From NCBI GenBank assembly GCA_036497385.1, contig DASXJO010000978.1:2048-66047 (forward strand): a stretch of DNA of 64,000 nucleotides. The letters are read 5' to 3'. The notes beneath the pieces were generated by a model. The model saw only the letters and a program-made list of their open reading frames with translations, searched no databases and was not told where the DNA came from. Shown here piece after piece: positions 1-64,000 of this stretch. The number at the start of each line of letters is the position of its first letter. The stretch's first letter is position 1. The DNA is from Candidatus Angelobacter sp. (GTDB lineage Bacteria > Acidobacteriota > Terriglobia > Terriglobales > Acidobacteriaceae). Both the position numbers and the translations under genes were made by a program.

Positions 1-1474
1 CGTTTCTGTGCACAACATTGGGAATGCGGCTTCGCCACTCTTCTCGCACTGGCGCGACCAAAAGCATGTATGGGCTTTCCCGGTCGCATTCAAAGTATGT
101 ATGGAGGTCTTCCAGTAGAACGGATGGCGCGAATGGCCGGAAGTCCTCGCGGAACTTTACTTTTGTATTGATATACTGGTGCAGATGCGCGGGCTGCGGG
201 TCGGCGAGAATGCTTCGGTTGCCCAGCGCCCGCGGGCCGAATTCTGACCTGCCCTGGAACCATCCGACTGTGTTGCCCGCCTTCAGATGCGATACCGTCT
301 CCGCGATGCAATCTGTAGAATGCGAGAAGTCGATTGAGTGGGCATGCCGTGACAACACAGATTCGATTTCATTCGAATGATAGCGCTTACCCAAGTACGT
401 GGAGCCGTCATGACTGACTTTTTTCTGTTTTAATATCTTCAGCCAGCCATAATAGGCGCAGCCTATCGCCAGCCCGTTGTCCCCCGCGGCAGGCTGTATA
501 TATATATTTTCGAAGGGGCCTTCCTTGAGGATCCTGGCATTTGCCACGGCATTCAGCGCTACTCCGCCGGCATAGCAAAGGTTGCGAGATGGATATTGCT
601 GGTATCTTGCATTAACCAAATAGAGGATGGCCCTCTCTACTTCGCTTTGCACCCAATAAGCCAGGTCGGCATAATATTGAAAGTTATTGCGGAAATCTTC
701 ATCTGTTCGCGCTGGCTTGCGGAAGCCGCGGATCCAGTCGTAACGCAGGAACACGCGTCCTTCGCGCAAATCGAAAATCTCGAAGTCGTAGATCCCGGGA
801 CGTCCATAAGGGGCCAACCCCATGAGCTTCCCTGAATCATCCATGCCTCTGAATATGTAATTGCTGACCGCGGCATACAGGCCGCCGATAGTATGAAGGA
901 TTGACTTTGGATAGAGAGGATACTCCTTCAATATCATTCCCAGCTGGGCAAAATCCTTATAAATAGTTTTGATTTCACCATTCTCTACTTTGTAATAGCT
1001 TTCCTTCTCAAACCATATGGATGCCGTCTCTCCCGTGGGGCGTTCCGGTATGATCGCCTCTTCCAGATCAATGCATTCGTCAAGCCCGCTGCCGCAGCCA
1101 TCCACCACCCATATCGCCCCGTCTTCAAACGGGCTGGTGCCGAAAGCGCTGTAAGCATGCGCAAGATGATGCGAAATGGAGACTACCGGCATTTCATCGC
1201 TAAGCACCCGCCGGCCGTCAAACCATTCGCTTCCAAATTCGAACATTCCAAAATTGGCGTTTTGCACGATGAGCGTCAGATCGGACAAGCGAATGCCTTC
1301 GGCATCCAGGCAATACCGGATTGCGTCCGAATCGTTGTAACCGTCATGTTTTTTGCGGGTAATTCGTTCCTTTTCGATTGCAACACAGATGCGCCCATCT
1401 TTCAGCAGGCAGGCAGAACCATCGTGCGACAATCCGGTCCCTAGGACGTAGATAGGCTTCCTGTCGTTTGCCAT
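1..1474 (-). CDS. NodU/CmcH-family carbamoyltransferase, N-terminal ~491 codons only (C-terminus lies beyond window start)
   Basis: Not in the supplied ORF track because it is open at the window edge. My translation of the minus strand from ATG (1474..1472) is uninterrupted to position 1: MANDRKPIYVLGTGLSHDGSACLLKDGRICVAIEKERITRKKHDG...VVSISHHLAHAYSAFGTSPFEDGAIWVVDGCGS...GKLMGLAPYGRP...CYAGGVALNAVANARI...IQPAAGDNGLAIGCAYYGW...GWFQGRSEFGPRALGNRSILADP. These are the conserved blocks of NodU/CmcH/NovN-type carbamoyltransferases. Confidence 0.85.
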   Translation of the reverse strand, partial: MANDRKPIYVLGTGLSHDGSACLLKDGRICVAIEKERITRKKHDGYNDSDAIRYCLDAEGIRLSDLTLIVQNANFGMFEFGSEWFDGRRVLSDEMPVVSISHHLAHAYSAFGTSPFEDGAIWVVDGCGSGLDECIDLEEAIIPERPTGETASIWFEKESYYKVENGEIKTIYKDFAQLGMILKEYPLYPKSILHTIGGLYAAVSNYIFRGMDDSGKLMGLAPYGRPGIYDFEIFDLREGRVFLRYDWIRGFRKPARTDEDFRNNFQYYADLAYWVQSEVERAILYLVNARYQQYPSRNLCYAGGVALNAVANARILKEGPFENIYIQPAAGDNGLAIGCAYYGWLKILKQKKVSHDGSTYLGKRYHSNEIESVLSRHAHSIDFSHSTDCIAETVSHLKAGNTVGWFQGRSEFGPRALGNRSILADPQPAHLHQYINTKVKFREDFRPFAPSVLLEDLHTYFECDRESPYMLLVAPVREEWRSRIPNVVHRN

Positions 1475-1721
1475 GTATGCCTCTTTCCAGCTACTAGGAT
1501 CCAGCATGTCTGGAAGCAAAAGAGCGTCCTTAGGTTGGATGGACGCATATAAAATTTATCATAGGAGATCTATAAAGGCGCTCAAGGAATATTCCCTGAT
1601 CCATTTCGGGACTTGTTAAGGTTACTTAACAATGCTGATTTCCCAAAACGAAATTGGCGGGCAGCAGATGTGGACAATCCATGCAGGCCGATGGTATATT
1701 CCTAAGTTGCTTAGGAGGAAA

Positions 1722-2065
1722 ATGCGACCGGGCAGATCCAGATTCTTCCTGGTACCCTCGATCTTCTTATATTAAAGGCAGTTTCTTTAGGCCCGCTTCA
1801 CGGTTATGGAATTCTCTTGCGCATTGAACAAATCTCAGGTCAGGTTCTACTCATCGAACAGGGTGCCCTCTATCCTGCTTTGTTGCGCCTGGTGAGGCAA
1901 GGAATGCTTAAAGCGAACTGGGGAACATCGTCTAATAACCGGCGCGCTAAGTATTATGAATTGACACTCGCGGGTCGCAAACGTTTGCTTTAAGACGCCG
2001 AGAGCTGGAAACAGCGGGTTGCTGCTGTTGCTTCCGTTCTTCGAGCGCAGCCGGAGGAAGTATGA
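1722..2065 (+). pseudogene. PadR-family transcriptional regulator, degraded (frameshift near codon 4 and in-frame TAA at 1991-1993)
   Basis: ATG 1722 follows GGAGG, but that frame stops at 1773-1775. The PadR winged-helix homology (QIQILPGTLDLLILKAVSLGPLHGYGILLRIEQISGQVLLIEQGALYPALLRLVRQGMLKANWGTSSNNRRAKYYELTLAGRKRLL) is in the +2 frame from 1733 and has no start codon. After TAA 1991 the same frame stays open (DAESWKQRVAAVASVLRAQPEEV) to TGA 2063-2065, which overlaps ATG 2062 of the permease. Confidence 0.6.
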
Positions 2066-4563
2066 AGTTTGGGAGTTCCTGGGACGAGCGGTTCAAGGAG
2101 GAATACCGCAAAGTACGCGGCGGTAGTTGGTTCGGGACCCTGAAGCAGGATCTTCGCTACGGGCTGCGTATGTTCCGGCGAAACCTGGTTTTCACGGCAA
2201 TAGCTATGTTCACGCTTTCTCTGGGAATCGGCGCCAGCACCGCTATTTTCAGCGTGGTCGAAGGCGTGGTTTTATCTCCTTTGTCTTACCAGGATCCGGA
2301 CCAGTTAATGATGGTCTGGCAGCGCAACCCGAAAGCCCGCCACATTTCCATGTCTTTGCCCGATTTTGAGGATTGGCGGCGTCACGACACGGGATTTCAG
2401 CAAATGGCCGGCGTGCGTTGGTATCACTTCAATCTTACGAACTCGGGCACGCCTGAGCACATTGCCGGATATCAAATTTCTGCCGGCTTCTTCAAGCTGT
2501 TAGGTACATCTCTCCATTTTGGCCGCGAATTCTTGCCGGAAGAAGACCAGCCGGGTGGACCGCGGGTCGCAATCATCAACGACCATCTCTGGAAAGACCG
2601 CTTTAGCGCCAGCCCGCAGGCGGTCGGCAAGCCCATTACATTGGATGGCATCGATTACACCATCATTGGAGTCCTGCCCGCGGGTTTTCGCTTGCTCGAC
2701 GATATCGACGTCTATATCCCCCTGGAGCAGGGCGATCCGATGTTCAATGACCGTCGTTTTCCCGGAGTGCTTTGTATCGCGCGGCTGAAACCCGGCGTGA
2801 GCATCAGCCAGGCGCAGAGCCAGATAAACACAGTACAGCAGAATCTCAACAATCAGTTTCCCGATACCGACCATGGATTGAGCGCGGATGTTGAGCCGCT
2901 CAAGCCACTGATCATTGGCGATGTCAAAGGTATGCTGCTTGTGATCATGGGGGCCGTGGGAATTGTTCTCCTCATAACCTGTGCGAACATCGCCAGTCTC
3001 CTGCTTGCTCGCTCTTCAACGCGCACACAGGAGTTCGCGTTGCGCGCCGCGCTGGGCGCCAGCAATGGGCGGCTGATTCGTCAATTGCTTACTGAAAGTC
3101 TTCTTCTGGCGATAGGCGGTGGGATGCTGGGAATAGCATTCGCAAAAATAGGTCTCCACCTTTTGCTGACAATGGGCCTGGACAACTTGCCGCGAAGCGA
3201 GAACATCGGCCTGAACGGTCCTGTGCTGCTGTTTACGCTGATAATTACCATCGTCGTTGGAGTTCTTTTTGGTCTGGGGCCTGCCTTCAAGGGCTTGGCC
3301 TTCAATCTGCAGGGCACCCTGAAGCAAGGGGCGCGCGGCAATACCAGCGCTTTTCAATATGCTCAAAAAGCCCTCGTGGTGCTGCAGATGGCTCTGACCC
3401 TGGTGTTACTGGTCAGCGCGGGCCTGCTTTTCCGCACTATCCATGACTTATGGGCAGTGAATCCGGGATTCGAAAGCCAAAACGTGATTACCTTCAAAGT
3501 AGGGATTTCCCCTGCAGCCACCAAGACCGCTGCCGCCGAACAAATCGCCTACCATCAACTCATGGAGCGAATTCGCAGCATTCCCGGCGTCCAGTCAGCG
3601 GATGTCACGAACCTGGTTCCCTTGAGCCAACTAAACAATCTTGCGCCTTTTTGGGTTGGAACGCAGGCGGCTACTCCGGTCGCGGAAGCGCCCCGGTTGC
3701 TTCTGTATTGGACAGGTTCAGACTATCTTCGGACCATGAAGATACCTTTGCTGCAAGGCCGCTTTTTCGCTCCGGAGGACAATGCCAACTCAACGCACGT
3801 GATCGTTATTGATAGCGCCCTGGCGCACGCCTATTTCCCCAACACCAATCCTATAGGGCAGTCCATTAATATCAACCTTTGGGGCGAAGCCCGGGTCATT
3901 GGCGTGGCTGGTCACGTCAAGCATGCCGCGCTTGATGATTCCGCGGCATCCAATCAGCCTCAGGCTTATGCTCCATTGCTGCAACTCCCGGAAAAGTCGG
4001 CACGAACGTTCTATCGAACACTGACCATTGTGGTCCGCACGCCTGTGAAAACCGCGGATATCATGTCCGCGATCAAGGCCGCCGTCTACAATGCGGGCAA
4101 TGATCAGCCCGTGTATGAAGTGCGAACGATGCAGGAAGTTGTTTCCGATTCAATGGCTTCCCAACGGCTTCCCATGGCTCTGCTCAGCGGTTTCGCGATA
4201 TTGGCATTGGTGCTGGCCACAGTCGGAATCTACGGCGTGATCTCTTATTCAATGGCGCAACGCGTGCAGGAAATCGGCATCCGTATGGCGCTCGGCGCGG
4301 AAAAATGGGAGATTTTCCGAATGGTACTTGGGCAGGGGCTTCGGCTCGCTTTGACCGGCATTGTGATTGGCGCAGTGGGAGCATTGATCCTCACTCGCGT
4401 GGTTTCAAGCTTCTCGCAACTGCTTTACGGGGTCGGGACAAGTGATCCGGTCACTTTCCTCAGCGTCAGTTTTGTGCTGGTAAGCGTGGCGCTCCTGGCT
4501 TGTTATATTCCGGCCCGCCGCGCCATGCAAACCGACCCTATGATCGCGCTGCGCCAGGAATGA
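2062..4563 (+). CDS. ADOP-type duplicated MacB/FtsX-family ABC permease (833 aa)
   Basis: The N-terminus LRYGLRMFRRNLVFTAIAMFTLSLGIGASTAIFSVVEGVVLSPLSYQDPDQLMMVW, two FtsX-like four-helix blocks and the C-terminus YIPARRAMQTDPMIALRQE match the acidobacterial duplicated orphan permease architecture. It is preceded by a PadR gene, as is typical for this family. Confidence 0.85.
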   Translation: MKFGSSWDERFKEEYRKVRGGSWFGTLKQDLRYGLRMFRRNLVFTAIAMFTLSLGIGASTAIFSVVEGVVLSPLSYQDPDQLMMVWQRNPKARHISMSLPDFEDWRRHDTGFQQMAGVRWYHFNLTNSGTPEHIAGYQISAGFFKLLGTSLHFGREFLPEEDQPGGPRVAIINDHLWKDRFSASPQAVGKPITLDGIDYTIIGVLPAGFRLLDDIDVYIPLEQGDPMFNDRRFPGVLCIARLKPGVSISQAQSQINTVQQNLNNQFPDTDHGLSADVEPLKPLIIGDVKGMLLVIMGAVGIVLLITCANIASLLLARSSTRTQEFALRAALGASNGRLIRQLLTESLLLAIGGGMLGIAFAKIGLHLLLTMGLDNLPRSENIGLNGPVLLFTLIITIVVGVLFGLGPAFKGLAFNLQGTLKQGARGNTSAFQYAQKALVVLQMALTLVLLVSAGLLFRTIHDLWAVNPGFESQNVITFKVGISPAATKTAAAEQIAYHQLMERIRSIPGVQSADVTNLVPLSQLNNLAPFWVGTQAATPVAEAPRLLLYWTGSDYLRTMKIPLLQGRFFAPEDNANSTHVIVIDSALAHAYFPNTNPIGQSININLWGEARVIGVAGHVKHAALDDSAASNQPQAYAPLLQLPEKSARTFYRTLTIVVRTPVKTADIMSAIKAAVYNAGNDQPVYEVRTMQEVVSDSMASQRLPMALLSGFAILALVLATVGIYGVISYSMAQRVQEIGIRMALGAEKWEIFRMVLGQGLRLALTGIVIGAVGALILTRVVSSFSQLLYGVGTSDPVTFLSVSFVLVSVALLACYIPARRAMQTDPMIALRQE

Positions 4564-4722
4564 TCTGCTCCATGCCGGCGCGCCCACAGGCTGTTGTCTT
4601 CGGAGGCGCGCTGGTCAGAGCGCGAAAGCAACAATGGAGCCCGTGATTGCAGGACAGGCGCAGCCTCCTGTTTGCGGATTCAGTCCACATTGCCGGAAAC
4701 ATCATCGGGGCGCGAAGATGGG

Positions 4723-4959
4723 TTATGAATGGCTTCCGCGAGCCGTTCTCTCCGTTTCCATGGCATCGACCAGGCTTTTAGGGCGCATGTCAGTCCAGTT
4801 TGTTTCAACCCACTCAAGGCATTCTTTCTTTTTGCCGCGTACACCTGCCGGCGTCCAGCCTGCTGGAACCTCTAAGAATGAGGACCATAATGAATATTGA
4901 AGTTCATGATTTATAAGAACCAGAAATTCTCCATTCTCATTGTCAAATGGGTTACTCAT
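4723..4959 (-). CDS. MbtH-like protein (78 aa)
   Basis: MSNPFDNENGEFLVLINHELQYSLWSSFLEVPAGWTPAG...CLEWVETNWTDMRPKSL carries the NPFD...QYSLWP-like...GW...WTDMRP signature of MbtH-family NRPS A-domain chaperones. Confidence 0.9.
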   Translation of the reverse strand: MSNPFDNENGEFLVLINHELQYSLWSSFLEVPAGWTPAGVRGKKKECLEWVETNWTDMRPKSLVDAMETERTARGSHS

Positions 4960-5170
4960 GAAAAGCCTCCTTTATTGTCTGCGTGGTAAAGCTTTGGTGG
5001 TCTGCTTTTTGGTCCTAGGCGCACCCAGGCAGGTAACGGAAAGTGCGAAACTACCCGATATTATATAGCTTAATTATTCTAACTTCATTAATAATCTACT
5101 CCCATTTGCAAATTGGACTATCAAAACTATTCCTGTGACCAGAAATTCGCCGTCTGAACTCCTGCACTGA

Positions 5171-6325
5171 TTATTTTTTTACAGCTAGTGCCACCAAGGC
5201 GATTCGCGGAAACTCTGCGGTATACCCATGGTCCTCCTGAATGACAGAAGGCTCAAGTGCAATGCCTGCTTCAGCAAATAAAGCCGTAGAGGGAAGGACG
5301 CCATATGGATGCAGCAGTGCTTCAATATCTCTCCAGTGCCGTTCCTTACCGCTATCGTCCCTGATTAATTTTTCCAGTCCGAACAGAGAACATGCATGTT
5401 CTACCAGCCGCCTGCGGGCTGTTTCAGGTTCGTTCCCATGGAAAACAAATGGATCATAGATCTCGATAATTTGCACGTCGGAGAACCCGGCCTCCAGCAC
5501 CAGTTGCCGCAGTCCTTCGCGGGTGAAATGCTGAAACTTGTGGCCGGTTGTGGTATAACGGTCCAGCACTTCGCTGTACCATCGCGCAGTCGGGCTCCCT
5601 TCTTCGAAATCCTGGATTACCACTTTCCTAAACCGCTTCAGGACCCGGTGTGCTTCCCGAAAAGCCATGGCCCTTGTTGATGGAGATATATGGTGGGTTC
5701 CGTACGCAAATACGACTCCGTCAGCGCTGTTGTCTCGCAGCAGCATGAGCTGGGCTGGTTGCCGGATCGCCGGCAGCGATTGTGCTAATGCGTCGGAAAT
5801 CATCATGGCCGATGCATCGGCGGTAAAGATGGTCGGAATTTGTCCACAAAGCTCCAATAAATTGAGCGCGCGTGTGAAGGTGCCGTTGCCGCCAATCGCA
5901 TCCAGGACCACGTCGGAGGGCGAAAACTGGCATCCCTCGGGCTTTGCCAATTCAAACAATTTCTTGATGCCGCGCGCTCTGAAGACAGGATTGCGATTTT
6001 GTGCGTTTCGATAGGTATTGCCCCGGCCGCCCTGGGCTTCCGATTCAAAATGGGGAGAGATCGATTCGAGTTCTGTAAGCAGGTGCCGCAGAGAATTGCC
6101 GGAAAGCCGGGAGAGATCCAGGCAGTCATATAGCAACGGAAAAGCTTTGCGGCAGTACCGCAGGTAATTTCCGAGAGAATGTTCAAGCAGGTAAGGTACG
6201 TCGTCGAACTGGGAGATCAGGAACTGGTCAAGCCCTTCCTCTTCCTCCAGGACTCCCAATTGTGTGGATTGGGACATTGCTGCAGTGGCGGCTTCGGTGA
6301 GTCTTTCATTTTTTCTCTCAACCAT
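5171..6325 (-). CDS. Class I SAM-dependent methyltransferase-like protein (384 aa)
   Basis: The glycine-rich motif I candidate is VVLDAIGGNGTFTRAL, followed by acidic and hydrophobic strands (IFTADASAMMI, VVFAYGTHHI, VVIQDFEEG). The substrate is unknown. The long N-terminal extension has no similarity I recognise. Confidence 0.55.
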   Translation of the reverse strand: MVERKNERLTEAATAAMSQSTQLGVLEEEEGLDQFLISQFDDVPYLLEHSLGNYLRYCRKAFPLLYDCLDLSRLSGNSLRHLLTELESISPHFESEAQGGRGNTYRNAQNRNPVFRARGIKKLFELAKPEGCQFSPSDVVLDAIGGNGTFTRALNLLELCGQIPTIFTADASAMMISDALAQSLPAIRQPAQLMLLRDNSADGVVFAYGTHHISPSTRAMAFREAHRVLKRFRKVVIQDFEEGSPTARWYSEVLDRYTTTGHKFQHFTREGLRQLVLEAGFSDVQIIEIYDPFVFHGNEPETARRRLVEHACSLFGLEKLIRDDSGKERHWRDIEALLHPYGVLPSTALFAEAGIALEPSVIQEDHGYTAEFPRIALVALAVKK

Positions 6326-6477
6326 GGAACAACCACTCCTCTCCCCCTCGGGTTCGGATGTAGGCCCGCAACAGGAATCAGATCAGCAAAAAGATCAACC
6401 TCTGGCCAGGAACGCGCTCCGCAGCGCGCATCATCGGATGATATTCCGCGCTGATGCCCGATGAATCGGCCGTATGC

Positions 6478-6795
6478 TCAAGCCGGAGACAGATGGCCTG
6501 TGCCGGCAAAAGTCGCTAGATCGATATCGGCAAAACATTTGACCTTTTCGTAGTCGAGTGTGAGAGTGCCGACAACATGAATCCGTCCCGTGCCGCGGTC
6601 AAAATCCGCATCCAGCTTGCAGGCGGTCTTGTCGAGCCGGATGCCGAGTTCCGTGCCACCGCGCGTCCCGGTAAACTTGACGTGAAGAAATCCGCGTGCA
6701 ATCCGGTCCCGCAAGCCGTTCAAAGTGATTACCGACCGCATGGTAATTTCAACGGGATGTTCGCCCAGAGAAAGCCTTGTTACAAGATCGCTCAT
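6478..6795 (-). CDS. Hypothetical 105-aa protein
   Basis: A clean ORF with no competing frame, located between the methyltransferase and the NRPS promoter region. No family recognised. Confidence 0.4.
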   Translation of the reverse strand: MSDLVTRLSLGEHPVEITMRSVITLNGLRDRIARGFLHVKFTGTRGGTELGIRLDKTACKLDADFDRGTGRIHVVGTLTLDYEKVKCFADIDLATFAGTGHLSPA

Positions 6796-7364
6796 TGGTT
6801 ATTCCTTTCCTAATCGACTCGTACTAGATTCCTTGTACCAGCAAACCGTCCTGCTGTCTACTTTTCCTAAAATGGAACTAGAGTCAGCTATAAGCAATGG
6901 CTAAGTGGCCATCGGGAATGGCATTGGATGTTTGCTGCAGGGCTGCGGGTTGTCCGGCAAGGTCCATCTTTTTACCATAGTGAGGCATTTCCCGATACTG
7001 AACAACTGATGAAGAAATATAGTCTACGAAGCTTGACTTTATTCTCAGCGGTATGGTGTTCTAGGAGCGCCTTGCGATTATTTTGCTTTTTTACTACCCG
7101 ATTTACTCTTAGGAAACTACCTTGAAGCCGTCTTTCGTGAAGCTAAAAGATTGTTGGACGCGAAGGACCCGGCTCAAGCTGAGTCATTAAATGTTCTTGC
7201 ACGGTGGCTGCGGTAAATAATAGAAGTGATTGCCGCTAGTTATTCCAGATACCATTTTCATCAATTAAAGCGACTCAAGGCTATGAGCGCGACTACTTGT
7301 CCTGATATTTAACGGCCTGATTCTCGAATCCTGGCTGTCTTTACGAATATATTGGAAGGGCAAT

Positions 7365-8700
7365 GTGAGCCAATCCAGCGTCGGTTTCCATCCTACACAC
7401 ATGGATCGTGCACTTGCACCGTCGCTCTCTTCTGCCCAGCAGCGAGTATGGTTTGTAGAGCAGTTCGAATCGGGAAACACGGGCAACCAGTTTACATGCG
7501 CGTTCCGGCTACGCGGCGAGCTGGATGAGCGCGCTCTGCGGCGGGCCATCCAGGCGGTGGTGGAGCGCCACGGGGCATTGCGGACCCGCTTTGTTGAAGT
7601 AGATGGGAGGCCGGCGCAAATTGTCGAGCCGGACGCGCGAATCGAACTGAGCCAGGAAGACTGGAGTGGTTATCCAAAGAGCGCGCAAGCTGAAAAATTG
7701 TCGGCGCTTTTGCGTAACGAATGGGACCAGCCGTTCGAGCCCGGCGGTTTCCCCATGTTTCGCCTGAAGCTGGTGCTCCTCGCGGCAAATGAATATATTT
7801 TTGTCCAAACCTTTCATTACCTGGTGTCTGACCAGGCCTCGCTGGAAATTTTTTTTCGAGAGCTTATTCAGGCATATACAGCCGCAAGGCAGGGACGCGA
7901 CTATCAGTGGGAAGCATTAAGCCTGCAATACATTGATTTCGTAGCCTGGGAACAAAGCTATCGTCAACAAGACGGGCTGGTGCAGGACCTGGCTTATTGG
8001 AAGGATCAGCTGGCCGGCCTGCATCCGGTTACTTTGCCTTACCATGCTGCACGTTCTCGGGCCTCCACCTCAGCCGCCGTCTATCACGTCACTTTGCCAG
8101 CCGAGCAGTTTGCAGTCCTCAAACAACCAGAGAAGGCGCAGAAGGCCTCCACACATGCCATAGTGGCAGCTGCTCTGGCTGTATTGCTTGCGAAACTTAC
8201 GGATGGGCGTGAATGTCTCATCGCCTGCCCCGTGGAAATCCGGCACGATCCGGTGTTCACCCCCTTGATGGGGTGCTTTTTGAATCTTGTTCCGCTACGC
8301 CTGGGAATAGAGGGATGGACACGGGAGTTCTGGACGCTGGTGGAGTCAGTACAGAAGGCTATTGATGGAGCCTGTCTGCATTGCCGGGTTCCGTTTGAAG
8401 ATCTGGTTGCCGAGCTTTCTCCGGACCGCCGCATGGACCTTGCGCCGCTCTTCCCGATAGAGCTTGATGTCCATGGCGAAGAGTGCGAAACCTGCGTGAT
8501 CGACGGTCTCCAGGTTGAAAGATCACGTGTCGATAAGCAGCGCGTTGCGTTCGACCTGGAAATCAACGTTTACGAGAGGAATGGCCGGCTCGACTTTGAC
8601 TGGGTTTATAAGCGTGACCTGTTCGATCATGAGCGCATCGCCGCAATGGCGGAATTGTATCTGCGCATACTCCAGTCGGCCATTGCCGATCCGCACGCGC
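7365..8700 (+). other. N-terminal condensation-like domain with mutated catalytic motif (HYLVSDQ at 7815-7835)
   Basis: It has LCL-like C1/C2 motifs (SLSSAQQRVWFVEQ, VERHGALRTRF). At the HHxxxDG position it reads F-H-Y-L-V-S-D-Q. The second, catalytic His is Tyr and the Gly is Gln. Confidence 0.8.
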
Positions 8701-11700
8701 CGATCCTGAAGATTGTGCCTGCACCGCTCGATGCGCAGACTGTTGCCGGCGCTGAAACACAAGCGGCCGGGCCGGAGCTGTCAGTTGTGGAACTTTTCGA
8801 GCAGCAGGCAGCCAGTCTTCCGGATGCAATAGCACTTGTATGCGGGGAGGAAGCTGTCTCATACGCGGAGGCTCGGCAAAAGATCCATGAGTTGTCCCTC
8901 CAGTTGAAACGTCTTGGGGCCGGTCCGGAGGTAATCATCGGGGTCTGCATTTCCCGATCTGTGGAACTGGTGCTGGCGTGTATGGCCGTGTTGAAGACCG
9001 GCAGCGCATGCTTGCCGATTGCTCCGGAGATTCCCTTCGCAAGGAAATCCGACATCATCAACGATGCCCGCGTAACCATTCTATTGGTAACAACACCGCC
9101 TGAAGCCTCTCTGGCGCGCCCGCTCCGTGTAGTCCAGATTGACCAGGCCATGCATCGAAATTCAGGAGCAGAATCCGAAGACTTTTCAGGGCAGGATGCG
9201 GATGTCATTCGCGGTGAGCAGGCTGCATACGCTGTTTATACATCCGGCTCCACAGGACGGCCCAAAGGCGTAGTGGTGAGCCACGGATCACTGGCTCACA
9301 AGGTACGCACGATCAACCAGCGCCTGGGCATCGGGCCTTCCACAAAGTACGCAGTCATAGCCTCGATCGGGGTCGATCCCCTCTTTGAACAGATGCTCTG
9401 CCCGGTCTGCGCCGGAGGCCAGGTCACTGTTGTTCCTGAAGAAGTCCTTGAAGATCGAGCTGCTTTTCTGGCGTACTGCGGTTTACACGAGATCAGCGTC
9501 GTGGATGTCACGCCGGCGCTGGCGGAGCATTTGTTCGAAAGCACTTCGGATCTGCGTTTCGAAATTCTTATTGTGGGCGGAGATGTCCTCACGCCCAGGG
9601 TTGCGAACGGTCTTCAAAAGACCGGCGTGGCAAAACGGCTCTTGAACGTTTATGGCCCGACTGAAACGTGTATCGATGCCACATTCCATGAGATTGCCGG
9701 CGAGCTGAGAAATACCGTTCCGATTGGAAAGCCGTTTCCTGGCTATTACGCCTTTGTGCTGGATGAGCGGTTACGGCCGGTTGGCACGAACGTGATCGGG
9801 GAACTCTATATTGCGGGCGCAGGAGTAGCGCGAGGTTATCTGAATCATCCTTCCCTGACCGCGGAGCGTTTTGTGGCTTGTCCTTTCGCGTCCGGGAGCG
9901 GACAGCGCATGTACAGGACAGGCGACTTGGCGCGCTGGGGAGAGGATTTTGTCCTGGAATTCATAGGACGCGCCGACGATCAGATCAAGATTCGCGGATA
10001 TCGAGTCGAGCCTGAGGAGGTCCGGGCCGTGCTGCAGGAACTTCCCGGCGTTAAGGAGGCTCTTGTCATTGCGTACGAAAGTTCCGGCCACAAGCAGTTG
10101 GCAGCATACATGATTGCGGACAGGAGCGATGAAAGCTTCTGCCGGAGTGTGAGCGATGAACTCCGCAGGCTCTTGCCCGATTACATGGTGCCTTCGGCGG
10201 TGATTCCCCTGCAGTCGTGGCCGCTGACCTTGAGCGGCAAAATCAATCGTCGAGTCTTGCCGCAGCCGGGCACGAGGCCGGCAAAAGCCAAACGCTGGCC
10301 AGTCACCAAAAAAGAGCGGCAGCTGGCGTGCATTGTTGCCGAATTATTGTCCCTGCCTGCGGTCGGCATGGATGATAACTTTTTTGAGCTGGGTGGTCAC
10401 TCGTTATTGGCGATGAAGCTGATCAGCCGCATCCAAAGCGCCTTTCAGAGCAAAATCTCCTTACGCAAGCTTTTTGAATGTCCCACCGTTGCTGCATTGG
10501 TGCAGCATTTATCAGACCTGCCGGCTGCGTCGCAGCTTCCGCTTGTGCCTCAGGCCCGCGACGGGCATCTATGCCTCTCATTTGCCCAGCAGCGCCTCTG
10601 GGTCATCAACCAGGTGGAGAAGGGAAATGGGCAATACAACTGGCTGGAAGGCTGGCGGATTCTCGGAGAATTAAATCCTGACGCTCTGAAGCGGGCGCTC
10701 CAGGCGATTATCGACCGGCATGAGAGCCTGCGAACGCGGTTCCCATTGCACGGAGACACGCCTGTACAAGTCATTGCCCCATCGTGGGAGATCGATCTGT
10801 CAACTGAAGACCTGAGCGGCTTCGCGGAGAGCGAAAAAGAAAGCCGGATACAGGCAATTCAGACACAGCAGTGGAACTATCCATTTGATCTTGCCAACGG
10901 CCCGCTTCTCCGCTTGAACCTCCTGAAGTTTGAGCAGGATGAGCACATCCTGCTGCTGGCCGTCCATCACATTATCTGGGATGGATGGTCACAAAGTGTC
11001 TTTATCCAGGAACTCGGAGCATTGTACGAGGCGTTCGAGCAGGGGCGCGGAAGCCCGCTCGCTCCTTTGCCGGTGCAATACGCAGACTTTGCCATATGGC
11101 AGCGTAGATGGCTTGATGAGGGCACGTTGGCAGCCCAGTCGGCATACTGGCGGAACCATTTGGCGGAAATGCCGCTCGAGCTGGCCCTGCCCAGAGACCA
11201 TTCACGCAAACAGCTCCAGACTTTCGCTTCCGAGGTATGCAAGATAATTCTTCCCGCGGATTCGTTCTGGAAACTTCGGCATTTCGGCGACTCGCATGCG
11301 GCCACGCCTTTTATGACGCTGCTCGCGGTCCTGTCGATCTTTTTCGCGCGTTACAGCGGCCAGGATGACATCGCTATTGGCTCTCCGATCGCAAATCGTC
11401 CTGACCCCAAACTCGAAGAGCTGATCGGGTTCTTTGTTAATTCGCTTGTCATGCGGGTCCAGGTTTTCCCCAGGCGCACGTTCAGGGAGACCATTGCTCT
11501 GGTTCGCACCATCGCGTTGGACGCATACCTGAACCAGGACCTTCCCTTCGAGCGCCTGGTGGAGGAGGTATGCGTGGACCGGCATCTGAACCGCACACCA
11601 CTCTTCCAGGTGGTTTTCGCCATGCTGGATGCGGTGGCGCCCCAGCAAAGCGGAGCGGTGCGATTTGAGCATTTGCCCGCATATGCGCAGAGGGTCCGTT

Positions 11701-14700
11701 TCGACCTTGAGATTCATGCGATCCAGCATCCGGAACATATCGAAATTGAATGGATCTACAATCGCAGCCTGTTCGAACGCTGGCGCGTCGAACAAATGTC
11801 CAGGCATTTCCTCAACCTGTTGCATGATGGCCTGGCGCATCCGGAACTCCCGGTAGAACATTTGAATTTTCTGGATGCCCAGGACCGGCGCCTGGTGCTC
11901 GAGGAATTCAGCTGCCGCGGTGCGGTTGCTTTAGCCGCCGTGTGGCCCGAGTTGTTTGAATCACAAGCAAAGCTTACGCCGGACTGTGTGGCTGTTGCAG
12001 GGAGCGACGGTGCGTTGTCTTATTGCAAGTTGAACGAAAGAGCCAATCAGCTCGCCCATGTGCTGATGGGATGGGGGGCCGGCCCTGAACAGGTTGTGTG
12101 CATTGCAATGGGCTCTTCGTTCACGAGGGTTGAGGCCATCCTCGCGGTCCTGAAAGCGGGCGCGGCTTGCCTGGTGGTGGACCGGCATATACCCGCCTTG
12201 CGGCTTGAATACATTTTAAAAGACTGCTGCGCGTCATTTGTGGTGATCGAAGGGCAGGATCGGGCGCGGTTTTCGAGTGAGCGCCGTATCATTGACCTGG
12301 ACTCGCCCGGTGTAAGCCGGGCTGTAAGCTCAGCCGCCATCACCAATCCTACCGATCGCGAGCGGCATTCCAGTTTGCTGTACAGCAACCTGGCTTATCT
12401 GATCTATACCTCGGGCTCCACCGGCATACCGAAGGGAGTCAGCATCACTCACCGGGGCATCGCCGCTCTTGCCGCCCAAAGCGGCCATCTTGGAATCACT
12501 CATCAGTCCCGCATCGCACAGTTTGCCGCGCCTACCTTTGACGCTTTTGTGTGGGAGATGCTGATGGCGCTGTTCACCGGCGCCGCACTTGTGCTGGTGC
12601 CTGATGATATGCGCAGCGGTCCCGCGCTGCATGATGTTCTCTCGTCGGAGCAGATCACCCACGCTCTGCTGCCGCCCACCGTCCTGGGGACCTTGAGCAA
12701 CCCCGCTCAAATGCCGCTTGCAACGCTGATTGTCGGCGGAGAAGCCTGCTCCATGGAGCTTGTCCGCCAATGGTCGTTTGGCCGCAGGATGGTCAACGCA
12801 TACGGGCCGACGGAGTCGACGGTATGCGCGACAGTGAGCAGTCCTCTTGAGGAAGGCGAAGTGGTCCCCCTCGGCCGGCCAATCCAGGGCACTGCGATCT
12901 ATATTTTGGATTCCAACTTGAAGTTGTCGCCCGTGGGAGTGCAAGGAGAACTGTATATCGCCGGCGAAGGACTGGCTCGGGGATATTTAAACCAGCCGGG
13001 CCTTACGGCGTCGCGGTTTGTCGCCGATCCATTTGGCGCTCCGGGTACGCGAATGTACAGGTCGGGAGATCTGGCGCGGTGGCGTGTGGATGGAAACCTG
13101 GAATTTCTCGGGCGGAATGACCGCCAGGTCAAGGTCCGCGGCGTACGGATCGAACTGGCGGAAATCGAGGCCGCGCTCATGCGGGATAAACGCGTTTTGG
13201 AGGCGGTGGCAACCGCCAGCGACACGAAACTCGGCCGGCACTTATTTGCCTATGTGACCGAGAGACCCGGACATGAACTCTCACAGGATTTCGAAGAGGC
13301 GCATCTGCAGGAATGGGAAGAGCTTTACGATTCCACCTACGCCGGCGAGAAGGTCTCTTTGGGAGATTTCAATATCGTTGGCTGGAACAGCAGTTACACC
13401 AGCAAGCCGATCACATCGACCGAGATGCAGATATGGCTCGCGGAGTCGGTCCAGAGTATCCGCAAACTTCGGCCGCGCCGGGTTGCGGAGATCGGATGCG
13501 GGACCGGCCTATTGCTGACCCGGCTGGCGCCCGAGTGCGAGAGTTATATCGGAATTGATTTTTCCGCGAAGGTCCTTGAGCAGGTGGGCGCCTATATTGC
13601 TCATCGTCCTGAGATGGACCACGTGGTTCTGCATCAGGGTTTTGCCGACAGGCTGGAAATGATCGGCGACCGCAGTGTCGACCTTACCATCATCAATTCA
13701 GTCGTGCAGTATTTCCCTTCGGTGGAGTATCTGATGAAGGTGCTGGATGAGGCCCTGAGAATCACGGCCGATCATGGGCACATCTTCGTGGGCGATGTCC
13801 GCAACGCGGTGCTGCTGGAGGCATTTCACACTTCCGTCCTGTTAGATAAGCTGCCGGCGTCCACGCCATTGCATGAGCTTCTCCAGCGGGTCACGGAAGC
13901 ATGCAACAACGAGAAAGAACTGGTTGTCCACCCCGAACTATTTCGGCAGGCCGGGCGGCATCATGAGCGCATCGGCCGGGTCGATGTGAGCCTCAAGCCG
14001 GGCGCCTATGACAATGAGCTGAGCCGGTTCCGCTACGATGTGGTCCTGCATCTGGGACCGCGCAGCGCGCTGCATCCTTCCGAGGAACGCTTGCCATGGG
14101 ACGCGCAGGGAAGCTGGCGCAGTTCGGTTGAAAAGCTGCTTGCGAAATCAGGGACAACCAGCATTGCGTTGCGTGGCTTTCCTGACGCCAGGGTGGCGGC
14201 AAGCGTGGAAGCGGCACGCATGTTGCATTCCGCACCGGCTGGCATCTTCACCCTGGCCCAGATCAAGAAGAGCGTTGAGAAAGTTAACGGTGAGGACCCG
14301 AACTCCGTTTTCGAACTATGCAAGCGCCTGAATGTGGAAGTGTGCTGGCAGGGGTGGAATGAAAGCGGTGTCTATGACGCAATGATAAATCCGCAATGGT
14401 GGCCGTCACTGGAATCATCGCTCGCATCAGCATGCGATTATGCGCGCTACGGCAATACGCCAGGCCGGAGACAGCAAAGAAAGAAGCTGGGCCGCATCCT
14501 TCAGCAGGAGTTGAAACAATCATTGCCTGACTACATGACGCCCTCAATTGTCATGGTATTGCCTTCCTGGCCGCTGACGGCCTCCGGGAAAATCGACATG
14601 AAGGCGCTGCCCGCGCCTGAGAGCCACGTCGCCGTACAGCGAAGGAGCCCAGGCACAGCCAAGGAATCGCTCTTGTGCTCTCTTGTCGCGAACATTTTAG

Positions 14701-16385
14701 GACGTAAAAGCGTGGACCCGGACGAAAGCTTTTTTGCTCTTGGCGGCGATAGCATCCTGTCCATTCAACTGGTCAGCCAGGCGCGCTCCGCCGGGCTGAT
14801 CTTCACTCCAGGAGAAGTCTTCCAGCATCCGACTGTTGCCGCGGTGGCCAGAATTGCCCGGGAAAATAGCAATCATTGCTCCGCGAGGACGGTGGAAGCA
14901 AGCGGTCCCGTCGCCATGACGCCCATCATGCGCTGGATGCTGGAGTGGAGCGGAGTTCCCCGAGCATTTTTCCAGGTACAGTTTTTGCACACTCCCGCCC
15001 GCATTTCTTTTCATGAACTGGAGATGATGCTGCAAGCTTTAGTCGATCACCATGAGGGTCTTAGATCGCGGCTGGTGGTCGAGGCCGGTCTTCATTCAGG
15101 GCATTTGCACGCTCTTCCGCCGGGCTCGATAGAAGCCGCCTCTTTCCTGGAAAGAGTGGATGTTTCCTCTCTGGACGAGCATGAACATCTGGCCGTCGCC
15201 AGAGAGCAGGCGAGGGCCGCCGGAGAAAAACTGGATCCAGAAGGGGGCCGGATGATTCGTGCGGTATGGCTTGATGCCGGAAGCCAGAGGCGCGGAGGGC
15301 TCCTGCTGGTTATCCACCATCTGGTTGTGGATGGTGTTTCGTGGCGGATTCTGATGTCCGATTTAGGCCTGCTCTGGGAAGCGGTCAGCGGAGGAAGGGG
15401 ACAGACGCTGCCCGACAACAAGACGAGCCAGTATCGATGGTCCCAAGAGTTGTACAGCCGGGCGAAAGGCGAGCAAGCCGGAGACGTTTCATTCTGGCTG
15501 CGGATGCTGACCTGCTCCGATGCGAGGCTGTTCCAGGTCCCGCTGGACCGCTGCCGCGACACGGTCCGCAACGCGGGCCAATGCGTCACCTTCCTGCCGG
15601 CTCCCCTTGTCTCGGCGATGCTGACGACGGTTTGCAACAAATTCAGGGCCCAGATGAACGACATCCTGGTTACTGCCCTGGTCCTTGCTATCGCCAAATG
15701 GCGCCGCCATCAGGGCGAGACAGCGGCTTCGGTCGTGCTAGAACTGGAAGGGCATGGCCGCGAGCCTTTGGCGGACGATATTGATCTGTCGCGTGCCGTC
15801 GGTTGGTTCACCATCACCTACCCTGTGGCGTTCGAGCTTCACGATCTTTCCCTCGAAGATGCCTGGAGTGGCGGGCCGGCGCTGGGCAAAGCCCTGAAGC
15901 GATTCAAAGAAACGCTTCGCAATACGGCAAAGAAAGGACTGGATTATGGATTGTTACGCTATCTTAACGAACAAACCACCACAGCCTACGCCTCAGTCCC
16001 CGCGCCCGATGTCCGTTTCAATTATCTGGGGCATTTCGTTGCCGCCGAGGAGACGGACTGGTCGATACGCGACGACATAGAACTCGGCGAAGATCCCAAT
16101 ATGCCGATGAGTCACGCCTTGATGCTGGACATCCTGACTTTGGAGCGGCGCAATGGCTGCACCGTCAAGTGTGTCTGGACATGGGCCCCGGCAGTTGTAT
16201 CGGAGCCGGAAGTCCGCGATCTATGCCAGATCTGGACACACGTTCTGGATGCAATCGTGCGGCATTGCATGGAGCCGAACTCGGGTGGACTGACTCCCTC
16301 CGATGTCCCGCTCGTGTCCATCAATCAGGATGAAATTGAATTTTTAAGAAAGCGGGTGCGGCAGCGTTTGCTTGCAGGCCAATAA
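7365..16385 (+). CDS. NRPS 1 (3006 aa): C*-A1-T1-C2-A2(embedded N-MT)-T2-E
   Basis: GTG start at 7365. Motifs read by domain:
- C1: SAQQRVWFVEQ and a degenerate HYLVSDQ.
- A1: AYAVYTSGSTGRPKG, NVYGPTE, GELYIAGAGVARGY, YRTGDLARW, SGKINRRVLP.
- T1: FFELGGHSL (Ser codon 10401-10403).
- C2: LSFAQQRLW, HHIIWDGWS (from 10965).
- A2: LAYLIYTSGSTGIPKG, NAYGPTE, QVKVRGVRIELAEIE, then a ~410-aa insert, then LPDYMTPS...SGKIDMKALP.
- T2: FFALGGDSI (Ser 14751-14753).
- E: HHLVVDGVSWRIL (from 15315), RFNYLGHF. Confidence 0.97.
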   Translation: MSQSSVGFHPTHMDRALAPSLSSAQQRVWFVEQFESGNTGNQFTCAFRLRGELDERALRRAIQAVVERHGALRTRFVEVDGRPAQIVEPDARIELSQEDWSGYPKSAQAEKLSALLRNEWDQPFEPGGFPMFRLKLVLLAANEYIFVQTFHYLVSDQASLEIFFRELIQAYTAARQGRDYQWEALSLQYIDFVAWEQSYRQQDGLVQDLAYWKDQLAGLHPVTLPYHAARSRASTSAAVYHVTLPAEQFAVLKQPEKAQKASTHAIVAAALAVLLAKLTDGRECLIACPVEIRHDPVFTPLMGCFLNLVPLRLGIEGWTREFWTLVESVQKAIDGACLHCRVPFEDLVAELSPDRRMDLAPLFPIELDVHGEECETCVIDGLQVERSRVDKQRVAFDLEINVYERNGRLDFDWVYKRDLFDHERIAAMAELYLRILQSAIADPHAPILKIVPAPLDAQTVAGAETQAAGPELSVVELFEQQAASLPDAIALVCGEEAVSYAEARQKIHELSLQLKRLGAGPEVIIGVCISRSVELVLACMAVLKTGSACLPIAPEIPFARKSDIINDARVTILLVTTPPEASLARPLRVVQIDQAMHRNSGAESEDFSGQDADVIRGEQAAYAVYTSGSTGRPKGVVVSHGSLAHKVRTINQRLGIGPSTKYAVIASIGVDPLFEQMLCPVCAGGQVTVVPEEVLEDRAAFLAYCGLHEISVVDVTPALAEHLFESTSDLRFEILIVGGDVLTPRVANGLQKTGVAKRLLNVYGPTETCIDATFHEIAGELRNTVPIGKPFPGYYAFVLDERLRPVGTNVIGELYIAGAGVARGYLNHPSLTAERFVACPFASGSGQRMYRTGDLARWGEDFVLEFIGRADDQIKIRGYRVEPEEVRAVLQELPGVKEALVIAYESSGHKQLAAYMIADRSDESFCRSVSDELRRLLPDYMVPSAVIPLQSWPLTLSGKINRRVLPQPGTRPAKAKRWPVTKKERQLACIVAELLSLPAVGMDDNFFELGGHSLLAMKLISRIQSAFQSKISLRKLFECPTVAALVQHLSDLPAASQLPLVPQARDGHLCLSFAQQRLWVINQVEKGNGQYNWLEGWRILGELNPDALKRALQAIIDRHESLRTRFPLHGDTPVQVIAPSWEIDLSTEDLSGFAESEKESRIQAIQTQQWNYPFDLANGPLLRLNLLKFEQDEHILLLAVHHIIWDGWSQSVFIQELGALYEAFEQGRGSPLAPLPVQYADFAIWQRRWLDEGTLAAQSAYWRNHLAEMPLELALPRDHSRKQLQTFASEVCKIILPADSFWKLRHFGDSHAATPFMTLLAVLSIFFARYSGQDDIAIGSPIANRPDPKLEELIGFFVNSLVMRVQVFPRRTFRETIALVRTIALDAYLNQDLPFERLVEEVCVDRHLNRTPLFQVVFAMLDAVAPQQSGAVRFEHLPAYAQRVRFDLEIHAIQHPEHIEIEWIYNRSLFERWRVEQMSRHFLNLLHDGLAHPELPVEHLNFLDAQDRRLVLEEFSCRGAVALAAVWPELFESQAKLTPDCVAVAGSDGALSYCKLNERANQLAHVLMGWGAGPEQVVCIAMGSSFTRVEAILAVLKAGAACLVVDRHIPALRLEYILKDCCASFVVIEGQDRARFSSERRIIDLDSPGVSRAVSSAAITNPTDRERHSSLLYSNLAYLIYTSGSTGIPKGVSITHRGIAALAAQSGHLGITHQSRIAQFAAPTFDAFVWEMLMALFTGAALVLVPDDMRSGPALHDVLSSEQITHALLPPTVLGTLSNPAQMPLATLIVGGEACSMELVRQWSFGRRMVNAYGPTESTVCATVSSPLEEGEVVPLGRPIQGTAIYILDSNLKLSPVGVQGELYIAGEGLARGYLNQPGLTASRFVADPFGAPGTRMYRSGDLARWRVDGNLEFLGRNDRQVKVRGVRIELAEIEAALMRDKRVLEAVATASDTKLGRHLFAYVTERPGHELSQDFEEAHLQEWEELYDSTYAGEKVSLGDFNIVGWNSSYTSKPITSTEMQIWLAESVQSIRKLRPRRVAEIGCGTGLLLTRLAPECESYIGIDFSAKVLEQVGAYIAHRPEMDHVVLHQGFADRLEMIGDRSVDLTIINSVVQYFPSVEYLMKVLDEALRITADHGHIFVGDVRNAVLLEAFHTSVLLDKLPASTPLHELLQRVTEACNNEKELVVHPELFRQAGRHHERIGRVDVSLKPGAYDNELSRFRYDVVLHLGPRSALHPSEERLPWDAQGSWRSSVEKLLAKSGTTSIALRGFPDARVAASVEAARMLHSAPAGIFTLAQIKKSVEKVNGEDPNSVFELCKRLNVEVCWQGWNESGVYDAMINPQWWPSLESSLASACDYARYGNTPGRRQQRKKLGRILQQELKQSLPDYMTPSIVMVLPSWPLTASGKIDMKALPAPESHVAVQRRSPGTAKESLLCSLVANILGRKSVDPDESFFALGGDSILSIQLVSQARSAGLIFTPGEVFQHPTVAAVARIARENSNHCSARTVEASGPVAMTPIMRWMLEWSGVPRAFFQVQFLHTPARISFHELEMMLQALVDHHEGLRSRLVVEAGLHSGHLHALPPGSIEAASFLERVDVSSLDEHEHLAVAREQARAAGEKLDPEGGRMIRAVWLDAGSQRRGGLLLVIHHLVVDGVSWRILMSDLGLLWEAVSGGRGQTLPDNKTSQYRWSQELYSRAKGEQAGDVSFWLRMLTCSDARLFQVPLDRCRDTVRNAGQCVTFLPAPLVSAMLTTVCNKFRAQMNDILVTALVLAIAKWRRHQGETAASVVLELEGHGREPLADDIDLSRAVGWFTITYPVAFELHDLSLEDAWSGGPALGKALKRFKETLRNTAKKGLDYGLLRYLNEQTTTAYASVPAPDVRFNYLGHFVAAEETDWSIRDDIELGEDPNMPMSHALMLDILTLERRNGCTVKCVWTWAPAVVSEPEVRDLCQIWTHVLDAIVRHCMEPNSGGLTPSDVPLVSINQDEIEFLRKRVRQRLLAGQ
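13284..14520 (+). other. N-methyltransferase domain inserted between A-domain core motifs A8 and A9 of module 2
   Basis: The insert lies between QVKVRGVRIELAEIE (A8) and LPDYMTPS (A9). It contains EIGCGTG (13488-13508), NSVVQYFPSVEYL and NELSRFRYDVV (14013-14036). These match the classical NRPS N-MT cores VLEIGxGxG / SVxQYFP / NELSxYRYxAV. Confidence 0.8.
14904..16385 (+). other. Epimerization domain closing NRPS 1
   Basis: Follows a GGDSI-type carrier protein. Motifs: HHLVVDGVSWRIL, EGHGRE, RFNYLGHF. Confidence 0.85.
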
Positions 16386-16463
16386 CAGCCATCCCGCAAA
16401 TGAACGGTTCAAGAACCTGGCGCGCGGCGTTCCGCGAAACACTGAAAGGAGCGGATTCTAGAG

Positions 16464-19400
16464 ATGTTGACTCAAAAATGGAGCGAAAAAGATGAGTCCG
16501 TTCAGACCTCGCGGACCGAAATTGAAGACATTCTGCCGCTATGCCCGCTGCAGGAATCATTGCTGTTCCACCTGGTTTACGATCCGAATGTAGCGGACAT
16601 ATATCTTTCCCAGACGGTTGTGGGATTAAAAGGCATTCTCGATGAGAACACCTTAAAGAAGGCTGCCGCATTCCTGCTGGACCGCCATAGCAGCCTGCGC
16701 GCAAGTTTTGAATTCGAAGGTGTCAGCCGGCCGGTCCAGATCATTCTCGTCCAGTCGCCTCTGGTCTGGAGCCGCACTGACCTGATTAATGTCCCTCCAT
16801 CGGAAAAAGAAGAAAAGCTGCGCGATCTTCTGGCTGAAGATCTTAAGCAACCCTTCCCCTCGGCGCCTCCGTCTCTGGTGCGTTTCAAGCTGATTCAACT
16901 TACGCAAGAAGAGTACCGCTTTGTAATTACGAGCCATCACATCCTGTTCGATGGCTGGTCGGCCATGGTCATGCTGAAGGAGCTTCTGACTGCTTACTCC
17001 CAGAATGGGAGTGCGATTGATCTGCCGCCGCCCACACCGTACCGGGAATATTTGCTATGGCTTTCCCGCCAGGACCGCAACCTGGCCGTTCAGTTATGGC
17101 AAGAATCCCTTTCCGGTTTAAAAGAGGGGACATTCCTTGCACCCCGCCTTCCCCAGCAGTCCGCGCCCGTGCACGAGCGGCATATTGAATTTCTTCCCGA
17201 AGACCTGACTCTTGCTCTGGTCGATTCCGCGCACAAACATGGCGTAACGCTGAATGCGGTGATACAAACCGCTTGGGCCCTGCTGCTCGGACGCATGACC
17301 TACACGACCGACGTGGTATTCGGAGGCACAGTATCGGGGAGGCCGCCCAGCATTGAAGGAATTGAATCAATGGTTGGTCTCTTCGCTGAGACGCTTCCAG
17401 TAAGAGTCGAGTTCCGTTCGACTGACCGGTGGATCGATCTGGTGAAAGCTGTGCACAATCGCCAGTCGCGGCTGATGGATTACCACTATATTGGCCTGGC
17501 AGAGATCCAGCGCGTTTCCGCCCTGACACAGCTTTTCGATACCCTCATTGTTTTCCAGAATTACCCTGTCATCCGCAACTTTTTCGCAGAGCTGGCTTCC
17601 GGCCTGTACGTTACGAGCATTCAGGGGCGCGATGACTCACATTATCCTTTGAGCATCATGGTCGTTCCGGGCCAGCGGCTGGAACTGTCATTCAGCTATA
17701 GAGTCGACGCCTTTTCGCATAGCCGAATCTGCACCATCGCAGAGGATTTGGTCGGATTGTTGAAAGCCTTCCTGGCTCGGCCCGAAGATCCAGTCAGTCT
17801 TGACGCAAGCTGTTCAGAACTGCAGACAGCCACAGGCTACAGACTCAAAGGCCAGTCCTGCGATATGCCGGACGTCAACGGATTGGCGGACCTGATAGAG
17901 GCCCAGGTCTCCAGGACTCCAGACCGGATTGCAGTTCTCGATGGGGAACAATCTTTTACCTACGCCGAAATAAACCAGCAGGCCAATTGCCTGGCCCATT
18001 ATCTGATCGATTGGGGGATCGGCCCGGAAGACATGATTGCCGTCATTCTGGACCGGTCAATCCATGCGGTGCTGGCTTTGCTGGCCTGTTTGAAATGCGG
18101 AGGAGCGTATGTCCCCATCAATCCGGAATATCCACCTGAAAGGATAGAGCGAATCCTGCAACTGGCGCGCCCCAAAGTCATTCTCTCGACCAGTGCCCGG
18201 AAGCCGGCGGCAGAGCGCCATTCCGTGTGCCTGCTGGACGAGCAGGCTGTGATGCGGGAAATCATGGGGAAACCGCGGACCGATCCCAGGCAGCAGGATC
18301 GAACACTCCCGCTGGATTTGAATCACCCGATCTATGTGATCTTCACATCCGGAACAACCGGAGTTCCTAAAGGCGTGGTGATGCGGGCGGTTGCAATTCT
18401 GAACCTGATGAAATGGCATGACAGCAAGCCCCATGAAGGGTCTCCGACAAACGTCGCCCAATTTACCAGCCTGGGGTTCGATGTATCTATTCAAGAAATA
18501 CTGCATTCAATGTCAACCGGAAAGACACTGCACATCGTTCCGGAGACGGCCCGTCATGATCCTGAAGAGTTTGTGGAGTGGCTGGAGCGCAATGATATCA
18601 ATCTGCTTTTTGCGCCGTCCCTGGTGATAGGCGCCCTATGCATTGCTGCCGCCGATAAAAATATCGAGTTGAAATCGCTCACCGACATCATTCAGGGCGG
18701 CGAGCCGCTGGTAATAACCGAGGGGATGCGCCGCCAGTTCGCTTCGGGCGCTAGCGCAAGGAGACTCCATAATCACTACGGCCCCAGCGAAACTCATGCT
18801 GTGACCGCCTATAGGCTTCCGGCAAACCCAGCTGATTGGCCTAGCCATGTCCCCATTGGAAATCCAATCGCCAACATGCAGATGTATGTATTGAACGAAA
18901 GCCTTGCGCCCATTCAGCCGGGCGAAAGCGGGGAGCTGTATATTGCCGGCGTTGCGTTAGCAAGAGGCTATCTCAATCATCCTGCATTGACAGCGGAACG
19001 GTTTGTCGCAGATCCGTTCGGCGCTCCCGGTGACCGAATGTATCGTACCGGGGACCTCGTCTCTGTGAACCAGGCGGGAATGCTTGAATTCATTGGCCGC
19101 ATCGATAACCAGGTGAAGATTGGAGGGGTGCGGATTGAACCCAGAGAGATCGAAACAGCCCTTCTCCGGATAGAAGGCATCCTTCAATGCGCCGTCCTGG
19201 TTGCCGAAATCCAGGGGAAGAAGCAACTTGCCGCCTACGTTGTCTGGCAGGAAAACCGGAAGAGCGGCATAGCAGACATCCGGCAACAGCTTCGGCGCAC
19301 TTTGCCGGAGTATATGGTGCCGCATCGATATTGTTTCGTCGATAAGCTGCCCCTGACGTTCAATGGAAAACTCGATAGAAACAGCCTGCTCGCGCTCCTG

Positions 19401-22400
19401 GATAATGAGAAGTACCGCGCTCCTCAGAGCAAAGAAGAGGAAATCCTCTGCAATTTGTACGCTGAAGTGCTGCAAACGCCCAAAGTAGGACCGGAAGATG
19501 ATTTCTTTGCATTGGGCGGCGATTCACTTCTGGCCACCCGCCTGATCGGCCGGCTGCGTTCGACCTTTCATCTAGAGCTCAACATCAGGCACTTGTTCGA
19601 ATTTCCAAGAATCTGCGAACTCGCGCAACAACTGCAGCAGCAGCGTAAAAAACAGGAAGTGCTTGTGCCCCAGCCGCGGCCAGAGCGGCTGCCCTTGTCC
19701 TATGGGCAGCAGCGGTTGTGGTTTATAGACCGTCTGGAGGGGGACAGCCGTAAATACAACCTCATGGAATCGCTTCGGCTGCGGGGTGAGTTGAATGTGA
19801 CAGCGTTGGGGAAAGCAATCAACACAATTGTGGAGAGGCACGAAATTCTACGCACGCATTTTAGAGAGGTGGATGGAGAGCCATGGCAGGTTATTGAACC
19901 CGTATTAAGGATTCCGATCGCATTCGAAGACTTGAGGGAGATGGCGAAGGAAGAGAAAGAGAGGAAGGTTGCGGCGGCGGTCGAAAGCGAAGCAGCGGAG
20001 GCTTTCAATCTGGCGCAGGCGCCTTTACTGCGTATCCAGGTGCTCCGGCTCGAAGATCAGGAACATATTTTGTTGCGGACGTTGCACCACATAGTGTCGG
20101 ACGGATGGTCGGAAGGAGTATTCAACCGGGAATTGATGGCGTTGTATCAGGCGTACTGCGAAGGCGCGGAAAACCCTCTGCCGCCTCTGCCGATTCAATA
20201 TGCGGATTTTACCTTGTGGCAGAGGAGACAAGAAGAGCGGGGAGAACTGGAAGAGGGTTTGAAGTACTGGAAGGAGAAGCTGACGGGTATTCCCGAAGAA
20301 CTGAATTTGGCGGTGGAGCAGACGCGTAGAGACGTACCGAGATTGGCAGGAGACGTACAGCGAAGCGCGCTCTCGGCAGAGATGACAGCGCAGATCAAGC
20401 AGATGAGTCAGGACGCCCAGGCGACCATGTATATGACCTTGCTGGCAGCATTCGTAGTGTTGCTGGCCAGGCATAGCGGGCAGGAAGACCTCGTAGTCGG
20501 GTCACCGATTGCAAACCGGCAGGAAAGCAAGCTGGAAGGACTGATCGGTTTTTTTGTAAACACCCTGGTGATGCGCGTGCGGGCGGAGGGAGGCACATCA
20601 TTCCGCAAGCTACTTGAAGAAGTAAAGCGGACCGCGCTGGAGGCATATCAATACCAGGACATGCCTTTTGACCGCTTGGTCGCGGAATTATCACGTGGAC
20701 AGTGGAATCGAACACCGCTCTTTCAAGTCGCGTTTGCTCTGCAAAATGCTCCATGGACGTTTCCAGCCATGCGGGATGTGTCGATAGAAACCCTTGATAA
20801 TCCCGCTCCGCTTGCCCGTTATGACCTGGAAGTGCACGGATGGGAAGAAGGAGGCAAAATCCAGCTTTTCTGGCTATACAGACGCGGTTTGTTCGAGCCG
20901 TGGCGAATCAGGCAGATGGCAGGGCATTACGAGCGAATACTGGCTGCAACGGTCGGCCGTCCGGAAGAGAGGATCGACCACATCGACTTGCTCAGCAACG
21001 AAGAACGGGACATGGTGCTCTACAAATGGAACAATACTGCGGCTGTGTACCCAGAGAAAAAATGCGTGCATGAACTTTTTGAGGAGCAGGCAGGCAGAAC
21101 GCCGGAAGCGGTGGCGATGGTATATGAGGACCAGCAACTCACATACCGTGAACTGAACCGGCGAGGGAACCAGTTGGCGCATTATCTGCGCAGTTTGGGG
21201 GTGAAGCCAGACGCGCGCGTGGGAATCTGCGTAGAGCGCGGGCCAGAGATGATTATTGGGCTGCTTGCAGTCTTGAAGGCGGGAGGCGCGTACGTGCCTC
21301 TGGATCCGGAGTATCCAGACGAACGCCTGCAGTTCATGCTTGAGAGCAGCGCACCGATGGTGCTGTTGACGCAGGGACAAGCGCGCGAACGTTTCAAGGG
21401 GATGAAGGAAAAACTGCTGGTGGTGAATCTGAATGATGCCGCCTGTACCTGGGCAGATCAACCCGAGAGCAGCCCCAGTCCTGCTGTCACTGGACTTACA
21501 CCACGGAATATGGCCTATGTGATCTACACATCGGGATCCACCGGAAGACCCAAAGCCGTCATGGTGGAGCATAGAGGCGTCTCTAACTTAATCACCTGGG
21601 TGCAAAGAGAGTTTAGAGCTGATGATACGGATGTGGTATTGCAGAAAAGCGCATTTAACTTTGATGCATCCGTCTGGGAGATTTTCCTGCCACTCCTTGT
21701 TGGTGGAAGGTTGGTGATGGTGGCCGCGGGAGAACATCGCGACACCAATTACCTCGTGCGGCTGATTGTCAGGGAAAGCGTGACGATCATGCTTTTCATT
21801 CCATCAATGGTTCCTTTTTTTCTTCAGGAAGAAGGACTTGAGGACATTGATTCCTTAAGACATGTTATTTGTGGCGGCGAAGCGCTGTCCCCGCAATTGC
21901 TGCATTTATTTTTTAATCATTTTCACGCCCAGGGAAGATCCGCTGTCAAGCTGAACAATTTTTACGGACCCACAGAGACCACCGTTGGTTCGTTAAATTG
22001 GCTGTGTTCGCCTGCAACCCTGGAGAATGTGCCGATCGGGCGGCCGATCTCGAACACGCGGGCATACGTGTTGGATACACAAGGAAAGCCAGTTCCCGTG
22101 GGCTTGGTGGGAGAGCTGTACATCGGGGGAGCAGGAGTTGTGCGCGGGTATTTGAACCGTGCGGAGCTGACGGCAGAGCGGTTCGTGCCGGACCCGTTCG
22201 CCGGAGAAGCGGGAGCGCGAATGTATCGCACTGGAGACCTGGCCCGATACCAGCCGGATGGGAACCTTGAATTTTTAGGGCGTATTGATGATCAGGTAAA
22301 AATACGTGGCTTCCGTGTAGAACTTGGTGAGATCGAAACGGTGCTGCGAGAACACGAATTGATTAGTGACGCGGCGGTGGCCGTCCGGGGCGACCGCGAT

Positions 22401-22979
22401 CAACCACGTCTGGTAGGTTATGTCGTGCGCAGGGCCGTGGCGGCCAAGTCACGGGCGGCGAATTCACCTGCTTCAGATGATCCTCTCTCCACACGTCTTT
22501 ACCGCGAGTCGCCGGGGCAAGTGGCGGATTCAGAGTTTGTACGAAATATGGAGACTTACTTGAAGCGCCGATTACCCGATTACATGGTGCCGTCGAACAT
22601 CGTCCTGCTCGAGTCTTTGCCTGTGGGCTTGAACGGCAAGATCGATCGGCGGGCATTGCCGGAGCCATCCAACACTGCGGTCCATCCTTATATCGCGCCG
22701 ACTACCTTGGAAGAACGCGTTTTGTGTCGCGCGTTTCAAGAGTTGTTGGGCGCGCCGGAAGTTGGAATCGAGGACGATTTTTTTGAATTGGGTGGACATT
22801 CCTTGCTGGCCACGCGCCTGACAGGCCGCATTCGCGGTCTCCTGGGCGTGAATTTACCTATCCGCACGATCTTTGAGGCGAGGACGGTCCGGGAGCTTAG
22901 CGCCCTTGTCGCATTCATTCGAAATGGCAGCACAGGGCCTGGCATTGGGGCCGTTGAGGGGGTTGAAGAAGAGCTATGA
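16464..22979 (+). CDS. NRPS 2 (2171 aa): C3(DCL-type)-A3-T3-C4-A4-T4
   Basis: Motifs read by domain:
- C3: IEDILPLCPLQESLLFH, SHHILFDGWS (from 16935).
- A3: IYVIFTSGTTGVPKG, HNHYGPSETH, GELYIAGVALARGY, NGKLDRNSL.
- T3: FFALGGDSLL (Ser 19524-19526).
- C4: LPLSYGQQRLWFIDRL, HHIVSDGWS (from 20085).
- A4: MAYVIYTSGSTGRPKA, NFYGPTETT, GELYIGGAGVVRGY, NGKIDRRALP.
- T4: FFELGGHSLL (Ser 22800-22802).
The protein ends in the acidic tail GVEEEL, and its stop overlaps the NRPS 3 start (ATGA at 22976-22979). Confidence 0.97.
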   Translation: MLTQKWSEKDESVQTSRTEIEDILPLCPLQESLLFHLVYDPNVADIYLSQTVVGLKGILDENTLKKAAAFLLDRHSSLRASFEFEGVSRPVQIILVQSPLVWSRTDLINVPPSEKEEKLRDLLAEDLKQPFPSAPPSLVRFKLIQLTQEEYRFVITSHHILFDGWSAMVMLKELLTAYSQNGSAIDLPPPTPYREYLLWLSRQDRNLAVQLWQESLSGLKEGTFLAPRLPQQSAPVHERHIEFLPEDLTLALVDSAHKHGVTLNAVIQTAWALLLGRMTYTTDVVFGGTVSGRPPSIEGIESMVGLFAETLPVRVEFRSTDRWIDLVKAVHNRQSRLMDYHYIGLAEIQRVSALTQLFDTLIVFQNYPVIRNFFAELASGLYVTSIQGRDDSHYPLSIMVVPGQRLELSFSYRVDAFSHSRICTIAEDLVGLLKAFLARPEDPVSLDASCSELQTATGYRLKGQSCDMPDVNGLADLIEAQVSRTPDRIAVLDGEQSFTYAEINQQANCLAHYLIDWGIGPEDMIAVILDRSIHAVLALLACLKCGGAYVPINPEYPPERIERILQLARPKVILSTSARKPAAERHSVCLLDEQAVMREIMGKPRTDPRQQDRTLPLDLNHPIYVIFTSGTTGVPKGVVMRAVAILNLMKWHDSKPHEGSPTNVAQFTSLGFDVSIQEILHSMSTGKTLHIVPETARHDPEEFVEWLERNDINLLFAPSLVIGALCIAAADKNIELKSLTDIIQGGEPLVITEGMRRQFASGASARRLHNHYGPSETHAVTAYRLPANPADWPSHVPIGNPIANMQMYVLNESLAPIQPGESGELYIAGVALARGYLNHPALTAERFVADPFGAPGDRMYRTGDLVSVNQAGMLEFIGRIDNQVKIGGVRIEPREIETALLRIEGILQCAVLVAEIQGKKQLAAYVVWQENRKSGIADIRQQLRRTLPEYMVPHRYCFVDKLPLTFNGKLDRNSLLALLDNEKYRAPQSKEEEILCNLYAEVLQTPKVGPEDDFFALGGDSLLATRLIGRLRSTFHLELNIRHLFEFPRICELAQQLQQQRKKQEVLVPQPRPERLPLSYGQQRLWFIDRLEGDSRKYNLMESLRLRGELNVTALGKAINTIVERHEILRTHFREVDGEPWQVIEPVLRIPIAFEDLREMAKEEKERKVAAAVESEAAEAFNLAQAPLLRIQVLRLEDQEHILLRTLHHIVSDGWSEGVFNRELMALYQAYCEGAENPLPPLPIQYADFTLWQRRQEERGELEEGLKYWKEKLTGIPEELNLAVEQTRRDVPRLAGDVQRSALSAEMTAQIKQMSQDAQATMYMTLLAAFVVLLARHSGQEDLVVGSPIANRQESKLEGLIGFFVNTLVMRVRAEGGTSFRKLLEEVKRTALEAYQYQDMPFDRLVAELSRGQWNRTPLFQVAFALQNAPWTFPAMRDVSIETLDNPAPLARYDLEVHGWEEGGKIQLFWLYRRGLFEPWRIRQMAGHYERILAATVGRPEERIDHIDLLSNEERDMVLYKWNNTAAVYPEKKCVHELFEEQAGRTPEAVAMVYEDQQLTYRELNRRGNQLAHYLRSLGVKPDARVGICVERGPEMIIGLLAVLKAGGAYVPLDPEYPDERLQFMLESSAPMVLLTQGQARERFKGMKEKLLVVNLNDAACTWADQPESSPSPAVTGLTPRNMAYVIYTSGSTGRPKAVMVEHRGVSNLITWVQREFRADDTDVVLQKSAFNFDASVWEIFLPLLVGGRLVMVAAGEHRDTNYLVRLIVRESVTIMLFIPSMVPFFLQEEGLEDIDSLRHVICGGEALSPQLLHLFFNHFHAQGRSAVKLNNFYGPTETTVGSLNWLCSPATLENVPIGRPISNTRAYVLDTQGKPVPVGLVGELYIGGAGVVRGYLNRAELTAERFVPDPFAGEAGARMYRTGDLARYQPDGNLEFLGRIDDQVKIRGFRVELGEIETVLREHELISDAAVAVRGDRDQPRLVGYVVRRAVAAKSRAANSPASDDPLSTRLYRESPGQVADSEFVRNMETYLKRRLPDYMVPSNIVLLESLPVGLNGKIDRRALPEPSNTAVHPYIAPTTLEERVLCRAFQELLGAPEVGIEDDFFELGGHSLLATRLTGRIRGLLGVNLPIRTIFEARTVRELSALVAFIRNGSTGPGIGAVEGVEEEL

Positions 22980-23140
22980 ACTGCAGCGATCTTTTGACTC
23001 GATTGCATACCCAGGGAATACGCATACAACTTGTGGGCGAAAAGATCCGGTTGAGTATTCCCAGCGGGGAGCTGGATCCAGACGTGCGCGAAGAAATCAA
23101 GCTTCACCGGGAAGAAATCAAGTCTTTGCTGCGTCAGCCT
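22976..23140 (+). other. TubC-N-terminal-type docking domain
   Basis: MNCSDLLTRLHTQGIRIQLVGEKIRLSIPSGELDPDVREEIKLHREEIKSLL precedes the first C domain. It shows the pattern LL..L...G..L...G..L.....G.L......I...K.EI..LL typical of this docking fold. The partner, NRPS 2, ends in an acidic tail. Confidence 0.65.
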
Positions 23141-26100
23141 CTGGCGGAGGACGACAATTTGCTGGCAAAGCAGGAGCGGCCGGCGCGGCTGCCCTTGTCC
23201 TATGGGCAGCAGCGGTTGTGGTTTGTGGACCGGTTGGAGGGAACCAGCCGGGAATACAACATCGTGGAAGCGCTTCGACTGCTGGGGGAGTTGAACCTGC
23301 CAGCCCTGGAAAAAGCGATTAAAACGATTGTGGAGAGGCATGAAGTCCTGCGCACGCATTTCCAGGAAGCGGAAGGAGAGCCCTGGCAGGTGGTCGAACC
23401 GGCTTTGCCAATCCAGTTGGCCCTGGAGGACTGGAGAGAGTTGGAAGGAGAAGAGAAAAAGCGGAAAGTAGCGGCGGCCATACGAGAGGAAGGAGAGAAA
23501 GCGTTTGCTCTGGAACAGGGGCCTATATTGCGCGCGCGGGTGTTGAGGCTGGAGGAGCAGGAACATGTCTTGCTGCGAACCGTCCACCACATCGCATCGG
23601 ATGGCTGGTCAGGGGGGATCTTCAACCAGGAATTAATGGTGTTATATGAGGCGTACTGCCAGGGAGAGGACAATCCGTTGCCGGAGCTGCCGCTGCAATA
23701 TGCGGATTACACCTTATGGCAGAGGAGCCGCGAAGCGCGAGGAGAGTTGGAAGAGGGGCTGAAGTACTGGAAGCAGCAATTGGATGGGATCACGGAGCTG
23801 AGGTTGCCGGCGGACCCGAAGCCGGAAGTGCCGCGGTATGCGGGAGCTGTAGAGAGGAGCGTGCTTTCCGCGGAGCTGACGGGAAAGATCAGGCAATTGA
23901 GCCAGGAGACGCAGGCAACCATGTTTATGACGCTGCTGGCGGGATTCATGGTGCTGCTGGCGCGATATAGCGGGCAGGAAGACATCGTAGTGGGATCGCC
24001 GACGGCCAACCGGCAGGACAGCCGGCTGGAGGAGTTGATCGGTTTTTTTGTGAACACACTGGTGCTGCGTGCGCGGCTGGATGGAGATACATCATCCCGC
24101 AGATTGCTTGAAGAAGTAAGGAGGACGGCGCTGGAAGCATATCGATACCAGGAAGTGCCGTTTGAACGGGTGGTGGAGGAATTGTCGCCGGAAAGGAGCC
24201 TGAGCCGGACACCATTGTTTCAGATCGTGTTTGCGTTCCAAAACGATCCCTGGATACCGCAGCAACTGGCTGGACTGGCCATAAGAGAGATTCAACTCGA
24301 GGAAATCTCCGCCCGGTATGACCTGGTAATCCAAGCTTCTGAGGAGGACGGCAAGACCACTCTCGTATGCGTGTACCGGCAGGATCTTTTCGACAAATGG
24401 CGCATCGAGCAGATGCTGCGTCATTATGAGCGCATCCTGGCCGCGGTCGTCGATAATCCCACTCTGGAAATCGATGAAATCGGTTTGCTTACGGCTACCG
24501 AACGGGAAGAGATTCTCTACCGCGGGCGCGCCACTCGTACGCACGGTGGCGGCAAATGTTTTCTTGACCTCTTGGTCGACCAGGTAAATCGCACACCTGA
24601 TGCTCCCGCGATCAGCTATGAAGACCGGACTCTTACGTACAAGCAGATACATGAAGCCGCGGGGAGATGGGCGCGGCGCTTGGCGGCGCTTGGCATCGGT
24701 CCTGAAGACCTGGTTGCCATCTATCTTGAGCGTGGCTGTGAGTTCATCATTGCGCTGTTGAGCGTATGGAAAGCGGGAGGCGCCTATCTTCCACTGGACC
24801 TGGCGGTTCCAACCACGCGTGTTCTCCAGATTCTCAATTATGCTCGGCCGTCCGTCCTGATTGTCTCGGAGCGCGACCGGGAAAAGCTGGAGACCGGAAA
24901 TGTTCGCACCATTACCGTTGAGGAGCTGGCCAGCGATTCCGGGGCTGAGTACCCGGAATCGGGATTCCGTACGGCATCTCCAGAGAATATCGCATACGCG
25001 ATTTTTACCTCAGGATCCACCGGAACACCCAAGGGGGTGGCAATACAGCACGGTTCGTTGGTGAATTTTTGCCAGGCCTTGCAACACAGGATCCATGCGG
25101 AATCCGGATGTCTGCCCAGGAATGCCGGGCTGAATGCAAGCATGGCCTTCGATGCTTCGCTTAAGCAGCTTGGCCTTTTGCTTCATGGGGGGCATCTGTT
25201 TATTGTTCCTGAGCTTGCGCGCCGCAGCGGGCCGGAGCTTCTTGCCTTTATTCAAAAATATTCACTCGATGCGATCGACCTGACGCCCTCACAAATGACT
25301 TTGCTGCTCGATGCAGGTCTTAGAGAAGCGCAGATCGATATGACATTCCTGATTGGGGGCGAAGCGATCCACGTTGACTTGTGGAATATTCTGGGTAGCC
25401 AGCCGCAACTCCACTGTTACAACCACTATGGGCCGACCGAGTGCACGGTAAATATCACTGTAGGCCGCATTCAGCAGGAGGATAAGGCGCCGAATCTGGG
25501 CCGGCCGCTGGAGAATATCGAGGTATACATCCTTGATCGCAGATGCGAACCGGTCCCAATCGGGGTCGGGGGAGAACTGTATATCGGCGGCGCTGGTCTG
25601 GCCCGTGGATATCTAAACCGGGCCGCGTTGACGGCGGAAAGGTTCGTCGCCAATCCCTTTGGGCCACCAGGATCGCGCATATACAGGACCGGAGATCTTG
25701 CCAGATGGCGACGCGACGGGGCGCTGGAATTTATCGGCAGAAATGATCGCCAGGTAAAACTTCGCGGATTTCGCATTGAGCTCGATGAAATTGAATTCGC
25801 GTTGCGTTCCCTGCCAGGAATCAAAGATGCCGTGGTAATTTTCCGGGAGGATGGAGACGGAAATAACTATCTGGCAGGGTATGTGGTCCCGTTCAAAGAT
25901 GTAATCCTTGACCCGGGACAGGTACGCCGGGAACTCTCCAGTATTCTGCCTGCCTACATGGTTCCCGCCATTGTCATGGCGATTGCAGGGCTGCCGCACA
26001 CTCTCCAGGGAAAGATCGACCAGAATCTTCTTCCCCGGCCGTTTTTTCATGATGCCGGAGAGAAGCCGGCCCCAAAGCGGGCGGAAGAAGAAATATTGTG

Positions 26101-29100
26101 CGGAATATTCGCCGATGTTCTTGGGGTTGCTCACGTCGGAGCCGATGACAACTTCTTCGATTCAGGCGGGCACTCCCTGCTTGCCATGCGCCTGGTCAAC
26201 CGGATTCGCTCGGTGATGGGAGTGGATATCAGCGTGCGCACGCTTTTCGCCGCGCCGACCGTGCGTGGTCTCCTGGCGAACCTTGAGAAGGACGCTCCCC
26301 GCCATCTAAAACCGCTGGAACCGCAGGTGAGGCCGGAGCATCTCCCGCTTTCCTGGGAACAACAGCGTTTATGGTTTGTGGACCGGTTGCAGGGCGGAAG
26401 CCCGGAATACAACATACCGGAAACGTTAAAGCTGATAGGAAAGTTGGATTATCAGGCACTGCAACAAGCCGTGAATACAATATTGGACCGGCATGAGGCC
26501 CTGCGGACTCATTTCGCGGAGGTTGCGGGGCGTCCGGTGCAGAGGATTGCGGCGGAGTTAAGGATTGCGCTGCTTCCGGAAGATCTGTCCGCGCTCAATA
26601 CGCGGGAAAAGGAAGCGCGCGTTGTGGCAGCCATAGAAAATGAATGGCGTCAGCCTTTTGATCTGCAGCAAGGGCCTCTGTTGCGGATGCAACTGCTTAA
26701 AACAGGAGAGCAAGAACATATCCTGTTGCGGACCTTTCACCATATCGTCTCCGACGGGTGGTCTCTCGGCGTTTTTGACCGGGAATTCACGGAGCTATAC
26801 AACGCATATCACGAAAAGCGGGAAAGCAGGCTGGCGCCCTTGCGCGTGCAGTATGCGGATTTCGCTCTGTGGCAGCAGGAGATGTTCGATGAGAAACGCT
26901 TGCGGCCCGAGTTGGATTATTGGAAAGAGCAACTGGTGGACCTGCCGGAATTGGAACTTCCGAAGGACCGGCAGCGCCCGTCGGCGCAGACCTTTGCGGC
27001 AGAACGATGGCTCGGGAATTCGGGAAAGCAATTGACGGCAGAGATGAAAAGGCTGAGTCGAGAAGCGCAGGTGACTCTCTACATGGCATTGCTGGCCGCC
27101 TTTACCATAGTTTTGGAACGATACAGCGGGCAGGAGGACATTGTACTGGGATCGCCGATCGCGAACCGGCATGATGCGCAACTGGAGGAGTTGATCGGTT
27201 TTTTTGTGAACTCGCTGGTGCTGCGTGTGCGAGTGAAGCGCGACCAAAATTTCCTGGAGTTGCTGGACAGTGTGCGGCGTACAGCCCTGGAGGCATATCG
27301 CCATCAGCACCTGCCATTTGAACGGTTGGTAGAGGAGATAAGCCCAAAACGAAGCCTCAACCGCACCCCGGTGTTCCAGGTGACGTTTGCGTTGCAGAAC
27401 ACGCCAACGGCGGAGCAGTCGTTAAGCGGCGTACGCACAGAGGCAGTGGAAGCCGAAGGAGCGACGGTCCGATTTGACCTGGAAGTCCGCGCCTGGGAAG
27501 AAGGCGAGGAACTGAGATTTTCCTGGCTGTATAACCGCGACTTGTTCGATCGCTGGCGGATCGCGCAAATGGGGCAGCATTACATTTGCTTGTTGCGCAA
27601 GATAACGGCAAATCCGCGGCTGAAGCTTGCCAAAGTTCCATTCCTGGATGAAAAAGAACAGGTGCAGATCCTGGAGGGATTTAATCCGGCGCCGCAGTTT
27701 GTCCCGGCGAAGACAGTGCACGAATTGTTTGAGGAGCAGGCGTGGAGCCATGGGGATGAGGAGGCAGTCGTTTACGAGACAGAGTCGCTTGTTTATGGCG
27801 AACTGAATCGTCGCGCGAACCAACTCGCGCATTATCTCCGGCGGCTGGGGGTAGGGCCGGAGCGGCTCGTTGCTATCTACATGGATCGCAGCCCGGAAAT
27901 GGTGGTGGGGTTGCTGGCGGTGCTTAAGGCAGGAGGCGCTTATGTTCCCCTGGATCCAACATATCCAGTGGAGCGTCTCGCCTATAGCCTGACTAACAGC
28001 AAGCCGACGGCAATATTGACTCAAACTCATTTCAAGCGGGCGCTGGCAGACATTCTGGAGGGCAATGAAAGGACGGTGATTGACGTATCCACAGAGTGCG
28101 ACCAGTGGCGCGAGATGCCGGAAACCGATCTTGAGGTTGGGGCTATCGGACTGAAGCCTGAGCATCTGGTTTACGTCATCTATACCTCGGGATCCACAGG
28201 AGCGCCCAAGGGAGTAATGGTTGAGCATAGAAATGTTGTGAACTACCTGCTGTGGACGCAACAGAGCTATTACATCGGGCACACGGGCGGCTCGCCGGCG
28301 CTGCATTCGATTGCCTTCGACGGGATCATCACTACATTATTGGGTCCTCTCATCTCCGGGCAGCGCCTGAGGTTGTTGCCTCCGGGAGATGAGATCGAGA
28401 GCCTGGTTCAGCAGTGGCGTAATGAAAGAAGAACGCCGGAGAACACGTATGCGCTCATCAAGATGACCCCGTCCCACTTGAAACTTCTAAATCAATGCAT
28501 TCAAGAAGAGAGGAATGCGCCCCCAGCCCGGGCCTTGATGATTGGAGGAGAGCCGCTCGAGGAGAGTGATGTGCGGCTGTGGCAAGAACAATTTCCTCAA
28601 GTCCGGCTGGTGAACCATTATGGACCCACGGAAGCGACAGTGGGGTGCGCCACATATGAAATTCCCGCGACGCCGGAAGGAAAGAGATCGGTGCCGATTG
28701 GGCGGCCGCTGGCGAATGCGCGCCTCTACATACTTGATGCCCACGGAGACCCGGTTCCCGTAGGAGTGGAAGGCGAGTTATACATCGGCGGCGCGGGAGT
28801 GGCGCGCGGGTACCTGAACCTGCCGGAGTTGACTGAAGAGCGGTTTGTGAACGATCCATTCACCAGCGGCAAAGCCGCCCGCATGTATAAGACAGGCGAC
28901 CTGGCCCGCTGGCGTCCCGATGGAACGATTGAGTTCGCGGGGAGAAAGGATTTTCAGGTCAAGCTCCGCGGATTTCGGATCGAGTTAGGCGAGATTGAGG
29001 CGTGCTTGCGTGGACACGATGCGATTGCGGAAGCGGCGATCGTGGTGCACGAAGGCAGGAAAAGGGAAAAGCAGCTTGTAGCGTACTACACCTGCAAAAC

Positions 29101-32100
29101 CACCAGGGAAGATGCGCGTGCGCAATTGACGCCGCAGGATTTGCGGAGCTATTCAGCCCGCAAGCTTCCGGAGTATATGGTGCCTGCGGCCTATGTCCGG
29201 CTTGATAAGATGCCGCTGACATCACATGGAAAGCTGGACCACGCGGCCTTGCCGAGGCCGGAAGAAGAAGCCTATCCGTTGCGGCTGTATGAAGCTCCTG
29301 TGGGCGAGACGGAGACCACGATCGCGGAAATATGGGCCGAAGAGCTGGAACTGGAACGGGTAGGGCGGCAGGATAATTTCTTTGAAATCGGCGGTCACTC
29401 GCTGCTGGCGGTCAAGGTCATCGAGAAGGCCCGGGGCAGAGGAATACAGATGAAGGTGCGCGATCTGTTTGCGCATCCCGTCTTGTCAGAATTCGCTTCC
29501 GCCGCAGTGCAGACAGAAGAGTCCTTCCAGGTTCCACCCAATCTTATCCCACCGGATTGCCGGCAAATCACCCCGGAGATGCTGACTCTGGTGAAGTTGA
29601 CGCCGGAAGGAATCGCGGCAATCGTGGCGCAGGTTGAAGGCGGAGCCGCCAATGTGCAGGACATATATCCGCTGGCGCTTTTGCAGGAAGGAATATTGTT
29701 CCACCATCTGATGGAGGGGCATGGAGATCCATACCTGCTGGGAAACCTCTTGAGTTTTGATTCTCGCGACCGCATGGAAATATACATGGAGGCGCTCAAG
29801 CGCGTCATCGAGCGGCATGACATCCTCCGGACGGCGGTGCAGTGGGAGGGATTGGCGGAGCCCGTGCAAGTGGTTTGGAGGCGGGCGGAGCTGCCGGTTG
29901 AACAGATCGAGTTTGAAGCGACCGAAGGCGATATTGCGGAACAGATGCTCAGGCGCTTTGATCCCCGGCGCTATCGAATGGATGTACGCCGGGCGCCGCT
30001 GCTGAAAGTCTATACAGCTTACGATTCCAGGCGTGGGCGCTGGCTGATGATGCTGCTGCGCCATCATCTGGTGAGCGACCACACGGCCGTGGAAGTCCTG
30101 CAGCATGAAGTCGAGGTGCAGGTGCACGGAAACGCAGAGCAGCTAAAGCCGTCCCGTCCGTTCCGTAATCTGGTGGCGCGAGCCTGCCTGGCCAGCAAGC
30201 GCGAGGAACATGAAAGATTTTTCCGCGCGATGTTAGCCGATGTGGAGGAACCGACAGCCCCGTTCGGGCTTCTGGAGGCGCACAGGGACGGAACCGCGGT
30301 ACTGGAAGGACGCCGCAGTCTAGATCCGAATCTGGCGCGCAGAATCAAGCAAAGCGCCCGCCGCCTGAAAGTAAGCGTCACAAGCCTATGGCACCTGGGG
30401 TGGGCGCAAGTGGTTGGGCGCGTATCGGGAAGAGACGATGTGGTGTTCGGGACAGTGTTGTTCGGGCGCATGGGGACGGGAGAGGAATCGGACCACATGA
30501 TGGGCCCCTTCATGAACACTCTCCCGATACGGATTCAAATCGGGGAAAAGACAGTCGAGGAGAGCGTTCGCCAGGTCCACGCGGCGTTAACGGAACTGAT
30601 GCGGCATGAGCATGCCTCGCTGGCTCTTGCCCAGCGGTGCAGCGGTGTGCCGTCGCCGCTTCCGATCTTTACGGCTCTCCTGAACTACCGCCACAGCACC
30701 GGAGCGTCTTCCGCTCGTTCGGGCGAGTGGATGCCGGTTGAGGAGGGGGTCGCGGCGCTCCGCATGGAAGAGCGCACAAACTACCCTTTCACCATGTCCG
30801 TGGACGATCTTGGCGAAGGCTTTCAACTCACGATGCAGGTGCAGGGTGGAATTGAGCCATTCCGGGTGTGTGACTATCTGGAGCGAACGCTGGATTCCCA
30901 GATCAGCGCATTGGAGACGCGGCCGCAGACCCCGTTATGTCAACTCGAAGTGTTGAGTGCGCGGGAACGGACGCAGATCTTATTCGAATGGAACGCAAAC
31001 GCGATAGAACATGAGCGTGAAAAATGCCTGCATGAATTGTTTGAGGAGCAGGTGCTAAGAAGAGAAGACTCCGTGGCGGTTTCCTTCGAAGGAGTTGCCC
31101 TGAGCTATGGCGAATTGAACCGGCGGGCGAATCAGCTGGCGCATCATCTGCGGGAACTCGGCGTGGGGCCGGATCAACGCGTGGCCATCTGCATGGATCG
31201 CAGCCTGGAGTTGATCGTGGCCTTGTTGGCGGTGCTGAAAGCAGGCGGAGCTTACGTACCGCTGGATCCATCGTATCCGGAGGAGCGGCTACGCTACATG
31301 CTGCAAGATAGCGCTCCGGCTGTCCTGTTAACCCAGGCAGGCCTGCGCGGCCGATTCACCGAAATATGCCAAACGCTTTCCGTGCTCGTATGGGGGCCTC
31401 CGTTCGACGAGCGCGGGGCTCTTCCCGAGACGAATCCGGAATGGGCCGTGCCCGTTCTTTTGCCGGCCCATTTGACCTATGTGATCTACACTTCCGGATC
31501 GACCGGGATGCCCAAGGGAGTCGCCATGCCCCACCTTCCCCTGGTGAACCTGTTTCTATGGCAGCGCGATGTGCTGGATCTTTCCCTGCAACCGCGCACT
31601 CTTCAGTTTTCTTCAATCAGCTTCGATGCTTCCGCAAATGAGATTTTCATCACCTTGATGCTAGGCGGCACTCTGATCATGATCGGGGAAGAAGAGCGCC
31701 ATGACTCTGCCATGCTGGTTGAATGTCTGATTGAGAACGAAGTCACCACTCTGTTGCCGCCATTCGCGGCACTGCAACTCATTGCCGACGAATGCCACGA
31801 GCAGCGAGTGTACCCACACAGCCTGCGGGAAATAGTGAGCACGGCTGAAGCCTTGCAAATCACCCCGACGGTTGCGCAATTGTTCAGGGAAGTTCCGGCG
31901 TGCCGTTTGCACAATGAATATGGGCCTTCTGAGACCCATGTAGTTTCCGCTTATACCACTGCCGGCGCACCGGAGCAGTGGCCCGTCCTGCCGCCGATCG
32001 GTCGTCCGATCGCGAATACGCAATTCTATATAGTGGACAAATATTTCCAGCCCGTTCCTGTAGGTGTCCAAGGCAGCCTTTATATAGGCGGGTCCAATCT

Positions 32101-32830
32101 GGCCCGTGGGTACCTGGACAAGCCGACGCTGACCGCGCAGAAATTTGTGCCCAATCCATTCAGCACAACGCCCGGCGAGCGGCTTTATGCCACCGGAGAT
32201 GAAGCAATGTATTTACCCGACGGCAATGTCCGCTTTTTGGGCAGAAGAGACCACCAGGTAAAAATCCGCGGCTATCGCATAGAGCTTGGGGAAATCGAGG
32301 CCGTGCTGGCCCGGCAACCTGGCATTCAACAGAATGTTGTGGTCGCGCGTGAAGACCGGCCGGGCGATAAGCGGCTTGTGGCCTATGCGGTTCCCGCTGC
32401 CGGCCAGAAAATCGAAGCCACGGAATTACAGCAATCGCTCCGGCGCGAACTGCCGGAATACATGATACCGGCGGCCATCATCCCCCTGGATGTCTTTCCG
32501 CTGACTCCCAGCGGGAAACTGGACCGCAAAGCCTTTCCGGCGCCCGAGTACAAATCCGAAGCCGGCTATCAACCGCCGGAGTCTCCGGAGCAAAAGCTCA
32601 TGTGCAAAATCTTTGGCGATCTGCTGGGGACAGAGCAGGTCGGCCTGAACGATAACTTTTTCATGCTGGGCGGGCACTCGTTGACTGCAATGCGGCTGGT
32701 GAGCCGCATTCGGGCGGCGGTCGGGCTGGATCTGAAGATACAGACGGTATTTGAAGCGCCCACCTGTGGTGAACTGGCGGCGATTATCAAAGTAAAACTG
32801 CTGGATGAGATCGAATCGCTGTCGGAGTAA
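22976..32830 (+). CDS. NRPS 3 (3284 aa): TubC-type docking-C5-A5-T5-C6-A6-T6-C7(E/C-like)-A7-T7
   Basis: Motifs read by domain:
- C5: LPLSYGQQRLWFVDRL, HHIASDGWS (from 23585).
- A5: IAYAIFTSGSTGTPKG, YNHYGPTECT, QGKIDQNLLP.
- T5: FFDSGGHSLL (Ser 26174-26176).
- C6: LPLSWEQQRLWFVDRL, HHIVSDGWS (from 26748).
- A6: LVYVIYTSGSTGAPKG, VNHYGPTEAT, HGKLDHAALP.
- T6: FFEIGGHSLL (Ser 29399-29401).
- C7: DIYPLALLQEGILFHHLMEGHGD, HHLVSDH.
- A7: LTYVIYTSGSTGMPKG, HNEYGPSETH, SGKLDRKAFP.
- T7: FFMLGGHSL (Ser 32678-32680). Confidence 0.97.
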   Translation: MNCSDLLTRLHTQGIRIQLVGEKIRLSIPSGELDPDVREEIKLHREEIKSLLRQPLAEDDNLLAKQERPARLPLSYGQQRLWFVDRLEGTSREYNIVEALRLLGELNLPALEKAIKTIVERHEVLRTHFQEAEGEPWQVVEPALPIQLALEDWRELEGEEKKRKVAAAIREEGEKAFALEQGPILRARVLRLEEQEHVLLRTVHHIASDGWSGGIFNQELMVLYEAYCQGEDNPLPELPLQYADYTLWQRSREARGELEEGLKYWKQQLDGITELRLPADPKPEVPRYAGAVERSVLSAELTGKIRQLSQETQATMFMTLLAGFMVLLARYSGQEDIVVGSPTANRQDSRLEELIGFFVNTLVLRARLDGDTSSRRLLEEVRRTALEAYRYQEVPFERVVEELSPERSLSRTPLFQIVFAFQNDPWIPQQLAGLAIREIQLEEISARYDLVIQASEEDGKTTLVCVYRQDLFDKWRIEQMLRHYERILAAVVDNPTLEIDEIGLLTATEREEILYRGRATRTHGGGKCFLDLLVDQVNRTPDAPAISYEDRTLTYKQIHEAAGRWARRLAALGIGPEDLVAIYLERGCEFIIALLSVWKAGGAYLPLDLAVPTTRVLQILNYARPSVLIVSERDREKLETGNVRTITVEELASDSGAEYPESGFRTASPENIAYAIFTSGSTGTPKGVAIQHGSLVNFCQALQHRIHAESGCLPRNAGLNASMAFDASLKQLGLLLHGGHLFIVPELARRSGPELLAFIQKYSLDAIDLTPSQMTLLLDAGLREAQIDMTFLIGGEAIHVDLWNILGSQPQLHCYNHYGPTECTVNITVGRIQQEDKAPNLGRPLENIEVYILDRRCEPVPIGVGGELYIGGAGLARGYLNRAALTAERFVANPFGPPGSRIYRTGDLARWRRDGALEFIGRNDRQVKLRGFRIELDEIEFALRSLPGIKDAVVIFREDGDGNNYLAGYVVPFKDVILDPGQVRRELSSILPAYMVPAIVMAIAGLPHTLQGKIDQNLLPRPFFHDAGEKPAPKRAEEEILCGIFADVLGVAHVGADDNFFDSGGHSLLAMRLVNRIRSVMGVDISVRTLFAAPTVRGLLANLEKDAPRHLKPLEPQVRPEHLPLSWEQQRLWFVDRLQGGSPEYNIPETLKLIGKLDYQALQQAVNTILDRHEALRTHFAEVAGRPVQRIAAELRIALLPEDLSALNTREKEARVVAAIENEWRQPFDLQQGPLLRMQLLKTGEQEHILLRTFHHIVSDGWSLGVFDREFTELYNAYHEKRESRLAPLRVQYADFALWQQEMFDEKRLRPELDYWKEQLVDLPELELPKDRQRPSAQTFAAERWLGNSGKQLTAEMKRLSREAQVTLYMALLAAFTIVLERYSGQEDIVLGSPIANRHDAQLEELIGFFVNSLVLRVRVKRDQNFLELLDSVRRTALEAYRHQHLPFERLVEEISPKRSLNRTPVFQVTFALQNTPTAEQSLSGVRTEAVEAEGATVRFDLEVRAWEEGEELRFSWLYNRDLFDRWRIAQMGQHYICLLRKITANPRLKLAKVPFLDEKEQVQILEGFNPAPQFVPAKTVHELFEEQAWSHGDEEAVVYETESLVYGELNRRANQLAHYLRRLGVGPERLVAIYMDRSPEMVVGLLAVLKAGGAYVPLDPTYPVERLAYSLTNSKPTAILTQTHFKRALADILEGNERTVIDVSTECDQWREMPETDLEVGAIGLKPEHLVYVIYTSGSTGAPKGVMVEHRNVVNYLLWTQQSYYIGHTGGSPALHSIAFDGIITTLLGPLISGQRLRLLPPGDEIESLVQQWRNERRTPENTYALIKMTPSHLKLLNQCIQEERNAPPARALMIGGEPLEESDVRLWQEQFPQVRLVNHYGPTEATVGCATYEIPATPEGKRSVPIGRPLANARLYILDAHGDPVPVGVEGELYIGGAGVARGYLNLPELTEERFVNDPFTSGKAARMYKTGDLARWRPDGTIEFAGRKDFQVKLRGFRIELGEIEACLRGHDAIAEAAIVVHEGRKREKQLVAYYTCKTTREDARAQLTPQDLRSYSARKLPEYMVPAAYVRLDKMPLTSHGKLDHAALPRPEEEAYPLRLYEAPVGETETTIAEIWAEELELERVGRQDNFFEIGGHSLLAVKVIEKARGRGIQMKVRDLFAHPVLSEFASAAVQTEESFQVPPNLIPPDCRQITPEMLTLVKLTPEGIAAIVAQVEGGAANVQDIYPLALLQEGILFHHLMEGHGDPYLLGNLLSFDSRDRMEIYMEALKRVIERHDILRTAVQWEGLAEPVQVVWRRAELPVEQIEFEATEGDIAEQMLRRFDPRRYRMDVRRAPLLKVYTAYDSRRGRWLMMLLRHHLVSDHTAVEVLQHEVEVQVHGNAEQLKPSRPFRNLVARACLASKREEHERFFRAMLADVEEPTAPFGLLEAHRDGTAVLEGRRSLDPNLARRIKQSARRLKVSVTSLWHLGWAQVVGRVSGRDDVVFGTVLFGRMGTGEESDHMMGPFMNTLPIRIQIGEKTVEESVRQVHAALTELMRHEHASLALAQRCSGVPSPLPIFTALLNYRHSTGASSARSGEWMPVEEGVAALRMEERTNYPFTMSVDDLGEGFQLTMQVQGGIEPFRVCDYLERTLDSQISALETRPQTPLCQLEVLSARERTQILFEWNANAIEHEREKCLHELFEEQVLRREDSVAVSFEGVALSYGELNRRANQLAHHLRELGVGPDQRVAICMDRSLELIVALLAVLKAGGAYVPLDPSYPEERLRYMLQDSAPAVLLTQAGLRGRFTEICQTLSVLVWGPPFDERGALPETNPEWAVPVLLPAHLTYVIYTSGSTGMPKGVAMPHLPLVNLFLWQRDVLDLSLQPRTLQFSSISFDASANEIFITLMLGGTLIMIGEEERHDSAMLVECLIENEVTTLLPPFAALQLIADECHEQRVYPHSLREIVSTAEALQITPTVAQLFREVPACRLHNEYGPSETHVVSAYTTAGAPEQWPVLPPIGRPIANTQFYIVDKYFQPVPVGVQGSLYIGGSNLARGYLDKPTLTAQKFVPNPFSTTPGERLYATGDEAMYLPDGNVRFLGRRDHQVKIRGYRIELGEIEAVLARQPGIQQNVVVAREDRPGDKRLVAYAVPAAGQKIEATELQQSLRRELPEYMIPAAIIPLDVFPLTPSGKLDRKAFPAPEYKSEAGYQPPESPEQKLMCKIFGDLLGTEQVGLNDNFFMLGGHSLTAMRLVSRIRAAVGLDLKIQTVFEAPTCGELAAIIKVKLLDEIESLSE
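29654..30995 (+). other. Atypical condensation domain C7 (dual E/C-like N-terminal His motif; HHLVSDH core)
   Basis: VQDIYPLALLQEGILFHHLMEGHGDPY (HHLMEGHGD at 29702-29728) matches the extra HH[I/L]xxxxGD motif described for dual E/C domains. The core motif is RHHLVSDHTA (30062-30082), with His in place of the usual Gly. EERTNYPFTMSVDDLGEGF lies downstream. Confidence 0.7.
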
Positions 32831-32890
32831 AGGGCCGTTTACATGGCGGAACGCCCATAGCGTTGCGCGGAGCAGGACAGGAAGCAAGAC

Positions 32891-35800
32891 ATGGATACCT
32901 TGGTATCAACAAGAATTGCAAAACTTTCAGACGCGAAACGGTTACTTTTAGAAAAGCGGCTTAGTGGCGCGGCCGCGGCAGGGGACTGCCCCGAACTGGT
33001 TTCCCTGTCGCCCCGGCCGCAATTCATTCCCTTGTCCTATCCGCAGCAGCGGTTGTGGTTCATCGATCAGTTAGAGCATGGAGGCAGCACGCAATACAAT
33101 CTGCCGGCGGCGTTTCGCCTGACCGGAAATTTAGACGTAAAAATCCTTGTCCAAGCCATCCAGGCCATCGTAGACAGGCATGAGATCCTGCGCACCCGTT
33201 TCGTGCCGATACAGGGAAGTCCGGCGCAGATGATTGAACCCCGGCTCACGATGGAAATTCCCCTTCATGACATCAGTTCGCTGGATGCGGACTCGCAGAA
33301 GACGTTCATTCTCACTGCGCTGGAAAGAGAGAGGCAGCAGCCTTTCGATCTGGAACACGGGCCGCTTCTACGAGTAAAGCTGCTGAAATTGAAAGAGCAA
33401 GAGCACATCTTGCTACGGACCACGCACCACATTGTTTTCGATGGCTGGTCGGACGGCATATTCAACCAGGAACTCAGCGCGCTTTACCAGGCATTCCAGG
33501 ATGGCCGCGAAAATCCTCTTCTGCGGTTGGAACTTCAATATGCGGATTTTGCGATCTGGCAACGCCAGGCGATGGAGGCGGGACCGCTGGAAGAAGGCTT
33601 GCGGTACTGGAAGCAGAAGCTGGCGGGGATACCCACCCACCTGAACCTCCCGACAGACCGGCTCCGGCCGGCCAGGCAGACATTTAGAGCAAAAGGATTT
33701 TATCTAAAGGTGCCGGAGACGGCGGCGGCTGAGTTGAAGAAGTTGACACAGGAAAGCCGGACTACGCTCTACATGAGCTTGCTTGCGGCCTTTGGAGTAT
33801 TACTGTCCCGCTACAGCGGCGAGGCGGACGTAGTGGTTGGATCGCCGATCGCGAACCGCAATGACCGCCGGCTGGAGCAGATGATCGGCTTCTTCATCAC
33901 CGTGCTGGCGATGCGGTTGCAGATTTCCGGGACCATGAATTTTCTAGAGCTGCTGCGCGAAACCAGAAAGACGGCTTTGGAAGCTTATCAGCATCAGGAT
34001 GTCCCGTTCGAGCGCATTGTCGACGAGATATCGCCGCAGCGCAGTTTGAGCCGGACGCCTCTGTTCCAGGTGCTGTTCGCAATGCAAAACGCTCCTTGGG
34101 AGGCACAGCGGATAAGCGGTCTGCAAACCGAACGGATTACAGGGGAAGACCTGCGGGTGCGCTATGACATGGAAGTCCATGCCTGGGAGGACGAAGGGGA
34201 AATCTGGTTGCGTTGGCTCTATAACTGCGACCTCTTCGACTCCTGGCGGATCGAGCAGATGTCGCGGCATTTCATTCACGTGCTGGAGGCGGCTGCGGCT
34301 GCCCCTCAAAAAGCTCTGGGCGAGATTGACCTGCTCACCGCGGAAGAACGGCTGGAAATCCTGGAAGGATGGAACCAGACCTCGGCTGATTATCCGCGGA
34401 CATTCGTGCATCAGCTGATTGCAGAGCAGGCAGCAAGGACGCCAGAGCGTGTAGTGGCGGATTACGAAGGCCAGCAGCTCACGTATGGTGAACTGAACCG
34501 AAGGGCAAACCAGCTATCACGGTATTTGGTGAGGCTGGGAGCAGGGCCGGAGACGCGGGTTGCAATATGCATGGAGCGAAGCCTTGAGATGCTTGTGACG
34601 CTGCTGGCGGTTCTGAAATCTGGCGCGGCCTATGTTCCATTGGACCCAAGTTATCCAGTAAAGCGGCTCCAATACATATTCGAAGATGCGGAAATCGGAA
34701 TATTCCTCACGCAAGCTTCGATCGAAGAACATATGCCCGCGGGAACGGGAACCCGGATCATCGTGGATGAACGTTCAGCAGAAATCGACCGCGAAAGCTC
34801 TGAGAACCCGGACGCCGTTGCTTTCGATCATTTGGCCTATGTGATCTATACCTCCGGATCCACGGGAAATCCGAGAGGCGTACAGGTTTCGCACCATGCA
34901 CTCACCAATTTCCTGCTTTCAATGCAAAGGGAGCCCGGAATTTCAGAGCTGGATGTATTGCTTGCGGTTACCACCCTGTCATTCGACATTGCCGGCCTGG
35001 AACTTTATTTGCCAATGATCGCGGGGGCGCGGGTAAAAATCCTTGACCGTGCAGCTATCAGCGATCCCAGGCAATTGCTGGATGCCATGCAGGAAGTTAC
35101 CGTGATGCAGGCGACACCAGGAACCTGGCAGTTGGTATTGCAGGCAGGATGGAGCGGAAGTCAAGGGATCAAAGCGCTCTGCGGCGGCGAGGCGCTGAAT
35201 TCCGAGCTTGCCGGAAAGCTGGTGCGTTGCAGTGGTTCAACATGGAACATGTATGGTCCTACAGAGACGACGATCTGGTCGTCGACGAGCAGCGTGCAGG
35301 CCGGCGAAGAGAAGACATCGCTCGGACGTCCGATCGCAAACACGAAATTCTTTGTATTGGATGAGTGGATGAAGCCGGTGCCTCGCGGGGTATGCGGAGA
35401 ATTGTATATCGGGGGTGAAGGGCTGGCGCGGGGATACTGGAAACGAGGGGACTTAACGGCGGAACGATTTGTCCCCGACCCGTTCAGCGTGAAGGGTGGA
35501 GAGCGGCTCTATAGAAGCGGGGACTTGGCGCGTTACTCCGGCGAGGGCCGTCTGGAGTACCTGGGCCGGTGCGACCAGCAGGTAAAAGTACGCGGATACA
35601 GGGTTGAACTCAAAGAGATTGAGGCGGCTCTGCAGGGACATGAAAACGTGAAGCAGGCGGCTGTCCTTGTGCAAACTGACGATAATGGCGCGCAACTCCT
35701 GGTAGCGTATGTGGCAAAAATCGGACCGCAAGAAGAAGCACCGGCCGCGGAGACGGCCCCGGAAATCGATGCAGGTGAACTGCGGAAGTATCTTCAAGGA

Positions 35801-38800
35801 ATACTTCCAGAGTACATGATACCCGGACAATATGTATGGATGCAGCAGTTGCCTCTGCTGCCCAATGGCAAGCTGGACCGTAATCAACTGCCGAACCTGG
35901 CCACGTTGGGAAGATCCGGAAGAGAGTATGTTGCGCCGCGAAGCGAAGTGGAGAAATCGCTTTGCGGAATCTGGCAGGAAGTCTTGCGGCAGGAGAAGGT
36001 AGGAATAGAGGACAACTTCTTCGAGCTGGGCGGAGATTCCATACGCGCGATCACGGTTATTTATAAGTCCAGCCAGTTGGGGATCAACATCAAGCTGGTG
36101 GAGCTGTTTGAACAGCAAACAATCTCAGCACTCGCCGGCGGGCTGGCGCCGGCCCTCAGCACCGCTCATGAGCCTGACCCGATAGCGTCAGTTGCGCTGC
36201 TCTCCGCGAACGACAGAGCTTTGCTCCCCGAGGATGTGGAGGATGCATACCCTTTGAATTACATGCAAATGGGCATGGTCTATCACAATCAGTTGGGACA
36301 GAAATCGGGACTTTACCATGATGTGTTCAGCCACCACATTCGCATCAGCGAGTGGAATCCCGAAGTCTTCCGCGAGGTACTGGATGCTCTTGCCGCCAAG
36401 CACCCGGTGTTGCGCACTTCCTTGTCGCTCGATGCCTACAGCGAGCCCCTGCAAATGGTCCATCGGAAAACACATATTCCGGTGGAGTTCCACGATCTCA
36501 GCGGATTGTCATCCTCACTGCAGGAAGAAACGCTGCAACGGTGGAGGGAAGAGGAACAGAAAAGCTCGTTTGTCCTGAGCCATGCTCCTTTGCTCAGGAT
36601 CTTTATTCACCGGCGGAGCACTGAAAGCTTTCAATACACGCTGAGTTTTCATCACGCGATTCTGGATGGATGGAGCGTAGGCCTGTTTCAAATGGAGCTT
36701 TTCCGGGAGTACACCCGGAGGACCGGGGAGCAAGCGAAGAAGCACGATCTCGCACCATTGCGCTCCACATTCAAGCGGGCCATCGCCCGAGAAAAGCTCT
36801 CCCTGGCTTCCGAAGCAACGAAGTCATTCTGGTCAGCGTATCTGCAAGGATGGTCTACTCCGTTTCTGCCTGCGTTAAAACCCAAAAGTTCATCCGGTGA
36901 GGTCAGGAGGTTTGTCACCATTCTGCCTGCCGGCCTCAAGACCAGGCTTTTTCAAGTTGCCGCCGCATTGCATGTTCCGCTGCGGACTTTGTTTTTGGCC
37001 GCGCACCTTCGCATTATGGCTTTCTTTTCCGGTGAAAAGGATGCCATTACCGGGCTGGTATGCCATAGCCGCCTGGAAGAGTGGGATGGGGAAAATGTGC
37101 TGGGAATGTTCATCAACATCCTGCCATTCCGGCAAACCGTCCGCGTTTCGACATGGAGCGAACTGGTGCGCCAGACGTATGCGCGCGAGCTGGAAATCAT
37201 GCCGCATCGGCATTATCCCTATGCGGAGATATTCATCCAGAATGACCGCATTCCTTTGTTCGAAACAGGGTTTAACTATACCGATTTCCATGTTTACGCA
37301 GGTTTTCGTGATCTGAACTCGATAGAGTTCCTGGGCGGTTCTAACTTTGAAGCAACCGACCTGGCCGTGGAAGTAAATGTGATTATGCGCGGCGAGGACG
37401 GGGCGCTGAACCTGGCATATGATGCTATTCGTTTCTCATCCCAACAGATTGAGCAATTGGCCGGATACTATTCTGCTGTGTTGCAGTCCATGGCGGCGTC
37501 ACCTGATTCCGGCACAGGGCTGCAAGCGATCCTGTCTGAAGCGCAGTTCCGCCAGGTCTTATATGAATGGCATGGGCAGACAAAAGACATGCCTGCGGCG
37601 CTGGTTCCGGACTTATTCGAACAACAAGTTGAGAGAACGCCGGACGCAGTGGCGCTATCGTACGAAGACAGATATTTAAGCTATGGCGGGCTGAACGAAC
37701 AGGCAAATCAGTTCGCGCATTACCTGATCAGCGAGGGAAGAGGACCGGAAGACCTGATAGGAATTTATCTGCCGCGCTCACTGGAAATTGCGGTGGTCAT
37801 GCTGGGGATTCTGAAAGCGGGAGCGGCTTTTCTGCCTTTCGATCCGGAGTTCCCGCAGGGAAGAGTGGCTTCCATCCTGAAAGGTGCGAATCCGGCGCTC
37901 GTTGTCAGCACAAGGAAACTGCAAAGAAGCCTTCCGCGGCAGGTTTTATCCTTAGATATAGAAGAGCCTGGCTTTGCCAGCGCACTCCGGCGCATGCCGG
38001 CGGATAATCCGGTCAATCGAGAGCGAAAAACTCCATTATTGCCGCGGCATCTAGCCTACGTAATTTATACCTCCGGCTCCACAGGGGAACCCAAAGGAGC
38101 TGCCATTGAGCATGGCGGCATGCTGAATCACATGTTGGCCAAAATCGAGGACCTCGCCTTGAATGAGCGGGACATCATGGGCCACACCGCAACCATTGTC
38201 TTCGATGTAGCCATCTGGCAGTTGTGGGCAGCACTGCTGGCCGGCGGCCGCGTTCACATTATTAACGGAGAATCGACAGGCGACGTGCTGAATATCCTGC
38301 GGACTCTGCATGAACGTGAAGTGTCAGTGCTGGAAACAGTGCCATCTGTGCTTACGATCATGCTGGATGCAGCGGCGGATGAAGGATGGCCCAGCCTGCG
38401 CCATACCATTGCAAACGGTGAGCCGCTGACGAATGAAATGTACCAGCGCTGGCGCCGAATGTCCCGCGCCGGCCACCTCTGGAACATGTACGGAGTAACG
38501 GAGTGCTCGGATGATGCGACACATTACCGCGTGGAAGGCGAATCCAGGGAGGGAGATGTTATCGCAGTTGGCCAGGCGCTCCGCAATACTGAATTATATC
38601 TGCTGGATGACGCGCTGGAGCCGGTGCCCTCGGGCATGCCCGGCGAGTTATACATTGGCGGGGCGGGAGTCGGCCGTGGATACTTCAGACAACCGGGACA
38701 TACCGCGGACCGTTTTATCGGCAGTCCATTTGGAAAACCAGGATCACGGATATATCGAACCGGGGACCGGATGATATGCCGGCCCGATGGGGTGTTGAGA

Positions 38801-41800
38801 TTTTTGGGCCGGACGGACCACCAGGTGAAACTGCGGGGATTCCGCATTGAACTGGGGGAGATTGAAAGCGCCCTGCGGCAGCAGACCGAAGTCAGGGATG
38901 CGGTGGCCCTCATACGGGAAGAGAAAGATGGTGATAAACGAGTTGTAGCCTATGTCGTGCCTGCAACCGATTCCGCAATCGATCCCCAGCTTTTACGCCG
39001 TGCGCTCGGACGAGCCTTGCCTGAACATATGGTGCCGGCCGCTATCGTAGTTCTGGATGCATTTCCCCTGACCTTGAATGGAAAGCTGGACCGAAAGGCT
39101 TTACCGTCGCCGGAATACAGCAGCATGCTGCCATACAGGCCGGCCCGCACTGCTCAAGAGGAGGTCCTTTGTTCGCTTTTCGCTGAGGTGCTTGGGATCG
39201 AGCAGCCTGGGATCGATGACAATTTTTTCCAACTGGGCGGGCATTCGTTGTCGGCAATGCGGTTAGTAAGCCGCATTCGATCGACGCTTGCGCTGGAATT
39301 GTCGATCAAAACCTTCTTTGAAGCTCCCACTGTGGCTGGGTTGAGCGCGCGTTTACGGGATTCCGCAAAAGGCCGTGAACCGCTCATCCGCCAGCCGCGG
39401 CCGCAGGCGTTGCCTTTGTCACATGCCCAGGAGCGCCTCTGGTTCATCGATCAACTGGAGGCTGGCAGGAGCACACAGTATCACATACCGCTGGCGTTGC
39501 GATTGCGCGGGAAATTGGATACGGAAGCCCTGGAAAAAGCCTTCCACGCGATCCTGGAGAGACATGAGAGCCTGCGGACCCGTTTCATACAGGTGAATGG
39601 CGAGGCCCTACAGGTGATAGAGCCTTACCAGGCAATGCCGATTGAGCTGGAAGACCTGAGCGCGCTGGATGCGGAATCGCAGCGGCTGCGCGTATCGGAC
39701 GCCTTGAATCAAGAATGGGAGAAGGCATTCGACCTGGAACACGGGGCCGGGTGGCGGGTGAAACTGCTGAAGCTGAATGAGACGGAACATGTGCTGTTGA
39801 GGACCACGCATCATATCGTATCCGATGAGTGGTCGGAGAAGATATTCGATCAGGAGTTCGGGGTCCTATACGAGGCATTTCTGGAAAAGCGGCAAAATCC
39901 TTTGCCGCCCTTGCAGGTTCAATATGCGGACTTTGCGATTTGGCAGCGCAGATGGCTGCAACAGGGCGTGTTGCAAAAAGGGCTGAACTATTGGAGACAG
40001 CAGTTGGCCGGGATCCCCGAGCATTTGGAGCTGTCGAAGGACACGCCGCCCTCAGCATCGCCGAGCTTTGATGCCCAGATCCACGAGATCGAGGTCCCCG
40101 CTGGGCTCTTGCCGGGGCTGAAGCGCCTGACCGAACAAGGCAAGGCCACGCTCTACATGAGCTTGCTTGCGGCGTTGGGAGTGCTGCTGTCGCGCTATAG
40201 CAGCCAGCAGGAAGTTGTGGTGGGATCGCCGGTCGCAGACCGACAAGATCCGCAACTGGAAGAATTAATCGGCCTTTTTATAAACCTGTTGGCATTACGG
40301 ATGCGAGTACCGCGCCAGGCCAGCTTTCTTGAGCTTCTGGATGAGGTGAGAAAGATGACCCTGGAAGCCTACCAGCATCAGTATGTGCCGTTCGAGCAAG
40401 TTGTTGACGAGGTCTGCCCACGGCGCAGTTTAAGTCGAACGCCGCTGTTCCAGGTGGTTTTTTCGGTGCACACCGCCATGCGTGAAGGACGATCGCTCAA
40501 GGGCCTTGAGGTGGAGCGGATTCTAGGAGAAGGTGTGCGGACGCGGCACGACATCGAGGTGCATGCATGGGAAGGAAAAAACCGGCTCTGGGTGCATTGG
40601 CTCTATAAGCGCGATCTCTTTTCCGCCCGGCAAATGAACCAGATGGCACAGCACTACGTGCGAGTGCTGGAGGCGGTGGTGGCGGCCCCGGAACAAGCCC
40701 TGGAGGAAATCGATCTGCTTACCGCGGAAGAGCGGCGGATGATCCTGGAGGAATGGAACCGGACAGCAGCTGATTATCCCCAGATGTTCGTGCATCGACG
40801 AATCGAAGAGCAGGCAGCAAGAACGCCCGAGCGTGTCGCTGTGGACTATGAAGGCCAGCATCTCACGTACGGCGAATTGAATCGGCGCGCGAACCAGCTG
40901 GCGCGGCATTTGCTGAAAATCGGCGTGAAAGCTGAATCGCGGGTCGGAATCTGCCTGGAGCGAAGCATGGAAATGCTGGTGGCGCTGCTGGGAGTTATGA
41001 AAGCCGGCGCAGCTTATATACCGCTCGATCCGGAGAACCCAAAGGAACGTTTGCGATTCATGATAGAAGAATCGCAGATAACAGTGGTTCTTTTGCAGCA
41101 AAAGTTTGTCGCCAAGTGTCCGCCGCATCTGCCATGGCTGATCAAGTTGGATACCGGTTGGGAAGTTATCAGCCGGGAAGATGATGAAGATCAGGCCATC
41201 CTTGTTGAATCGGACAATGCGGCTTACGTGATCTACACATCGGGCTCCACGGGGCGCCCTAAAGGCGCCATGAATACCCATCGCGGTCTGGAAAACCGGC
41301 TTGTGTGGATGCAGGAGAAATACAGACTGGGCGGTGATGACAGGGTCCTGCAAAAAACTCCGTTCGGCTTTGATGTGTCCGTCTGGGAGTTCTTTTTGCC
41401 CTTAATAGCGGGAGCGGAGCTGGTAGTAGCTCGCCCGGAAGGACATCGTGATCCTTTTTATCTCGCAAACTTGATTCAGCAGAAGGAAGTAAGCACGCTG
41501 CATTTCGTGCCTTCGATGCTGGCCGCCTTCCTGGACGCAGGCAGAGAGCAGGGATGTGGCAGCGTACGGCGAATCTTCTGTAGTGGAGAAGCCCTGCAGC
41601 CGGAATTGGCGCGGCGCTGCAAGGAGCTGTTCAACGGCGAATTGCACAATCTATATGGGCCCACTGAGACCGCAATCGATGTGTCTTGGCATGAATGCAC
41701 ATTGCATCTGGAAGGCACAGTGCCGGTTGGTAGACCGATTGCCAACACACGGATGTACGTCCTGGATCAGGCCGGGCAGGCGGCTCCTGTGCTGGTCCCG

Positions 41801-42634
41801 GGTGAGTTGTACATAGGCGGCGTAGGGCTGGGACGGGGTTATGTAAACCGCCCGGAGCTGACGGCGGAGCGTTTTGTGCCTGATCACGTGAGTGGCCGGG
41901 CTGGCGAACGATTGTACCGTACGGGCGATGTAGCTCGATGGCGCGAGGACGGCGCCTTGGAATACCTTGGCCGCACGGACCATCAGGTAAAGATACGCGG
42001 TTATCGCATTGAATTGGGAGAGATCGAATCCGCACTGAGACGGCATCCCGCAGTGAACGATGCCTTAGTCACGGCAGGAGACTATCCAGGCTGCGAGAAA
42101 CGCCTGATAGCCTATGTGGTCGCTCATCCGGACAAAGCAGTTGCTGGCGGAACCGGCTCCCCGCAGTCGCGCGCTTCTGCACAACTCCAAACGGAATTGC
42201 CGCTCTACCTCGCACAAGGGCTTCCGGAGTACATGCTCCCTTCAGCTTTTGTATTTGTAGACAGTTTTCCGCTGCTGTCCAACGGAAAGCTTGATCGCCA
42301 AGCCTTGCCTGCTCCAGAGTTTTGGACGCGCAACGAATATGTGCCGCCCCAAACCCCGCAAGAAGCGGCGCTATGCGGTGCTTTTGCCGAGGTGCTGCGC
42401 GTCGAGCGGGTTGGCGTGGACGACAATTTTTTTGAATTGGGTGGAAACAGCATCAGCTCAATCCGGGCCGTAACCAAACTGCGGGATGCCGGGGTGATGA
42501 TCACTCTCCGCGATTTCTTTCATCTGCAAACAGCCAGGAACATGGCGGCGGTTGTGAACTGTGCCGGGCTTGATTCCCTCATAAAGTTGGCAAATCCGGA
42601 AGGGACGCTGATGCAAAGCACGAAAACAGCCTGA
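32891..42634 (+). CDS. NRPS 4 (3247 aa): C8-A8-T8-C9(DCL-like)-A9-T9-C10-A10-T10, no release domain
   Basis: Motifs read by domain:
- C8: IPLSYPQQRLWFIDQL, HHIVFDGWS (from 33425).
- A8: LAYVIYTSGSTGNPRG, WNMYGPTETTIW, NGKLDRNQLP.
- T8: FFELGGDSI (Ser 36038-36040).
- C9: VEDAYPLNYMQMGMVYH, HHAILDGWS (from 36650).
- A9: LAYVIYTSGSTGEPKG, WNMYGVTECSDD, NGKLDRKALP.
- T9: FFQLGGHSL (Ser 39245-39247).
- C10: LPLSHAQERLWFIDQL, HHIVSDEWS (39809-39832).
- A10: AAYVIYTSGSTGRPKG, HNLYGPTETAID, NGKLDRQALP.
- T10: FFELGGNSI (Ser 42449-42451), followed by a 60-aa tail and the stop. Confidence 0.97.
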   Translation: MDTLVSTRIAKLSDAKRLLLEKRLSGAAAAGDCPELVSLSPRPQFIPLSYPQQRLWFIDQLEHGGSTQYNLPAAFRLTGNLDVKILVQAIQAIVDRHEILRTRFVPIQGSPAQMIEPRLTMEIPLHDISSLDADSQKTFILTALERERQQPFDLEHGPLLRVKLLKLKEQEHILLRTTHHIVFDGWSDGIFNQELSALYQAFQDGRENPLLRLELQYADFAIWQRQAMEAGPLEEGLRYWKQKLAGIPTHLNLPTDRLRPARQTFRAKGFYLKVPETAAAELKKLTQESRTTLYMSLLAAFGVLLSRYSGEADVVVGSPIANRNDRRLEQMIGFFITVLAMRLQISGTMNFLELLRETRKTALEAYQHQDVPFERIVDEISPQRSLSRTPLFQVLFAMQNAPWEAQRISGLQTERITGEDLRVRYDMEVHAWEDEGEIWLRWLYNCDLFDSWRIEQMSRHFIHVLEAAAAAPQKALGEIDLLTAEERLEILEGWNQTSADYPRTFVHQLIAEQAARTPERVVADYEGQQLTYGELNRRANQLSRYLVRLGAGPETRVAICMERSLEMLVTLLAVLKSGAAYVPLDPSYPVKRLQYIFEDAEIGIFLTQASIEEHMPAGTGTRIIVDERSAEIDRESSENPDAVAFDHLAYVIYTSGSTGNPRGVQVSHHALTNFLLSMQREPGISELDVLLAVTTLSFDIAGLELYLPMIAGARVKILDRAAISDPRQLLDAMQEVTVMQATPGTWQLVLQAGWSGSQGIKALCGGEALNSELAGKLVRCSGSTWNMYGPTETTIWSSTSSVQAGEEKTSLGRPIANTKFFVLDEWMKPVPRGVCGELYIGGEGLARGYWKRGDLTAERFVPDPFSVKGGERLYRSGDLARYSGEGRLEYLGRCDQQVKVRGYRVELKEIEAALQGHENVKQAAVLVQTDDNGAQLLVAYVAKIGPQEEAPAAETAPEIDAGELRKYLQGILPEYMIPGQYVWMQQLPLLPNGKLDRNQLPNLATLGRSGREYVAPRSEVEKSLCGIWQEVLRQEKVGIEDNFFELGGDSIRAITVIYKSSQLGINIKLVELFEQQTISALAGGLAPALSTAHEPDPIASVALLSANDRALLPEDVEDAYPLNYMQMGMVYHNQLGQKSGLYHDVFSHHIRISEWNPEVFREVLDALAAKHPVLRTSLSLDAYSEPLQMVHRKTHIPVEFHDLSGLSSSLQEETLQRWREEEQKSSFVLSHAPLLRIFIHRRSTESFQYTLSFHHAILDGWSVGLFQMELFREYTRRTGEQAKKHDLAPLRSTFKRAIAREKLSLASEATKSFWSAYLQGWSTPFLPALKPKSSSGEVRRFVTILPAGLKTRLFQVAAALHVPLRTLFLAAHLRIMAFFSGEKDAITGLVCHSRLEEWDGENVLGMFINILPFRQTVRVSTWSELVRQTYARELEIMPHRHYPYAEIFIQNDRIPLFETGFNYTDFHVYAGFRDLNSIEFLGGSNFEATDLAVEVNVIMRGEDGALNLAYDAIRFSSQQIEQLAGYYSAVLQSMAASPDSGTGLQAILSEAQFRQVLYEWHGQTKDMPAALVPDLFEQQVERTPDAVALSYEDRYLSYGGLNEQANQFAHYLISEGRGPEDLIGIYLPRSLEIAVVMLGILKAGAAFLPFDPEFPQGRVASILKGANPALVVSTRKLQRSLPRQVLSLDIEEPGFASALRRMPADNPVNRERKTPLLPRHLAYVIYTSGSTGEPKGAAIEHGGMLNHMLAKIEDLALNERDIMGHTATIVFDVAIWQLWAALLAGGRVHIINGESTGDVLNILRTLHEREVSVLETVPSVLTIMLDAAADEGWPSLRHTIANGEPLTNEMYQRWRRMSRAGHLWNMYGVTECSDDATHYRVEGESREGDVIAVGQALRNTELYLLDDALEPVPSGMPGELYIGGAGVGRGYFRQPGHTADRFIGSPFGKPGSRIYRTGDRMICRPDGVLRFLGRTDHQVKLRGFRIELGEIESALRQQTEVRDAVALIREEKDGDKRVVAYVVPATDSAIDPQLLRRALGRALPEHMVPAAIVVLDAFPLTLNGKLDRKALPSPEYSSMLPYRPARTAQEEVLCSLFAEVLGIEQPGIDDNFFQLGGHSLSAMRLVSRIRSTLALELSIKTFFEAPTVAGLSARLRDSAKGREPLIRQPRPQALPLSHAQERLWFIDQLEAGRSTQYHIPLALRLRGKLDTEALEKAFHAILERHESLRTRFIQVNGEALQVIEPYQAMPIELEDLSALDAESQRLRVSDALNQEWEKAFDLEHGAGWRVKLLKLNETEHVLLRTTHHIVSDEWSEKIFDQEFGVLYEAFLEKRQNPLPPLQVQYADFAIWQRRWLQQGVLQKGLNYWRQQLAGIPEHLELSKDTPPSASPSFDAQIHEIEVPAGLLPGLKRLTEQGKATLYMSLLAALGVLLSRYSSQQEVVVGSPVADRQDPQLEELIGLFINLLALRMRVPRQASFLELLDEVRKMTLEAYQHQYVPFEQVVDEVCPRRSLSRTPLFQVVFSVHTAMREGRSLKGLEVERILGEGVRTRHDIEVHAWEGKNRLWVHWLYKRDLFSARQMNQMAQHYVRVLEAVVAAPEQALEEIDLLTAEERRMILEEWNRTAADYPQMFVHRRIEEQAARTPERVAVDYEGQHLTYGELNRRANQLARHLLKIGVKAESRVGICLERSMEMLVALLGVMKAGAAYIPLDPENPKERLRFMIEESQITVVLLQQKFVAKCPPHLPWLIKLDTGWEVISREDDEDQAILVESDNAAYVIYTSGSTGRPKGAMNTHRGLENRLVWMQEKYRLGGDDRVLQKTPFGFDVSVWEFFLPLIAGAELVVARPEGHRDPFYLANLIQQKEVSTLHFVPSMLAAFLDAGREQGCGSVRRIFCSGEALQPELARRCKELFNGELHNLYGPTETAIDVSWHECTLHLEGTVPVGRPIANTRMYVLDQAGQAAPVLVPGELYIGGVGLGRGYVNRPELTAERFVPDHVSGRAGERLYRTGDVARWREDGALEYLGRTDHQVKIRGYRIELGEIESALRRHPAVNDALVTAGDYPGCEKRLIAYVVAHPDKAVAGGTGSPQSRASAQLQTELPLYLAQGLPEYMLPSAFVFVDSFPLLSNGKLDRQALPAPEFWTRNEYVPPQTPQEAALCGAFAEVLRVERVGVDDNFFELGGNSISSIRAVTKLRDAGVMITLRDFFHLQTARNMAAVVNCAGLDSLIKLANPEGTLMQSTKTA
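42359..42634 (+). other. Terminal carrier protein T10 plus short tail (end of the assembly line)
   Basis: EAALCGAFAEVLRVERVGVDDNFFELGGNSISSIRAVTKLRDAGVMITLRDFFHLQTARNMAAVVNCAGLDSLIKLANPEGTLMQSTKTA-stop. No GxSxG thioesterase, no Rossmann reductase and no further HHxxxD domain follows. Confidence 0.85.
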
Positions 42635-42685
42635 TTTCCGGGCGCAACCCGCATCATTCATGCGGCTATTTCAAGGTGTTCGGGC

Positions 42686-43627
42686 GTGAGTTCGAGAATA
42701 ATGGCAAGACTAGATCGTTGTAGCGCATCCGATTTCGCCGATTCCGGCTTCCAGTCCGTGGGCCTGGGGACAAGCATCGCCCATCACGGCGAGCTGTTTC
42801 AAGGCCAAATAAGGGGTGAAGACGGGCAGTTGCGATATTGCCTGCTGTCACTGCCCTGTAGCCAGCTTGGCTCCAAGGCAACTTTTGTCCCGGACACCAC
42901 CGGTATATGCCGCGTCCACCCGGACTATAAAGAGAAGGTCAAGAGAGTCGTGCAACTTACGCTCTCACATTTTCAGTACGACCATCTGGGCGGGCTCATC
43001 AAGGTAGAAAGCAATATCGCCGAGGGAAAAGGCTATGGAAGTTCGACCGCGGATTGCGTCGCGGGCGCAATTGCAGCCGCGGCGGCGATCGACCACGAGT
43101 TGTCTGAAGCCACTCTGGCTAAATTGGTGGTACGGGCTGAAATCGCAAGTGACAGCATTATGTTCAAGCATGCTGTTCTTTTCGCGCACAGAGAAGGCAG
43201 CCTGATTGAAGATTACCTGCGCCCAGCCCCGAAAATCGAAGTACTTGGATTCGACACCAATGTGGCTGTCCGGGTCGATACGCTCCAGTATGACCCTGCT
43301 GTCTATGGGACGCATCACATACAAGCATTTCACCGGCTTAGAGAAATGCTGGCGGAAGCTATCCGCACCCAGGACGTTCGGCTTTTGGCGCATGTTGCCA
43401 CGGCCAGCGCCGCAATCAATGAGCAATTCCTGCCCAAGCCGATGTTTCAGGAAGTCTGCACCCTCGTCAAGTGCGTTGGAGGCCTAGGGGTTGCGGCTGC
43501 ACATTCCGGGACCATTTTAAGCATTTTATTCGACCCGCAAGATCCTGCTCTCGAAAAACGAATCGACATTCTTCACCGGGAATTGAGCAGCCTGGGTCTT
43601 TCACAGCTGATGCGTTTTCATACTTAA
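42686..43627 (+). CDS. GHMP-family kinase, PduX (L-threonine kinase)-like
   Basis: Blocks that parallel my recollection of Salmonella PduX: SIAHHGELFQGQI (PduX has CGELIQGW), VESNIAEGKGYGSSTADCVAGAIAAAAAI (the GHMP phosphate-binding motif), ASAAINEQFLPKPMF, and LGVAAAHSGTILSILFD. The alternative start is ATG 42701. Confidence 0.8.
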   Translation: MSSRIMARLDRCSASDFADSGFQSVGLGTSIAHHGELFQGQIRGEDGQLRYCLLSLPCSQLGSKATFVPDTTGICRVHPDYKEKVKRVVQLTLSHFQYDHLGGLIKVESNIAEGKGYGSSTADCVAGAIAAAAAIDHELSEATLAKLVVRAEIASDSIMFKHAVLFAHREGSLIEDYLRPAPKIEVLGFDTNVAVRVDTLQYDPAVYGTHHIQAFHRLREMLAEAIRTQDVRLLAHVATASAAINEQFLPKPMFQEVCTLVKCVGGLGVAAAHSGTILSILFDPQDPALEKRIDILHRELSSLGLSQLMRFHT

Positions 43628-43641
43628 GGAGCGGTAATCAC

Positions 43642-44697
43642 GTGAGTGCTACAAAAGCGATATCGCCGGTGAGCTTCGATATTTACCGCCCAGCCTTTGT
43701 CGCGCTGGCGGATAACCTCATTGCGGCCGTATTTCCACTCATGAAAATCTATCCGGCCGAGTACTGTCTTCGGACCGCAATCAAGCAGGGGCTGATCGAT
43801 GATGGCACAGTCATTGTCGAAACATCGTCCGGCAATCTTGCGCTGGGCCTGGCGATTGTCTGCAACTCGATGGGCCAGAAACTCACTATCGTAACCGACT
43901 ACGCTTGCGATCCGCATTTATGCCGTCGATTGACCGATTTAGGAACGAACCTGGAGATTGTGCCCGCGCCTGCCGCTACCGGCGGCTATCAAAGAGCGCG
44001 CCTGGATCGCCTTGAGGAGATCCGGCAGGTGCAGCGCAATCACTGGTGGCTGAACCAGTATGACAATCTGGGAAACTCAGAGGCATATCGGTCGTTTGCA
44101 CAGCAGATTCTGGAAACGGTGGGCCCCATTGATTGCCTGGTAGGGACCGTAGGCTCCGGAGGTTCGGTCTGCGGGACCGCCAAGGCGCTGCGAGAGACCC
44201 TGCCGATGTTACATGTGATCGGGGTAGATACATTCGGGAGCGTGCTCTTCGGCCAACCGGAAAGGCCAAGAGTGCTGCGGGGGCTGGGCAACAGCATCAT
44301 GCCCAAGAACCTCGACCATACCGTATTCGATGAAGTCCACTGGGTTACCGCAGCAGAGGCCTATAAAGCTTCGCGGGTGCTCCACCAAAGAACGGCGCTT
44401 TTTCGCGGTGGAACCAGCGGTGCTTCCTGGCTAGTGGCCCAGCATTGGGCCAGAATGAATCCCGAGGCGCGCGTGCTGTGCATCTTCCCCGATGACGGCT
44501 ACAGATACGCAGACACCATTTACAACGATTCATATCTGGCGGCCTCCGGATTAATTTTGCCTTCCTTGCCAAGCTGCCCTAAACAGGTCGATCAGCCCTC
44601 CGACTCAGGTCCGGAATGGTCGTGGATGAAGTGGATGCGCCGCAGCTTGGTTACCGTGATGCAAATGAACCATGAACAAGCGTCGAGGCTGAGATGA
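43642..44697 (+). CDS. Fold-type-II PLP-dependent enzyme (cysteine synthase / SbnA / cystathionine-beta-synthase family)
   Basis: The track ORF starts at 43471 inside the kinase gene. I place the start at GTG 43642, 10 nt after AAGGAG (43626-43631). Motifs: LMKIYPAEY (PLP-lysine position of the S-x-K-D-R block), VETSSGNLALGLA, GTVGSGGSVCG (the phosphate-binding Gly loop), and GGTSGASW. Confidence 0.8.
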   Translation: MSATKAISPVSFDIYRPAFVALADNLIAAVFPLMKIYPAEYCLRTAIKQGLIDDGTVIVETSSGNLALGLAIVCNSMGQKLTIVTDYACDPHLCRRLTDLGTNLEIVPAPAATGGYQRARLDRLEEIRQVQRNHWWLNQYDNLGNSEAYRSFAQQILETVGPIDCLVGTVGSGGSVCGTAKALRETLPMLHVIGVDTFGSVLFGQPERPRVLRGLGNSIMPKNLDHTVFDEVHWVTAAEAYKASRVLHQRTALFRGGTSGASWLVAQHWARMNPEARVLCIFPDDGYRYADTIYNDSYLAASGLILPSLPSCPKQVDQPSDSGPEWSWMKWMRRSLVTVMQMNHEQASRLR

Positions 44698-45911
44698 AAG
44701 AGTCCGTGATTTTAATTGAGAGTAATACGACCGGCACCGGGCGCTTGTTTGCCCAATGCGTACGCTCTCTCGGATATCGTCCTGTTCTGCTGGCGGAAGT
44801 TCCTTCGCGATACACATATATAAAGGATGACGACATCGATTGCCTGCAAGTCAGAACCTCAGAGCCGTGGGAGCTGCGGGAAGCGGTCAGCCGGTTGGCG
44901 CAGGAGACGCCGATTGCGGGCATTTACTCCAGCTCTGAATATTTCATAGAAGAGGCGGCAACGCTTGCTTCCAGCTATGGTCTGCCTGGCGCCGACCCGT
45001 TGGTTGTGAAGGAGTGCCGCAATAAATATCATCAGCGGCTTCGCCTCAAAGAGGCGGGAATTCCGGTCCCCCGGTTCTGGTTCGCCAGTTCTCATTCAGA
45101 CCTTGCAGAGCTGCTCCAATCCGTTCCGCTGCCCGTAGTGGTGAAGCCTGTTGCTGGAAGCGGCAGCGTCGGCGTGAGGCTATGCCGGACCTACGCTGAA
45201 GTTCTCCAGCACTGCAGCGATCTGCTCAACAGGACTGTCAATGAGAGAGGATTGCCACAACCCTCGGATGTCCTGATTGAGGAGTACCTGGAAGGACAGG
45301 AATATTCTGTCGAAATTTTTGGCAACGCGATCATGGGCATTACTCTGAAGCATGTTTCGCGCGGGCCTTCTTTTGTGGAGATCGGCCACGATTTTCCTGC
45401 CCGCCTGGCCCCCGATGTGAATGAACAAATCGCGCAAACCGCGCTCCGCGCGAGCAAAGCCATGGGGCTGAACTGGGGGCCGATCCATATCGAGATCAAA
45501 ATGACCTCTCGGGGGCCTGCGATTGTTGAGATCAATCCCCGCCTTGCCGGGGGGTTCATACCCGAACTGGTGCGGCTTGCGTATGGGATCGATCTGATTC
45601 GCGAATCCGTGCGCAATATCGTTCAGCACGCCATCGATATCAAACCTACCAGCAACCGGAGCGCATCTATCCGCTTCCTGGTGCCCCGGACCAGCGGCAG
45701 GGTCAGGTGTATTGAAGGTGTGGAGGAAGCCAGAAGCGTTCCGGGCGTAGTGGAAGTGAGGACATACGTTCAGCCTGGAAGCGATGTGCAGCTGCGCGGA
45801 GACTTCCGTGACCGCATTGCCCATGTTATTGCATCCGGCGTTGCCGAGGGAGCGGCGGAGCATTCATCGCAAACGGCTTGCAACAGGATCAACATTGAAG
45901 TGAGTTCGTAA
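44694..45911 (+). CDS. ATP-grasp ligase (405 aa)
   Basis: Shares an ATGA overlap with the upstream gene. Motifs: CRNKYHQRLRLKEAGIPVP, PVVVKPVAGSGSVGVRL, LIEEYLEGQEYSVEIF, and GPIHIEIKMTSRGPAIVEINPRLAGG. Together these form the ATP-grasp fold signature. Confidence 0.8.
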   Translation: MKESVILIESNTTGTGRLFAQCVRSLGYRPVLLAEVPSRYTYIKDDDIDCLQVRTSEPWELREAVSRLAQETPIAGIYSSSEYFIEEAATLASSYGLPGADPLVVKECRNKYHQRLRLKEAGIPVPRFWFASSHSDLAELLQSVPLPVVVKPVAGSGSVGVRLCRTYAEVLQHCSDLLNRTVNERGLPQPSDVLIEEYLEGQEYSVEIFGNAIMGITLKHVSRGPSFVEIGHDFPARLAPDVNEQIAQTALRASKAMGLNWGPIHIEIKMTSRGPAIVEINPRLAGGFIPELVRLAYGIDLIRESVRNIVQHAIDIKPTSNRSASIRFLVPRTSGRVRCIEGVEEARSVPGVVEVRTYVQPGSDVQLRGDFRDRIAHVIASGVAEGAAEHSSQTACNRINIEVSS

Positions 45912-45922
45912 AAGAGAAGAAG

Positions 45923-47392
45923 ATGGAAAATACGGGAAGAATCCGGAAGCTTCTGAGTCCCACCGCCCGCAAGATCCTTTTCGGGCGGTCCACCAGTTCG
46001 ATGATTGATGACGAGTTGCCGTTCATTTGCAGCGCCGATTGTGCTCACCTGGTGATGCTTGCCGAATGCGGCATATGCGACCCGCAGTCGACTGCGCGAT
46101 TGCTGCGGGCCATTCAGCGTCTGATGGAAGCAGACTTTGATGTGCTGCGAGGCCGCGATCCTGTGCGCGGCATGTTCCTCTTATATGAGGACTACCTCAT
46201 TGAAACGGAGGGAGCTGAAGTTGGCGGAATCTTGCAAACCGCGCGATCAAGAAACGATTTAAACGCCACAGTGACAAAGATGCGGCTGCGGAAGCCTTAT
46301 ATCCGGCTACTTTCCGAAATCCTGAAATTTGAGGCAATTTTGTTAAGGCGGGTGGAAGCCTATCTTGATGTCGTGATGCCGGCCTACACACATGGCCAGC
46401 CGGCCGCGCCGTCAACCCTGGGGCACTATCTGGCTGGTTTTACGCAAGCCCTCATGCGCGACTTCGATGGCCTTTTGGATGCGGGCAGGAACATCAGCCA
46501 GTCTCCTTTGGGCTCCTGTGCAATCGCGGGCACGTCATTTCCCATTGATACGCGGCGAACTGCCCAATTACTCGGGTTTGATGAAGGACCAGTGAATTCC
46601 GTGGATGCTATCGCTTCTCGCGATCTGGTCCTGCGGATTCTTGCAGCAGCTTCCATTTGCGGCATCACTTTAAGCCGGCTGGCGACCGACCTTCTTGAAT
46701 GGAGCACCGCCGAGTTTGGATTCCTGGATTTGCCGGATGAGTTGGTCGGCTCAAGTTCGGCGATGCCCCAGAAACGGAATCCCTTTCTGCTGGAGCATGT
46801 AAAAGGACGAACCGCCTCTATTCTGGGAGCTTTTGTTGCCTCGGCCTCCGCTATGCGAGGAACGCCCTTCACGAATTCTATTGCTGTTGGGACCGAGGCG
46901 ATAAAGCCGGTTTGGGCGGCCTTGGACGAACTGACGGACAGCGTTGTATTGTTGCGCATTTTTGTAGCCGGACTGCGCCCTAAGCGCGAAGCGATGATGC
47001 AGTGCGCAAAGGCGGGATTTACCGTCGCCACCGAACTGGCGAACAAATTGGTGGCCAGAGCAGGCATGGATTTTCGCAGTGCGCATAGAGCGGTCGGGCA
47101 AGCCATAACCGCCGTGGGCAACAAAGAATCGGGTTCGGTTGAAGCGATTGCCGCCGAAGTGTCGAGTTCAAGGGGCATATCCATTCTGGCTGAAGAGCTT
47201 GAGCCGGCTTTTGTGGCCCAAGCGAGCGTCTCCGGTGGCGGACCTGCACGGTCCTCAGTGGAGACATGCCTTCAGATGCTCAAGCAACGCTGGCTTGAGC
47301 AGAAGGCCCAGAGCCGGTCTTACAAAAGAACGTGGCTGAATGCGGAAGCCCAACTGGAAGATGCCGTCCAGACGCTACGCCAGTGTTCGTAG
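45923..47392 (+). CDS. Argininosuccinate lyase / fumarate-lyase superfamily C-N lyase (489 aa)
   Basis: Motifs: TARSRNDLNATV, HGQPAAPSTLGHYL, and the superfamily signature GSSAMPQKRNPFLLEHVKG. Confidence 0.85.
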   Translation: MENTGRIRKLLSPTARKILFGRSTSSMIDDELPFICSADCAHLVMLAECGICDPQSTARLLRAIQRLMEADFDVLRGRDPVRGMFLLYEDYLIETEGAEVGGILQTARSRNDLNATVTKMRLRKPYIRLLSEILKFEAILLRRVEAYLDVVMPAYTHGQPAAPSTLGHYLAGFTQALMRDFDGLLDAGRNISQSPLGSCAIAGTSFPIDTRRTAQLLGFDEGPVNSVDAIASRDLVLRILAAASICGITLSRLATDLLEWSTAEFGFLDLPDELVGSSSAMPQKRNPFLLEHVKGRTASILGAFVASASAMRGTPFTNSIAVGTEAIKPVWAALDELTDSVVLLRIFVAGLRPKREAMMQCAKAGFTVATELANKLVARAGMDFRSAHRAVGQAITAVGNKESGSVEAIAAEVSSSRGISILAEELEPAFVAQASVSGGGPARSSVETCLQMLKQRWLEQKAQSRSYKRTWLNAEAQLEDAVQTLRQCS

Positions 47393-47482
47393 ATTGAAAT
47401 AGAACGGGCACTGGCCGCTGTAGTAGAGGGTTTCTGCCCGTCGCGCTTTTCGAAGTAAAAATTTAATTGGAGGAACTAAGAC

Positions 47483-48226
47483 ATGACTGAATCTCTCGAG
47501 AAATTATTGGCAAAGATCACCAACCATTCCGCGCTGGAAAACAAATTCTATGATGAGTGGATGTCCAGAAAATTTTCTGTCAATGAACTGGCGATTGTTC
47601 ACAAAAATTATGGTGAATGGGTCAGGTCCTTTCCCGATGCGCTGGCAATTCTTCTGGCCGGCACGCAAGATGTGGAAGCAAAAACGGAATATGCAAAAAC
47701 GCTTTACTCGGAAATGGGATATGGAAATTCCAGCAAGGTGCATTCCGTGCTTCTTAATAACTTTTTCAAAGAGCTGGTCGAGAGAATGGACCCTGCGCAG
47801 GCGGCGGATTGGGAGCGGCTGCATCAAGAAATTTATCTGGCGCCGAGCACCCAAGAATTGGTTCGCGGCGAGCAGGACCTTTATCGCGATCCGGAAATGT
47901 CCTTTGGCGCTCAGCTTGCGCTGGAGTGGCAGGCATATACGATGCTGAGGAAACTGTACGATGGGGCCAGAAATTACATTGAATTTTGGCCGAACCCGGA
48001 TGACTTCCATGAAGCGTGTGAATATTTCTATGCTCATATTGGCGCCACGGAAAAAGAACACAAGCAAGAGTCTCTCAAGGCGGTGAGGCGATACGCTGTC
48101 AACCAGAAAGCCCTGGATAAGATCGTCGAAGGATATGAACTTCACCTGGGCCTGATCGCCCGTTTCTGGCGAGGACTATATGCTGAAATAACCCAACCGA
48201 GTGCGATATCAATGGCAATAGCTTGA
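47483..48226 (+). CDS. Heme-oxygenase-like fold protein (TenA/PqqC/CADD-type, possible di-iron oxidase), 247 aa
   Basis: All-helical protein. NHSALENKFYDEWMSRKFSVNELAIVHKNYGEWVRSFP resembles the N-terminus of PqqC/TenA/CADD-like proteins. Candidate metal ligands sit in E-x-x-H-like spacings (YSEMGYGNSSKVHSVL; LEWQAYTM; FYAHIGATEKEHKQE). Confidence 0.55.
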   Translation: MTESLEKLLAKITNHSALENKFYDEWMSRKFSVNELAIVHKNYGEWVRSFPDALAILLAGTQDVEAKTEYAKTLYSEMGYGNSSKVHSVLLNNFFKELVERMDPAQAADWERLHQEIYLAPSTQELVRGEQDLYRDPEMSFGAQLALEWQAYTMLRKLYDGARNYIEFWPNPDDFHEACEYFYAHIGATEKEHKQESLKAVRRYAVNQKALDKIVEGYELHLGLIARFWRGLYAEITQPSAISMAIA

Positions 48227-48808
48227 GCCAGGCTTTTGATGTTGACTCCATGTGACCGAATCAGCGACGTCCCTGGTCGCCCCTCTGTTCTTGCGGTTGA
48301 AACGGCCATCGAGGAGCAGAAAAAGCTGTTCGTAGGCGATCAAGAATTTGCAACCTGCTGTTTTGGGGGCAACAGCTTGGGCTGCCGGAGCACCGCGGCA
48401 GAGATGAAGGTCCTCTGTTTTTCTCTATGCCGGCGGGTAAGAAAGGGAGACCTTCGCTGCGAGAGGCAATATAAGTTTGACAAAAATACCGGAGTTCATC
48501 GCGGATACTCCCAGACGTGAGCCGCCAAGCCACGAAGGGGAGTACGCGATGGTAGCCTGCCAGGCCTCCAGGCTCCGGTGCAGATTGTGATCGGCATTTG
48601 TGATTGGCGGCGCTCAGATCGTGTATTACGCACGCGATTGCCGTCGCTGTTATCGCTGTATCGCTCGCCCATCCTCGTCCCCATCGACGAAGCTGTGCTC
48701 GATTAGGCGTCGAAGTAGAATTTTGATTTTCTTATACTTCCAGAGTACCTGCCTAGCCTCATCGAGCAAAAAATGCTGAATGCGGGAACGGCTGTAACTG
48801 CTTGAAAA

Positions 48809-48836
48809 GGTTTGGCGTCCCAAACCAACTCTTTTT
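48809..48836. terminator. Candidate bidirectional intrinsic terminator at the operon/island border
   Basis: GGTTTGG-CGTC-CCAAACC (7-bp stem, 4-nt loop). It is followed by AACTCTTTTT on the + strand and preceded by AAAA, which gives a T-run on the - strand. It lies between the end of the + operon and the 3' end of the - strand gene at 48895. Confidence 0.4.
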
Positions 48837-48894
48837 GAACCAAGCGGAGCGACTGACGGTGATTATGCGGCGGTTCGGCAAGACAGGATGAGTG

Positions 48895-49637
48895 TTATTC
48901 CCAACCAGCCTTCATCCTATTCTTTTCAATGTGATACCACTTAATGTGGTGACAGAGCCTATTGCCCAAATCGGTCATCCGTGGCGTGATTACGCCGGTC
49001 GTATTTCTATTTACACGCTTGAAGAAACCGTTCTCTTCAAGATTTCTGTCCGCTAGATCAACCAGTGCAGAAATGGAGTGGCCCATCGACTGCGATATCT
49101 TACGCGTCCATTCGTCATAATTTTCGTTCGTTGGAGTATCTGTTGGCTTCTCCATTTCGTATGTTGCCTTCAAGACCACAAGATCATTCGACGTAAGCTT
49201 TTTGGCCATCTGGAAAAGCTGGTATTCCACAATCCTTCAGCGTCATCAATTTTGATATTGTTGACAGAGAAAAACATCGCTTTTAACGCGTCAAGCCTTT
49301 CCTCATCCGGTGATTCTTCATCAATGATCGTAAACAGATCGACCCAGGTTTTCGCGCCGTCCTTTCTGTCAATGAAGTCCTCAGGTATTCTGCCTTTCTT
49401 GCGAAACTCTTCAATTTCCTGCGCCACCTGCTGGAAGAGTTTTGCTTTGAACGGGGCTTGAACAATACGCCCAACCGACAATGTCCATTCTTTAGGCCCG
49501 CTGGCAAGAAACCTGTCACGATCTCAGCTATTACAGACAGTGGCTGCTCCAAAAATCCGCGACGAGGTCGGCATTGGGAGCTTTGACTATTTCGGCGAAA
49601 TCACGAGGCTTAATGATATGGCTTTCGGTTTCTTTCA
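48895..49637 (-). pseudogene. Degraded gene of unknown function (at least three frame changes)
   Basis: Consecutive coding-looking pieces lie in three minus-strand frames:
- MKETESHIIKPRDFAEIVKAPNADLVADFW (from ATG 49637, stop after 35 codons).
- EQPLSVIAEIVTGFLPAGLK.
- VGRIVQAPFKAKLFQQVAQEIEEFRKKGRIPEDFIDRKDGAKTWVDLFTIIDEESPDEERLDALKAMFFSVNNIKIDDAEGL.
- EYQLFQMAKKLTSNDLVVLKATYEM...HIEKNRMKAGWE-stop (48895). Confidence 0.55.
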
Positions 49638-49710
49638 TGGCTTCGATTTTAAGACACCTAATGATCGTAAAAGATAACACCATTCTGGGTAGATAATCAG
49701 CGTCTTACTA

Positions 49711-49739
49711 TTGCGGTTCGCTGACAATTCGCCTAGAAT
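49711..49739 (+). promoter_or_regulatory. Possible sigma70-like promoter for the sORF/E2-E1/JAB operon
   Basis: TTGCGG (49711-49716), a 17-nt spacer, then TAGAAT (49734-49739). It sits about 8 nt upstream of the GGAGG of the small ORF. This is a consensus-based guess only. Confidence 0.2.
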
Positions 49740-49757
49740 AAATGGCGGAGGTGTTTT

Positions 49758-49874
49758 ATGGCAGACGATAAAAAGAACGAGAACCCTGGCAAAGATGGTG
49801 ATAAAGACAGAGGCAAGGAGCGCGAGCGTGAGAGGGATGATCGTCCACAGCAGCCCGACCGCCGTCATGGATGA
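49758..49874 (+). CDS. Unannotated 38-codon ORF: hyper-charged peptide ending in Gly, translationally coupled to the E2-E1 gene
   Basis: GGAGG (49747-49751) lies 6 nt before the ATG. The product is MADDKKNENPGKDGDKDRGKERERERDDRPQQPDRRHG, with 24 of 38 residues D/E/K/R. Stop TGA 49872-49874 overlaps ATG 49871-49873 of the next gene (ATGA). The ORF is below the size cut-off of the supplied track. Confidence 0.5.
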   Translation: MADDKKNENPGKDGDKDRGKERERERDDRPQQPDRRHG

Positions 49875-51592
49875 ACATCAAGTCACGCTATGGAGAAGCC
49901 CCGCAAATGGCAGAGTATAAAGCGTGGTATCAGCGATACCCGGATATGTTTGAAGAAGAATGCGAAGAAATGCGGAAGCGTAGCTTTTCATTGGATCAAT
50001 CCGCTTTTGCAGAAAAATGCGTAACATTTGCGGGGCCATCCTCAATCGAGCCTGACCTTATATTCAGAGTTGAGTATCCTGATAGCTTTCCTTCCAAACC
50101 ACCACGTGTTTCAACGCCCGAAAATTGGCATATCCTGCCGCGTCATCACAGCCCACACTCACGGGAAATCTGTACCTTTGGTCTGAATCAACACCGGTGG
50201 AGCGCCCATTTTAATGGAACGGCTGCCATTGATGAGGCTGAACATGTCATCCGAGATATGTTACGAGTCAACACAGAGCAAGGTGACCGTGGCGATCTGA
50301 TTGATGATGTTCCTGAGCCGATCACCGTGTCGTATAACTATCAATCTGTGACCTCTATCTTGGTCCCACCTGCAATTGCGAAAATTGCAAAAACAATGGC
50401 AGTTGGTGACACAGCGAATTTCCATATTCTCTTCAAAACGTGGCCACGGATGACGGTCGGGCGAATGCAGCCTGGGCGCGGAGTTGTTTCTGAATTTCGT
50501 TTTGGAAAAACGATTGTGAAATCTGAGGAATTTTTTCTCAACATGGTTGCGGGGGGCATTGATGTTAACGGGCCTATAGTCCGTTTAAATTCTGCGCCGC
50601 CCAATTTCACTTTAGCTACAGAGTTCAATTCGTGGCTCAAAGAAATTGGAATTGACCGACGTGATTGGATGGTGTTTGTTTTTCCTGAGCAGTCTGGTAC
50701 TGCTGATAGTGAGCGCCTAGCCTGGATTGTTTTCCGGTCACGCGGGGATAAATTCGTTGAACCGCTGCGAACGTTTATCGTAGACGATGTGGGCGGGAAT
50801 CCGCGTATACCAAAGCTTCAGGCGCTTGCTGAAAAAAAGGTCGTGCTCGTTGGATGTGGCAGCATGGGATCAAAAATCGCTGTTGCACTAGCGGCGACGG
50901 GAGTTGAATCCTTTGGAATAGTTGATTTCGATTTCATGGAGCCAGCAAACTCGGTTCGGCATGAACTGGGGGTCGAGAGCTTTGGCATTCCCAAACCAAA
51001 CGCATTGCAGCGGCGGTTGATTGAAGCTAATCCCAGGGTTTGGAATAAAGTTGAAGTCAGTGATCTGTTGATCGGACAGACAAAACGAACAGGGAAAGAA
51101 GAGCTGTTCCATGGGATTCTCGCTTCAGCGTCGCTCGTAATAGATTCAACTGGGGATCATGGAGTAAGCCGATTCTTAAATGATCTTTGTTCAGAGCTTA
51201 ATGTTCCACAAATTTATGCCAGCGTAACAAATGGGGCTTGGTCTGGTGAGGTCATCAGAGTCATCCCGAGGCGGACGGCCTGTTGGTTATGTTGGCTGTG
51301 GGAGTATGAAAACCAGCGTCCATCAGGTGAACCAGCACCGGGGCCGGGAGTATTTGCACCCGGTTGCGATCATCCAACGTTCACCGGTACAACTTATGAT
51401 GTCGGCATAGTCGCTAATCTTGCTTCATCGTTGGCAGTGGACACCCTATTAATCGAAGACGAGAATAGAAGTCATTTCAATGGCGACTACTTGCGATGGC
51501 AACTTAAGGATGCGAATGGACTTTTCGTTCCTAAAATTGAAGTTTTGCCGATTCACAAGAGAAATGATTGCAGATTATGCGAAACGCGGTAA
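49871..51592 (+). CDS. E2-like / E1 (ThiF-MoeB) fusion protein, Cap2-like (573 aa)
   Basis: N-terminal UBC-like block: FRVEYPDSFPSKPPRVSTPENWHILPRHHSPHSREICTFGLNQHRW. C-terminal E1 adenylation domain: VVLVGCGSMGSKIAVALAATGVESFGIVDFDFMEPANSVRHELG, LVIDSTGDHG, CWLCW, and APGCDHPTF. Confidence 0.8.
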   Translation: MNIKSRYGEAPQMAEYKAWYQRYPDMFEEECEEMRKRSFSLDQSAFAEKCVTFAGPSSIEPDLIFRVEYPDSFPSKPPRVSTPENWHILPRHHSPHSREICTFGLNQHRWSAHFNGTAAIDEAEHVIRDMLRVNTEQGDRGDLIDDVPEPITVSYNYQSVTSILVPPAIAKIAKTMAVGDTANFHILFKTWPRMTVGRMQPGRGVVSEFRFGKTIVKSEEFFLNMVAGGIDVNGPIVRLNSAPPNFTLATEFNSWLKEIGIDRRDWMVFVFPEQSGTADSERLAWIVFRSRGDKFVEPLRTFIVDDVGGNPRIPKLQALAEKKVVLVGCGSMGSKIAVALAATGVESFGIVDFDFMEPANSVRHELGVESFGIPKPNALQRRLIEANPRVWNKVEVSDLLIGQTKRTGKEELFHGILASASLVIDSTGDHGVSRFLNDLCSELNVPQIYASVTNGAWSGEVIRVIPRRTACWLCWLWEYENQRPSGEPAPGPGVFAPGCDHPTFTGTTYDVGIVANLASSLAVDTLLIEDENRSHFNGDYLRWQLKDANGLFVPKIEVLPIHKRNDCRLCETR

Positions 51593-52047
51593 GTTATCGG
51601 CAAATCCTTTTCCAGAAGAACGTGCTGGACCTTATAAGACGGGAAGTGAAAAAGTCCCCGAATACAGAAACCGGTGGGGCATTGATTGGATACTTAGCTC
51701 AAGATAATTGCGTTATCGTTACGGATGCGTGCGGACCCGGTCCCAGAGCGGAGCTTAAACGGTACAGTGTTCTCATTGATGGAAAATATACTTCTGCTTT
51801 TTGTGACCGCATATTTGAACAGTCTCGCGGAAAGTTGGATTACATCGGTGACTGGCATCGCCATCCAGGATGGTCTTTGCGGTCAAGTTCTCAAGACCTA
51901 ACCGCCATGCATACAATTCGAGATTCTGGGTGTTGCTCCATACCTTACCCCATTACGGCAATTTACCGAAGAAGGCCGGAGAAGATCATTGCGTATGTTT
52001 TCAGTGCTGACCGGTTAAAGCGCGTAAAAATGACGTGGATCGACTAG
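51568..52047 (+). CDS. JAB/MPN+ (JAMM) metalloprotease, Cap3-like (159 aa)
   Basis: NTETGGALIGY provides the catalytic Glu. GDWHRHPGWSLRSSSQDL provides the HxH...S..D JAMM motif. The gene overlaps the E2-E1 gene by 25 nt. Confidence 0.8.
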   Translation: MQIMRNAVSYRQILFQKNVLDLIRREVKKSPNTETGGALIGYLAQDNCVIVTDACGPGPRAELKRYSVLIDGKYTSAFCDRIFEQSRGKLDYIGDWHRHPGWSLRSSSQDLTAMHTIRDSGCCSIPYPITAIYRRRPEKIIAYVFSADRLKRVKMTWID

Positions 52048-52445
52048 CGTGATCGCGGCAGAGTCTGCGTTGAAGCCAAGCGCTCGTTTCGCCTCCTGAA
52101 TCGTAACCTCTCCGTCCCTTATACGTTCCAGCATGGATGAGTCTTTGGCTACGATGCGTTTGCTTCAGGCACGTAACCATGGCTGGCCCCGGTTAACTGA
52201 GCCACATTCTTTGTGGCCTGCCCAAATGAACTTCCACCCAAGTTTGGGTGAATGTCCGTTCTGGCCCCTTGCCGCTCCTTCCAGTAGTGGTAACAGCGCA
52301 AGAGCCGCTGCTGCCCGTTGGCTGGCATCCAGGTCCCTCCGTGTATGCTTCGCTGCTATCCATTGAACCGGCCCGACACTTCCGAATGAGAAATAGAAAT
52401 TTCCCTATTGATAGATAGTGACAAGTAGAAGTATCATGCCTACCC

Positions 52446-52991
52446 ATGAAAGCACGTAAGACGCTGCACACCGTCATGGTTTGCAGTTTTATCATTGCTG
52501 CCTGCTTGCAGACACAGGCAAAGAAAGCCGATTTACCCGATGATATTCTCTCCGCAAAAACTATTACGGTACGGGTGAAGTTTGTTGGAGATGGAACAGT
52601 TACTGACAAGAAGACCAAACGTTGGGGGCAGCCTCCTCGCCATCACGCCTCAGCAGATGAATTGAGAACTTACACCGATTATGCGCGTGCTGAGGTCGAA
52701 GAGGTGTTCACCAGAAAACAGAGATTTCAGGTAGTCTCCGATCCATCCAATGCCGACCTTGTCTGTCTGGTAATCATTTACGCGCCTCACTTATTTGACG
52801 GAAGAGTGAGCGGAGCCTTTTATGAAGTCGTAATGGTCATGAAAGGTGGAACCAGTACGCATTGGGACGGAGCGCCGATATGGATGACAACAGACTTTGA
52901 CTTAGCTCGCAAAAACTATAAGGACAACGTAGCGATACTTCACGACCAGATCGAACAGACTGAAAAAACTAAGCAACGAGGGACGCAATGA
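52446..52991 (+). CDS. Putative lipoprotein / secreted protein (181 aa)
   Basis: Signal peptide with the lipobox-like MVCSFIIAAC. Paralogous to the N-terminal domain of the next gene (RFQVVSDPSNADLVCLV...VMVMKGGTSTHWDGAPIWMT). Confidence 0.55.
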   Translation: MKARKTLHTVMVCSFIIAACLQTQAKKADLPDDILSAKTITVRVKFVGDGTVTDKKTKRWGQPPRHHASADELRTYTDYARAEVEEVFTRKQRFQVVSDPSNADLVCLVIIYAPHLFDGRVSGAFYEVVMVMKGGTSTHWDGAPIWMTTDFDLARKNYKDNVAILHDQIEQTEKTKQRGTQ

Positions 52992-53719
52992 CAACAAACC
53001 TGTTGAGGATTGCCGGGTTGCTGATTGTCACATTGACTATTACTAACGCCTATGCCGCCCGATTTCACAGTGATATTTACCGAGCGAGCACAGTGTACGT
53101 ATGTGAACTCGCTCACGATAAATGCGAACGGTCCGCACCTGAACTGATTCAAAAGCTATTTGTAAACAGGAACCGCTGGACGTTCGTTACCGAGCCTGAG
53201 AAAGCTGATTTGATCTTGGTGTGGTTCGGCAATTCCTATACTGCATCAACTGCCATGGGAAGAGTCAGCATTAGCAATACGTGGCACTTCAGCGGACTCG
53301 TTGTGCTTAAGGGTGGATCGGCCCCGGATTGGAATGCTGTGCCCCTCTACGTCACAAACGGAAAATACGCATCACCGATGATTCAGGAGTTTTACGATGA
53401 AGTCATTCAGACTGCTCCTCTCTTTGTGCCGCCCAGTGCGCTCGTTTCAATGCCAAATACTACTCACCATATAGTGGGATGGGGCCGAAGCATTGAAGAA
53501 TATACGCAGATTCTCGCAGATGAGCCGGGGAATGCAATGGCGTACTATGCGCGTGGGGCGGCATACTTTGATTTGGGTGAATATGAGAAGGCGATCAAAG
53601 ACTTCAATATGGCGCTGATCCTGAAGCCGGACTTTGAGGAGGCACAGACACGGCTGGAATCGGCCAAGAAAGCCAAAGCCGCCGCTGATTGCCATTACCA
53701 GATTTTCTGTCCGAAATGA
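52988..53719 (+). CDS. Secreted protein: N-terminal domain paralogous to the upstream gene plus C-terminal TPR motif (243 aa)
   Basis: Signal-like N-terminus LLRIAGLLIVTLTITNAYA. The paralogous block is RWTFVTEPEKADLILVW...LVVLKGGSAPDWNAVPLYVT. The TPR-like segment is AMAYYARGAAYFDLGEYEKAIKDFNMALILKPDFEEA. Shares an ATGA overlap with the upstream gene. Confidence 0.6.
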   Translation: MTTNLLRIAGLLIVTLTITNAYAARFHSDIYRASTVYVCELAHDKCERSAPELIQKLFVNRNRWTFVTEPEKADLILVWFGNSYTASTAMGRVSISNTWHFSGLVVLKGGSAPDWNAVPLYVTNGKYASPMIQEFYDEVIQTAPLFVPPSALVSMPNTTHHIVGWGRSIEEYTQILADEPGNAMAYYARGAAYFDLGEYEKAIKDFNMALILKPDFEEAQTRLESAKKAKAAADCHYQIFCPK

Positions 53720-54115
53720 GGAATTGAAAAGGACGATGCTGCACTACAGTCAAAATCCGAACACCGAGAAACTCCTGGCGTTGTGCGTTTCCGCATCAAT
53801 CCTGCTATTTCTCATGCAAGCCAATCCGGCCCCAGGTTATGAAACTGAACTCACGCATAAAATCGAAGCGGATGGAGGAAAGGTCTATCGGATTCGGGCC
53901 GGGGTACCACCAGGGCGGGTTTCCCGGGGCCAAGCTTCATGGCGCGTTTCATTCTCCTGTGATTCGTCGTAAAAACCGACCCGACGATAGCTCGGAATCG
54001 AGGCTATGTCAATGAAAACGAGCAGGTTAGCTCGGTAATGTTAACAAGGGTCTGGATGTCATAGAAAACAGGAATGTTACTGCCCTTTAAAGCTTGCTTT
54101 GACTAAAATCCAGCC

Positions 54116-54669
54116 ATGCCAGCCCTTCCTCTTTTGCATGATGCCTCGCAATGGCTTACCGCTACGATTTCAACCGTGGTTGGAGCTGCGTTCGGTTTCT
54201 CATCCAGTCTGTGGCTCGATGAGATCAAAACGCGACGGGTCGAAAGAAGGCTACGACGGCGATTACAGAGGCAATCTACACAGAGTTAGCGATGCAGCAT
54301 GCTTTGATTAAGGACCTTATATTGAAGGCAGCCCAGACAACTTCGTCTCAGCAACTGGAAGGCACAGCGGCGGTACTGAAAAAGACACGGGCCGACGCCT
54401 ATGAGTTCGCAAAGTCTCAACCGGCAATTTTCTACGAGCTGAAAGACGCTATGATAATCGATGTGCTCTACAGCCACATTCATCATGCTGTAGAGCACGA
54501 TAAGGCTCCCTCATCAACGACGATTGGAGTATACCAACTATTCATTCAGAGTCTGGAGGATTCGGTTCTGCGTGGCGACATTGACATGCAGAGCATGGAA
54601 GAGACGGCACCGGATGACTACAAGCACTTTTCCGGCATCCGCTCCCAGGCACTTGCTGCTGGGAACTAA
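54116..54669 (+). pseudogene. Membrane-anchored helical protein, possibly split by a frameshift (TM segment 54116-54289; soluble part 54292-54669)
   Basis: The ATG 54116 frame gives MPALPLLHDASQWLTATISTVVGAAFGFSSSLWLDEIKTRRVERR... and stops at 54287. The +2 frame is open from 54223 (DQNATGRKKATTAITEAIYTELA) and runs straight into the track ORF MQHALIKDLILKAAQ... It could alternatively be two separate small genes. Confidence 0.35.
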
Positions 54670-54670
54670 A

Positions 54671-55450
54671 ATGCCCCACTACCGTACAGCAATCCTTACC
54701 TATCTCGATGTTCTTGGATTTAGTGAATTGGTGCATCAGTCTGCCAGTGATCCTGCCAAAGTAAGCGAGATCATGAGTATCTTAAAGATCGCGAAGAAGA
54801 GGGGCACCTGCGGGATTGCGACCGGCGGTGAGTATGCAACAAAGATCATCACTCGCACGTTTACTTTCTCTGATCTCATAATTCGCATCACGTATGTGGA
54901 ACCTCATGATGATTTAATTGTGAGGCTGAATATGGAATTGATGATGCTGGCAGGCATCCAGTGTGAGCTGACAGCGATTCACGGAATTTTATTACGCGGC
55001 GGAGTTTCCCTGGGGCCGTGCTATGGAGATGACGAGTATCTATTTGGGCCAGCGCTAATTCAGTCGTACCGGCTTGAGGAACAAGTCGCCCTATTTCCTC
55101 GGATCGTCATTGATACGGATTTAGTTACCGAGGCTGCGAAGCGTCCCAATGAGATTTAGCCCAAGGTCTTTCGTCGCGGCGAGGATGCGAGTTATTTCAT
55201 TGATTATCTCTACGCCGGTTGGCAGAATCCGTCCGGCGGTTTCATACGCACTGGGTTCAGGAATGCTGACGCCATGATGAGCGCCCATAGATTTATTATC
55301 GAAGATAAACTCAATCATGTACGCGGAGATCGCGCTAGGCAGAAGCTCCTTTGGACTGCGCTCTACCATAATTCTGTGATTGACCGACTCACGCTGGACG
55401 GCGGCAATGTTCCGGCCTCTCTCAAAATTTCTGACCTACTGCTGAGATGA
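54671..55450 (+). pseudogene. Class III nucleotidyl-cyclase-fold protein interrupted by one in-frame TAG (55157-55159)
   Basis: MPHYRTAILTYLDVLGFSELV parallels the first metal-Asp strand (FaDIvGFT). TFTFSDLIIRIT is the second Asp strand. ILLRGGVSLGPCYGDDEYLFGPALIQSYRLEEQVALFPRIVIDTDL parallels RiGihtG....GpavNlAaRLe....g.I.is. After the TAG the same frame continues for 96 more codons (PKVFRRGEDASYFIDYLYAGWQNPSGG...LKISDLLLR) to TGA 55448-55450. Confidence 0.6.
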
Positions 55451-55468
55451 TCGAGAAACAGGGAACGC

Positions 55469-55585
55469 TCATTTGAAGAACTTCCTGACTTCATCTCGCA
55501 CAAGGCGGGCCAGAGCAATTACCAAAATGAGCAGGCAGGCAACGTGAACAATAAAATCGTCGATTGAGGGCCAATCTGGGTGCAT
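55469..55585 (-). CDS. Unannotated 38-aa hydrophobic peptide (small membrane protein / type I toxin-like)
   Basis: AAGGAG (complement of 55595-55600) lies 9 nt before the ATG (55585-55583). The product is MHPDWPSIDDFIVHVACLLILVIALARLVRDEVRKFFK, which has one TM helix and a basic C-terminus. Confidence 0.45.
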   Translation of the reverse strand: MHPDWPSIDDFIVHVACLLILVIALARLVRDEVRKFFK

Positions 55586-55685
55586 CGCAGTTCACTCCTT
55601 TTATAGAAGCAAACCGCAAAAACATTGTCATGGCTTGGGGAACGCGAGTCAAGAGCGCGAGGGGGTTGTGGAAAAAGTTTCGATT

Positions 55686-55848
55686 CCGCTGGGCGTCCTC
55701 TGGGCATACGCTGGGCGCAGAGTAGCAATTCTAAGCAAATTGCGACTGTCGGTAACAGCAACAATCCACGATCTTTGGGGCTATTTTTTTGATTCTTTGC
55801 CTGGAATTGCTTCTCTCTGCCAGCGTACGCCCAGAGGACGCCCAGCGG
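55686..55848. repeat. 28-bp near-perfect inverted repeat (27/28) flanking a 107-bp spacer
   Basis: The left arm at 55686-55713 is CCGCTGGGCGTCCTCTGGGCATACGCTG. The right arm at 55821-55848 is CAGCGTACGCCCAGAGGACGCCCAGCGG, and its reverse complement differs from the left arm at one base. This is the reason both strands show PLGVLWAYAGR in the ORF track. Confidence 0.9.
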
Positions 55849-55983
55849 ACACGCTTCAGGAAATAAATTTTCAATGGAAGTCATTCAAGGTAACTTCAGG
55901 CGCACTGTCTATCAACGGTGTGCTGTGCCAGCCCCGCAGATGCACTATTCCATCCCGGTTCTTTACCCTACCAGGCACGCCGA

Positions 55984-56487
55984 TCAAATCTTCAATGCAG
56001 CTCTTCCAGCCAAAATCGGAATTCCACGGGGAGTAGCGGCGTCGAGTAGGAGATGCGATACGTAACCGGCAGCTAGTCCATTGAGAAAGCCAGCCAGCAA
56101 TGTCCAGATCAATTCACCTATTTCTGCCCAAAGCTGTTCGAGCGGGGTTCGCTGGATCGGTAACCACTCGCCTGTTTGAGCGTCCTCGACGTGAGGCACC
56201 CGGCACTTGACGGCATTCTGCCGACAGATGCTGGCCCAGTTAGTCAAAGTTTGTTGGGCATAGATCAAAACCCCGCCTGCGCTTGCACTGTGGCAGACGC
56301 CACGATGCCAGGAACAAACTGCGGGTTCGAGCCAGTCAGGAGCCATCCCGCCCACCATCCCACCAAGGGCACCGCCCATCATTTCGATCAGAAGGTGTGG
56401 CTTCGTTTCCTGCTGTGCTTGAACGGCAGCCAGGGCAACTCCCGCAGCCGCGCCGACGTATTTATGTGTCTCTCTTCCGGGCATCAA
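55984..56487 (-). CDS. Membrane-bound metal-dependent hydrolase-like protein (YdjM/DUF457-like), 167 aa
   Basis: Hydrophobic glycine-rich helices (GAAAGVALAA, GGALGGMVGGMAPDWLEP), a conserved His/Asp pattern, and the C-terminal SHLLLDAATPRGIPIL typical of this family. Confidence 0.5.
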   Translation of the reverse strand: MMPGRETHKYVGAAAGVALAAVQAQQETKPHLLIEMMGGALGGMVGGMAPDWLEPAVCSWHRGVCHSASAGGVLIYAQQTLTNWASICRQNAVKCRVPHVEDAQTGEWLPIQRTPLEQLWAEIGELIWTLLAGFLNGLAAGYVSHLLLDAATPRGIPILAGRAALKI

Positions 56488-56550
56488 CTTTCTCCTTTGA
56501 AATGCAGCGTACCACGGGCCGGTAAACTTGTCGTCAATACAGCCCCAGCT

Positions 56551-56931
56551 TTAACTCCCCCGCTCCATCCTCGCCATTACCATCCGCGTCAGTTGGAGCG
56601 AGTCCGAAACCACAGCCGTGACCTTCGGCGAATGCGTGATAGCTTCGCCGCGCAGCCGGATAGCAGCGACAATCGAAGCCGCTATGAGCAATGCGGCGTC
56701 CTGCTTAGGTTGCTGTTTCCGCAGGCAAGCCGGATTCCGCCGGGGGATACCCGGCTCGATGTCCTTCGATACATATCGGTATGTCGATCCGCAGCAGAGG
56801 CACTGCAATACCGCTGAACTGCCAGGCGGCGTGACTGCGCTACGTCCATGTTCAGATTGCGGATCACAGGCGAAGCATACAATCACGCACTTGCACCCGG
56901 CGCATATGACGACCCAAGCCTCAGAGGACAT
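56551..56931 (-). CDS. Hypothetical Cys-rich protein (126 aa)
   Basis: An ORF with CxxC-type clusters (VICAGCKCVIVCFAC; LQCLCCGSTY) and a hydrophobic segment (AALLIAASIVAAI). No family recognised. Confidence 0.35.
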   Translation of the reverse strand: MSSEAWVVICAGCKCVIVCFACDPQSEHGRSAVTPPGSSAVLQCLCCGSTYRYVSKDIEPGIPRRNPACLRKQQPKQDAALLIAASIVAAIRLRGEAITHSPKVTAVVSDSLQLTRMVMARMERGS

Positions 56932-57021
56932 GAAAAAACATTAGGCGAAGTACCAGCGAAAGTCAAATCATTGAAGTAAGATTGATTACGGATCAATGAC
57001 CATTATCTTTCTTGCCTATAG

Positions 57022-57267
57022 ATGCCCGATGCGATTTCGGATGAGCTTGCCCGCCAGGGCCAGCGAGTCTATGAATGCTTGGCAATAAGTGAAGTCTTTT
57101 CGCTTGCGCAGGAGCATTTCGATGCACAAATCGTCATAGGCGCTGGGATTGAAGAGAAATGGGCCACAGAAATTCAGCAGCATTACCCGACATTGCACCT
57201 AAAGCCAGGTGCTACCGCGAAAGATGTCCTGTTGGAGCTGAACGTGAAAGGCGCAAAGGTGCAATGA
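57022..57267 (+). CDS. Hypothetical 81-aa protein
   Basis: Clean ORF, convergent with the next gene. No family recognised. Confidence 0.3.
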   Translation: MPDAISDELARQGQRVYECLAISEVFSLAQEHFDAQIVIGAGIEEKWATEIQQHYPTLHLKPGATAKDVLLELNVKGAKVQ

Positions 57268-57268
57268 T

Positions 57269-57712
57269 TCAGTCTCCATACTGTTCCGACTTGCGGATCA
57301 TTTCCTCAAACAATTTTTTCACGTCAGCAAAAGTCCGTTCTGGAGCGTTGTTCCATGTGCTGATTTCATATCCGGCAGAAACACCAAGCGTTTCCTTCAG
57401 GATGGTGTCTCGAATCAGTTCAAATCGGGCGTACCCCACGCTGGGGGTCTCGTAGGAGTGTTCACAGATCATGCAGATTACTTCAAGGATGCAGCTCAGC
57501 GGGCCTCCATAAGGCCGGTGTTGATTCCACATTTCACCGTTAGGACCAAAAGACTCAAGTGCATCACGCAACAGCCGAGATGTTAATGGTTGCCCTAAGA
57601 GCATGATGTCAGAATCCGTCTCTATGGCCGCGACAGGAAACCAGTGACAGGGTTCCCACCACAGAATCCGGTGCGGAAGTCGCATATTAACTGAAATCAA
57701 TCCAGAGAACAA
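57269..57712 (-). CDS. Hypothetical protein (about 138-147 aa)
   Basis: Clean ORF. The likely ATG start is at MRLPHRILWW (about 57685). No family recognised. Confidence 0.35.
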   Translation of the reverse strand: MFSGLISVNMRLPHRILWWEPCHWFPVAAIETDSDIMLLGQPLTSRLLRDALESFGPNGEMWNQHRPYGGPLSCILEVICMICEHSYETPSVGYARFELIRDTILKETLGVSAGYEISTWNNAPERTFADVKKLFEEMIRKSEQYGD

Positions 57713-57885
57713 TGCTTTGCCCTCCGCCTCGGAGCATGAGCTGTCCGTTAAAATGAGCGCTACAGACTCTTCAATCTCGATCCTGAAGATATGGAATCAA
57801 AACTGATAGCCCGGAATACGCAAAAGAAGTAATCGATATTGAGAGCAGCGCGGCAAAGAAAAATTATCCTAGGAGTGGAGCAGGT

Positions 57886-58137
57886 ATGGAAATCTCAAAC
57901 GGTGTCTTGGCTGCCCTGCTGAGTCATTTAGATAACATTGACTCAGAAAGGAAGGTTTACTTGCAACTGCTGCGCAAGCACGGTACGCAGCCCAGCCTCT
58001 TGCGAACGATTGAGTTGCTTCGGGAAGTTGAGGGAGAAGTCTGGATTAAAAACGCCAAAGATGAATTGGCGCGTGGTGTGCCTGCGGCGGCGGTGCTGAG
58101 TAAGTTCCGTGACAACTTTATCAGGCATGAGTCCTGA
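57886..58137 (+). CDS. Hypothetical 83-aa helical protein
   Basis: Clean ORF preceded by AGGAGTGGAGCAGGT. No family recognised. Confidence 0.3.
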   Translation: MEISNGVLAALLSHLDNIDSERKVYLQLLRKHGTQPSLLRTIELLREVEGEVWIKNAKDELARGVPAAAVLSKFRDNFIRHES

Positions 58138-58183
58138 TAGTCATTGTGGCTGAGTGGAAGAGATGTTTGCCATCAAACCTGAT

Positions 58184-58355
58184 ATGCAGAAGGGCACTCG
58201 GGAAAAGCCGCTCAAAGCTGTTCCCCGTTTCATTGCGGTTGGGCAGCAAATACCATCCTGGCGTTGAATCCGATCTCTGGCTCAAGCGGCGCTTCAATCA
58301 AGAGAAAGAAAAAGGCAGCGGCGTAATCCACGCCCCATCCTACCGTGGGCATTGA
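58184..58355 (+). pseudogene. Internally deleted remnant of an ATP-dependent DNA ligase paralog
   Basis: MQKGTREKPLKAVPRFIAV (compare MQKGVRAKPLKDVARFILP at 58766) is fused out of frame to RLGSKYHPGVESDLWLKRRFNQE (compare RLGSRYQPGVETDYWLKHRLNQE near 59320). The whole catalytic core in between is missing. Confidence 0.65.
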
Positions 58356-58445
58356 ATGAGAGTTTTTTTAAGTATTCAGCAGCCCACTTTTTGCAAGTAG
58401 CAGCTCATCTCACAAACCGTTCCCCAAGTTAGTGAGGTATCTGTA

Positions 58446-58765
58446 ATGCCATCTCGTCTGAAAGTAGTTCTAACCCTGTCACTCTTCGTTTTAAGCCTTA
58501 ACATTTCTCTAACAGCCCAGTCCACCGCGAAATGTGGCTTCCAAACCCTCAACATTCAAGGCCCTCCAGGTACTAGGACGCGCCCCTTAGAACTCAGCGA
58601 TAAGGGAGCCATTGTGGGCTTCCTGCAACAAGGCACAGACGCAAACTTGCACACCACTGGTTTTCTTTTAAGCGATGGGAAGTTCACACACTTCAGGTTC
58701 CCAGGTTCGTCGCTGAGCGCAAAGGGTCTGTACAGTTTCGCTCTGCCCCTAACCCGATATAAGTC
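58446..58765 (+). pseudogene. N-terminal fragment (signal peptide plus one repeat) of a secreted repeat protein paralogous to 60788-61660
   Basis: MPSRLKVVLTLSLFVLSLNISLTAQS is followed by ...LSDKGAIVGFLQQGTDANLHTTGFLLSDGKFTHFRFPGSS. This matches the INNRGDLVGSF...HGFTFLHGVFSAVDVPGA unit. The repeat pattern is lost where the ligase gene begins. Confidence 0.5.
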
Positions 58766-59437
58766 ATGCAGAAGGGCGTCCGCGCAAAGCCGCTTAAGGA
58801 TGTAGCCCGTTTCATCTTACCCATGCGGCCAAAGATGGTTCCGAAGCTGCCCGATGACCGCTCGAAGTGGCTGCTCGAACCGAAGCTCGATGGCTATCGG
58901 GTGATCGCCGTGAAATCCGGCGGCCATGCCGAGATCTATTCGATGGACTCAAAGAGTTACAACCGGGAGTTCCCGGCGATCTACGATGCGGTCTCAGGAT
59001 TGTTCGTGAAAGATGTGGTTCTGGACGGTGAGATCGTGGCTGTGGAAGAGAATGGCCGCCCGAACTTTAACGCGCTTCAAAACCGCCGGTCAACAAAGCT
59101 GCCCATCTATTACATCGCTTTCGACTGCCTGCACTTCAAAGGGCGGGATCTGCTGGACAAGCCGATTGAAGAGCGGAAGAAATATCTGGCTGACCTCGCA
59201 AAGGACTTTGTGAGGCCGATGCAGCCAGTCTTTGAGTTCGCGCCTGAGATTGATCTGGAAACTGCCACGAACGCAGTACGCCAAACGAAGATCGAAGGAT
59301 TAGTCGCGAAACGCCTGGGCAGCCGCTACCAGCCTGGAGTCGAAACAGACTATTGGTTGAAGCACAGACTCAATCAGGAGGACACGTTTTTCATCGGCGG
59401 CTACATTCCAGGATCACATGAAATAGAAGGGCGATAA
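58766..59437 (+). CDS. ATP-dependent DNA ligase adenylation domain (LigD/LigC-like), truncated before the OB-fold domain (223 aa)
   Basis: Motifs:
- Motif I: EPKLDGYR (AMP-lysine).
- Motif III: VVLDGEIVA.
- Motif IV-like: IYYIAFDCL.
- Motif V: IEGLVAKR.
- WLKHR.
The protein ends at FFIGGYIPGSHEIEGR-stop, just where the OB domain should start. Confidence 0.7.
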   Translation: MQKGVRAKPLKDVARFILPMRPKMVPKLPDDRSKWLLEPKLDGYRVIAVKSGGHAEIYSMDSKSYNREFPAIYDAVSGLFVKDVVLDGEIVAVEENGRPNFNALQNRRSTKLPIYYIAFDCLHFKGRDLLDKPIEERKKYLADLAKDFVRPMQPVFEFAPEIDLETATNAVRQTKIEGLVAKRLGSRYQPGVETDYWLKHRLNQEDTFFIGGYIPGSHEIEGR

Positions 59438-59789
59438 GGAAACGTCTCCTGACGGCCTTTGGATTGCGCCTAAATACAGCCTCAAAGGGCCAGCAGGCGA
59501 ACGGGCTTGGGATAATCGGCCCGGCGGCCCACCAAACAGTGGCAGGTTTTTGGAATTGGCTGACATTGCCCTCGGCGCGAAAAAGCCTTCCCCGAAAAAG
59601 CGAAAACCAGCCCTTGCAAATACGCATGACAAAAGCAAAACGGAACCGTATAGCCGCTGATCGTTTCGATAGCCCAAAATAGGCAGACAGATTGCAGGGT
59701 TCGGGGAGTCAGGGCGTCTGCAATAGACCGGCTGCTACTGATATTGGGCCGAGAAATAGTCAGCCCAGCCGGGTGTTGCACCGCGCTCG

Positions 59790-60200
59790 CTAACGAGGTA
59801 GACCATTACCAGTTTGCTGCTTGAAGAAGAATTCTGTAGATGAACCGTTAAATTGAGCTTTTATGGCCTTTCTTGCCCAGAACTGGGCATAAATTTCACT
59901 ACCGTTACCGAGCCATAAATGCAAATAGTGAGGATATGGCAACGTCACCAACCCTGAGAAATTGTTTGCACGAGCATTCGTCCCCGGACATACTGCGGCT
60001 GCCCAATATCCAACGATAAGGTGTGCATTAGATTGTGAAGAAGGCTGCTCTGTGACTATTCTGATGCAGAGATAGCTATTGGGGCCTAATTGGGCTTCCC
60101 AGTATGGAGTTGTAAGATCAAACACTTGCGCTGATTGAATTGGAACCGCAGCGCGGGTCGTAGCAAGCAGAACAACTAGTGCAATAAGACGTAAGCGCAT
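59790..60200 (-). CDS. Secreted hypothetical protein (136 aa)
   Basis: Signal peptide MRLRLIALVVLLATTRAAVPIQSAQ. No family recognised. Confidence 0.4.
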   Translation of the reverse strand: MRLRLIALVVLLATTRAAVPIQSAQVFDLTTPYWEAQLGPNSYLCIRIVTEQPSSQSNAHLIVGYWAAAVCPGTNARANNFSGLVTLPYPHYLHLWLGNGSEIYAQFWARKAIKAQFNGSSTEFFFKQQTGNGLPR

Positions 60201-60230
60201 TGCGTTCTCCGAACAGTCTTTTGCTGCGAT

Positions 60231-60644
60231 CTAGTGATGAAACAGCCAAATTGAAAGTACGACCACGAACCAGATGACTGTTGCACCAAGAGCGATCAAC
60301 TTTGACCAAAATGCACGCTTGGCGAGGGCATACCACACATCATCGTCATACATAACAGTGGGGTTATTGCCTATTTTCGTTCGGGCCTTGTCCTCAACAT
60401 GAAGGGCAAGCAAATAGTGCAAGGCGTCAATGGCCAGAACTAAGATCAGGGCCGCTTCTATGCCGACGAGATTCCATTTCAGCTCTGGGGAGAGCGACTT
60501 TGCACCCTCACGCAACGGGCTGTCCTTGCTGGTCAGCATTGCCCATGAGAGGGCCAAGATTCCAACACTCAATGTACGACATTGAGTGCTTAGCTGATTG
60601 CTGGCCTCACCGTATGCCTTTACGACTTCCTCTCTGGTCGGCAT
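60231..60644 (-). CDS. Hypothetical integral membrane protein (137 aa)
   Basis: Three predicted helices (TLSVGILALSWAML; LVGIEAALILVLAIDALHYLLAL; LIALGATVIWFVVVLSIWLF). Confidence 0.4.
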   Translation of the reverse strand: MPTREEVVKAYGEASNQLSTQCRTLSVGILALSWAMLTSKDSPLREGAKSLSPELKWNLVGIEAALILVLAIDALHYLLALHVEDKARTKIGNNPTVMYDDDVWYALAKRAFWSKLIALGATVIWFVVVLSIWLFHH

Positions 60645-60787
60645 GAGTTACGTCCTTCATTTGGAAGTTCCGCCCTTGCGGTCCCGATAGTGATTGCCAG
60701 TTTTTTTGTTCTTGTAGTGACCGCCTTTGTGCGACGATCCGTGCCCGCCCTGATATTGCCGTCATGGCTTCAGAATGGGACTTCTTG

Positions 60788-61660
60788 TTATTCGTCAGTT
60801 CTCATTGCTACAAAGCTTTGATCTCCTGTTGAGCTTGTGAACCATCCAGCCAAATCACCGCGATCATTGTTGCGGATCACTGGCGTCGAAATTGCGTTCG
60901 GGGGGTTTACGAAGCCGAAGCGGCCATGCAGGAACAAGAAAACGTGATCGTTCGATGATGGATCGGCGAAAACACCGGCAATAGAACCTCGCTCATTAAT
61001 GCTTTCAGCGACAGAGAGCGTTGACTCAGCCGATACGTCAATGGTCGTAAATATGTGGCCTGATAACAGAAAGGCGTGTGTATGTCCGGCTGTGTCGTCG
61101 TAGTTGCCCACGATGTCTCCCCTGGCATTTATGTCCCCGGCAACAGTGGCTACGGCGTTAGGGACATCAATCGTGGTGAAGTTATCGTCAGAGCGCAGAA
61201 AACCATGGAACACTTGAGAAGCGTCCACATATAGTCCCACAATATCTCCACGGTTGTTCATTCCTTGCACGAACGTGCTGGTTGTGCCCGGAAAATCGAA
61301 GACTGCTAAATGCCCTTTGATTAGCGTAAAAGAATGCGTCCCGATTGAATCGCCGAAAAATCCGCCGACTTCGCCACGGTCATCCACCGCGATGCATCGA
61401 GTGAACTGCGCCCCAGGCACATCCACCGCAGAAAACACTCCGTGCAAAAAAGTAAATCCGTGCAGAGTAACCCCGGTGCCTTCGGAGGGCAGGCGGAAAC
61501 TGCCTACCAAGTCCCCGCGATTGTTGATTCCTGTTACATGCGTCACAAGCGCACCCGGATACGATATGGTGGCAAAGGTATACCCGGCTGCTGTTTGCGC
61601 AGGAGCACCAAGGGTGCTGACGACGAGCAAGAACACGGTCGTAATGAAAGCTTTCCTCAT
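60788..61660 (-). CDS. Secreted repeat protein (six ~45-aa units, HAF-like extracellular repeat / beta-propeller-like), 290 aa
   Basis: The signal peptide MRKAFITTVFLLVVSTLGAPAQT is followed by repeated units: INNRGDLVGSF, VDDRGEVGGFF, MNNRGDIVGLY, INARGDIVGNY, INERGSIAGVF and NNDRGDLAGWF. Each unit is followed by H(G/A)F...G.F..(I/V)D(V/F)P. Confidence 0.65.
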   Translation of the reverse strand: MRKAFITTVFLLVVSTLGAPAQTAAGYTFATISYPGALVTHVTGINNRGDLVGSFRLPSEGTGVTLHGFTFLHGVFSAVDVPGAQFTRCIAVDDRGEVGGFFGDSIGTHSFTLIKGHLAVFDFPGTTSTFVQGMNNRGDIVGLYVDASQVFHGFLRSDDNFTTIDVPNAVATVAGDINARGDIVGNYDDTAGHTHAFLLSGHIFTTIDVSAESTLSVAESINERGSIAGVFADPSSNDHVFLFLHGRFGFVNPPNAISTPVIRNNDRGDLAGWFTSSTGDQSFVAMRTDE

Positions 61661-61861
61661 TGATGTTCTCCTTTATTAAGTTGTAAAGGGGGTAAGCGGA
61701 AGCATACTACTCTGCCAACCATCTAGCAAATGATTGGGGACCGATTACCATATTAGAGACCGCTAATGTGCTCGTCGAAAAAGCGCTTGCCCATTCAAGC
61801 CTCCTGAAATATACTTCCTCCTCACCCCTTAGGCCAAAACCTTTGTCCTCGGAGAACGCTG

Positions 61862-62160
61862 ATGAGGAAACCTCTTAGGCTGTTACTCGCTCTCGCCCTG
61901 GCCGTGCCGGTCTGGCCGCAAGCGCAACCGAAACCCTCACCGTCGCCCACTCCACAAGCGTCCTCGCAGGCCACGACCCCCGGCCCCTGCGCTGCGGACT
62001 ATTACCGCAATAGCGACGGCGTTTGTGTCGTCCGGTTAAGACGCATGGATCGGCTGTTCCGCTGGGCGCAACGGCACAATGCCGGGATGGGAGCTATTCG
62101 TTTAGTCAGCACAGGCGCGGGACGTGCTCACATCATGGAGGGGTAGCGAAATGGTTGTGA
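61862..62160 (+). pseudogene. DUF3761-like secreted protein with a frameshift near 62029
   Basis: Frame 1 reads MRKPLRLLLALALAVPVWPQAQPKPSPSPTP...ADYYRNSDGVCVV. The conserved C-terminus continues in the +2 frame: RPVKTHGSAVPLGATAQCRDGSYSFSQHRRGTCSHHGGVAKWL, with the stop at 62158-62160. Confidence 0.6.
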
Positions 62161-62223
62161 AGATCATCTAAGAGTTGCACCGTACCCAAAAAGCAGCCTT
62201 GAGCCGCGCAAAGGTGATCGATA

Positions 62224-62823
62224 ATGGCCGAAATGAAACCAGACGCGAACGCACTCTACGCTGGAGCCTGCCAAGAGACTGCTGCCCGTATTCAGATGCG
62301 CGAAACGGTTCTGGTGGCTTTCATTACTATAAGTAGCGCGATAATCGGCGTATCGCTCAAGGAGGACTTCAGATCGGCAAGCGCGATTGAAGGATACATT
62401 GCCCTCGCCGCAGCCCTTTTAGTGCGACACCACGACCTTATTATCGGTCTCTTGGGGAAATACCAGTACGATCTGTGTCAGTTCGGCAAGAAGTCAAAAG
62501 AGAAGGACTCTGCTGTGCCGCCTTTGTGGTTTTCTGAAGACTATTATCCTTGCGTGTTCAAGGTGCGTGAAATGCGGGACAAGGCCCAGCACTCATTCAT
62601 ATTGATCGCCGCCATCGCAGCACTTCTCTTGGCGTTTCCTCCGGCCCTGCAACAACACGACATGAAGGTGCTAGGCTGCCATTTCAGTTCCAGATATGTC
62701 CAGTGGGTTGCGTGGATTGGTAGCGGATTTTCCTCACTCTGTGCGTTTGTCGTAACCCGCAACTCCCTCCACAGGCGCAAGGAGATTGCTCACGAAATGC
62801 TTCAGAGGATGAGCCATGGGTAA
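62224..62823 (+). CDS. Hypothetical integral membrane protein (199 aa)
   Basis: Four hydrophobic segments (VLVAFITISSAIIGV; YIALAAALLV; FILIAAIAALLLAF; VAWIGSGFSSLCAFVV). No family recognised. Confidence 0.4.
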   Translation: MAEMKPDANALYAGACQETAARIQMRETVLVAFITISSAIIGVSLKEDFRSASAIEGYIALAAALLVRHHDLIIGLLGKYQYDLCQFGKKSKEKDSAVPPLWFSEDYYPCVFKVREMRDKAQHSFILIAAIAALLLAFPPALQQHDMKVLGCHFSSRYVQWVAWIGSGFSSLCAFVVTRNSLHRRKEIAHEMLQRMSHG

Positions 62824-62842
62824 AAGGGATCGCAGGCTGCCT

Positions 62843-63115
62843 CTATTCCTTGGATGGCTGCACAATCACCGGAACGGGAGCGGGCGGGACCTGCTCCAGG
62901 CACTCGCCCTCACACTCTTCATCGCCACAATCAGGACACAATCCCAGTTTGATACGTAGTCCGCGTTCTTCCAGCTCTTCCTGTTCGTCAAGGTAATCGG
63001 CGACAATTTCATCAGCCGCATCTGATACGTCCTCCTTGCAGAATGCAGCCAGTTCTGCAAGGCGGCGATACGTCTCCGGCCTGAATCTGATCGTGAAAGC
63101 GTTTTTAGTTGGCAT
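62843..63115 (-). CDS. Small acidic protein, possible ribbon-helix-helix antitoxin-like (90 aa)
   Basis: The N-terminus MPTKNAFTIRFRPETYRRLAELAA has a beta-strand/helix pattern like RHH DNA-binding proteins. It also has an acidic middle and a CPDCG...CEGEC cluster. Confidence 0.3.
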   Translation of the reverse strand: MPTKNAFTIRFRPETYRRLAELAAFCKEDVSDAADEIVADYLDEQEELEERGLRIKLGLCPDCGDEECEGECLEQVPPAPVPVIVQPSKE

Positions 63116-63120
63116 GAGTC

Positions 63121-63327
63121 CTAAGCACGACTGGCAGGTAACATCACCAGTGCTCCTTTACGCTGTAAGCTGGCAAAAAATTCCCGTACGTGGGCCTCAG
63201 CAGCGGCTTCGATTGCTTGCTTCTCCAACGCCTCCAAGGTCGCGTCCCCAAATGTGTCCATGAAGAATTCGATTGCTTCATCTACCACGGCCTCAGGTGT
63301 GTTGCCTGTGAACCTGGCATAATTCAT
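63121..63327 (-). CDS. Small acidic hypothetical protein (68 aa)
   Basis: Clean ORF 5 nt upstream of the previous gene on the same strand. No family recognised. Confidence 0.3.
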   Translation of the reverse strand: MNYARFTGNTPEAVVDEAIEFFMDTFGDATLEALEKQAIEAAAEAHVREFFASLQRKGALVMLPASRA

Positions 63328-63405
63328 CAGTCTGCGTACGTCACGAGATCTAACGAAATGCTCTCAACTTCGGTTTCCATAATGTGTCCCTTTGGCTCGT
63401 AAAAT

Positions 63406-63606
63406 TTACTGCTTGGGCAGATCGCTCCAGACTGTGCGATCCACCCCCAGTGCAGCTTCGGCGGCTCTTAGCAACTCAGACGGGCTAAGCTGCGAGTGCT
63501 CGTCCAGCCAAACGCGACGTTTGGCGGCGTCCCACCCGTGCGCTTTTAGCAGGTCTCCCGTCCGTGCTCTTGCCGATTCCCGTGTTCTTTTCTTCCTTGG
63601 TGTCAT
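63406..63606 (-). CDS. Small basic hypothetical protein (66 aa)
   Basis: MTPRKKRTRESARARTGDLLKAHGWDAAKRRVWLDEHSQLSPSELLRAAEAALG. It overlaps the 3' tail of the upstream ORF in another frame. Confidence 0.3.
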   Translation of the reverse strand: MTPRKKRTRESARARTGDLLKAHGWDAAKRRVWLDEHSQLSPSELLRAAEAALGVDRTVWSDLPKQ

Positions 63607-64000
63607 GGCCCTCTTGCCACAGTATGACGGTCAAGTGTGAGCGATCACTGACGACATACTGCTGTTTGTCTTGATACAGCACCCATTGAGCGGCGGCATT
63701 CAAAGATAACCGGATGCCTCTTGCATCAATCATTCCCTTGAGCTTTTCGAGCATCCAGACCTGTTCCAGTGCTAACGCCATATCGAATTCGCCAGAGGAA
63801 TCCTTGTGGGGTTCGCAGAAAGTCTGGCCGGACCAGCGTTCTCCGGTTGAGCTGTGAATCGTGAAATTACCAGTGTAGGGGCCTTCTGAACGAAGGACAA
63901 CCGTATATCCGTCCTCTCTGGCGGCCTGAGTTGTATTGGAAAGTGTTTGGGACTGCGGGCGACGCTCATCGCTGAGCGCCGCCTCCTGCTGAATGTTCAT
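63485..64000 (-). CDS. Hypothetical protein (171 aa as drawn; start codon is at the last bases of the window)
   Basis: The ORF runs from ATG at 64000-63998. The last ~40 codons (Arg/Ala-rich) overlap 63406-63606, so the true 3' end is uncertain. No family recognised. Confidence 0.35.
   Translation of the reverse strand: MNIQQEAALSDERRPQSQTLSNTTQAAREDGYTVVLRSEGPYTGNFTIHSSTGERWSGQTFCEPHKDSSGEFDMALALEQVWMLEKLKGMIDARGIRLSLNAAAQWVLYQDKQQYVVSDRSHLTVILWQEGHDTKEEKNTGIGKSTDGRPAKSARVGRRQTSRLAGRALAA

Follow-up and report, generated by a model that had tools for sequence, protein, structure and literature searches.

Gene content and extent of the locus

The window (the whole stretch of 64,000 nucleotides analysed) contains a conserved unit of approximately 49 kb that runs from a carbamoyltransferase to a heme-oxygenase-like diiron oxidase (HDO) and comprises, in this order, the following features:

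1-1507, minus strand: NodU/CmcH-type carbamoyltransferase, left end of the conserved block; 3' end beyond the window start
1727-1993, plus strand: PadR-family regulator (Pfam PadR), premature stop at 1991-1993
2062-4563, plus strand: ADOP-family duplicated MacB/FtsX permease (TIGR03434, 902 bits, cutoff 622; MacB_PCD twice, FtsX twice)
4723-4959, minus strand: MbtH-like protein, A-domain helper (PF03621, E = 4e-25)
5171-6325, minus strand: stand-alone class I SAM methyltransferase (Pfam Methyltransf_11/23/25)
6478-6795, minus strand: conserved 105-aa protein, predicted CBF-beta-like fold (AlphaFold/Foldseek)
7365-16385, plus strand: nrpsA, 3006 aa, modules 1-2
16464-22979, plus strand: nrpsB, 2171 aa, modules 3-4
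22976-32830, plus strand: nrpsC, 3284 aa, modules 5-7
32891-42634, plus strand: nrpsD, 3247 aa, modules 8-10
42701-43627, plus strand: dabA-like GHMP kinase, presumed L-threonine kinase (Pfam GHMP_kinases_N and _C)
43642-44697, plus strand: dabB-like, SbnA-family PLP beta-replacement enzyme (Pfam PALP; TIGR03945)
44694-45911, plus strand: dabC N-terminal half, ATP-grasp protein (NF002563 positions 2-396 of 890, E = 3e-113)
45923-47392, plus strand: dabC C-terminal half, argininosuccinate-lyase (ASL)-like (NF002563 positions 410-884 of 890, E = 4e-132)
47483-48226, plus strand: HDO of the BesC/CADD type (PF14518)
48227-48603, no strand: right end of the block common to the MAG orthologue (blastn), beyond which the contexts diverge

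All nine genes between 7365 and 48226 lie on the plus strand with gaps of -4 to 90 nt (78, -4, 60, 66, 14, -4, 11, and 90 nt from nrpsA to the last gene) and ATGA overlaps at 22976 and 44694, exactly as an earlier sequence-only reading had described for a co-directional block of four NRPS and five further genes. From gene spacing, the sole basis here, we infer a single transcription unit; promoter and terminator scans of the cluster gave results not above chance level. The NRPS open reading frames are uninterrupted over 6.5-9.9 kb each, so that chance occurrence is of no concern. The five genes called "tailoring" genes in that reading are present, but four of them form a dabABC-type precursor cassette and the fifth encodes the diiron oxidase. 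Likewise, the MbtH, free methyltransferase, carbamoyltransferase, and ADOP exporter genes were all found, although upstream of the coordinates given for the block. The acidobacterial origin proposed before was borne out by the ADOP match, a protein annotated Candidatus Angelobacter sp. that clusters with the ADOP permease at 90% identity, and the acidobacterial named homologues of the oxidase.

In the contig, the full carbamoyltransferase gene encodes 692 aa with Pfam Carbam_trans_N, Carbam_trans_C, and SCP2 matches. The ADOP permease is likely an exporter. Homologues of the 105-aa protein number 420, and 'MbtH domain protein' is the name given to some of them. The AlphaFold model of the 105-aa protein (pLDDT 89.9) matched CBF-beta in Foldseek (TM 0.71-0.75), and in a cyanobacterium the homologous gene precedes an MbtH gene by 60 nt. 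Both by sequence and by fold the HDO was closest to BesC (7TWA; TM 0.74/0.82), the folds matched being BesC, CADD, and HrmI; its ligand residues are conserved, E77, H87, E148, H185, and E190 being invariant and H193 at least 90% conserved among 59 homologues. Incomplete genes on the same contig include one for an FAD enzyme, which is truncated, and a CheB fragment.

An orthologous cluster was found in two NCBI MAGs, GCA_037025165.1 and GCA_037025225.1, with approximately 94% nucleotide identity. Homology to the MAG orthologue starts approximately 611 nt before window position 1, and blastn gave 93.6% identity over 34699-48603 with no match after. The orthologous PadR gene is intact (113 aa) and aligns to the window by tblastn at 95.5% identity with the in-frame stop. 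Values of dN/dS between the window and the MAG orthologue were 0.04-0.30 in all genes and domains compared, including the individual nrpsD domains (ADOP permease, 0.11; methyltransferase, 0.17; 105-aa protein, 0.25; dabA-like kinase, 0.13; dabC C-terminal half, 0.09; HDO, 0.09), and the A8-A10 codes are identical in the two.

Domain architecture and specificity codes

Pfam Condensation, AMP-binding, and PP-binding matches in the NRPS genes had E-values of 1e-139 to 1e-292, and the A domains retain their core motifs. A phmmer search with the GrsA query found exactly 10 A domains; the four genes also encode 11 C-type domains and 10 T domains, each with its GG(H/D/N)S serine kept. The domain order is C1-A1-T-C2-A2(N-MT)-T-E in nrpsA, C3(DCL-like)-A3-T-C4-A4-T in nrpsB, TubC_N docking domain-C5-A5-T-C6-A6-T-C7-A7-T in nrpsC, and C8-A8-T-C9(DCL-like, after Gly)-A9-T-C10(HHIVSDEWS)-A10-T in nrpsD. 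The domains discussed individually are:

7425-8708, plus strand: C1, N-terminal LCL-like condensation domain (Pfam Condensation, E = 1.6e-81)
13263-14501, plus strand: N-methyltransferase (N-MT), 413 aa, inserted in A2 between motifs A8 and A10
14865-16244, plus strand: E domain of module 2, motifs HHLVVDGVS and EGHGRE
29543-30925, plus strand: C7, dual E/C-type, HHLMEGHGD at 29702 and HHLVSDH
37601-39118, plus strand: A9

These assignments upheld the architecture read earlier: ten C-A-T modules over four genes, a second module with N-MT and E domains, an E/C-like C7, and a variant C10 motif, which we located at nrpsD residue 2307 (nt 39809). The N-MT matches Pfam Methyltransf_11/12/25/31 at nrpsA residues 2034-2160 and carries the motifs VAEIGCGTG and NELSRFRY. 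The E domain is only 23-29% identical to the C domains and directly follows a T2 domain with a GGDSI motif. C7 is only 22-26% identical to the other C domains, has the extra N-terminal motif of the HH[IL]xxxxGD type, and groups with the DCL branch in its similarity to PDB entries (closest matches McyB, PvdL, and TycB2).

Specificity codes were extracted from a MAFFT alignment of the A domains to GrsA (1AMU), whose sequence agreed with the PDB entry, and compared with published code tables (PMC12283262 supplement). The codes and predicted residues are:

A1: DPEDIGVIDK, Arg/Lys-like
A2: DAWLIGAVCK, Phe-like hydrophobic
A3: DVQFIGHAVK, Pro-like
A4: DAWLIGFVGK, X (hydrophobic)
A5: DAKDLGHVNK, Glu-like
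A6: DGTKMGHVGK, Asp or beta-OH-Asp
A7: DANLVTEVVK, X
A8: DILQLGMIWK, Gly
A9: DVWEINMDDK, diamino acid (Dap or 2,3-Dab)
A10: DVWHFSLIDK, Ser

Nine of the ten codes derived by hand in the earlier reading (A1, A2, and A4-A10) were reproduced in the 1AMU alignment, and only A3 differed, with F rather than L at position 278; this position is alignment-dependent, and with either residue the code is of the Pro type. The Gly call for A8 and the Ser call for A10 were likewise corroborated, A8 being identical to a Gly code in the published tables and A10 having a Ser-type DVWH-SL-DK code. Most other assignments are suggested by Stachelhaus matches of 7/10 to 8/10, which are indicative only: A2 matched the N-Me-Phe code DAWTIAAVCK, A3 the Pro code DVQFIAHVVK, A5 the Glu code DAKDLGVVDK, and A6 the Asp/beta-OH-Asp code DLTKVGHVGK, each at 8/10. 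A6 has His322, which in the same supplement tables corresponds to Asp, not Asn. The code of A1, described before as an acidic pocket with an unusual Pro236, was confirmed, but this proline has precedents in PamA and XcnA (PMC12283262 supplement), and A1 is Arg/Lys-like (7/10 to the PamA Arg/Lys code DPEDIGGVEK and to the XcnA Arg code; 8/10 fit to the Arg consensus D[AV]ED[IVL]GA[VI][TD]K).

Predicted diaminobutyrate cassette and the ninth residue

The precursor cassette proposed earlier was recovered as a GHMP kinase, an SbnA-like PLP enzyme, and ATP-grasp and ASL-like proteins. Each of the two dabC open reading frames matches a different half of NF002563, a model of the fused ATP-grasp/ASL protein, the C-terminal one also matching Pfam Lyase_1 and ASL_C2, and the dabB-like protein matched TIGR03945 at 237 bits (E = 2e-70), under the SbnA equivalog cutoff. 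The cassette logic is the same as that described by Li et al. (2024), where a split dabC is an allowed arrangement, and the kinase lies directly upstream of the DabB and DabC homologues in the matching position. We infer that the cassette makes 2,3-diaminobutyrate. The DabA-like kinase would phosphorylate L-Thr, the DabB-like enzyme would exchange the phosphate for the amine of L-Asp, and the ASL-like half of the split DabC would eliminate fumarate, yielding (2S,3R)-2,3-Dab for A9.

A diamino acid and an acidic pocket had been read from the A9 code, and both stand, but the code is nearer the sulfazecin Dap/Dab code (SulI DVWEMNADDK, 8/10) than the 2,4-Dab code. It also matches the EdeK code DIWEATMDDK at 7/10. 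The nearest whole-domain relatives of A9 mostly have DIWE[ILV]TADDK codes. It is conceivable, at about one chance in four, that residue 9 is L-2,3-diaminopropionate, or 2,4-Dab, instead of 2,3-diaminobutyrate: the best matches are Dap codes, and the kinase matched no threonine-kinase model in NCBIfam, giving weak generic GHMP matches only. 2,4-Dab, however, is made by an aminotransferase route (EctB-type), not by a DabA/DabB/DabC-type cassette. For Dap, DabB and DabC can also turn O-phosphoserine into L-Dap (Li et al., 2024), and Dap is kinetically preferred by SulM-type A domains. In favour of 2,3-Dab, SulM A3 and its E264 counterpart activate (2S,3R)-Dab as well as L-Dap (PMC10906522). Against Dap, O-phosphoserine requires no extra kinase, a dedicated GHMP kinase lies immediately 5' of dabB, and an L-Thr kinase was present in 4/4 Dab producers and 0/5 Dap producers surveyed (Li et al., 2024).

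Chain initiation, release, and the predicted product

Two features of the synthetases had been overlooked in the sequence-only reading: the altered catalytic His of C1 and the missing release domain. At 7815, C1 has HYLVSDQ instead of HHxxxDG, with the catalytic (second) His replaced by Tyr and the Gly by Gln, and the orthologue has the identical motif. C1 is probably non-catalytic, although it may keep some function despite the HY motif, being under purifying selection (dN/dS 0.24, equal to that of A1-T1). Its closest PDB match was Txo1 (LCL; 163 bits), far above the starter C domains CDA-C1 (84 bits) and RzmA (51 bits); the 461-aa 'Surfactin synthetase' chain 8f7f, presumably the SrfA-A starter C domain, gave 60 bits. 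Since the catalytic His is replaced and the domain is LCL-like, lipo-initiation is unlikely. Neither the cluster nor the remainder of the 78-kb unit has a TE, R, or terminal C domain, nor is one found beside the MAG orthologue, and nrpsD ends 32 residues past T10. Release is thus expected to occur in trans or to follow a route that was not recognised, and the final product may be linear or cyclic.

It appears unlikely, at roughly one chance in five, that C1 is active in starting or elongating the chain, taking a fatty-acyl or peptidyl group from a carrier protein whose gene lies elsewhere, and that the peptide is N-acylated or has more than ten residues. All four synthetases start with a C domain and none with an A domain, and C1 retains the C1, C2, C4, and C5 core motifs in addition to its selective constraint. 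In VibH and a few other C domains, mutation of the second His is tolerated. Standing against such a product are the motif changes shared with the orthologue and the affinity of C1 to LCL domains. In addition, neither the 49-kb conserved block nor the DNA flanking it encodes an acyl-CoA ligase, an ACP, or another NRPS.

Taken together, the gene content, codes, and conservation point, with a probability of approximately 0.8, to an intact and functional orphan, a linear type-I NRPS cluster of an uncultured soil acidobacterium, probably Candidatus Angelobacter or one closely related to it, directing a decapeptide with a self-made diamino acid. In kind the cluster is familiar and unremarkable, and no product is known for it. 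Its ten modules would assemble on the thiotemplate the sequence Arg/Lys-like; N-methyl-D-(Phe-like hydrophobic); Pro-like imino acid; X (hydrophobic); Glu-like; D-Asp (or beta-OH-Asp); X; Gly; 2,3-diaminobutyrate (or Dap); Ser. The amine of residue 2 would be methylated by the methyltransferase embedded in A2, and the residue inverted by the E domain and then accepted by the DCL-type C3, while C7 would both epimerise residue 6 and condense it with residue 7. For the HDO the most likely substrate is a free amino acid, which it would oxidise to another building block, perhaps one used by A4 or A7. The peptide would be decorated by the carbamoyltransferase and the free methyltransferase and exported by the ADOP permease.

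Membership in an already characterised family, for example through distant kinship with the amphomycin/friulimicin-type acidic lipopeptides that contain Dab, is improbable. Common to the cluster and amphomycin are a dab cassette, an imino acid as third residue, acidic residues 5-6, and Gly8-Dab9. In contrast to that type, the cluster has ten modules rather than eleven and no TE, fatty-acyl loading genes, or Asp-X-Asp-Gly order. No relative of module 1 exceeded 36% identity in 185,579 GTDB species genomes, actinomycete producers included; the scored relatives of A9 were at most 47% identical with no protein above 960 aa among the matches listed, and the six unusual codes searched (A2, A3, A5, A6, A7, and A9) had zero occurrences in the searchable literature. 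Candidatus Angelobacter clusters have been reported without MIBiG links (PMC9723581).

Least probable of all, by a small margin, is a decaying cluster that makes no product, a reading prompted by the absent release domain, the HY motif of C1, the PadR nonsense codon, and the mobile-element genes and gene fragments around, against which stand the approximately 35 kb of unbroken NRPS reading frame, the retained ten carrier serines and A-domain core motifs, and the low dN/dS relative to an approximately 6% diverged orthologue of the same TE-less, HY architecture.

Gene order, domain organization and conservation of the cluster

The region from 7365 to 48226 comprises nine genes, all on the forward strand, with intergenic distances of 78, -4, 60, 66, 14, -4, 11, and 90 nt; the ATGA overlaps that a sequence-only reading had placed at 22976 and 44694 were both present. 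We infer that the nine genes form one operon. Scans for promoters and terminators yielded no more hits than shuffled sequence did, and tRNA and Rfam scans returned nothing. The MbtH, free methyltransferase, and ADOP (acidobacterial duplicated orphan permease) exporter genes named in the same reading all belong to an upstream divergent set, and its carbamoyltransferase exists as well, being missing from the ORF list because the gene extends beyond the window start.

Genes of the cluster and its upstream set
1-1507, extending past the window start: NodU/CmcH carbamoyltransferase
1727-1993, + strand: PadR regulator upstream of the ADOP permease, with an in-frame stop at 1991-1993
2062-4563: ADOP permease (TIGR03434, 902 bits against a cutoff of 622; two copies each of MacB_PCD and FtsX)
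4723-4959: MbtH protein
5171-6325: SAM methyltransferase
6478-6795, - strand: 105-aa protein, member of a 420-protein family in which some carry the name "MbtH domain protein"
7365-16385, + strand: nrpsA (3006 aa), C1-A1-T-C2-A2(MT)-T-E
16464-22979, + strand: nrpsB (2171 aa), C3-A3-T-C4-A4-T
22976-32830, + strand: nrpsC (3284 aa), docking domain-C5-A5-T-C6-A6-T-C7-A7-T
32891-42634, + strand: nrpsD (3247 aa), C8-A8-T-C9-A9-T-C10-A10-T
42701-43627, + strand: presumed dabA, GHMP kinase (PF00288 and PF08544 matches), 14 nt ahead of dabB
43642-44697, + strand: dabB-like SbnA-family PLP enzyme (TIGR03945, 237 bits, E = 2e-70)
44694-45911, + strand: N-terminal half of dabC, ATP-grasp (NF002563 positions 2-396 of 890, E = 3e-113)
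45923-47392, + strand: C-terminal half of dabC, argininosuccinate-lyase (ASL)-like (NF002563 positions 410-884 of 890, E = 4e-132)
47483-48226, + strand: heme-oxygenase-like diiron oxidase (HDO; PF14518), with BesC as best match by sequence and fold

The four NRPS proteins matched the Pfam Condensation, AMP-binding, and PP-binding families with E-values of 1e-139 to 1e-292, and a phmmer search with the GrsA A domain as query found exactly ten A domains. To establish the domain order, the C, T, and E domains of the cluster itself served as queries and motif scans were added; the order is that of a linear multimodular (type I) NRPS, with 10 A, 10 T, and 11 C/E domains, intact core motifs, and the phosphopantetheine serine kept in 10/10 carrier domains. 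A2 carries a 413-residue insert between motifs A8 and A10 with the SAM motif VAEIGCGTG and with NELSRFRY, a motif typical of NRPS N-methyltransferases. The E domain after module 2 contains HHLVVDGVS and EGHGRE, and the HHIVSDEWS reported for C10 was confirmed at nt 39809. As a whole, what had been observed from the sequence alone was confirmed, and its interpretation was supported with refinements.

Conservation was assessed through a metagenome-assembled genome (MAG) orthologue, the ATP-grasp and ADOP proteins sharing 90%-identity clusters with NCBI MAG proteins. Contigs JBAIHY010000018.1 (195 kb) and JBAIHX010000161.1 (86 kb) contain the same cluster at about 94% nucleotide identity, in a common block of about 49.2 kb that starts about 611 nt ahead of window position 1 and ends at window position 48603, thereby reaching from the carbamoyltransferase to 377 nt past HDO. 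The block is flanked in the MAGs by ordinary chromosomal genes, namely M61 peptidase, PIG-L, patatin, NUDIX, and DinB genes on one side and BshC, beta-propeller protein, and aldehyde dehydrogenase genes on the other. Nei-Gojobori dN/dS between the window and the orthologue was 0.04-0.30 for all genes and domains compared (C1, 0.24; the 105-aa ORF, 0.25; HDO, 0.09; A9, 0.18). The orthologue also retains the HYLVSDQ active-site sequence of C1, identical A8-A10 codes, and an end lacking a thioesterase (TE), so that a release-domain-less architecture is conserved in the sole sequenced orthologue, about 6% diverged. The low dN/dS values and the kept features indicate that the cluster is maintained by selection in its present form.

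The locus is thus an orphan acidobacterial NRPS cluster with a dab cassette, and its conserved peculiarities are the lack of a release domain, a C1 domain without the catalytic His, and two accessory proteins, HDO and the 105-aa protein. Acidobacteria are abundant in soil, yet to our knowledge hardly any of the peptides predicted for them has been characterised; this lineage commonly carries orphan NRPS clusters, and nothing about the present one is surprising in kind. One member of the ADOP 90%-identity cluster is annotated as Candidatus Angelobacter sp. (Acidobacteriota, Terriglobia). Candidatus Angelobacter genomes have been described as rich in NRPS/PKS genes, with biosynthetic gene clusters lacking MIBiG links (Crits-Christoph et al., 2022; PMC9723581), and our cluster resembles these in coming from the same or a closely related lineage and in being a large multi-gene NRPS, probably without a MIBiG counterpart; a text search of that paper did not find this cluster or its dab cassette. 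No relative of module 1 above 36% identity was found in 185,579 GTDB species genomes. In the exhaustive HMMER search with C1, giant synthetases dominated through summed scores.

Specificity codes, the dab cassette and the predicted peptide

Specificity codes were extracted after alignment of the ten A domains to GrsA, whose sequence equals PDB 1AMU at residues 1-556 except residue 2, and were compared with the curated supplementary tables of PMC12283262. The codes previously extracted by hand agreed at 99/100 positions; the exception is position 278 of A3, which is F rather than L.

Specificity codes of the ten A domains and their closest matches
A1: DPEDIGVIDK; 7/10 to PamA (Arg/Lys, DPEDIGGVEK) and XcnA (Arg, DPENIGHVDK), 8/10 to the Arg consensus; Arg/Lys-like
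A2: DAWLIGAVCK; 8/10 to the N-Me-Phe code DAWTIAAVCK; Phe-like hydrophobic
A3: DVQFIGHAVK; 8/10 to the Pro code DVQFIAHVVK; Pro-like
A4: DAWLIGFVGK; at best 6/10 (Val, DAWLLGATIK) in the tables compared; hydrophobic
A5: DAKDLGHVNK; 8/10 to the Glu code DAKDLGVVDK; Glu-like
A6: DGTKMGHVGK; 8/10 to Asp/beta-OH-Asp, with His322 as a mark of Asp rather than Asn; Asp-like
A7: DANLVTEVVK; no match in the tables compared
A8: DILQLGMIWK; identical to a Gly code; Gly
A9: DVWEINMDDK; 8/10 to sulfazecin Dap DVWEMNADDK, 7/10 to EdeK Dap, 6/10 to 2,4-Dab DIWELTADDK; Dap/2,3-Dab
A10: DVWHFSLIDK; Ser-type; Ser

Pro236 of A1, earlier regarded as unusual, has precedents in the PamA and XcnA codes, which likewise begin with DPE. 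The codes of A2, A3, A5, A6, A7, and A9 were absent from the searched literature full text, where canonical ten-letter codes were almost absent too.

The first four genes downstream of nrpsD correspond to the dabABC operon described in the monobactam cluster of Burkholderia thailandensis E264; the friulimicin, pacidamycin, and napsamycin clusters contain homologues of it (Li et al., 2024; PMC10906522). In that pathway, a kinase converts L-Thr to O-phospho-Thr, a PLP enzyme swaps the phosphate for the amine of L-Asp, and elimination of fumarate by an ASL-like lyase finally yields (2S,3R)-2,3-diaminobutyrate (Dab). The present cassette shares with it the GHMP kinase followed by an SbnA/cysteine-synthase-like PLP enzyme, then the ATP-grasp and ASL-like parts of DabC, and the location beside an NRPS with a Dap/Dab-type A domain code. 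The PLP enzyme scores lower against TIGR03945 than the cutoff for SbnA equivalogs, which is what a paralogue would be expected to do. Unlike the B. thailandensis E264 operon, the cassette occurs in an acidobacterial host, lies within the putative NRPS operon with HDO after it, and has DabC divided over two adjacent ORFs, each matching one half of the fused ATP-grasp/ASL model NF002563.

The A9 code bears on the same question. The position-9 residue had been predicted as a cationic diamino acid, which is supported, and the 2,4-Dab code DIWELTADDK cited for comparison was correct, although A9 is nearer to the sulfazecin code DVWEMNADDK (8/10 versus 6/10 residues). The latter is listed as SulI in Table S21 of PMC12283262 and equals SulM A3 in Li et al. 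(2024); the matching residues include the acidic pocket formed by W239-E278 and D330-D331 as well as N301, whereas positions 299 (I versus M) and 322 (M versus A) differ. A9 sits in an internal module, ahead of C10, whereas the sulfazecin domain belongs to a terminal A-T-TE module forming the beta-lactam. Among the matches listed from a large protein collection, whole-domain relatives of A9 were at most 47% identical, and most of these have DIWE[ILV]TADDK-type codes; the list included no protein above 960 aa, not even that of the window, so that close full-length relatives may exist. Since the kinase is present in all surveyed Dab producers and in no Dap producer, SulM-type A domains such as that of sulfazecin activate both L-Dap and (2S,3R)-Dab, and split DabC arrangements are present in other clusters (Li et al., 2024), we favour 2,3-Dab for residue 9, Dap being the alternative. 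The prediction refines the earlier cationic diamino acid and would extend the dabABC route to 2,3-diaminobutyrate to a new phylum.

Standard thiotemplate assembly, with Dab supplied by the cassette and the A domains assisted by MbtH, would then yield the chain (Arg/Lys-like)-NMe-D-(Phe-like)-(Pro-like)-hydrophobic-(Glu-like)-D-(Asp-like)-X7-Gly-(2,3-Dab/Dap)-Ser. Possible tailoring includes carbamoylation, methylation, and an HDO-derived modification, and the ADOP permease would export the product. An amphomycin/friulimicin-type lipopeptide fits these features poorly: that type has the order Asp-X-Asp-Gly, a fatty-acyl start, 11 modules, and a TE macrocyclase, whereas the order predicted here is Glu-like, Asp-like, X, Gly on ten modules without a TE, and none of the acyl-loading genes expected for such a lipopeptide is present. 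The cluster thus offers a nearly complete, apparently functional blueprint of ten residues, seven of them confidently typed, with two predicted D-centres, one N-methyl group, and a 2,3-diamino acid, which is usable for heterologous expression or for synthesis of the predicted peptide.

Condensation domains, chain initiation and release

Six condensation domains (C2, C4, C5, C6, C8, and C10) form one group with 41-62% identity. C3, which follows the E domain, and C9, which follows the Gly module, are outliers at 22-26% identity, values that would be expected for DCL-type domains. C7 is the most divergent C domain, with 22-26% identity to the others, and it alone carries an extra N-terminal motif, HHLMEGHGD at nrpsC residue 2243, that fits the dual E/C signature HH[I/L]xxxxGD, in addition to HHLVSDH at residue 2363. 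Its best PDB matches were McyB, PvdL, and TycB2, in line with DCL affinity, and module 6 ahead of it is C-A-T without an E domain. The earlier description of C7 as E/C-like is thereby supported, and the motif together with the solved relatives supports a D-configured residue 6. Dual E/C domains are reportedly found in Pseudomonas lipopeptide synthetases of the arthrofactin and syringomycin type. C7 resembles these in combining HH[I/L]xxxxGD with HHxxxD, in following an E-less module, and in grouping with DCL-type domains; unlike in those systems, a single C domain out of ten belongs to this kind and a classical E domain is also used.

C1, in a C-A-T module, is a full Condensation domain (E = 1.6e-81), the active site of which reads HYLVSDQ and lacks the catalytic His, so that HHxxxDG is not intact. 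Against PDB it scored 163 bits to the LCL-type Txo1 versus 51-84 bits to the solved starter C domains. Because of the HYLVSDQ sequence, the LCL likeness, and the fact that no acyl-activating gene was found near the cluster, lipo-initiation by C1 appears unlikely.

At the other end of the line, the nrpsD stop lies 32 residues past T10, and no thioesterase, abhydrolase, reductase, or terminal C domain was found in the 49-kb block, in the surrounding 78-kb unit, or in the MAG flanks; the line therefore lacks a terminal release domain (TE, R, or terminal C) of the type I NRPS kind. The carrier motif, usually GGHSL, reads GGNSI in T10 (42380-42535) and GGDSI in T8 (35969-36136) and T2. The T10 and T8 motifs resemble those of carriers serving E domains, and the T10 motif may bear on which partner takes the chain from T10.

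A more far-reaching reading would combine an undescribed NRPS line ending with HDO and the CBF-beta-like 105-aa protein as new general NRPS accessory factors of Acidobacteria, and would place the whole 49-kb cluster of the window on a ~78-kb circular mobile element. The C1 domain that is under selection without its catalytic His, the E-type-like T10 (GGNSI), and the side-chain amine at the penultimate residue point to such an ending, in which the degenerate C1 could act in trans on T10 or the beta-amine of Dab9 could drive self-cyclisation. We regard this combination as improbable. The diiron decarboxylase LynB7/BarH was considered as a precedent for HDO in chain termination and is not applicable, having a different fold.

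Accessory proteins and genomic surroundings

Two conserved accessory proteins stand out, the BesC-like diiron oxidase and the CBF-beta-like protein, which is of a family seen beside an MbtH gene. The HDO model (pLDDT 89) has the seven-helix HO-like fold and is closest to BesC (TM 0.74/0.82), then to CADD and HrmI. The putative metal ligands E77, H87, E148, H185, and E190 were invariant among 59 homologues and H193 was at least 90% conserved. HDO thus shares its fold, conserved Glu/His ligands, and size of ~250 aa with BesC (4-chloro-allylglycine synthase), CADD, and HrmI, but is only ~20% identical to them in sequence and belongs to a tight acidobacterial subfamily (60-70% identity) encoded beside NRPS genes. 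Homologues of this subfamily adjoin NRPS genes in many contigs, and those with organism names are all acidobacterial. Since its solved relatives all act on free amino acids, our best guess is that HDO is a building-block enzyme, possibly for A4 or A7.

A link between HDO and an A domain with the code DVQxxGHxVK, which occurs just upstream of HDO in the compared loci L085, L086, L088, and L093, was considered and ruled out, as those domains are 46-51% identical to A7 and 42% to A3; moreover, L092 has HDO, yet the stretch of it that was inspected shows no DVQxxGHxVK code. The codes DMFS.AL.(S/Y)K, DAEH..(V/M)ITK, and DVQHMGH(I/V)VK are common to three of these five loci. In L086, L088/L089, and L093, a tRNA_bind protein of 115 aa comes after HDO, and next to it either an aminotransferase or a FAD enzyme of the Trp-halogenase type; in L085 the halogenase follows HDO with no tRNA_bind gene between; the NRPS lines that these genes adjoin are otherwise different. 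HDO and these neighbours look like a recurrent accessory module. Just past HDO, annotators had called a 93-aa Cys/Arg-rich ORF without a family (48239-48520, + strand), which was not called in the MAG orthologue, even though DNA conservation extends to 48603; a real gene is improbable here.

The 105-aa protein matched no Pfam or NCBIfam family at the thresholds used. Its predicted fold (pLDDT 89.9) is CBF-beta-like, with TM 0.71-0.75 to the eukaryotic core-binding factor beta. Organism-labelled homologues come from Acidobacteria, Cyanobacteria, and Chloroflexi, and in the one context examined, a cyanobacterial homologue precedes an MbtH gene by 60 nt within a PKS/NRPS region. A literature search found no paper tying CBF-beta-like proteins to NRPS systems. 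The PadR regulator is intact in the MAG orthologue (113 aa, overlapping the permease start); its in-frame stop in the window could reflect real inactivation or a sequencing error.

The window corresponds to positions 2429-66428 of the 155,471-bp record 3300036829/Ga0376667_0000022 (JGI metagenome). Two copies of the locus lie on that contig at an offset of 77,941 bp, and comparison of 16,991 bp between them showed 3 mismatches. The contig therefore represents about two turns of a ~78-kb unit, which may be a tandem duplication, an artefact, or a circular element whose assembly produced a concatemer. Most of the unit is taken up by the 49-kb cluster; the remaining ~29 kb has lower GC and lacks housekeeping genes of chromosomal type, whereas in the MAGs the orthologous cluster lies on the chromosome. 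Neither Rep nor Par genes could be recognised.

The low-GC block (~0.49-0.53) covers 48604-64000 and record positions 66.4-79.8 kb (L090, L082) and consists mostly of unannotated small genes, together with a DNA ligase domain protein (58766-59437), YdjM, DUF6197, an HTH regulator, a faint TraC-like protein, and a 507-aa large serine recombinase (record 68711-70234). A PHROGs scan of ten proteins from the block revealed no phage structural genes. The low-GC genes are followed by tRNA_bind, aminotransferase, and truncated FAD-enzyme genes and a CheB fragment. A mobile element of ~20 kb could have split the cluster from these tRNA_bind, aminotransferase, and FAD-enzyme genes, which lie 20 kb downstream and in relatives follow HDO; this explanation was ruled out by the MAG orthologue, which ends at HDO and continues directly with housekeeping genes.

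No CD-NTase or effector was recognised among the neighbours scanned around a further gene pair of the low-GC block, just after the cluster. At 49871-52047 (+ strand), this pair encodes a Cap2-like E1-E2 fusion (PADLOC E1-E2, 134.6 bits) and then a Cap3-like JAB peptidase (79 bits), and it looks like an orphan ubiquitin-like conjugation pair.

Follow-up and report, generated by a model that had tools for sequence, protein, structure and literature searches.

Organization of the Gene Cassette

The 64,000-nucleotide stretch of DNA analyzed here (the window) encodes a ten-module NRPS, and four further genes lie directly 3′ of NRPS gene 4 (stop at 42634). Their position raises the question of which compound they make and whether the NRPS uses it. 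As the sequence-only reading had described, the four genes follow one another tightly on the + strand, and all of them carried the expected Pfam domains. The features considered were as follows:

32891-42634, + strand: NRPS gene 4
37568-39160, + strand: adenylation domain A9 of NRPS gene 4, specificity code DVWEINMDDK
42701-43627, + strand: GHMP kinase, DabA-like (GHMP_kinases_N; alternative GTG start at 42686)
43642-44697, + strand: SbnA/CysK-like PLP enzyme of fold-type II, DabB-like (PALP)
44694-45911, + strand: ATP-grasp ligase, counterpart of the N-terminal part of DabC (Pfam ATP-grasp_4 and LAL_C2)
45923-47392, + strand: argininosuccinate-lyase-like C-N lyase, counterpart of the C-terminal part of DabC (Lyase_1 and ASL_C2)
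46748-46783, + strand: catalytic loop of the lyase with the fumarate-lyase signature GSSSAMPQKRNP (aa 276-287)
47483-48226, + strand: heme-oxygenase-like iron enzyme, HDO (Haem_oxygenas_2, E = 5.5e-14)

The spacing of the cassette is operon-like. The kinase gene is separated by 14 nt from the PLP gene, whose GTG start at 43642 is preceded by an AAGGAG site. The PLP gene overlaps the ATP-grasp gene by ATGA, and 11 nt lie between the ATP-grasp and lyase genes. The longest open reading frame of the PLP gene begins at 43471; the start was corrected to 43642, the ribosome-binding-site-supported start that was also called by JGI, giving a protein of 351 aa.

Relationship to the DabABC Pathway

We consider it highly probable that the four genes are a split-gene DabABC operon, which supplies 2,3-diaminobutyrate (2,3-Dab) to the ten-module NRPS directly upstream. 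DabABC is the (2S,3R)-2,3-diaminobutyrate pathway of Burkholderia thailandensis E264 (Li et al., iScience 2024; PMC10906522). DabA is required in vivo, and the pathway starts with the conversion of L-Thr to O-phospho-Thr; DabB combines O-phospho-Thr with L-Asp, but not with L-Glu, to give ACPAA, from which DabC produces (2S,3R)-Dab while expelling fumarate (PMC10906522). The window and E264 share the same four modules in the same order, neither contains a threonine aldolase, and both have an NRPS A domain with a DVWE..DD pocket. They differ in that the ATP-grasp and the lyase form one protein (DabC) in E264 but are encoded by two genes in the window, and in that the E264 product is a monobactam, whereas the window would encode a ten-residue peptide in an uncultured host, probably an acidobacterium.

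In the proposed pathway, the GHMP kinase would convert free L-threonine to O-phospho-L-threonine, and the PLP enzyme would then eliminate the phosphate and add the alpha-amine of L-aspartate at C3 to form N-(1-amino-1-carboxy-2-propyl)-aspartate (ACPAA). The lyase would strip away the aspartate carbon skeleton as fumarate, leaving a free beta-amine, and A9 would load the 2,3-Dab at peptide position 9. Some L-Dap could also arise from O-phosphoserine as a side product. From homology and synteny, we infer that the first three of these steps follow the B. thailandensis chemistry, and we further infer the loading by A9 and the stereochemistry of the product. Threonine O-phosphorylation, beta-replacement with aspartate, and loss of fumarate had been the first hypothesis of the sequence-only reading, and the domains, gene order, and family signatures, which correspond to DabA, DabB, and DabC, support it.

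The same gene families are found beside NRPS genes in the friulimicin (dabA/B/C), pacidamycin (pacQST), napsamycin, and mureidomycin operons, and the link to the first two sets, which the sequence-only reading had drawn, was borne out by the literature (PMC10906522). Homologs from Streptomyces and Actinoplanes were 37-42% (kinase), 44-49% (PLP enzyme), 41-45% (ATP-grasp), and 44-53% (lyase) identical to the window proteins. In many actinomycete 2,3-Dab operons, the PLP enzyme and the ATP-grasp are joined in one fused protein, whereas the two are separate in the window. The uridyl-peptide type of operon adds a GntG/threonine aldolase, which is tied to (2S,3S)-Dab (PMC10906522). In the window, no threonine aldolase was found among the open reading frames of at least 200 aa scanned against Pfam, and no reading frame that was unscanned or lacked a Pfam match was near the 357-375 aa of the aldolases in related loci. 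Because the cassette lacks a threonine aldolase gene, (2S,3R) would be the expected isomer.

Kinase and PLP-Dependent Enzyme

The first gene is predicted to encode an L-threonine kinase. Its product (308 aa in the JGI gene call) matched GHMP_kinases_N (Pfam, E = 2e-11), and the phosphate-binding motif GKGYGSSTADC was invariant among 16 kinase homologs. In JGI, dozens of homologs are annotated as COG4542/PduX-type ("protein involved in propanediol utilization"). Specificity for L-threonine would be marked by four PduX/BluE motifs and five critical residues. No L-Thr-kinase model in NCBIfam matched the protein, the best matches being weak ones to mevalonate and homoserine kinases. In the loci with a full cassette, the kinase is the first operon gene, with the exception of the rearranged locus L078.

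The assignment of the second gene to the cysteine-synthase/SbnA family by the sequence-only reading agrees with its PALP match (Pfam, E = 7e-35) and with its best PDB match, SbnA (5d87, E = 2e-43). The active site is intact: K35, the glycine loop G171-S175, and S259 were invariant across 77 homologs. The enzyme is predicted to convert O-phospho-Thr and L-Asp to ACPAA and phosphate. A similar beta-replacement by a PLP enzyme on an O-phospho amino acid, with an amino acid as donor, is the basis of L-Dap synthesis by SbnA/SbnB (also SulH/SulG and CmnB/CmnK). That route, however, uses O-phosphoserine and L-Glu followed by NAD-dependent oxidative cleavage by SbnB, and it needs no kinase, ATP-grasp, or lyase, whereas the window has all three. 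Membership in the SbnA/SbnB pathway was rejected, as the PLP enzyme scored 236 bits against the SbnA family model TIGR03945, under the cut-off of 350, and no SbnB-type NAD-dependent dehydrogenase adjoins the cassette among the window reading frames searched with Pfam. L-Asp rather than L-Glu is the predicted donor because a fumarate-releasing lyase stands in place of the SbnB-type dehydrogenase.

In another reading, the cassette would mainly supply L-2,3-diaminopropionate (Dap) from O-phosphoserine, a primary metabolite, and A9 would be a Dap module. When the kinase is left out, DabB and DabC make L-Dap from O-phosphoserine and Asp, and L-Dap is a minor product when the kinase is present (PMC10906522); the A domains SulM A3 and E264 A3 both kinetically favor L-Dap. 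The window operon, however, is led by a dedicated kinase gene that is conserved with the cassette, and in a published survey all Dab producers had an L-Thr kinase whereas none of the Dap producers did (PMC10906522), so we regard Dap as an improbable main product.

Lyase

The fourth protein belongs to the fumarate-lyase superfamily, as had been proposed (Lyase_1 and ASL_C2), although the signature letters given at that time, GSSAMPQKRNP, were not those of the window, where the loop reads GSSSAMPQKRNP. The pattern G-[STG]-S-S-[AMI]-M-P-Q-K-[RK]-N was kept in 28 cassette lyases, and the SRND motif, the histidine of YTH157, and the loop were conserved across 28 homologs. The lyase aligned with positions 410-884 of the fused DabC-type family NF002563 at 442 bits. 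It is predicted to convert ACPAA to 2,3-diaminobutyrate and fumarate.

The lyase also scored 304.5 bits against the argH model TIGR00838, over the cut-off of 279.5. This explains why PGAP (NCBI) gives its homologs the name argH. Both the score and the name would fit an ordinary ArgH of arginine biosynthesis surrounded by unrelated housekeeping genes, a reading to which we give next to no credence. The lyase gene keeps its place beside kinase, PLP, and ATP-grasp genes in biosynthetic gene clusters across phyla, the NF002563 score exceeds the argH score (442 vs. 304.5 bits), and the substrate-region motif is unlike that of true ArgH. Specifically, alignments to the argininosuccinate lyases (ASLs) 2e9f and 1tj7 showed that the window lyase has FTNSIAVGTEAIK in place of the segment AYNKD[LM]QEDKE, which we take to contribute to the argininosuccinate site. 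The cassette family shows no variation at N318, I320, V322, or E325. Judged by the missing ASL segment and by its alignment with EDDS lyase (below), the lyase is not a true ArgH.

The same score had a bearing on the second hypothesis of the sequence-only reading, in which the ATP-grasp and the lyase would mimic ArgG and ArgH and, in concert with a carbamoyltransferase, convert an amine via a ureido intermediate into a guanidine. A carbamoyltransferase gene is indeed present at the start of the window, where it had been placed at 1-1474; it is encoded on the minus strand (1474..2) and truncated by the edge of the window. We found this hypothesis highly unlikely even though the lyase passes TIGR00838. 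The ligase falls into the L-amino-acid-ligase type of ATP-grasp enzymes and not into the argininosuccinate-synthetase (ArgG) type, the carbamoyltransferase gene is on the other strand at a distance of 41 kb, and no carbamoyltransferase occurred near any of 91 related loci. The lyase lacks the ASL segment, and the kinase and the PLP enzyme would be left without a role.

Two enzymes outside such operons illustrate the predicted chemistry. EDDS lyase (6g3d), a member of the ASL family, reversibly cleaves N-alkyl-aspartates to an amine and fumarate, like the reaction predicted for the window lyase; the comparison, which the sequence-only reading had called for, gave an alignment along the full length of the lyase (residues 27-487, E = 2e-52). 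AMA synthase, which is CysK-like and PLP-dependent, attaches the amine of Asp to an activated serine. Both differ from the window enzymes in having other physiological substrates and in lying outside any kinase/ATP-grasp operon.

ATP-Grasp Ligase and Distribution of the Cassette

Of the 80 related genome loci that were fetched, 27 had the order kinase, PLP enzyme, ATP-grasp, and lyase. These 27 loci span several phyla and come from Acidobacteriota, Heliomicrobium, Rhodothermales, Azospirillum, Actinoplanes, Catenulispora, and Streptomyces. The kinase and PLP pair occurred without ATP-grasp or lyase in 45 loci, so the pair alone does not define Dab synthesis. A Streptomyces plasmid showed the order NRPS, kinase, PLP enzyme, ATP-grasp, "argH", and GntG aldolase, which is the aldolase-bearing arrangement tied to (2S,3S)-Dab (PMC10906522). 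An aldolase gene was directly 3′ of the cassette in loci L083 and L013.

The ATP-grasp protein aligned with positions 2-396 of NF002563 (890 positions) at 380 bits. Taken together, the ATP-grasp and lyase proteins run colinear with a fused gene of 905 aa from the Mesorhizobium plasmid pMLa. This gene is 3′ of kinase and PLP genes, and the window lyase is ~35% identical to the fused type that it represents. Fused DabC-like versions were found in Acidobacteriota and on pMLa, and the partner of a fused ATP-grasp was the PLP enzyme in some cases and the lyase in others. The ATP-grasp belongs to the module and has no counterpart step in the published scheme.

We also considered a Dab-type module in which the ATP-grasp carries out a real ATP-dependent step, perhaps on ACPAA or Dab, such as ligation or activation of a carboxylate. 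Either a step would then be missing from the published three-step scheme, or the cassette would deliver a derivative or dipeptide instead of free 2,3-Dab. The ATP-binding Lys, the glycine loop, the Mg ligands E279-x-N281, and R283 were invariant among 32 cassette homologs, as was a charged set of R115, H232, R327, D370, R374, and H377. Because catalytic residues are conserved without a published step, the delivered product could be a derivative and not free Dab. Among the 70 loci in which 5 kb or more of sequence follows the kinase, none had a lyase without an ATP-grasp and three had an ATP-grasp without a lyase, and the fusions to the PLP enzyme or lyase point in the same direction. The nearest characterized relatives are L-amino acid ligases (best PDB matches 3vot, 4wd3, and BacD), and a weak match to DdaF, a ligase of N-beta-acyl-Dap, was also found. 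The source paper gives the N-terminal part of DabC no role and counts the fusions among its limitations (PMC10906522).

Several published observations weigh against such a step. DabB alone makes ACPAA in vitro, cells with whole DabC that were fed ACPAA gave the Dab-containing product, and ACPAA decays slowly by itself to Dab and fumarate (PMC10906522). Free (2S,3R)-Dab is itself activated by the A domain of E264, the net chemistry requires ATP nowhere, and the ATP-grasp domain could serve as a scaffold or as a regulator that senses ATP. We regard an ATP-dependent step as possible, if on balance doubtful.

Adenylation Domain A9

If the cassette delivers 2,3-Dab, A9 is its likely acceptor. The A9 code DVWEINMDDK is identical at 8 of 10 positions to that of SulM A3 (DVWEMNADDK), differing at positions 5 and 7; the matches include Glu4, Asn6, Asp8, and Asp9, and the positions were confirmed by residue-by-residue alignment with 9n1u. 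SulM A3 has been crystallized (PDB 9N1U/9N1V) and binds L-Dap and (2S,3R)-Dab in the "mode 3" of diamino acid binding, in which Asn6 and the Asp8-Asp9 pair contact the beta-amine (PMC12042044). The overall similarity of A9 to SulM A3 was moderate (E = 3.5e-75), and many other A domains scored higher. The DD-type A domain of PvdL (DIWE-L-T-A-DD) matches the A9 pocket region about as well as SulM A3 does. Because of this resemblance to a domain whose inferred substrate is L-2,4-Dab, A9 could load 2,4-Dab instead. Two related clusters that bear the cassette had the codes DVWTINMDDK and DVWERTLDDK in the same module, and three NRPS clusters without the cassette had no DD-type code in those A domains that were visible. 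The suggestion that the product feeds an A domain with an acidic pocket probably holds for A9, in view of its likeness to SulM A3, although the pocket is PvdL-like too.

Neighboring Genes

The HDO gene (47483-48226, + strand) is a fifth co-directional gene 90 nt downstream of the cassette and was not part of the sequence-only reading. It was absent from the first 82 related loci screened. More than 300 HDO homologs were found at 60-70% identity, and those with a named source were from Acidobacteriota. In the three contexts examined, the homolog was directly 3′ of an NRPS gene with no Dab cassette (3/3). HDO is not part of the conserved cassette.

Conclusions

The main idea of the sequence-only reading was very probably right, but the pathway had already been published in 2024; what the window adds is a probable new copy of it in an uncultured soil bacterium.

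Cassette genes and layout

The last NRPS gene of the window ends with its stop codon at 42634, and four plus-strand ORFs come next (alternative starts are separated by a slash):

42686/42701–43627, +, GHMP kinase (Pfam GHMP_kinases_N, 2e-11)
43471/43642–44697, +, PLP enzyme (Pfam PALP, 7e-35)
44694–45911, +, ATP-grasp protein (Pfam ATP-grasp_4, 2e-24; LAL_C2, 5e-19)
45923–47392, +, lyase (Pfam Lyase_1, 1e-38; ASL_C2, 3e-8)

The start of the PLP gene was placed at a GTG at 43642, which is preceded by AAGGAG after the kinase stop TAA and which is also the JGI start (product 351 aa). The PLP and ATP-grasp genes overlap by ATGA, the ATP-grasp and lyase genes are separated by 11 nt, and the spacing of the cassette is operon-like. 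All four genes noted in the sequence-only reading were found in this arrangement, with small corrections only. The lyase loop, given there as GSSAMPQKRNP, is GSSSAMPQKRNP, one Ser having been omitted. The same NRPS genes, cassette, and downstream gene were present on a sister contig (NCBI assembly GCA_037025165.1), where the kinase was 93% identical. The window itself lies within a 155-kb contig of JGI metagenome 3300036829. Among named sources, the kinase was closest to proteins from Acidobacteriota MAGs (Candidatus Angelobacter, Terriglobia, Solibacter, and Pyrinomonadaceae), with 48–56% identity, and the uncultured soil bacterium carrying the cluster is therefore probably an acidobacterium.

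Probable identity with the DabABC pathway

In Burkholderia thailandensis E264, (2S,3R)-2,3-diaminobutyrate (2,3-Dab) is made through the dabABC operon (Li et al. 2024, PMC10906522). DabA, an L-threonine kinase resembling PduX and BluE, is required in vivo, DabB is a CysK/SbnA-like PLP enzyme, and DabC is a fusion of an N-terminal ATP-grasp domain (DabC-N) and a C-terminal argininosuccinate-lyase-like domain, which converts N-(1-amino-1-carboxy-2-propyl)-aspartate (ACPAA), the DabB product, to Dab and fumarate (PMC10906522). The friulimicin, pacidamycin, napsamycin, and mureidomycin clusters contain homologous gene sets; in these, the two parts of DabC are separate proteins, or DabC-N is joined to the PLP enzyme (PMC10906522). 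The route proposed from the window sequence, in which threonine is phosphorylated, the phosphate is substituted by aspartate, and fumarate is released, is this pathway, demonstrated in 2024, and domains, gene order, and active sites agree. The window cassette is an additional, all-split member of the known DabABC-type pathway.

NCBIfam model NF002563, which describes the fused ATP-grasp/lyase protein over 890 positions, was covered from 2 to 396 by the window ATP-grasp protein (380 bits) and from 410 to 884 by the lyase (442 bits). The PLP enzyme has an intact active site, with K35, the glycine loop at 171–175, and S259 invariant among 77 homologs. The lyase active site is likewise intact, as SRND, the YTH histidine, and the GSSS[AM]MPQK[RK]N loop were kept in 28 homologs. 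The window kinase is a predicted L-threonine kinase, an assignment based on COG labels and statements in PMC10906522. An aldolase-containing gene set has been linked to (2S,3S)-Dab (PMC10906522); no aldolase was detected among the window ORFs checked with Pfam, and the (2S,3R) isomer is therefore predicted.

Lyase function and the guanidine route

An ordinary ArgH was considered for the lyase, as it scores above the argH model cut-off (304.5 versus 279.5 bits). We rejected this assignment because the NF002563 score is higher than the argH score, because the segment AYNKD[LM]QEDKE of argininosuccinate lyases (ASLs) is replaced by FTNSIAVGTEAIK in alignments to the Thermus thermophilus and E. 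coli enzymes, and because residues 27–487 of the protein align with EDDS lyase (6g3d), a comparison that the sequence-only reading had proposed. EDDS lyase is an ASL-family enzyme that cleaves N-alkyl-aspartates to an amine and fumarate. Within the cassette family, four positions of the FTNSIAVGTEAIK segment are invariant. Cassette lyases (L083, L084, and other homologs) are named "argH, argininosuccinate lyase" by the NCBI pipeline and carry an arginine-biosynthesis GO term; since the family passes the TIGR00838 cut-off, this naming is a systematic mis-annotation.

A second route had also been put forward, in which the ATP-grasp protein and lyase would act like ArgG and ArgH and, together with a carbamoyltransferase read at 1–1474, build a guanidine. 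The carbamoyltransferase gene is present on the minus strand (1474..2) and is cut by the window edge. The guanidine route was rejected, as the ligase is not of the ArgG type, the carbamoyltransferase lies 41 kb away on the opposite strand, and the kinase and PLP enzyme would be left without a role. No carbamoyltransferase was found in 91 related loci. Its use as a peptide tailoring enzyme, for example in amine carbamoylation, is speculation.

Distribution and gene architectures

A scan of the genome collection with the single kinase sequence gave no matches, and an alignment-based scan was needed. Using the kinase alignment, 80 genome loci were retrieved and then searched with the window proteins by tblastn. 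The order kinase–PLP–ATP-grasp–lyase was found in 27 of the 80, from Acidobacteriota, Heliomicrobium, Rhodothermales, Azospirillum, Actinoplanes, Catenulispora, and Streptomyces. Each of the three architectures described in the literature was represented: every gene split, as in the window; ATP-grasp and lyase fused, in two acidobacterial loci and on plasmid pMLa of Mesorhizobium japonicum (a 905-aa "lyase family protein" downstream of kinase and PLP genes); and PLP enzyme and ATP-grasp fused, in Streptomyces. A Streptomyces plasmid carried the aldolase-bearing variant, in the order NRPS–kinase–PLP–ATP-grasp–"argH"–GntG aldolase–MFS.

Other settings were seen in the same collection. In L013, from the Acidobacteriaceae MAG palsa_309 (1395–5737), kinase, PLP, and ATP-grasp genes directly follow an NRPS T-TE end, and a threonine-aldolase-like Beta_elim_lyase replaces the ASL-like lyase. 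Plasmid SGTM_pl1 of Sulfuriferula nivalis (L084, 2650–13735) carries a full Dab-type cassette in non-NRPS surroundings, with a different iron-containing redox enzyme (365 aa) upstream and a sugar-phosphate isomerase, an MFS transporter, PhzF, a second ATP-grasp, and a succinylglutamate desuccinylase-like gene downstream. This region adjoins an acyl-homoserine-lactone synthase and may direct synthesis of a small metabolite derived from Dab and controlled by quorum sensing. In 45 loci (L003, L005, L021, L022, L034, L049, and ~40 others) from Mesorhizobium, Cupriavidus, Paraburkholderia, Nocardiopsis, and some Acidobacteriota, the kinase and PLP genes were paired, and neither the ATP-grasp nor the lyase gene was present. 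Their neighbours included a transketolase-like gene, a second PALP enzyme, a PLP-GNAT fusion, or a TauD dioxygenase with an NRPS, which suggests that beta-replacement on O-phospho-threonine is a broader module yielding other beta-substituted aminobutyrates.

Role of the ATP-grasp protein

The published scheme requires no ATP beyond the kinase step; DabC-N was given no role, and the fusions were listed as a limitation (PMC10906522). In 32 cassette homologs, the ATP-grasp hallmark residues were invariant (K151, loop 155–160, E196/E203, H265/E267, E279-x-N281, and R283), as were the further charged residues R115, H232, R327, D370, R374, and H377. Among proteins of solved structure, L-amino acid ligases are the closest, and the fusion partner varies between the PLP enzyme and the lyase. 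Co-occurrence was counted in loci extending 5 kb or more past the kinase on its downstream side, among which none had the lyase without the ATP-grasp (0/70).

Table. Gene content of the 70 loci that extend 5 kb or more downstream of the kinase.
Kinase + PLP only: 38/70
All four cassette genes: 26/70
Kinase + PLP + ATP-grasp, without lyase: 3/70
Kinase only: 3/70

Taken together, the invariant residues, ligase relatives, co-occurrence, and fusions suggest that the ATP-grasp domain would be functionally needed, and the nested gene pattern suggests that the lyase step may depend on it, catalytically or as a scaffold. We give a rather low probability to the further proposal, for which the evidence is indirect, that DabC-N would catalyse an obligatory, unrecognised ATP-dependent step coupled to the lyase reaction. 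Were this the case, the three-step 2,3-diaminobutyrate scheme would be incomplete. The split ATP-grasp and lyase proteins would provide a convenient test system for the role of DabC-N.

The NRPS and A9 as likely acceptor of the product

Upstream of the cassette, the NRPS genes encode ten modules (7365–42634) and end in a carrier domain:

7365–16385, NRPS gene 1, C(starter)-A1-T-C-A2(embedded methyltransferase)-T-E
16464–22979, NRPS gene 2, C-A3-T-C-A4-T
22976–32830, NRPS gene 3, C-A5-T-C-A6-T-C-A7-T
32891–42634, NRPS gene 4, C-A8-T-C-A9-T-C-A10-T

The condensation domain at the start suggests N-acylation, and an epimerase-like domain follows module 2. A thioesterase was found neither as a domain in cis nor as a separate gene in the window. 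Codes of the ten adenylation (A) domains were read by alignment to GrsA, with anchor motifs checked in the output.

Table. Specificity codes of A domains.
A1: DPEDIGVIDK, acidic pocket
A3: DVQFIGHAVK, Pro-like
A5: DAKDLGHVNK, Glu-like
A6: DGTKMGHVGK, Asp-like
A8: DILQLGMIWK, Gly
A9 (37568–39160): DVWEINMDDK
A10: DVWHFSLIDK, Ser

The A3 domain of SulM, for which a crystal structure is available, has the code D-V-W-E-M-N-A-D-D; Asp8 and Asp9 form salt bridges to the beta-amine of L-2,3-diaminopropionate (L-Dap), Asn6 hydrogen-bonds to it, and the pocket also takes methyl-Dap, which is 2,3-Dab (PMC12042044). A9 is identical to SulM A3 at 8 of 10 code positions, including the Asn6, Asp8, and Asp9 contacts, and its register was confirmed by residue-level alignment to PDB 9n1u. 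The earlier suggestion that the cassette product feeds the acidic pocket of A9 is favoured by this match; a similar DD pocket is present in PvdL. For A1, a comparison of the pocket region with the PDB matched no diamino-acid A domain.

Two related cassette-bearing clusters had DVWTINMDDK and DVWERTLDDK in the same penultimate module, and the DD-type code was absent from the visible A domains of three cassette-free acidobacterial NRPS clusters. In the flanks of the 80 related loci, no DD-type A domain was within reach, and three related contigs are therefore the basis for connecting the cassette with A9. With the A9 pocket region alone, the best PDB match was a PvdL A domain, DIWE-L-T-A-DD (9lco/9up2). 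The only diamino substrate of PvdL is L-2,4-Dab, and we infer that the solved domain is the 2,4-Dab module; a full-text literature search for its code, DIWELTADDK, found no paper. As PvdL is also DD-pocketed, this feature alone cannot separate 2,3- from 2,4-diamino acids; Asn6 and the adjoining cassette would favour 2,3-Dab for A9. According to PMC12042044, the "mode 3" pocket, with Asp at positions 8 and 9, is not known from characterised clusters other than that of sulfazecin; it is also seen in the solved PvdL domain and in the acidobacterial A9.

Downstream iron enzyme and cluster border

One further gene follows the lyase gene after 90 nt and has its own GGAGGA site:

47483–48226, +, heme-oxygenase-like iron enzyme (247 aa; Pfam)

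Within the 90-nt spacer, an inverted repeat (47413–47441, ACGGGCA...TGCCCGT) is followed by CGCGCTTTTCG and may be a weak terminator or attenuator. It was missed by the consensus scan because its loop exceeds 8 nt.

We considered the iron enzyme as a core part of the cassette. It was absent from the other cassette loci among the first 82 screened, and it showed no homology to the iron enzyme beside the Sulfuriferula cassette. More than 300 homologs were found at 60–70% identity, and those with a named source were all from Acidobacteriota. In three of three contexts (L087, L088/L089, and L090/L091, about 6001–6750), it stands immediately after the last NRPS gene without a Dab cassette; next come a small tRNA_bind protein and, beyond it, a halogenase-like flavoenzyme or an aminotransferase. 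The orf93 product of the window (48239–48520) is unrelated to this tRNA_bind protein. Core membership was rejected, since the enzyme is missing at other cassette loci and found after cassette-free NRPS genes; it seems to be an accessory that recurs in NRPS clusters of Acidobacteriota.

Past the cassette and the iron-enzyme gene, G+C drops from ~55–57% to ~48–50% from ~48600 on, and the genes beyond (ThiF-like, TPR, and an ATP-dependent DNA ligase domain) seem unrelated to the cluster; the right border is therefore probably near 48.6 kb.

Significance

The predicted product is a ten-module, probably N-acylated peptide with (2S,3R)-2,3-diaminobutyrate at position 9, a prediction of use for structure prediction, synthesis-from-sequence work, and heterologous expression. 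What is added to the published pathway is the A9 assignment, the SulM-type pocket beyond monobactam clusters, and a comparative case that the ATP-grasp would be needed. Neither the DabABC-type pathway nor the "mode 3" Dap/Dab pocket of SulM A3 is confined to monobactam producers; both reach into the Acidobacteriota.

What the first reader, a model, noticed from the sequence alone, without database searches (positions are those of the whole stretch)
49711..52047. Orphan Cap2/Cap3-like E2-E1 fusion plus JAB protease, preceded by a translationally coupled 38-aa hyper-charged, Gly-terminated ORF: a candidate minimal ubiquitin-like tagging system without a CD-NTase
The gene at 49871-51592 encodes a UBC/E2-like N-terminal domain fused to a ThiF/MoeB-type E1 adenylation domain. 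The E2 part reads YPDSFPSKPPRV...HILPRHHSPHSREICTF, with a candidate catalytic Cys. The E1 part has the GCGSMGS Rossmann loop plus CWLCW and APGCDHPTF cysteines.

It overlaps by 25 nt a JAMM/MPN+ protease with an intact E...HxH...S..D motif. This is the Cap2/Cap3 architecture of type II CBASS. There, the E1/E2 protein conjugates the C-terminus of the cyclic-oligonucleotide synthase and the JAB reverses the conjugation.

Here I can find no CD-NTase, no recognisable effector and no beta-grasp ubiquitin-like gene for several kb on either side.

What is present is a small ORF, too short for the supplied track, at 49758-49874:
- It has a perfect GGAGG 6 nt before its ATG.
- Its product is MADDKKNENPGKDGDKDRGKERERERDDRPQQPDRRHG.
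- 24 of 38 residues are charged, so it is almost certainly disordered.
- It ends in Gly.
- Its stop codon forms an ATGA overlap with the E2-E1 start codon.

A short, disordered peptide with a free C-terminal glycine, co-translated with an E1/E2 enzyme and a deconjugating JAB, is what a minimal protein modifier would look like. Pup, which is small, disordered and ends in Gly-Gly-Gln/Glu, is a useful comparison. I am not aware of such a peptide having been described for Cap2-like enzymes.

Alternatives:
- The sORF is only a coupling or leader ORF.
- The enzyme pair is a relic of a CBASS operon whose cyclase and effector were lost, which would be consistent with the surrounding gene decay.
Basis: partly seen in the sequence, partly recalled or inferred. 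Interest (0 to 1): 0.85.

Follow-up and report, generated by a model that had tools for sequence, protein, structure and literature searches.

The report
Cyclase-less Cap2/Cap3 module with peptide substrate
A three-gene operon encodes a ubiquitin-type conjugating enzyme, its reversing protease, and a 38-residue charged peptide carrying the same C-terminal "handle" that related bacterial immune systems use to attach a whole signalling enzyme to other proteins, so the peptide is probably a miniature, fold-less protein tag.

Summary

- **Enzymes.** The 561/573-aa protein is a full-length Cap2-type E2-E1 fusion; its model's best PDB match is E. cloacae Cap2 (E 6e-23). The next gene is an intact JAMM protease.
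- **Small ORF.** It is a conserved gene. In 47 related loci, the gene immediately upstream of the Cap2 homolog ends in the same tail, D-[RWY]-x-x-Q-P-D-R-R-H-[G/A]. The tail is kept by protein-level selection: 430 synonymous vs 62 nonsynonymous pairwise codon differences.
- **Body in front of the tail.**
  - Bacilli: a CD-NTase, as in classical type II CBASS.
  - Other clades: a DUF3892 domain, a small Cys-containing domain, or Pro- or His-rich peptides.
  - The window's Acidobacteriota clade: a 32–47-aa net-neutral charged peptide.
- **Context.** No cyclase, effector or other gene is conserved beside the trio in that clade.

Best reading: the peptide is the cognate Cap2 substrate, activated at its C-terminal Gly, conjugated to target lysines and removed by the JAB. 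Target and biological role are unknown.

One correction: the conserved E2-E1 start is probably 49907, not the ATGA-overlap ATG.

I found no published description.

The parts
49711..49739 (+). Promoter-like element: -35 TTGCGG (49711-49716), 17-nt spacer holding a TTCGC-N6-TTCGC direct repeat (49717-49721 and 49728-49732), -10 TAGAAT (49734-49739)
   Evidence: Conserved as TTGACn-N17-TAgAAT with the TTCGC repeats in most of the 11 clade members aligned (alignment A2). The generic sigma-70 scan did not list it because the -35 hexamer matches only 3 of 6. Function is inferred from conservation and position only.
49747..49751 (+). Shine-Dalgarno GGAGG, 6 nt upstream of the small ORF's ATG
   Evidence: Read directly from the sequence. 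A GGAGG or AGGAG-like block is aligned upstream of the ATG in the clade members.
49758..49874 (+). Small ORF encoding a 38-aa net-neutral charged peptide (12 acidic, 12 basic, 5 Lys). First cistron of the operon and proposed Cap2 substrate or modifier
   Evidence: Orthologous peptides of 32-47 aa occur upstream of every clade-a Cap2 homolog. The exact sequence is absent from the 15-billion-protein collection, so it is unannotated. AF2 predicts a lone helix at residues 15-28 and otherwise coil.
49836..49871 (+). Conjugation tail DDRPQQPDRRHG ending in the C-terminal Gly (GGA 49869-49871), followed by TGA
   Evidence: Family consensus D-[RWY]-x-x-Q-P-[DNE]-R-R-H-[GA]. D(-11), Q(-7), P(-6) and R(-4) are invariant in the 36 loci tabulated, encoded by 2-6 different codons each; one later locus (L165) has His at -7. 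In clade a there are 430 synonymous vs 62 nonsynonymous pairwise codon differences. The same tail ends the CD-NTase of the Bacilli CBASS members.
49892..49898 (+). GGAGAAG Shine-Dalgarno-like block, 8 nt before ATG 49907
   Evidence: ATGGAGAAGCCCC is conserved in the window, L001, L002 and L004 between the peptide stop and the Cap2 start (flank sequences).
49907..51592 (+). Cap2-like E2-E1 fusion, 561 aa (an alternative in-frame ATG at 49871 would give 573 aa). The N-terminal non-canonical E2 domain carries the candidate catalytic Cys at TGT 50171-50173 (C101 in 573-aa numbering). After a linker domain comes the ThiF/E1 adenylation domain (about 50813-51529) with the GCGSMGS nucleotide loop, two CxxC pairs, and the candidate catalytic Cys on the crossover loop at TGC 51365-51367 (C499)
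   Evidence: Pfam ThiF 2.7e-25. PADLOC E1-E2 PDLC00855 1.4e-39 over residues 65-532. PDB profile search best hit is 7to3_A Cap2, 4e-20. AF2 pLDDT 87 and Foldseek best hit 7to3_A, E 6.2e-23 over 593 columns. C101, C471, C474, C499, C567 and C570 are invariant in 36 sequences. The start site is discussed under.
51568..52047 (+). Cap3-like JAMM/JAB isopeptidase, 159 aa from TTG 51568 or 156 aa from ATG 51577. It overlaps the end of the E2-E1 gene
   Evidence: Prok-JAB 1.7e-7. PADLOC JAB PDLC00890 3.9e-23. NCBIfam Cap3 model 1.1e-11, which is below the curated cutoff. E34, H97, H99, S107 and D110 are invariant. A JAB gene follows Cap2 in 35 of 37 loci.

Best explanation
This is an autonomous three-gene conjugation module derived from the Cap2/Cap3 arm of type II CBASS. 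In it, the cyclase has been replaced by a 38-aa charged peptide that keeps only the cyclase's C-terminal recognition tail.

Proposed mechanism, inferred by homology with Cap2:
1. The operon is transcribed from the conserved promoter-like element just upstream of the small ORF, and the peptide is translated from its own strong ribosome-binding site.
2. The E1 domain of the Cap2-like protein binds the tail (...DDRPQQPDRRHG) and adenylates the carboxylate of the terminal Gly.
3. The peptide passes as a thioester to the crossover-loop Cys (C499), then to the E2 hairpin Cys (C101).
4. It is finally transferred to a lysine (or N-terminus) of one or more target proteins.
5. The JAB enzyme reverses this. 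In relatives whose tail carries extra residues after the Gly/Ala, the JAB would first expose the terminal residue.

Shown here:
- All three genes are intact and under selection.
- The peptide tail is the same as that of the CD-NTase in the sister CBASS operons.
- No other gene is conserved with the trio.

Inferred:
- That adenylation, thioester formation and conjugation actually occur.
- That the module acts in defence or conflict, which is suggested by mobile-element and defence-island neighbourhoods and by CapH/CapP-like regulators in sister clades.

The target is unknown.
For: (1) Enzymes.
- The window protein is a full-length structural match to E. cloacae Cap2 and its best PDB profile hit is Cap2.
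- Its Cys residues sit where published Cap2 has its E2 hairpin Cys and E1 crossover-loop Cys. They are invariant in 36 homologs.
- The JAMM motif is invariant.

(2) Substrate.
- In 47 family loci, the ORF ending -14 to +33 nt from the Cap2 start ends in the same tail.
- Among 119 other loci with more distant E1 or Cap2 genes, the motif appears once, which is compatible with chance.
- The tail shows 430 synonymous against 62 nonsynonymous codon differences in clade a. Invariant residues are encoded by up to 6 codons.

(3) Link to CBASS.
- In Bacilli relatives the tail-bearing gene is a CD-NTase (PADLOC cyclase 1.5e-82) preceded by a membrane effector.
- Outgroup Cap2 genes are preceded by CD-NTases (about 1e-150) with other tails that also end in Gly or Ala.
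- Published work shows Cap2 thioesters and conjugates the C-terminal Gly/Ala of the CD-NTase and Cap3 reverses it (PMC10097602; PMC11153139; bioRxiv 2022.03.31.486616).
- TIR proteins next to Cap2/Cap3 also carry such a tail (bioRxiv 2025.12.03.692087), so substrate swapping has a precedent.

(4) Processing.
- Natural variants carry 1-6 residues after the Gly/Ala: L003 DAERPL, L097 Q, L010 K, L014 ED. This fits a JAB maturation step.

(5) Autonomy and context.
- No fourth conserved gene exists in clade a.
- Neighbours include integrases, resolvases, IS21, an ICE type IV secretion system, Shedu SduA_C, methyltransferases, restriction-modification genes and a Multi_ubiq/E2/E1 system.
- The module sits in a low-GC stretch of the window.
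- Sister clades have divergent HTH plus Peptidase_M78 pairs like CapH/CapP.
Against: - There is no biochemical evidence for this family, and no target is known.
- In published Cap2-cyclase complexes the interaction is bipartite, involving both body and tail. A tail alone might therefore bind weakly.
- The window's genome outside the 64 kb could not be searched. A tail-bearing cyclase elsewhere cannot be excluded.
- The peptide body is low-complexity. Its conservation is compositional rather than positional.
- Curated NCBIfam cutoffs for Cap3 and for 6A-MBL cap2_3 are not reached.
- No viral-contig relatives were found and no phage-defence phenotype is known for this clade.
- The tree does not resolve whether cyclase loss happened once or several times.
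Confidence: 0.62

Rival explanations
1. The peptide is not itself a modifier. It is a regulator or pseudo-substrate of a Cap2/Cap3 pair that works in trans on a tail-bearing protein encoded elsewhere in the genome, such as a CD-NTase, TIR or DUF3892 protein. For example, it could occupy or buffer the E1 site until infection.
For: Only 64 kb of this genome and about 6-10 kb around each homolog could be inspected. The same tail is attached to several folded bodies in sister clades, so cross-recognition is chemically plausible.
Against: Within every fetched locus the tail motif occurs exactly once, always directly upstream of Cap2. The peptide, Cap2 and JAB travel together as a unit through unrelated neighbourhoods. 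That is the pattern of a self-contained system, not of an accessory to a distant gene.
Confidence: 0.12
2. The conjugated state is storage, and the released peptide is the active species. Cap2 parks the peptide on an abundant host protein and Cap3 releases it on a signal, as proposed for the cyclase-PspA conjugate. The free charged peptide then acts, for example by binding nucleic acid or a phage component.
For: In B. cereus CBASS, Cap2 links the cyclase exclusively to PspA and Cap3 reverses this. The authors proposed a hold-and-release model (PMC11153139). The peptide bodies are under compositional selection: net charge -2 to +1, 58-77 % charged and almost no hydrophobic residues.
Against: Nothing in the sequence indicates an activity for the free peptide. 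Sister clades replace the charged body with Pro-rich, His-rich or folded bodies, which argues against one specific free-peptide activity.
Confidence: 0.12
3. The pair is a decaying remnant of a type II CBASS operon that lost its cyclase and effector. The sORF would then be the leftover 3' end of the cyclase gene, or merely a leader ORF giving translational coupling.
For: The tail is homologous to a cyclase C-terminus. The window's flanks contain short, unassignable ORFs.
Against: - At least 15 distinct loci of clade a (Cap2 50-100 % identical to the window's) keep a complete ORF with its own start codon. Where the upstream region was aligned, they also keep a ribosome-binding site and a promoter-like element.
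- The tail is under purifying selection.
- All catalytic residues of Cap2 and JAB are invariant.
- The peptide bodies have a constrained composition.
Confidence: 0.04
4. The peptide is a RiPP-type precursor. Its C-terminus would be adenylated and chemically modified by the ThiF-like domain, as MccB does to the microcin C heptapeptide, to make a secreted or toxic product.
For: MccB and PaaA are among the sequence and structure matches of the E1 domain. The substrate is a short ribosomal peptide encoded directly upstream of the enzyme.
Against: - The best full-length match is Cap2, not MccB.
- There is an N-terminal E2 domain with an invariant Cys and a dedicated JAB isopeptidase.
- The terminal residue is Gly/Ala rather than Asn.
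- No exporter or immunity gene is conserved.
- The tail is shared with bona fide CBASS cyclases.
Confidence: 0.03

Closest known systems
Type II CBASS Cap2/Cap3 conjugation of the CD-NTase (Ledvina et al. 2023; Jenson et al. 2023; Krüger et al. 2024)
   Same: - Same E2-E1 fusion architecture, with the best structural match to 7to3 Cap2.
- Same JAB partner.
- Same gene order (substrate, Cap2, Cap3) with overlapping or tightly spaced genes.
- The substrate ends in Gly or Ala.
- The sister clade in Bacilli is a genuine CBASS operon whose cyclase carries this very tail.
   Different: There is no CD-NTase, no cyclic-nucleotide effector and no second messenger. The substrate is a 32-47-aa charged peptide with no enzymatic body, so conjugation cannot be regulating a cyclase.
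Thoeris operons with Cap2/Cap3, where a TIR protein carries the conjugation tail (bioRxiv 10.64898/2025.12.03.692087)
   Same: This shows that Cap2/Cap3 and the C-terminal tail can be transplanted to a substrate other than a CD-NTase.
   Different: The substrate there is still a signalling enzyme with an effector partner. Here the substrate has no catalytic domain and no effector is present.
6A / 6A-MBL systems (E2-E1-JAB single fusion protein with a metallo-beta-lactamase; cited as an anti-phage system in P. aeruginosa)
   Same: These are cyclase-less relatives of Cap2/Cap3 implicated in phage defence. The NCBIfam 6A-MBL cap2_3 model is the top NCBIfam hit for both window proteins.
   Different: Scores are 72 and 62 bits against a cutoff of 320. 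JAB is a separate gene here and there is no MBL gene. I found no description of the substrate of 6A-MBL.
Bil and Bub (6E) bacterial ubiquitination-like defence systems
   Same: A dedicated modifier plus E1, E2 and deubiquitinase encoded together, located in defence islands. One family locus (L164) lies beside such a Multi_ubiq/Prok-E2_E/ThiF system.
   Different: Those modifiers are beta-grasp ubiquitin-like proteins, with E1 and E2 as separate proteins of other families. Here the modifier candidate has no fold.
Pup (prokaryotic ubiquitin-like protein)
   Same: A small, largely unstructured, ribosomally made peptide tag attached to lysines.
   Different: From my own knowledge: Pup is ligated through the side chain of its C-terminal Glu by the glutamine-synthetase-like ligase PafA, after deamidation by Dop. 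No E1/E2 thioester chemistry is involved, and there is no homology to anything here.
MccB/MccA (microcin C) and PaaA
   Same: A ThiF-like enzyme acts on the C-terminus of a short ribosomal peptide encoded next to it. The E1 domains are homologous.
   Different: MccB has a peptide-clamp N-domain rather than an E2 domain, has no JAB partner, modifies a terminal Asn, and makes a nucleotide-peptide antibiotic rather than a protein conjugate.

Membership tests
Type II CBASS | A CD-NTase (cGAS/DncV-like cyclase) gene in the operon | tested here: not met
   No PADLOC cyclase or Pfam SMODS hit on any of the 19 ORFs PADLOC-scanned or the 15 ORFs Pfam-scanned in the window; the four giant NRPS ORFs were not PADLOC-scanned. 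None occurs within about 6 kb of any clade a-e locus. The same scans readily detect cyclases in clade f and in the outgroup.
Type II CBASS | A cyclic-oligonucleotide-responsive effector gene | tested here: not met
   No effector model hit and no conserved fourth gene.
Type II CBASS | The substrate encoded immediately upstream of Cap2 ends in Gly or Ala | tested here: met
   Gly in the window. Across 36 family loci, 28 end in Gly and 8 in Ala. The published rule is in PMC10097602.
Cap2 (E2-E1 fusion) | Full-length architecture: non-canonical E2 domain, then linker, then homodimeric ThiF-type E1 domain | tested here: met
   AF2 model with pLDDT 87. Foldseek best hit 7to3_A, E 6.2e-23, 593 aligned columns, TM 0.59. 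PADLOC E1-E2 model covers residues 65-532. Dimerisation was not tested.
Cap2 (E2-E1 fusion) | Catalytic Cys on the E2 hairpin and catalytic Cys on the E1 crossover loop | tested here: inconclusive
   C101 and C499 are invariant in 36 sequences. C499 lies in the flexible 493-501 loop between the two CxxC pairs. The positions correspond to published C109 and C548, but no residue-level structural superposition was available.
Cap3 (JAB/JAMM isopeptidase) | JAMM metal site E...HxH...S..D | tested here: met
   E34, H97, H99, S107 and D110 are invariant. Prok-JAB exceeds the Pfam cutoff at 31.6 vs 25 bits.
Cap3 (JAB/JAMM isopeptidase) | Reaches NCBIfam's curated Cap3 equivalog score | tested here: not met
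   NF050170 scores 45.2 bits against a cutoff of 200. This is a divergent relative, not an equivalog by NCBI's criterion.
6A-MBL anti-phage system | A single E2-E1-JAB fusion protein plus a metallo-beta-lactamase gene | tested here: not met
   NF058523 scores 72 and 62 bits against a cutoff of 320. JAB is a separate gene and no MBL gene lies nearby.
Ubiquitin-like (beta-grasp) modifiers, as in Bil/Bub | A beta-grasp fold in the modifier | tested here: not met
   At 38 aa, AF2 gives one helix (residues 15-28) and coil, with pTM 0.29. No Pfam, NCBIfam, PADLOC or PHROG hit.
Pupylation | PafA/Dop ligase and deamidase, and a C-terminal GGQ/GGE on the tag | tested here: not met
   The tail is ...RRHG. 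The adjacent enzymes are E2-E1 and JAB. The defining features of Pup are from my own knowledge.
Functional conjugation system (works like Cap2/Cap3) | ATP-dependent adenylation, thioester formation and isopeptide transfer of the peptide, reversed by the JAB | not testable with these tools
   This requires biochemistry or in-cell assays. A complex prediction of peptide plus enzyme could not be submitted with the available structure tool.

The most novel reading that the evidence does not exclude
An 11-residue C-terminal handle (D-R-x-x-Q-P-D-R-R-H-G) is a portable conjugation tag that one Cap2/Cap3 lineage has attached to interchangeable cargo: a cyclase, a DUF3892 domain, a small Cys-containing domain, Pro- or His-rich peptides, and 32-47-aa charged peptides. 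In its minimal form, as in this window, the peptide would be the smallest known protein modifier attached by E1/E2 thioester chemistry. It would be a fold-less ubiquitin analogue, used by a three-gene defence or conflict module to tag host or phage proteins.
Probability: 0.45. Interest if true: 0.9.

Novelty: new variant of a known kind. Interest (0 to 1): 0.8.

Why it matters
- **Minimal substrate for E1/E2 conjugation.** If the peptide is conjugated, E1/E2-type tagging in bacteria would need neither a beta-grasp fold nor a folded substrate, only a short tail. That defines the minimal recognition element of a Cap2-type enzyme. It also makes an open question directly testable with synthetic peptides: what does Cap2 read, and what does conjugation do in itself?
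- **Modular evolution of CBASS.** The CBASS conjugation arm can be seen evolving as a module, with the cargo swapped while handle, ligase and protease stay together.
- **Candidate defence systems.** DUF3892 and a second unnamed small domain become substrates of a ubiquitin-like pathway, which gives those orphan families a testable role. A family of three-gene candidate defence modules emerges in poorly studied soil phyla (Acidobacteriota, Verrucomicrobiota, Eremiobacterota).
- **Possible tool.** A roughly 12-residue tag with a single ligase and a matching protease could serve as a protein-ligation system.
- **Annotation gap.** The key gene was not called by the depositor's annotation pipeline, and its exact sequence is absent from a 15-billion-protein collection.

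Tried and rejected
- **Single-protein scan of genome contigs** found no relatives. The profile-based scans worked.
- **Viral-contig scan** with the family profile found no relatives, so there is no sign of phage carriage.
- **Sequence-only PDB search** aligned only the Rossmann region. A profile search and a structure search were needed to establish the Cap2 match.
- **First NJ tree** used wrong ORFs for three loci, and a second attempt timed out. The corrected tree supports family and clade monophyly but not the branching order, so I make no claim about the number of cyclase losses.
A 47-aa version returned only 18 hits, all small tail-bearing proteins. The word index limits sensitivity, so this is not a full census.
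- **A conserved fourth gene** was looked for and rejected. The window's neighbours (181-aa and 243-aa TPR ORFs, the 211-aa ORF, and the upstream minus-strand ORFs) recur in no family locus. YdjM recurs weakly, once only.
- **A structured RNA or leader** in 49400-52300 was tested: no Rfam match even at E<=1. There are no tRNA genes nearby.
- **Generic promoter scan** did not list a site upstream of the sORF. The promoter-like element rests on conservation only.
- **The window's contig** could not be retrieved from the assembly index, so the rest of the genome was not examined.
- **Literature searches** for the tail, for peptide substrates of Cap2 and for cyclase-less Cap2/Cap3 found nothing that describes this. 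Burroughs & Aravind 2020 and the original 6A-MBL paper are not held, so prior mention there cannot be excluded.

Full report
**1. What is in the sequence**

- a 38-codon ORF at 49758-49874, with GGAGG 6 nt upstream;
- a 573-codon ORF at 49871-51592;
- a 159-codon ORF at 51568-52047.

The large protein has a ThiF domain (2.7e-25). It matches a PADLOC CBASS 'E1-E2' model over residues 65-532 (1.4e-39). The third protein is a Prok-JAB (Pfam 1.7e-7; PADLOC JAB 3.9e-23).

The peptide has 12 acidic and 12 basic residues, net charge 0, and ends in Gly.

None of the 19 ORFs scanned with PADLOC (9 near the module, 10 further larger ORFs) matches a cyclase or effector model. The four giant NRPS ORFs were not PADLOC-scanned.

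The module lies in a lower-GC stretch (0.47-0.50) just after a large NRPS cluster with GC of 0.55-0.59. NCBI's identical protein comes from a Candidatus Angelobacter MAG (Acidobacteriota, Terriglobia).

**2. The enzymes are Cap2 and Cap3 relatives with intact active sites**

- A profile of 36 homologs finds E. cloacae Cap2 (7to3) as the best solved structure (4e-20).
- An AlphaFold model (pLDDT 87) matches 7to3_A over 593 columns (E 6.2e-23, TM 0.59). That is ahead of all stand-alone E1s, MccB and BubCD.
- Published Cap2 has its E2 Cys on a hairpin (C109) and its E1 Cys on the crossover loop (C548).
- The window protein has invariant Cys residues at the corresponding places: C101, and C499 in a flexible loop between two invariant CxxC pairs.
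- In the JAB, E34, H97, H99, S107 and D110 are invariant.
- Curated NCBIfam cutoffs for Cap3 (45 vs 200 bits) and for the 6A-MBL cap2_3 fusion (72 and 62 vs 320 bits) are not reached. So these are divergent relatives, not equivalogs.

**3. The small ORF is a conserved gene, and its conserved part is a conjugation tail**

Gene callers had independently called a 32-36-aa ORF upstream of the homologs in three of the first four related loci. The fourth had it in another frame.

I then examined 45 full-length family loci from genomes and metagenomes, plus three more:
- Each of the 48 loci, the window included, has a forward ORF ending -14 to +33 nt from the Cap2 start.
- In 46 of them the C-terminus is D-[RWY]-x-x-Q-P-[DNE]-R-R-H-[G/A]. 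Two others (L016, L112) have a variant, VDRTHG or VDRTNG.
- A six-frame scan of all 167 sequences held (1.7 Mb) finds the motif in 48, once each. Of these, 47 are family members (one locus was fetched twice) and one is compatible with chance. It occurs once in the 64-kb window.

In the window's clade, the 13 tail codons show 430 synonymous against 62 nonsynonymous pairwise codon differences. Across the 36 loci tabulated, D(-11), Q(-7), P(-6) and R(-4) never change although they are encoded by 2, 2, 4 and 6 different codons. One locus fetched later, L165, has His at -7.

Selection therefore acts on the protein. The pairwise counts are not phylogenetically independent, but the per-site codon diversity makes the same point.

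A promoter-like element is conserved directly upstream in most of the 11 clade members aligned (TTGACn-N17-TAgAAT with an internal TTCGC-N6-TTCGC repeat), together with a Shine-Dalgarno block. This makes the peptide ORF the first cistron. Rfam finds no RNA family in the region.

**4. The tail is the cyclase's tail**

What precedes the tail differs by clade:

| Clade | Where found | Body in front of the tail |
|---|---|---|
| a | Acidobacteriota, including the window | 32-47-aa peptides made almost only of D, E, K, R, N, Q, G and P; 58-77 % charged, net -2 to +1, 3-9 Lys |
| b | — | His/Glu-rich peptide |
| c | — | Pro-rich peptides of 46-57 aa |
| d | — | DUF3892 domain proteins of about 116-126 aa (Pfam 8.7e-7) |
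| e | — | Cys-containing domain proteins of about 70-86 aa with no family assignment |
| f | Bacilli | A roughly 300-aa CD-NTase (PADLOC cyclase 1.5e-82, Pfam SMODS), preceded by a membrane effector: a classical type II CBASS operon |

More distant Cap2 genes used as outgroup are preceded by CD-NTases (about 1e-150). These end in other tails (...KPRGFG...PRDFA) that also finish in Gly or Ala.

[quoted passage not shown] They also show that deleting or replacing that residue abolishes conjugation, and that Cap3 reverses it without a scar (PMC10097602; bioRxiv 2022.03.31.486616; PMC11153139).

The window's peptide is thus the recognition handle of a Cap2 substrate without the substrate's body.

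In an NJ tree, the family a-f is monophyletic (100/100), clade a gets 99/100 and clade f 100/100. The order among the clades is unresolved. Because both the outgroup and clade f are CBASS, a CBASS ancestor is the parsimonious inference. The number of cyclase losses is not determined.

**5. Autonomy and context**

All-against-all comparison of ORFs within about 6 kb shows that only the tail ORF, Cap2 and JAB are shared in clade a. Clade f adds a cyclase and an effector. Clades d and e (and L165) add a divergent HTH plus Peptidase_M78 pair. That arrangement matches the CapH/CapP regulators of CBASS, which have been reported next to DUF3892 operons and 6a E2-E1-JAB operons.

None of the window's neighbours recurs elsewhere, apart from one weak YdjM match.

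Neighbours of clade-a modules include:
- integrases, resolvases and IS21;
- ICE type IV secretion genes;
- Shedu SduA_C and methyltransferases;
- restriction and SNF2 genes;
- a Multi_ubiq/Prok-E2_E/ThiF system.

This is the setting of mobile elements and defence islands. It is circumstantial evidence for a conflict role.

**6. The start codon**

However, all homologs and NCBI's 561-aa model begin at the equivalent of ATG 49907. That ATG is preceded by a conserved ATGGAGAAGCCCC block. The closest relatives (L001, L002, L004) have in-frame stops that exclude a longer N-terminus.

Other family members do use a 4-nt or 1-nt stop-start overlap. Close coupling is therefore a family trait even if this window uses the +32 start. 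Both starts remain possible here.

**7. Mechanism proposed, and its status**

Shown:
- gene integrity;
- protein-level selection on the tail;
- identity of the tail with a cyclase tail in the sister CBASS clade;
- Cap2/Cap3 homology with conserved catalytic residues;
- absence of any other conserved partner.

Inferred from the Cap2 literature:
- adenylation of Gly38;
- thioester relay from C499 to C101;
- transfer to lysines;
- reversal by the JAB;
- JAB maturation of precursors that carry extra residues after the Gly/Ala (L003 +DAERPL, L097 +Q, L010 +K, L014 +ED).

Unknown: the target, the trigger and the biological outcome.

All clade-a peptides contain lysines, so chains are conceivable. 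The Pro-rich and His-rich peptides have few or none, so chain formation cannot be a general requirement.

AF2 on the peptide alone gives a lone charged helix (residues 15-28) with a coil tail and no globular fold. A complex prediction could not be run.

**8. Rivals**

- **Trans-acting regulator or pseudo-substrate** for a tail-bearing protein elsewhere. Single-copy tails and co-travelling trios argue against it.
- **Hold-and-release model**, in which the free peptide is the active species. This is compatible with the data and is a variant of the main reading.
- **Relic or leader-ORF readings.** These are contradicted by selection on all three genes.
- **RiPP/MccB-like reading.** This is contradicted by the E2 domain, the JAB, the terminal Gly and the shared cyclase tail.

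**9. Comparison with what is known, and novelty**

The system works like the Cap2/Cap3 arm of type II CBASS. It is not a CBASS, because the cyclase and the effector were tested and not found.

It also differs from:
- Thoeris-Cap2/3, where the substrate is still a signalling enzyme;
- 6A-MBL, which has a fused JAB and an MBL gene, with scores far below the cutoff;
- Bil/Bub, which use beta-grasp modifiers;
- Pup, which uses different chemistry.

Eight full-text searches, including one for the tail sequence itself, found no description of tail-only peptides or of DUF3892 as a Cap2 substrate.

I rate this a new variant of a known kind, with high interest. It offers a minimal, peptide-sized substrate for an E1/E2 system and a modular 'handle plus cargo' family.

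Noticed in passing
window 7365-42634 (+), with tailoring genes 42686-48226: Four giant co-directional ORFs (3006, 2171, 3284 and 3247 aa). The one I scanned has Condensation, AMP-binding and PP-binding domains, so this is an NRPS cluster. It is followed by genes for a GHMP kinase-like protein, a PLP-dependent enzyme, an ATP-grasp L-amino-acid ligase, an argininosuccinate-lyase-like protein and a Haem_oxygenas_2 protein.
   Followed up: partly
window ~48000-55000: GC falls to 0.47-0.50, against 0.55-0.59 in the NRPS cluster. The Cap2/Cap3 module lies in this stretch, which may be a horizontally acquired island. No tRNA gene or integrase was found in 47-58 kb.
   Followed up: partly
window 48895-49481 (-): Two overlapping minus-strand ORFs (111 and 103 aa) in different frames, directly upstream of and divergent from the module. 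They might be one frameshifted gene. No Pfam, PADLOC, PHROG or meaningful NCBIfam hit, and no counterpart in any related locus.
   Followed up: partly
window 55685-55714 and 55820-55849: A 30-nt inverted repeat, 97 % complementary, with arms 105 nt apart. It produces mirror-image ORFs on both strands. Its nature is unknown.
   Followed up: no
window 54524-55159 (+): A 211-aa ORF with a clear match to a phage protein family of unknown function (phrog_23933, 5.7e-19).
   Followed up: no
window 55984-56487 (-); L165 8071-8436: A YdjM-family membrane protein lies 4 kb downstream of the module. A weakly similar YdjM gene (24-27 % identity) lies just upstream of the peptide ORF in L165. It was seen in only 2 of about 45 loci, so it may be coincidence.
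   Followed up: yes
L095 5747-5986, L097 1024-1254, L099 4863-5075, and P0111-P0122: An unnamed small-protein family of about 70-86 aa: MAKV.PFHTNS.E....HREVYHD.D.CPDG.RIKPEHR..GTGG.K.C.ECEK, then a His-rich linker and the tail. It has no Pfam, NCBIfam, PADLOC or PHROG match. This would be a new domain serving as Cap2 cargo.
   Followed up: partly
L003 7873-8001; L097, L010, L014 tail ORFs: Some tail ORFs continue 1-6 residues past the Gly/Ala (DAERPL, Q, K, ED). Like ubiquitin precursors, these would need proteolytic maturation.
   Followed up: partly
L164 9288-11350: A second, unrelated ubiquitination-like system (Multi_ubiq, Prok-E2_E, ThiF) lies 6 kb from the peptide/Cap2/JAB module, with an IS21 element between them.
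   Followed up: no
L165 6133-8722: A CapH/CapP-like pair (HTH plus Peptidase_M78) is followed on the other strand by LTD, YdjM and DUF2188 genes, and then by the Pro-rich tail peptide, whose tail has His instead of Gln at position -7 (PPHPDRRHG). DUF2188 has been linked in the literature to defence and to CapH/CapP.
   Followed up: partly
window 5171-6325 (-): A 384-aa ORF with a weak hit to the PADLOC model mad2 of the 'mads' candidate defence system (8.5e-7).
   Followed up: no
L068 (Bradyrhizobium sp. CSA207 locus): The only locus outside the family with a match to the tail regular expression. About 0.2 chance matches are expected in the sequence scanned, by my estimate. I did not inspect it.
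   Followed up: no
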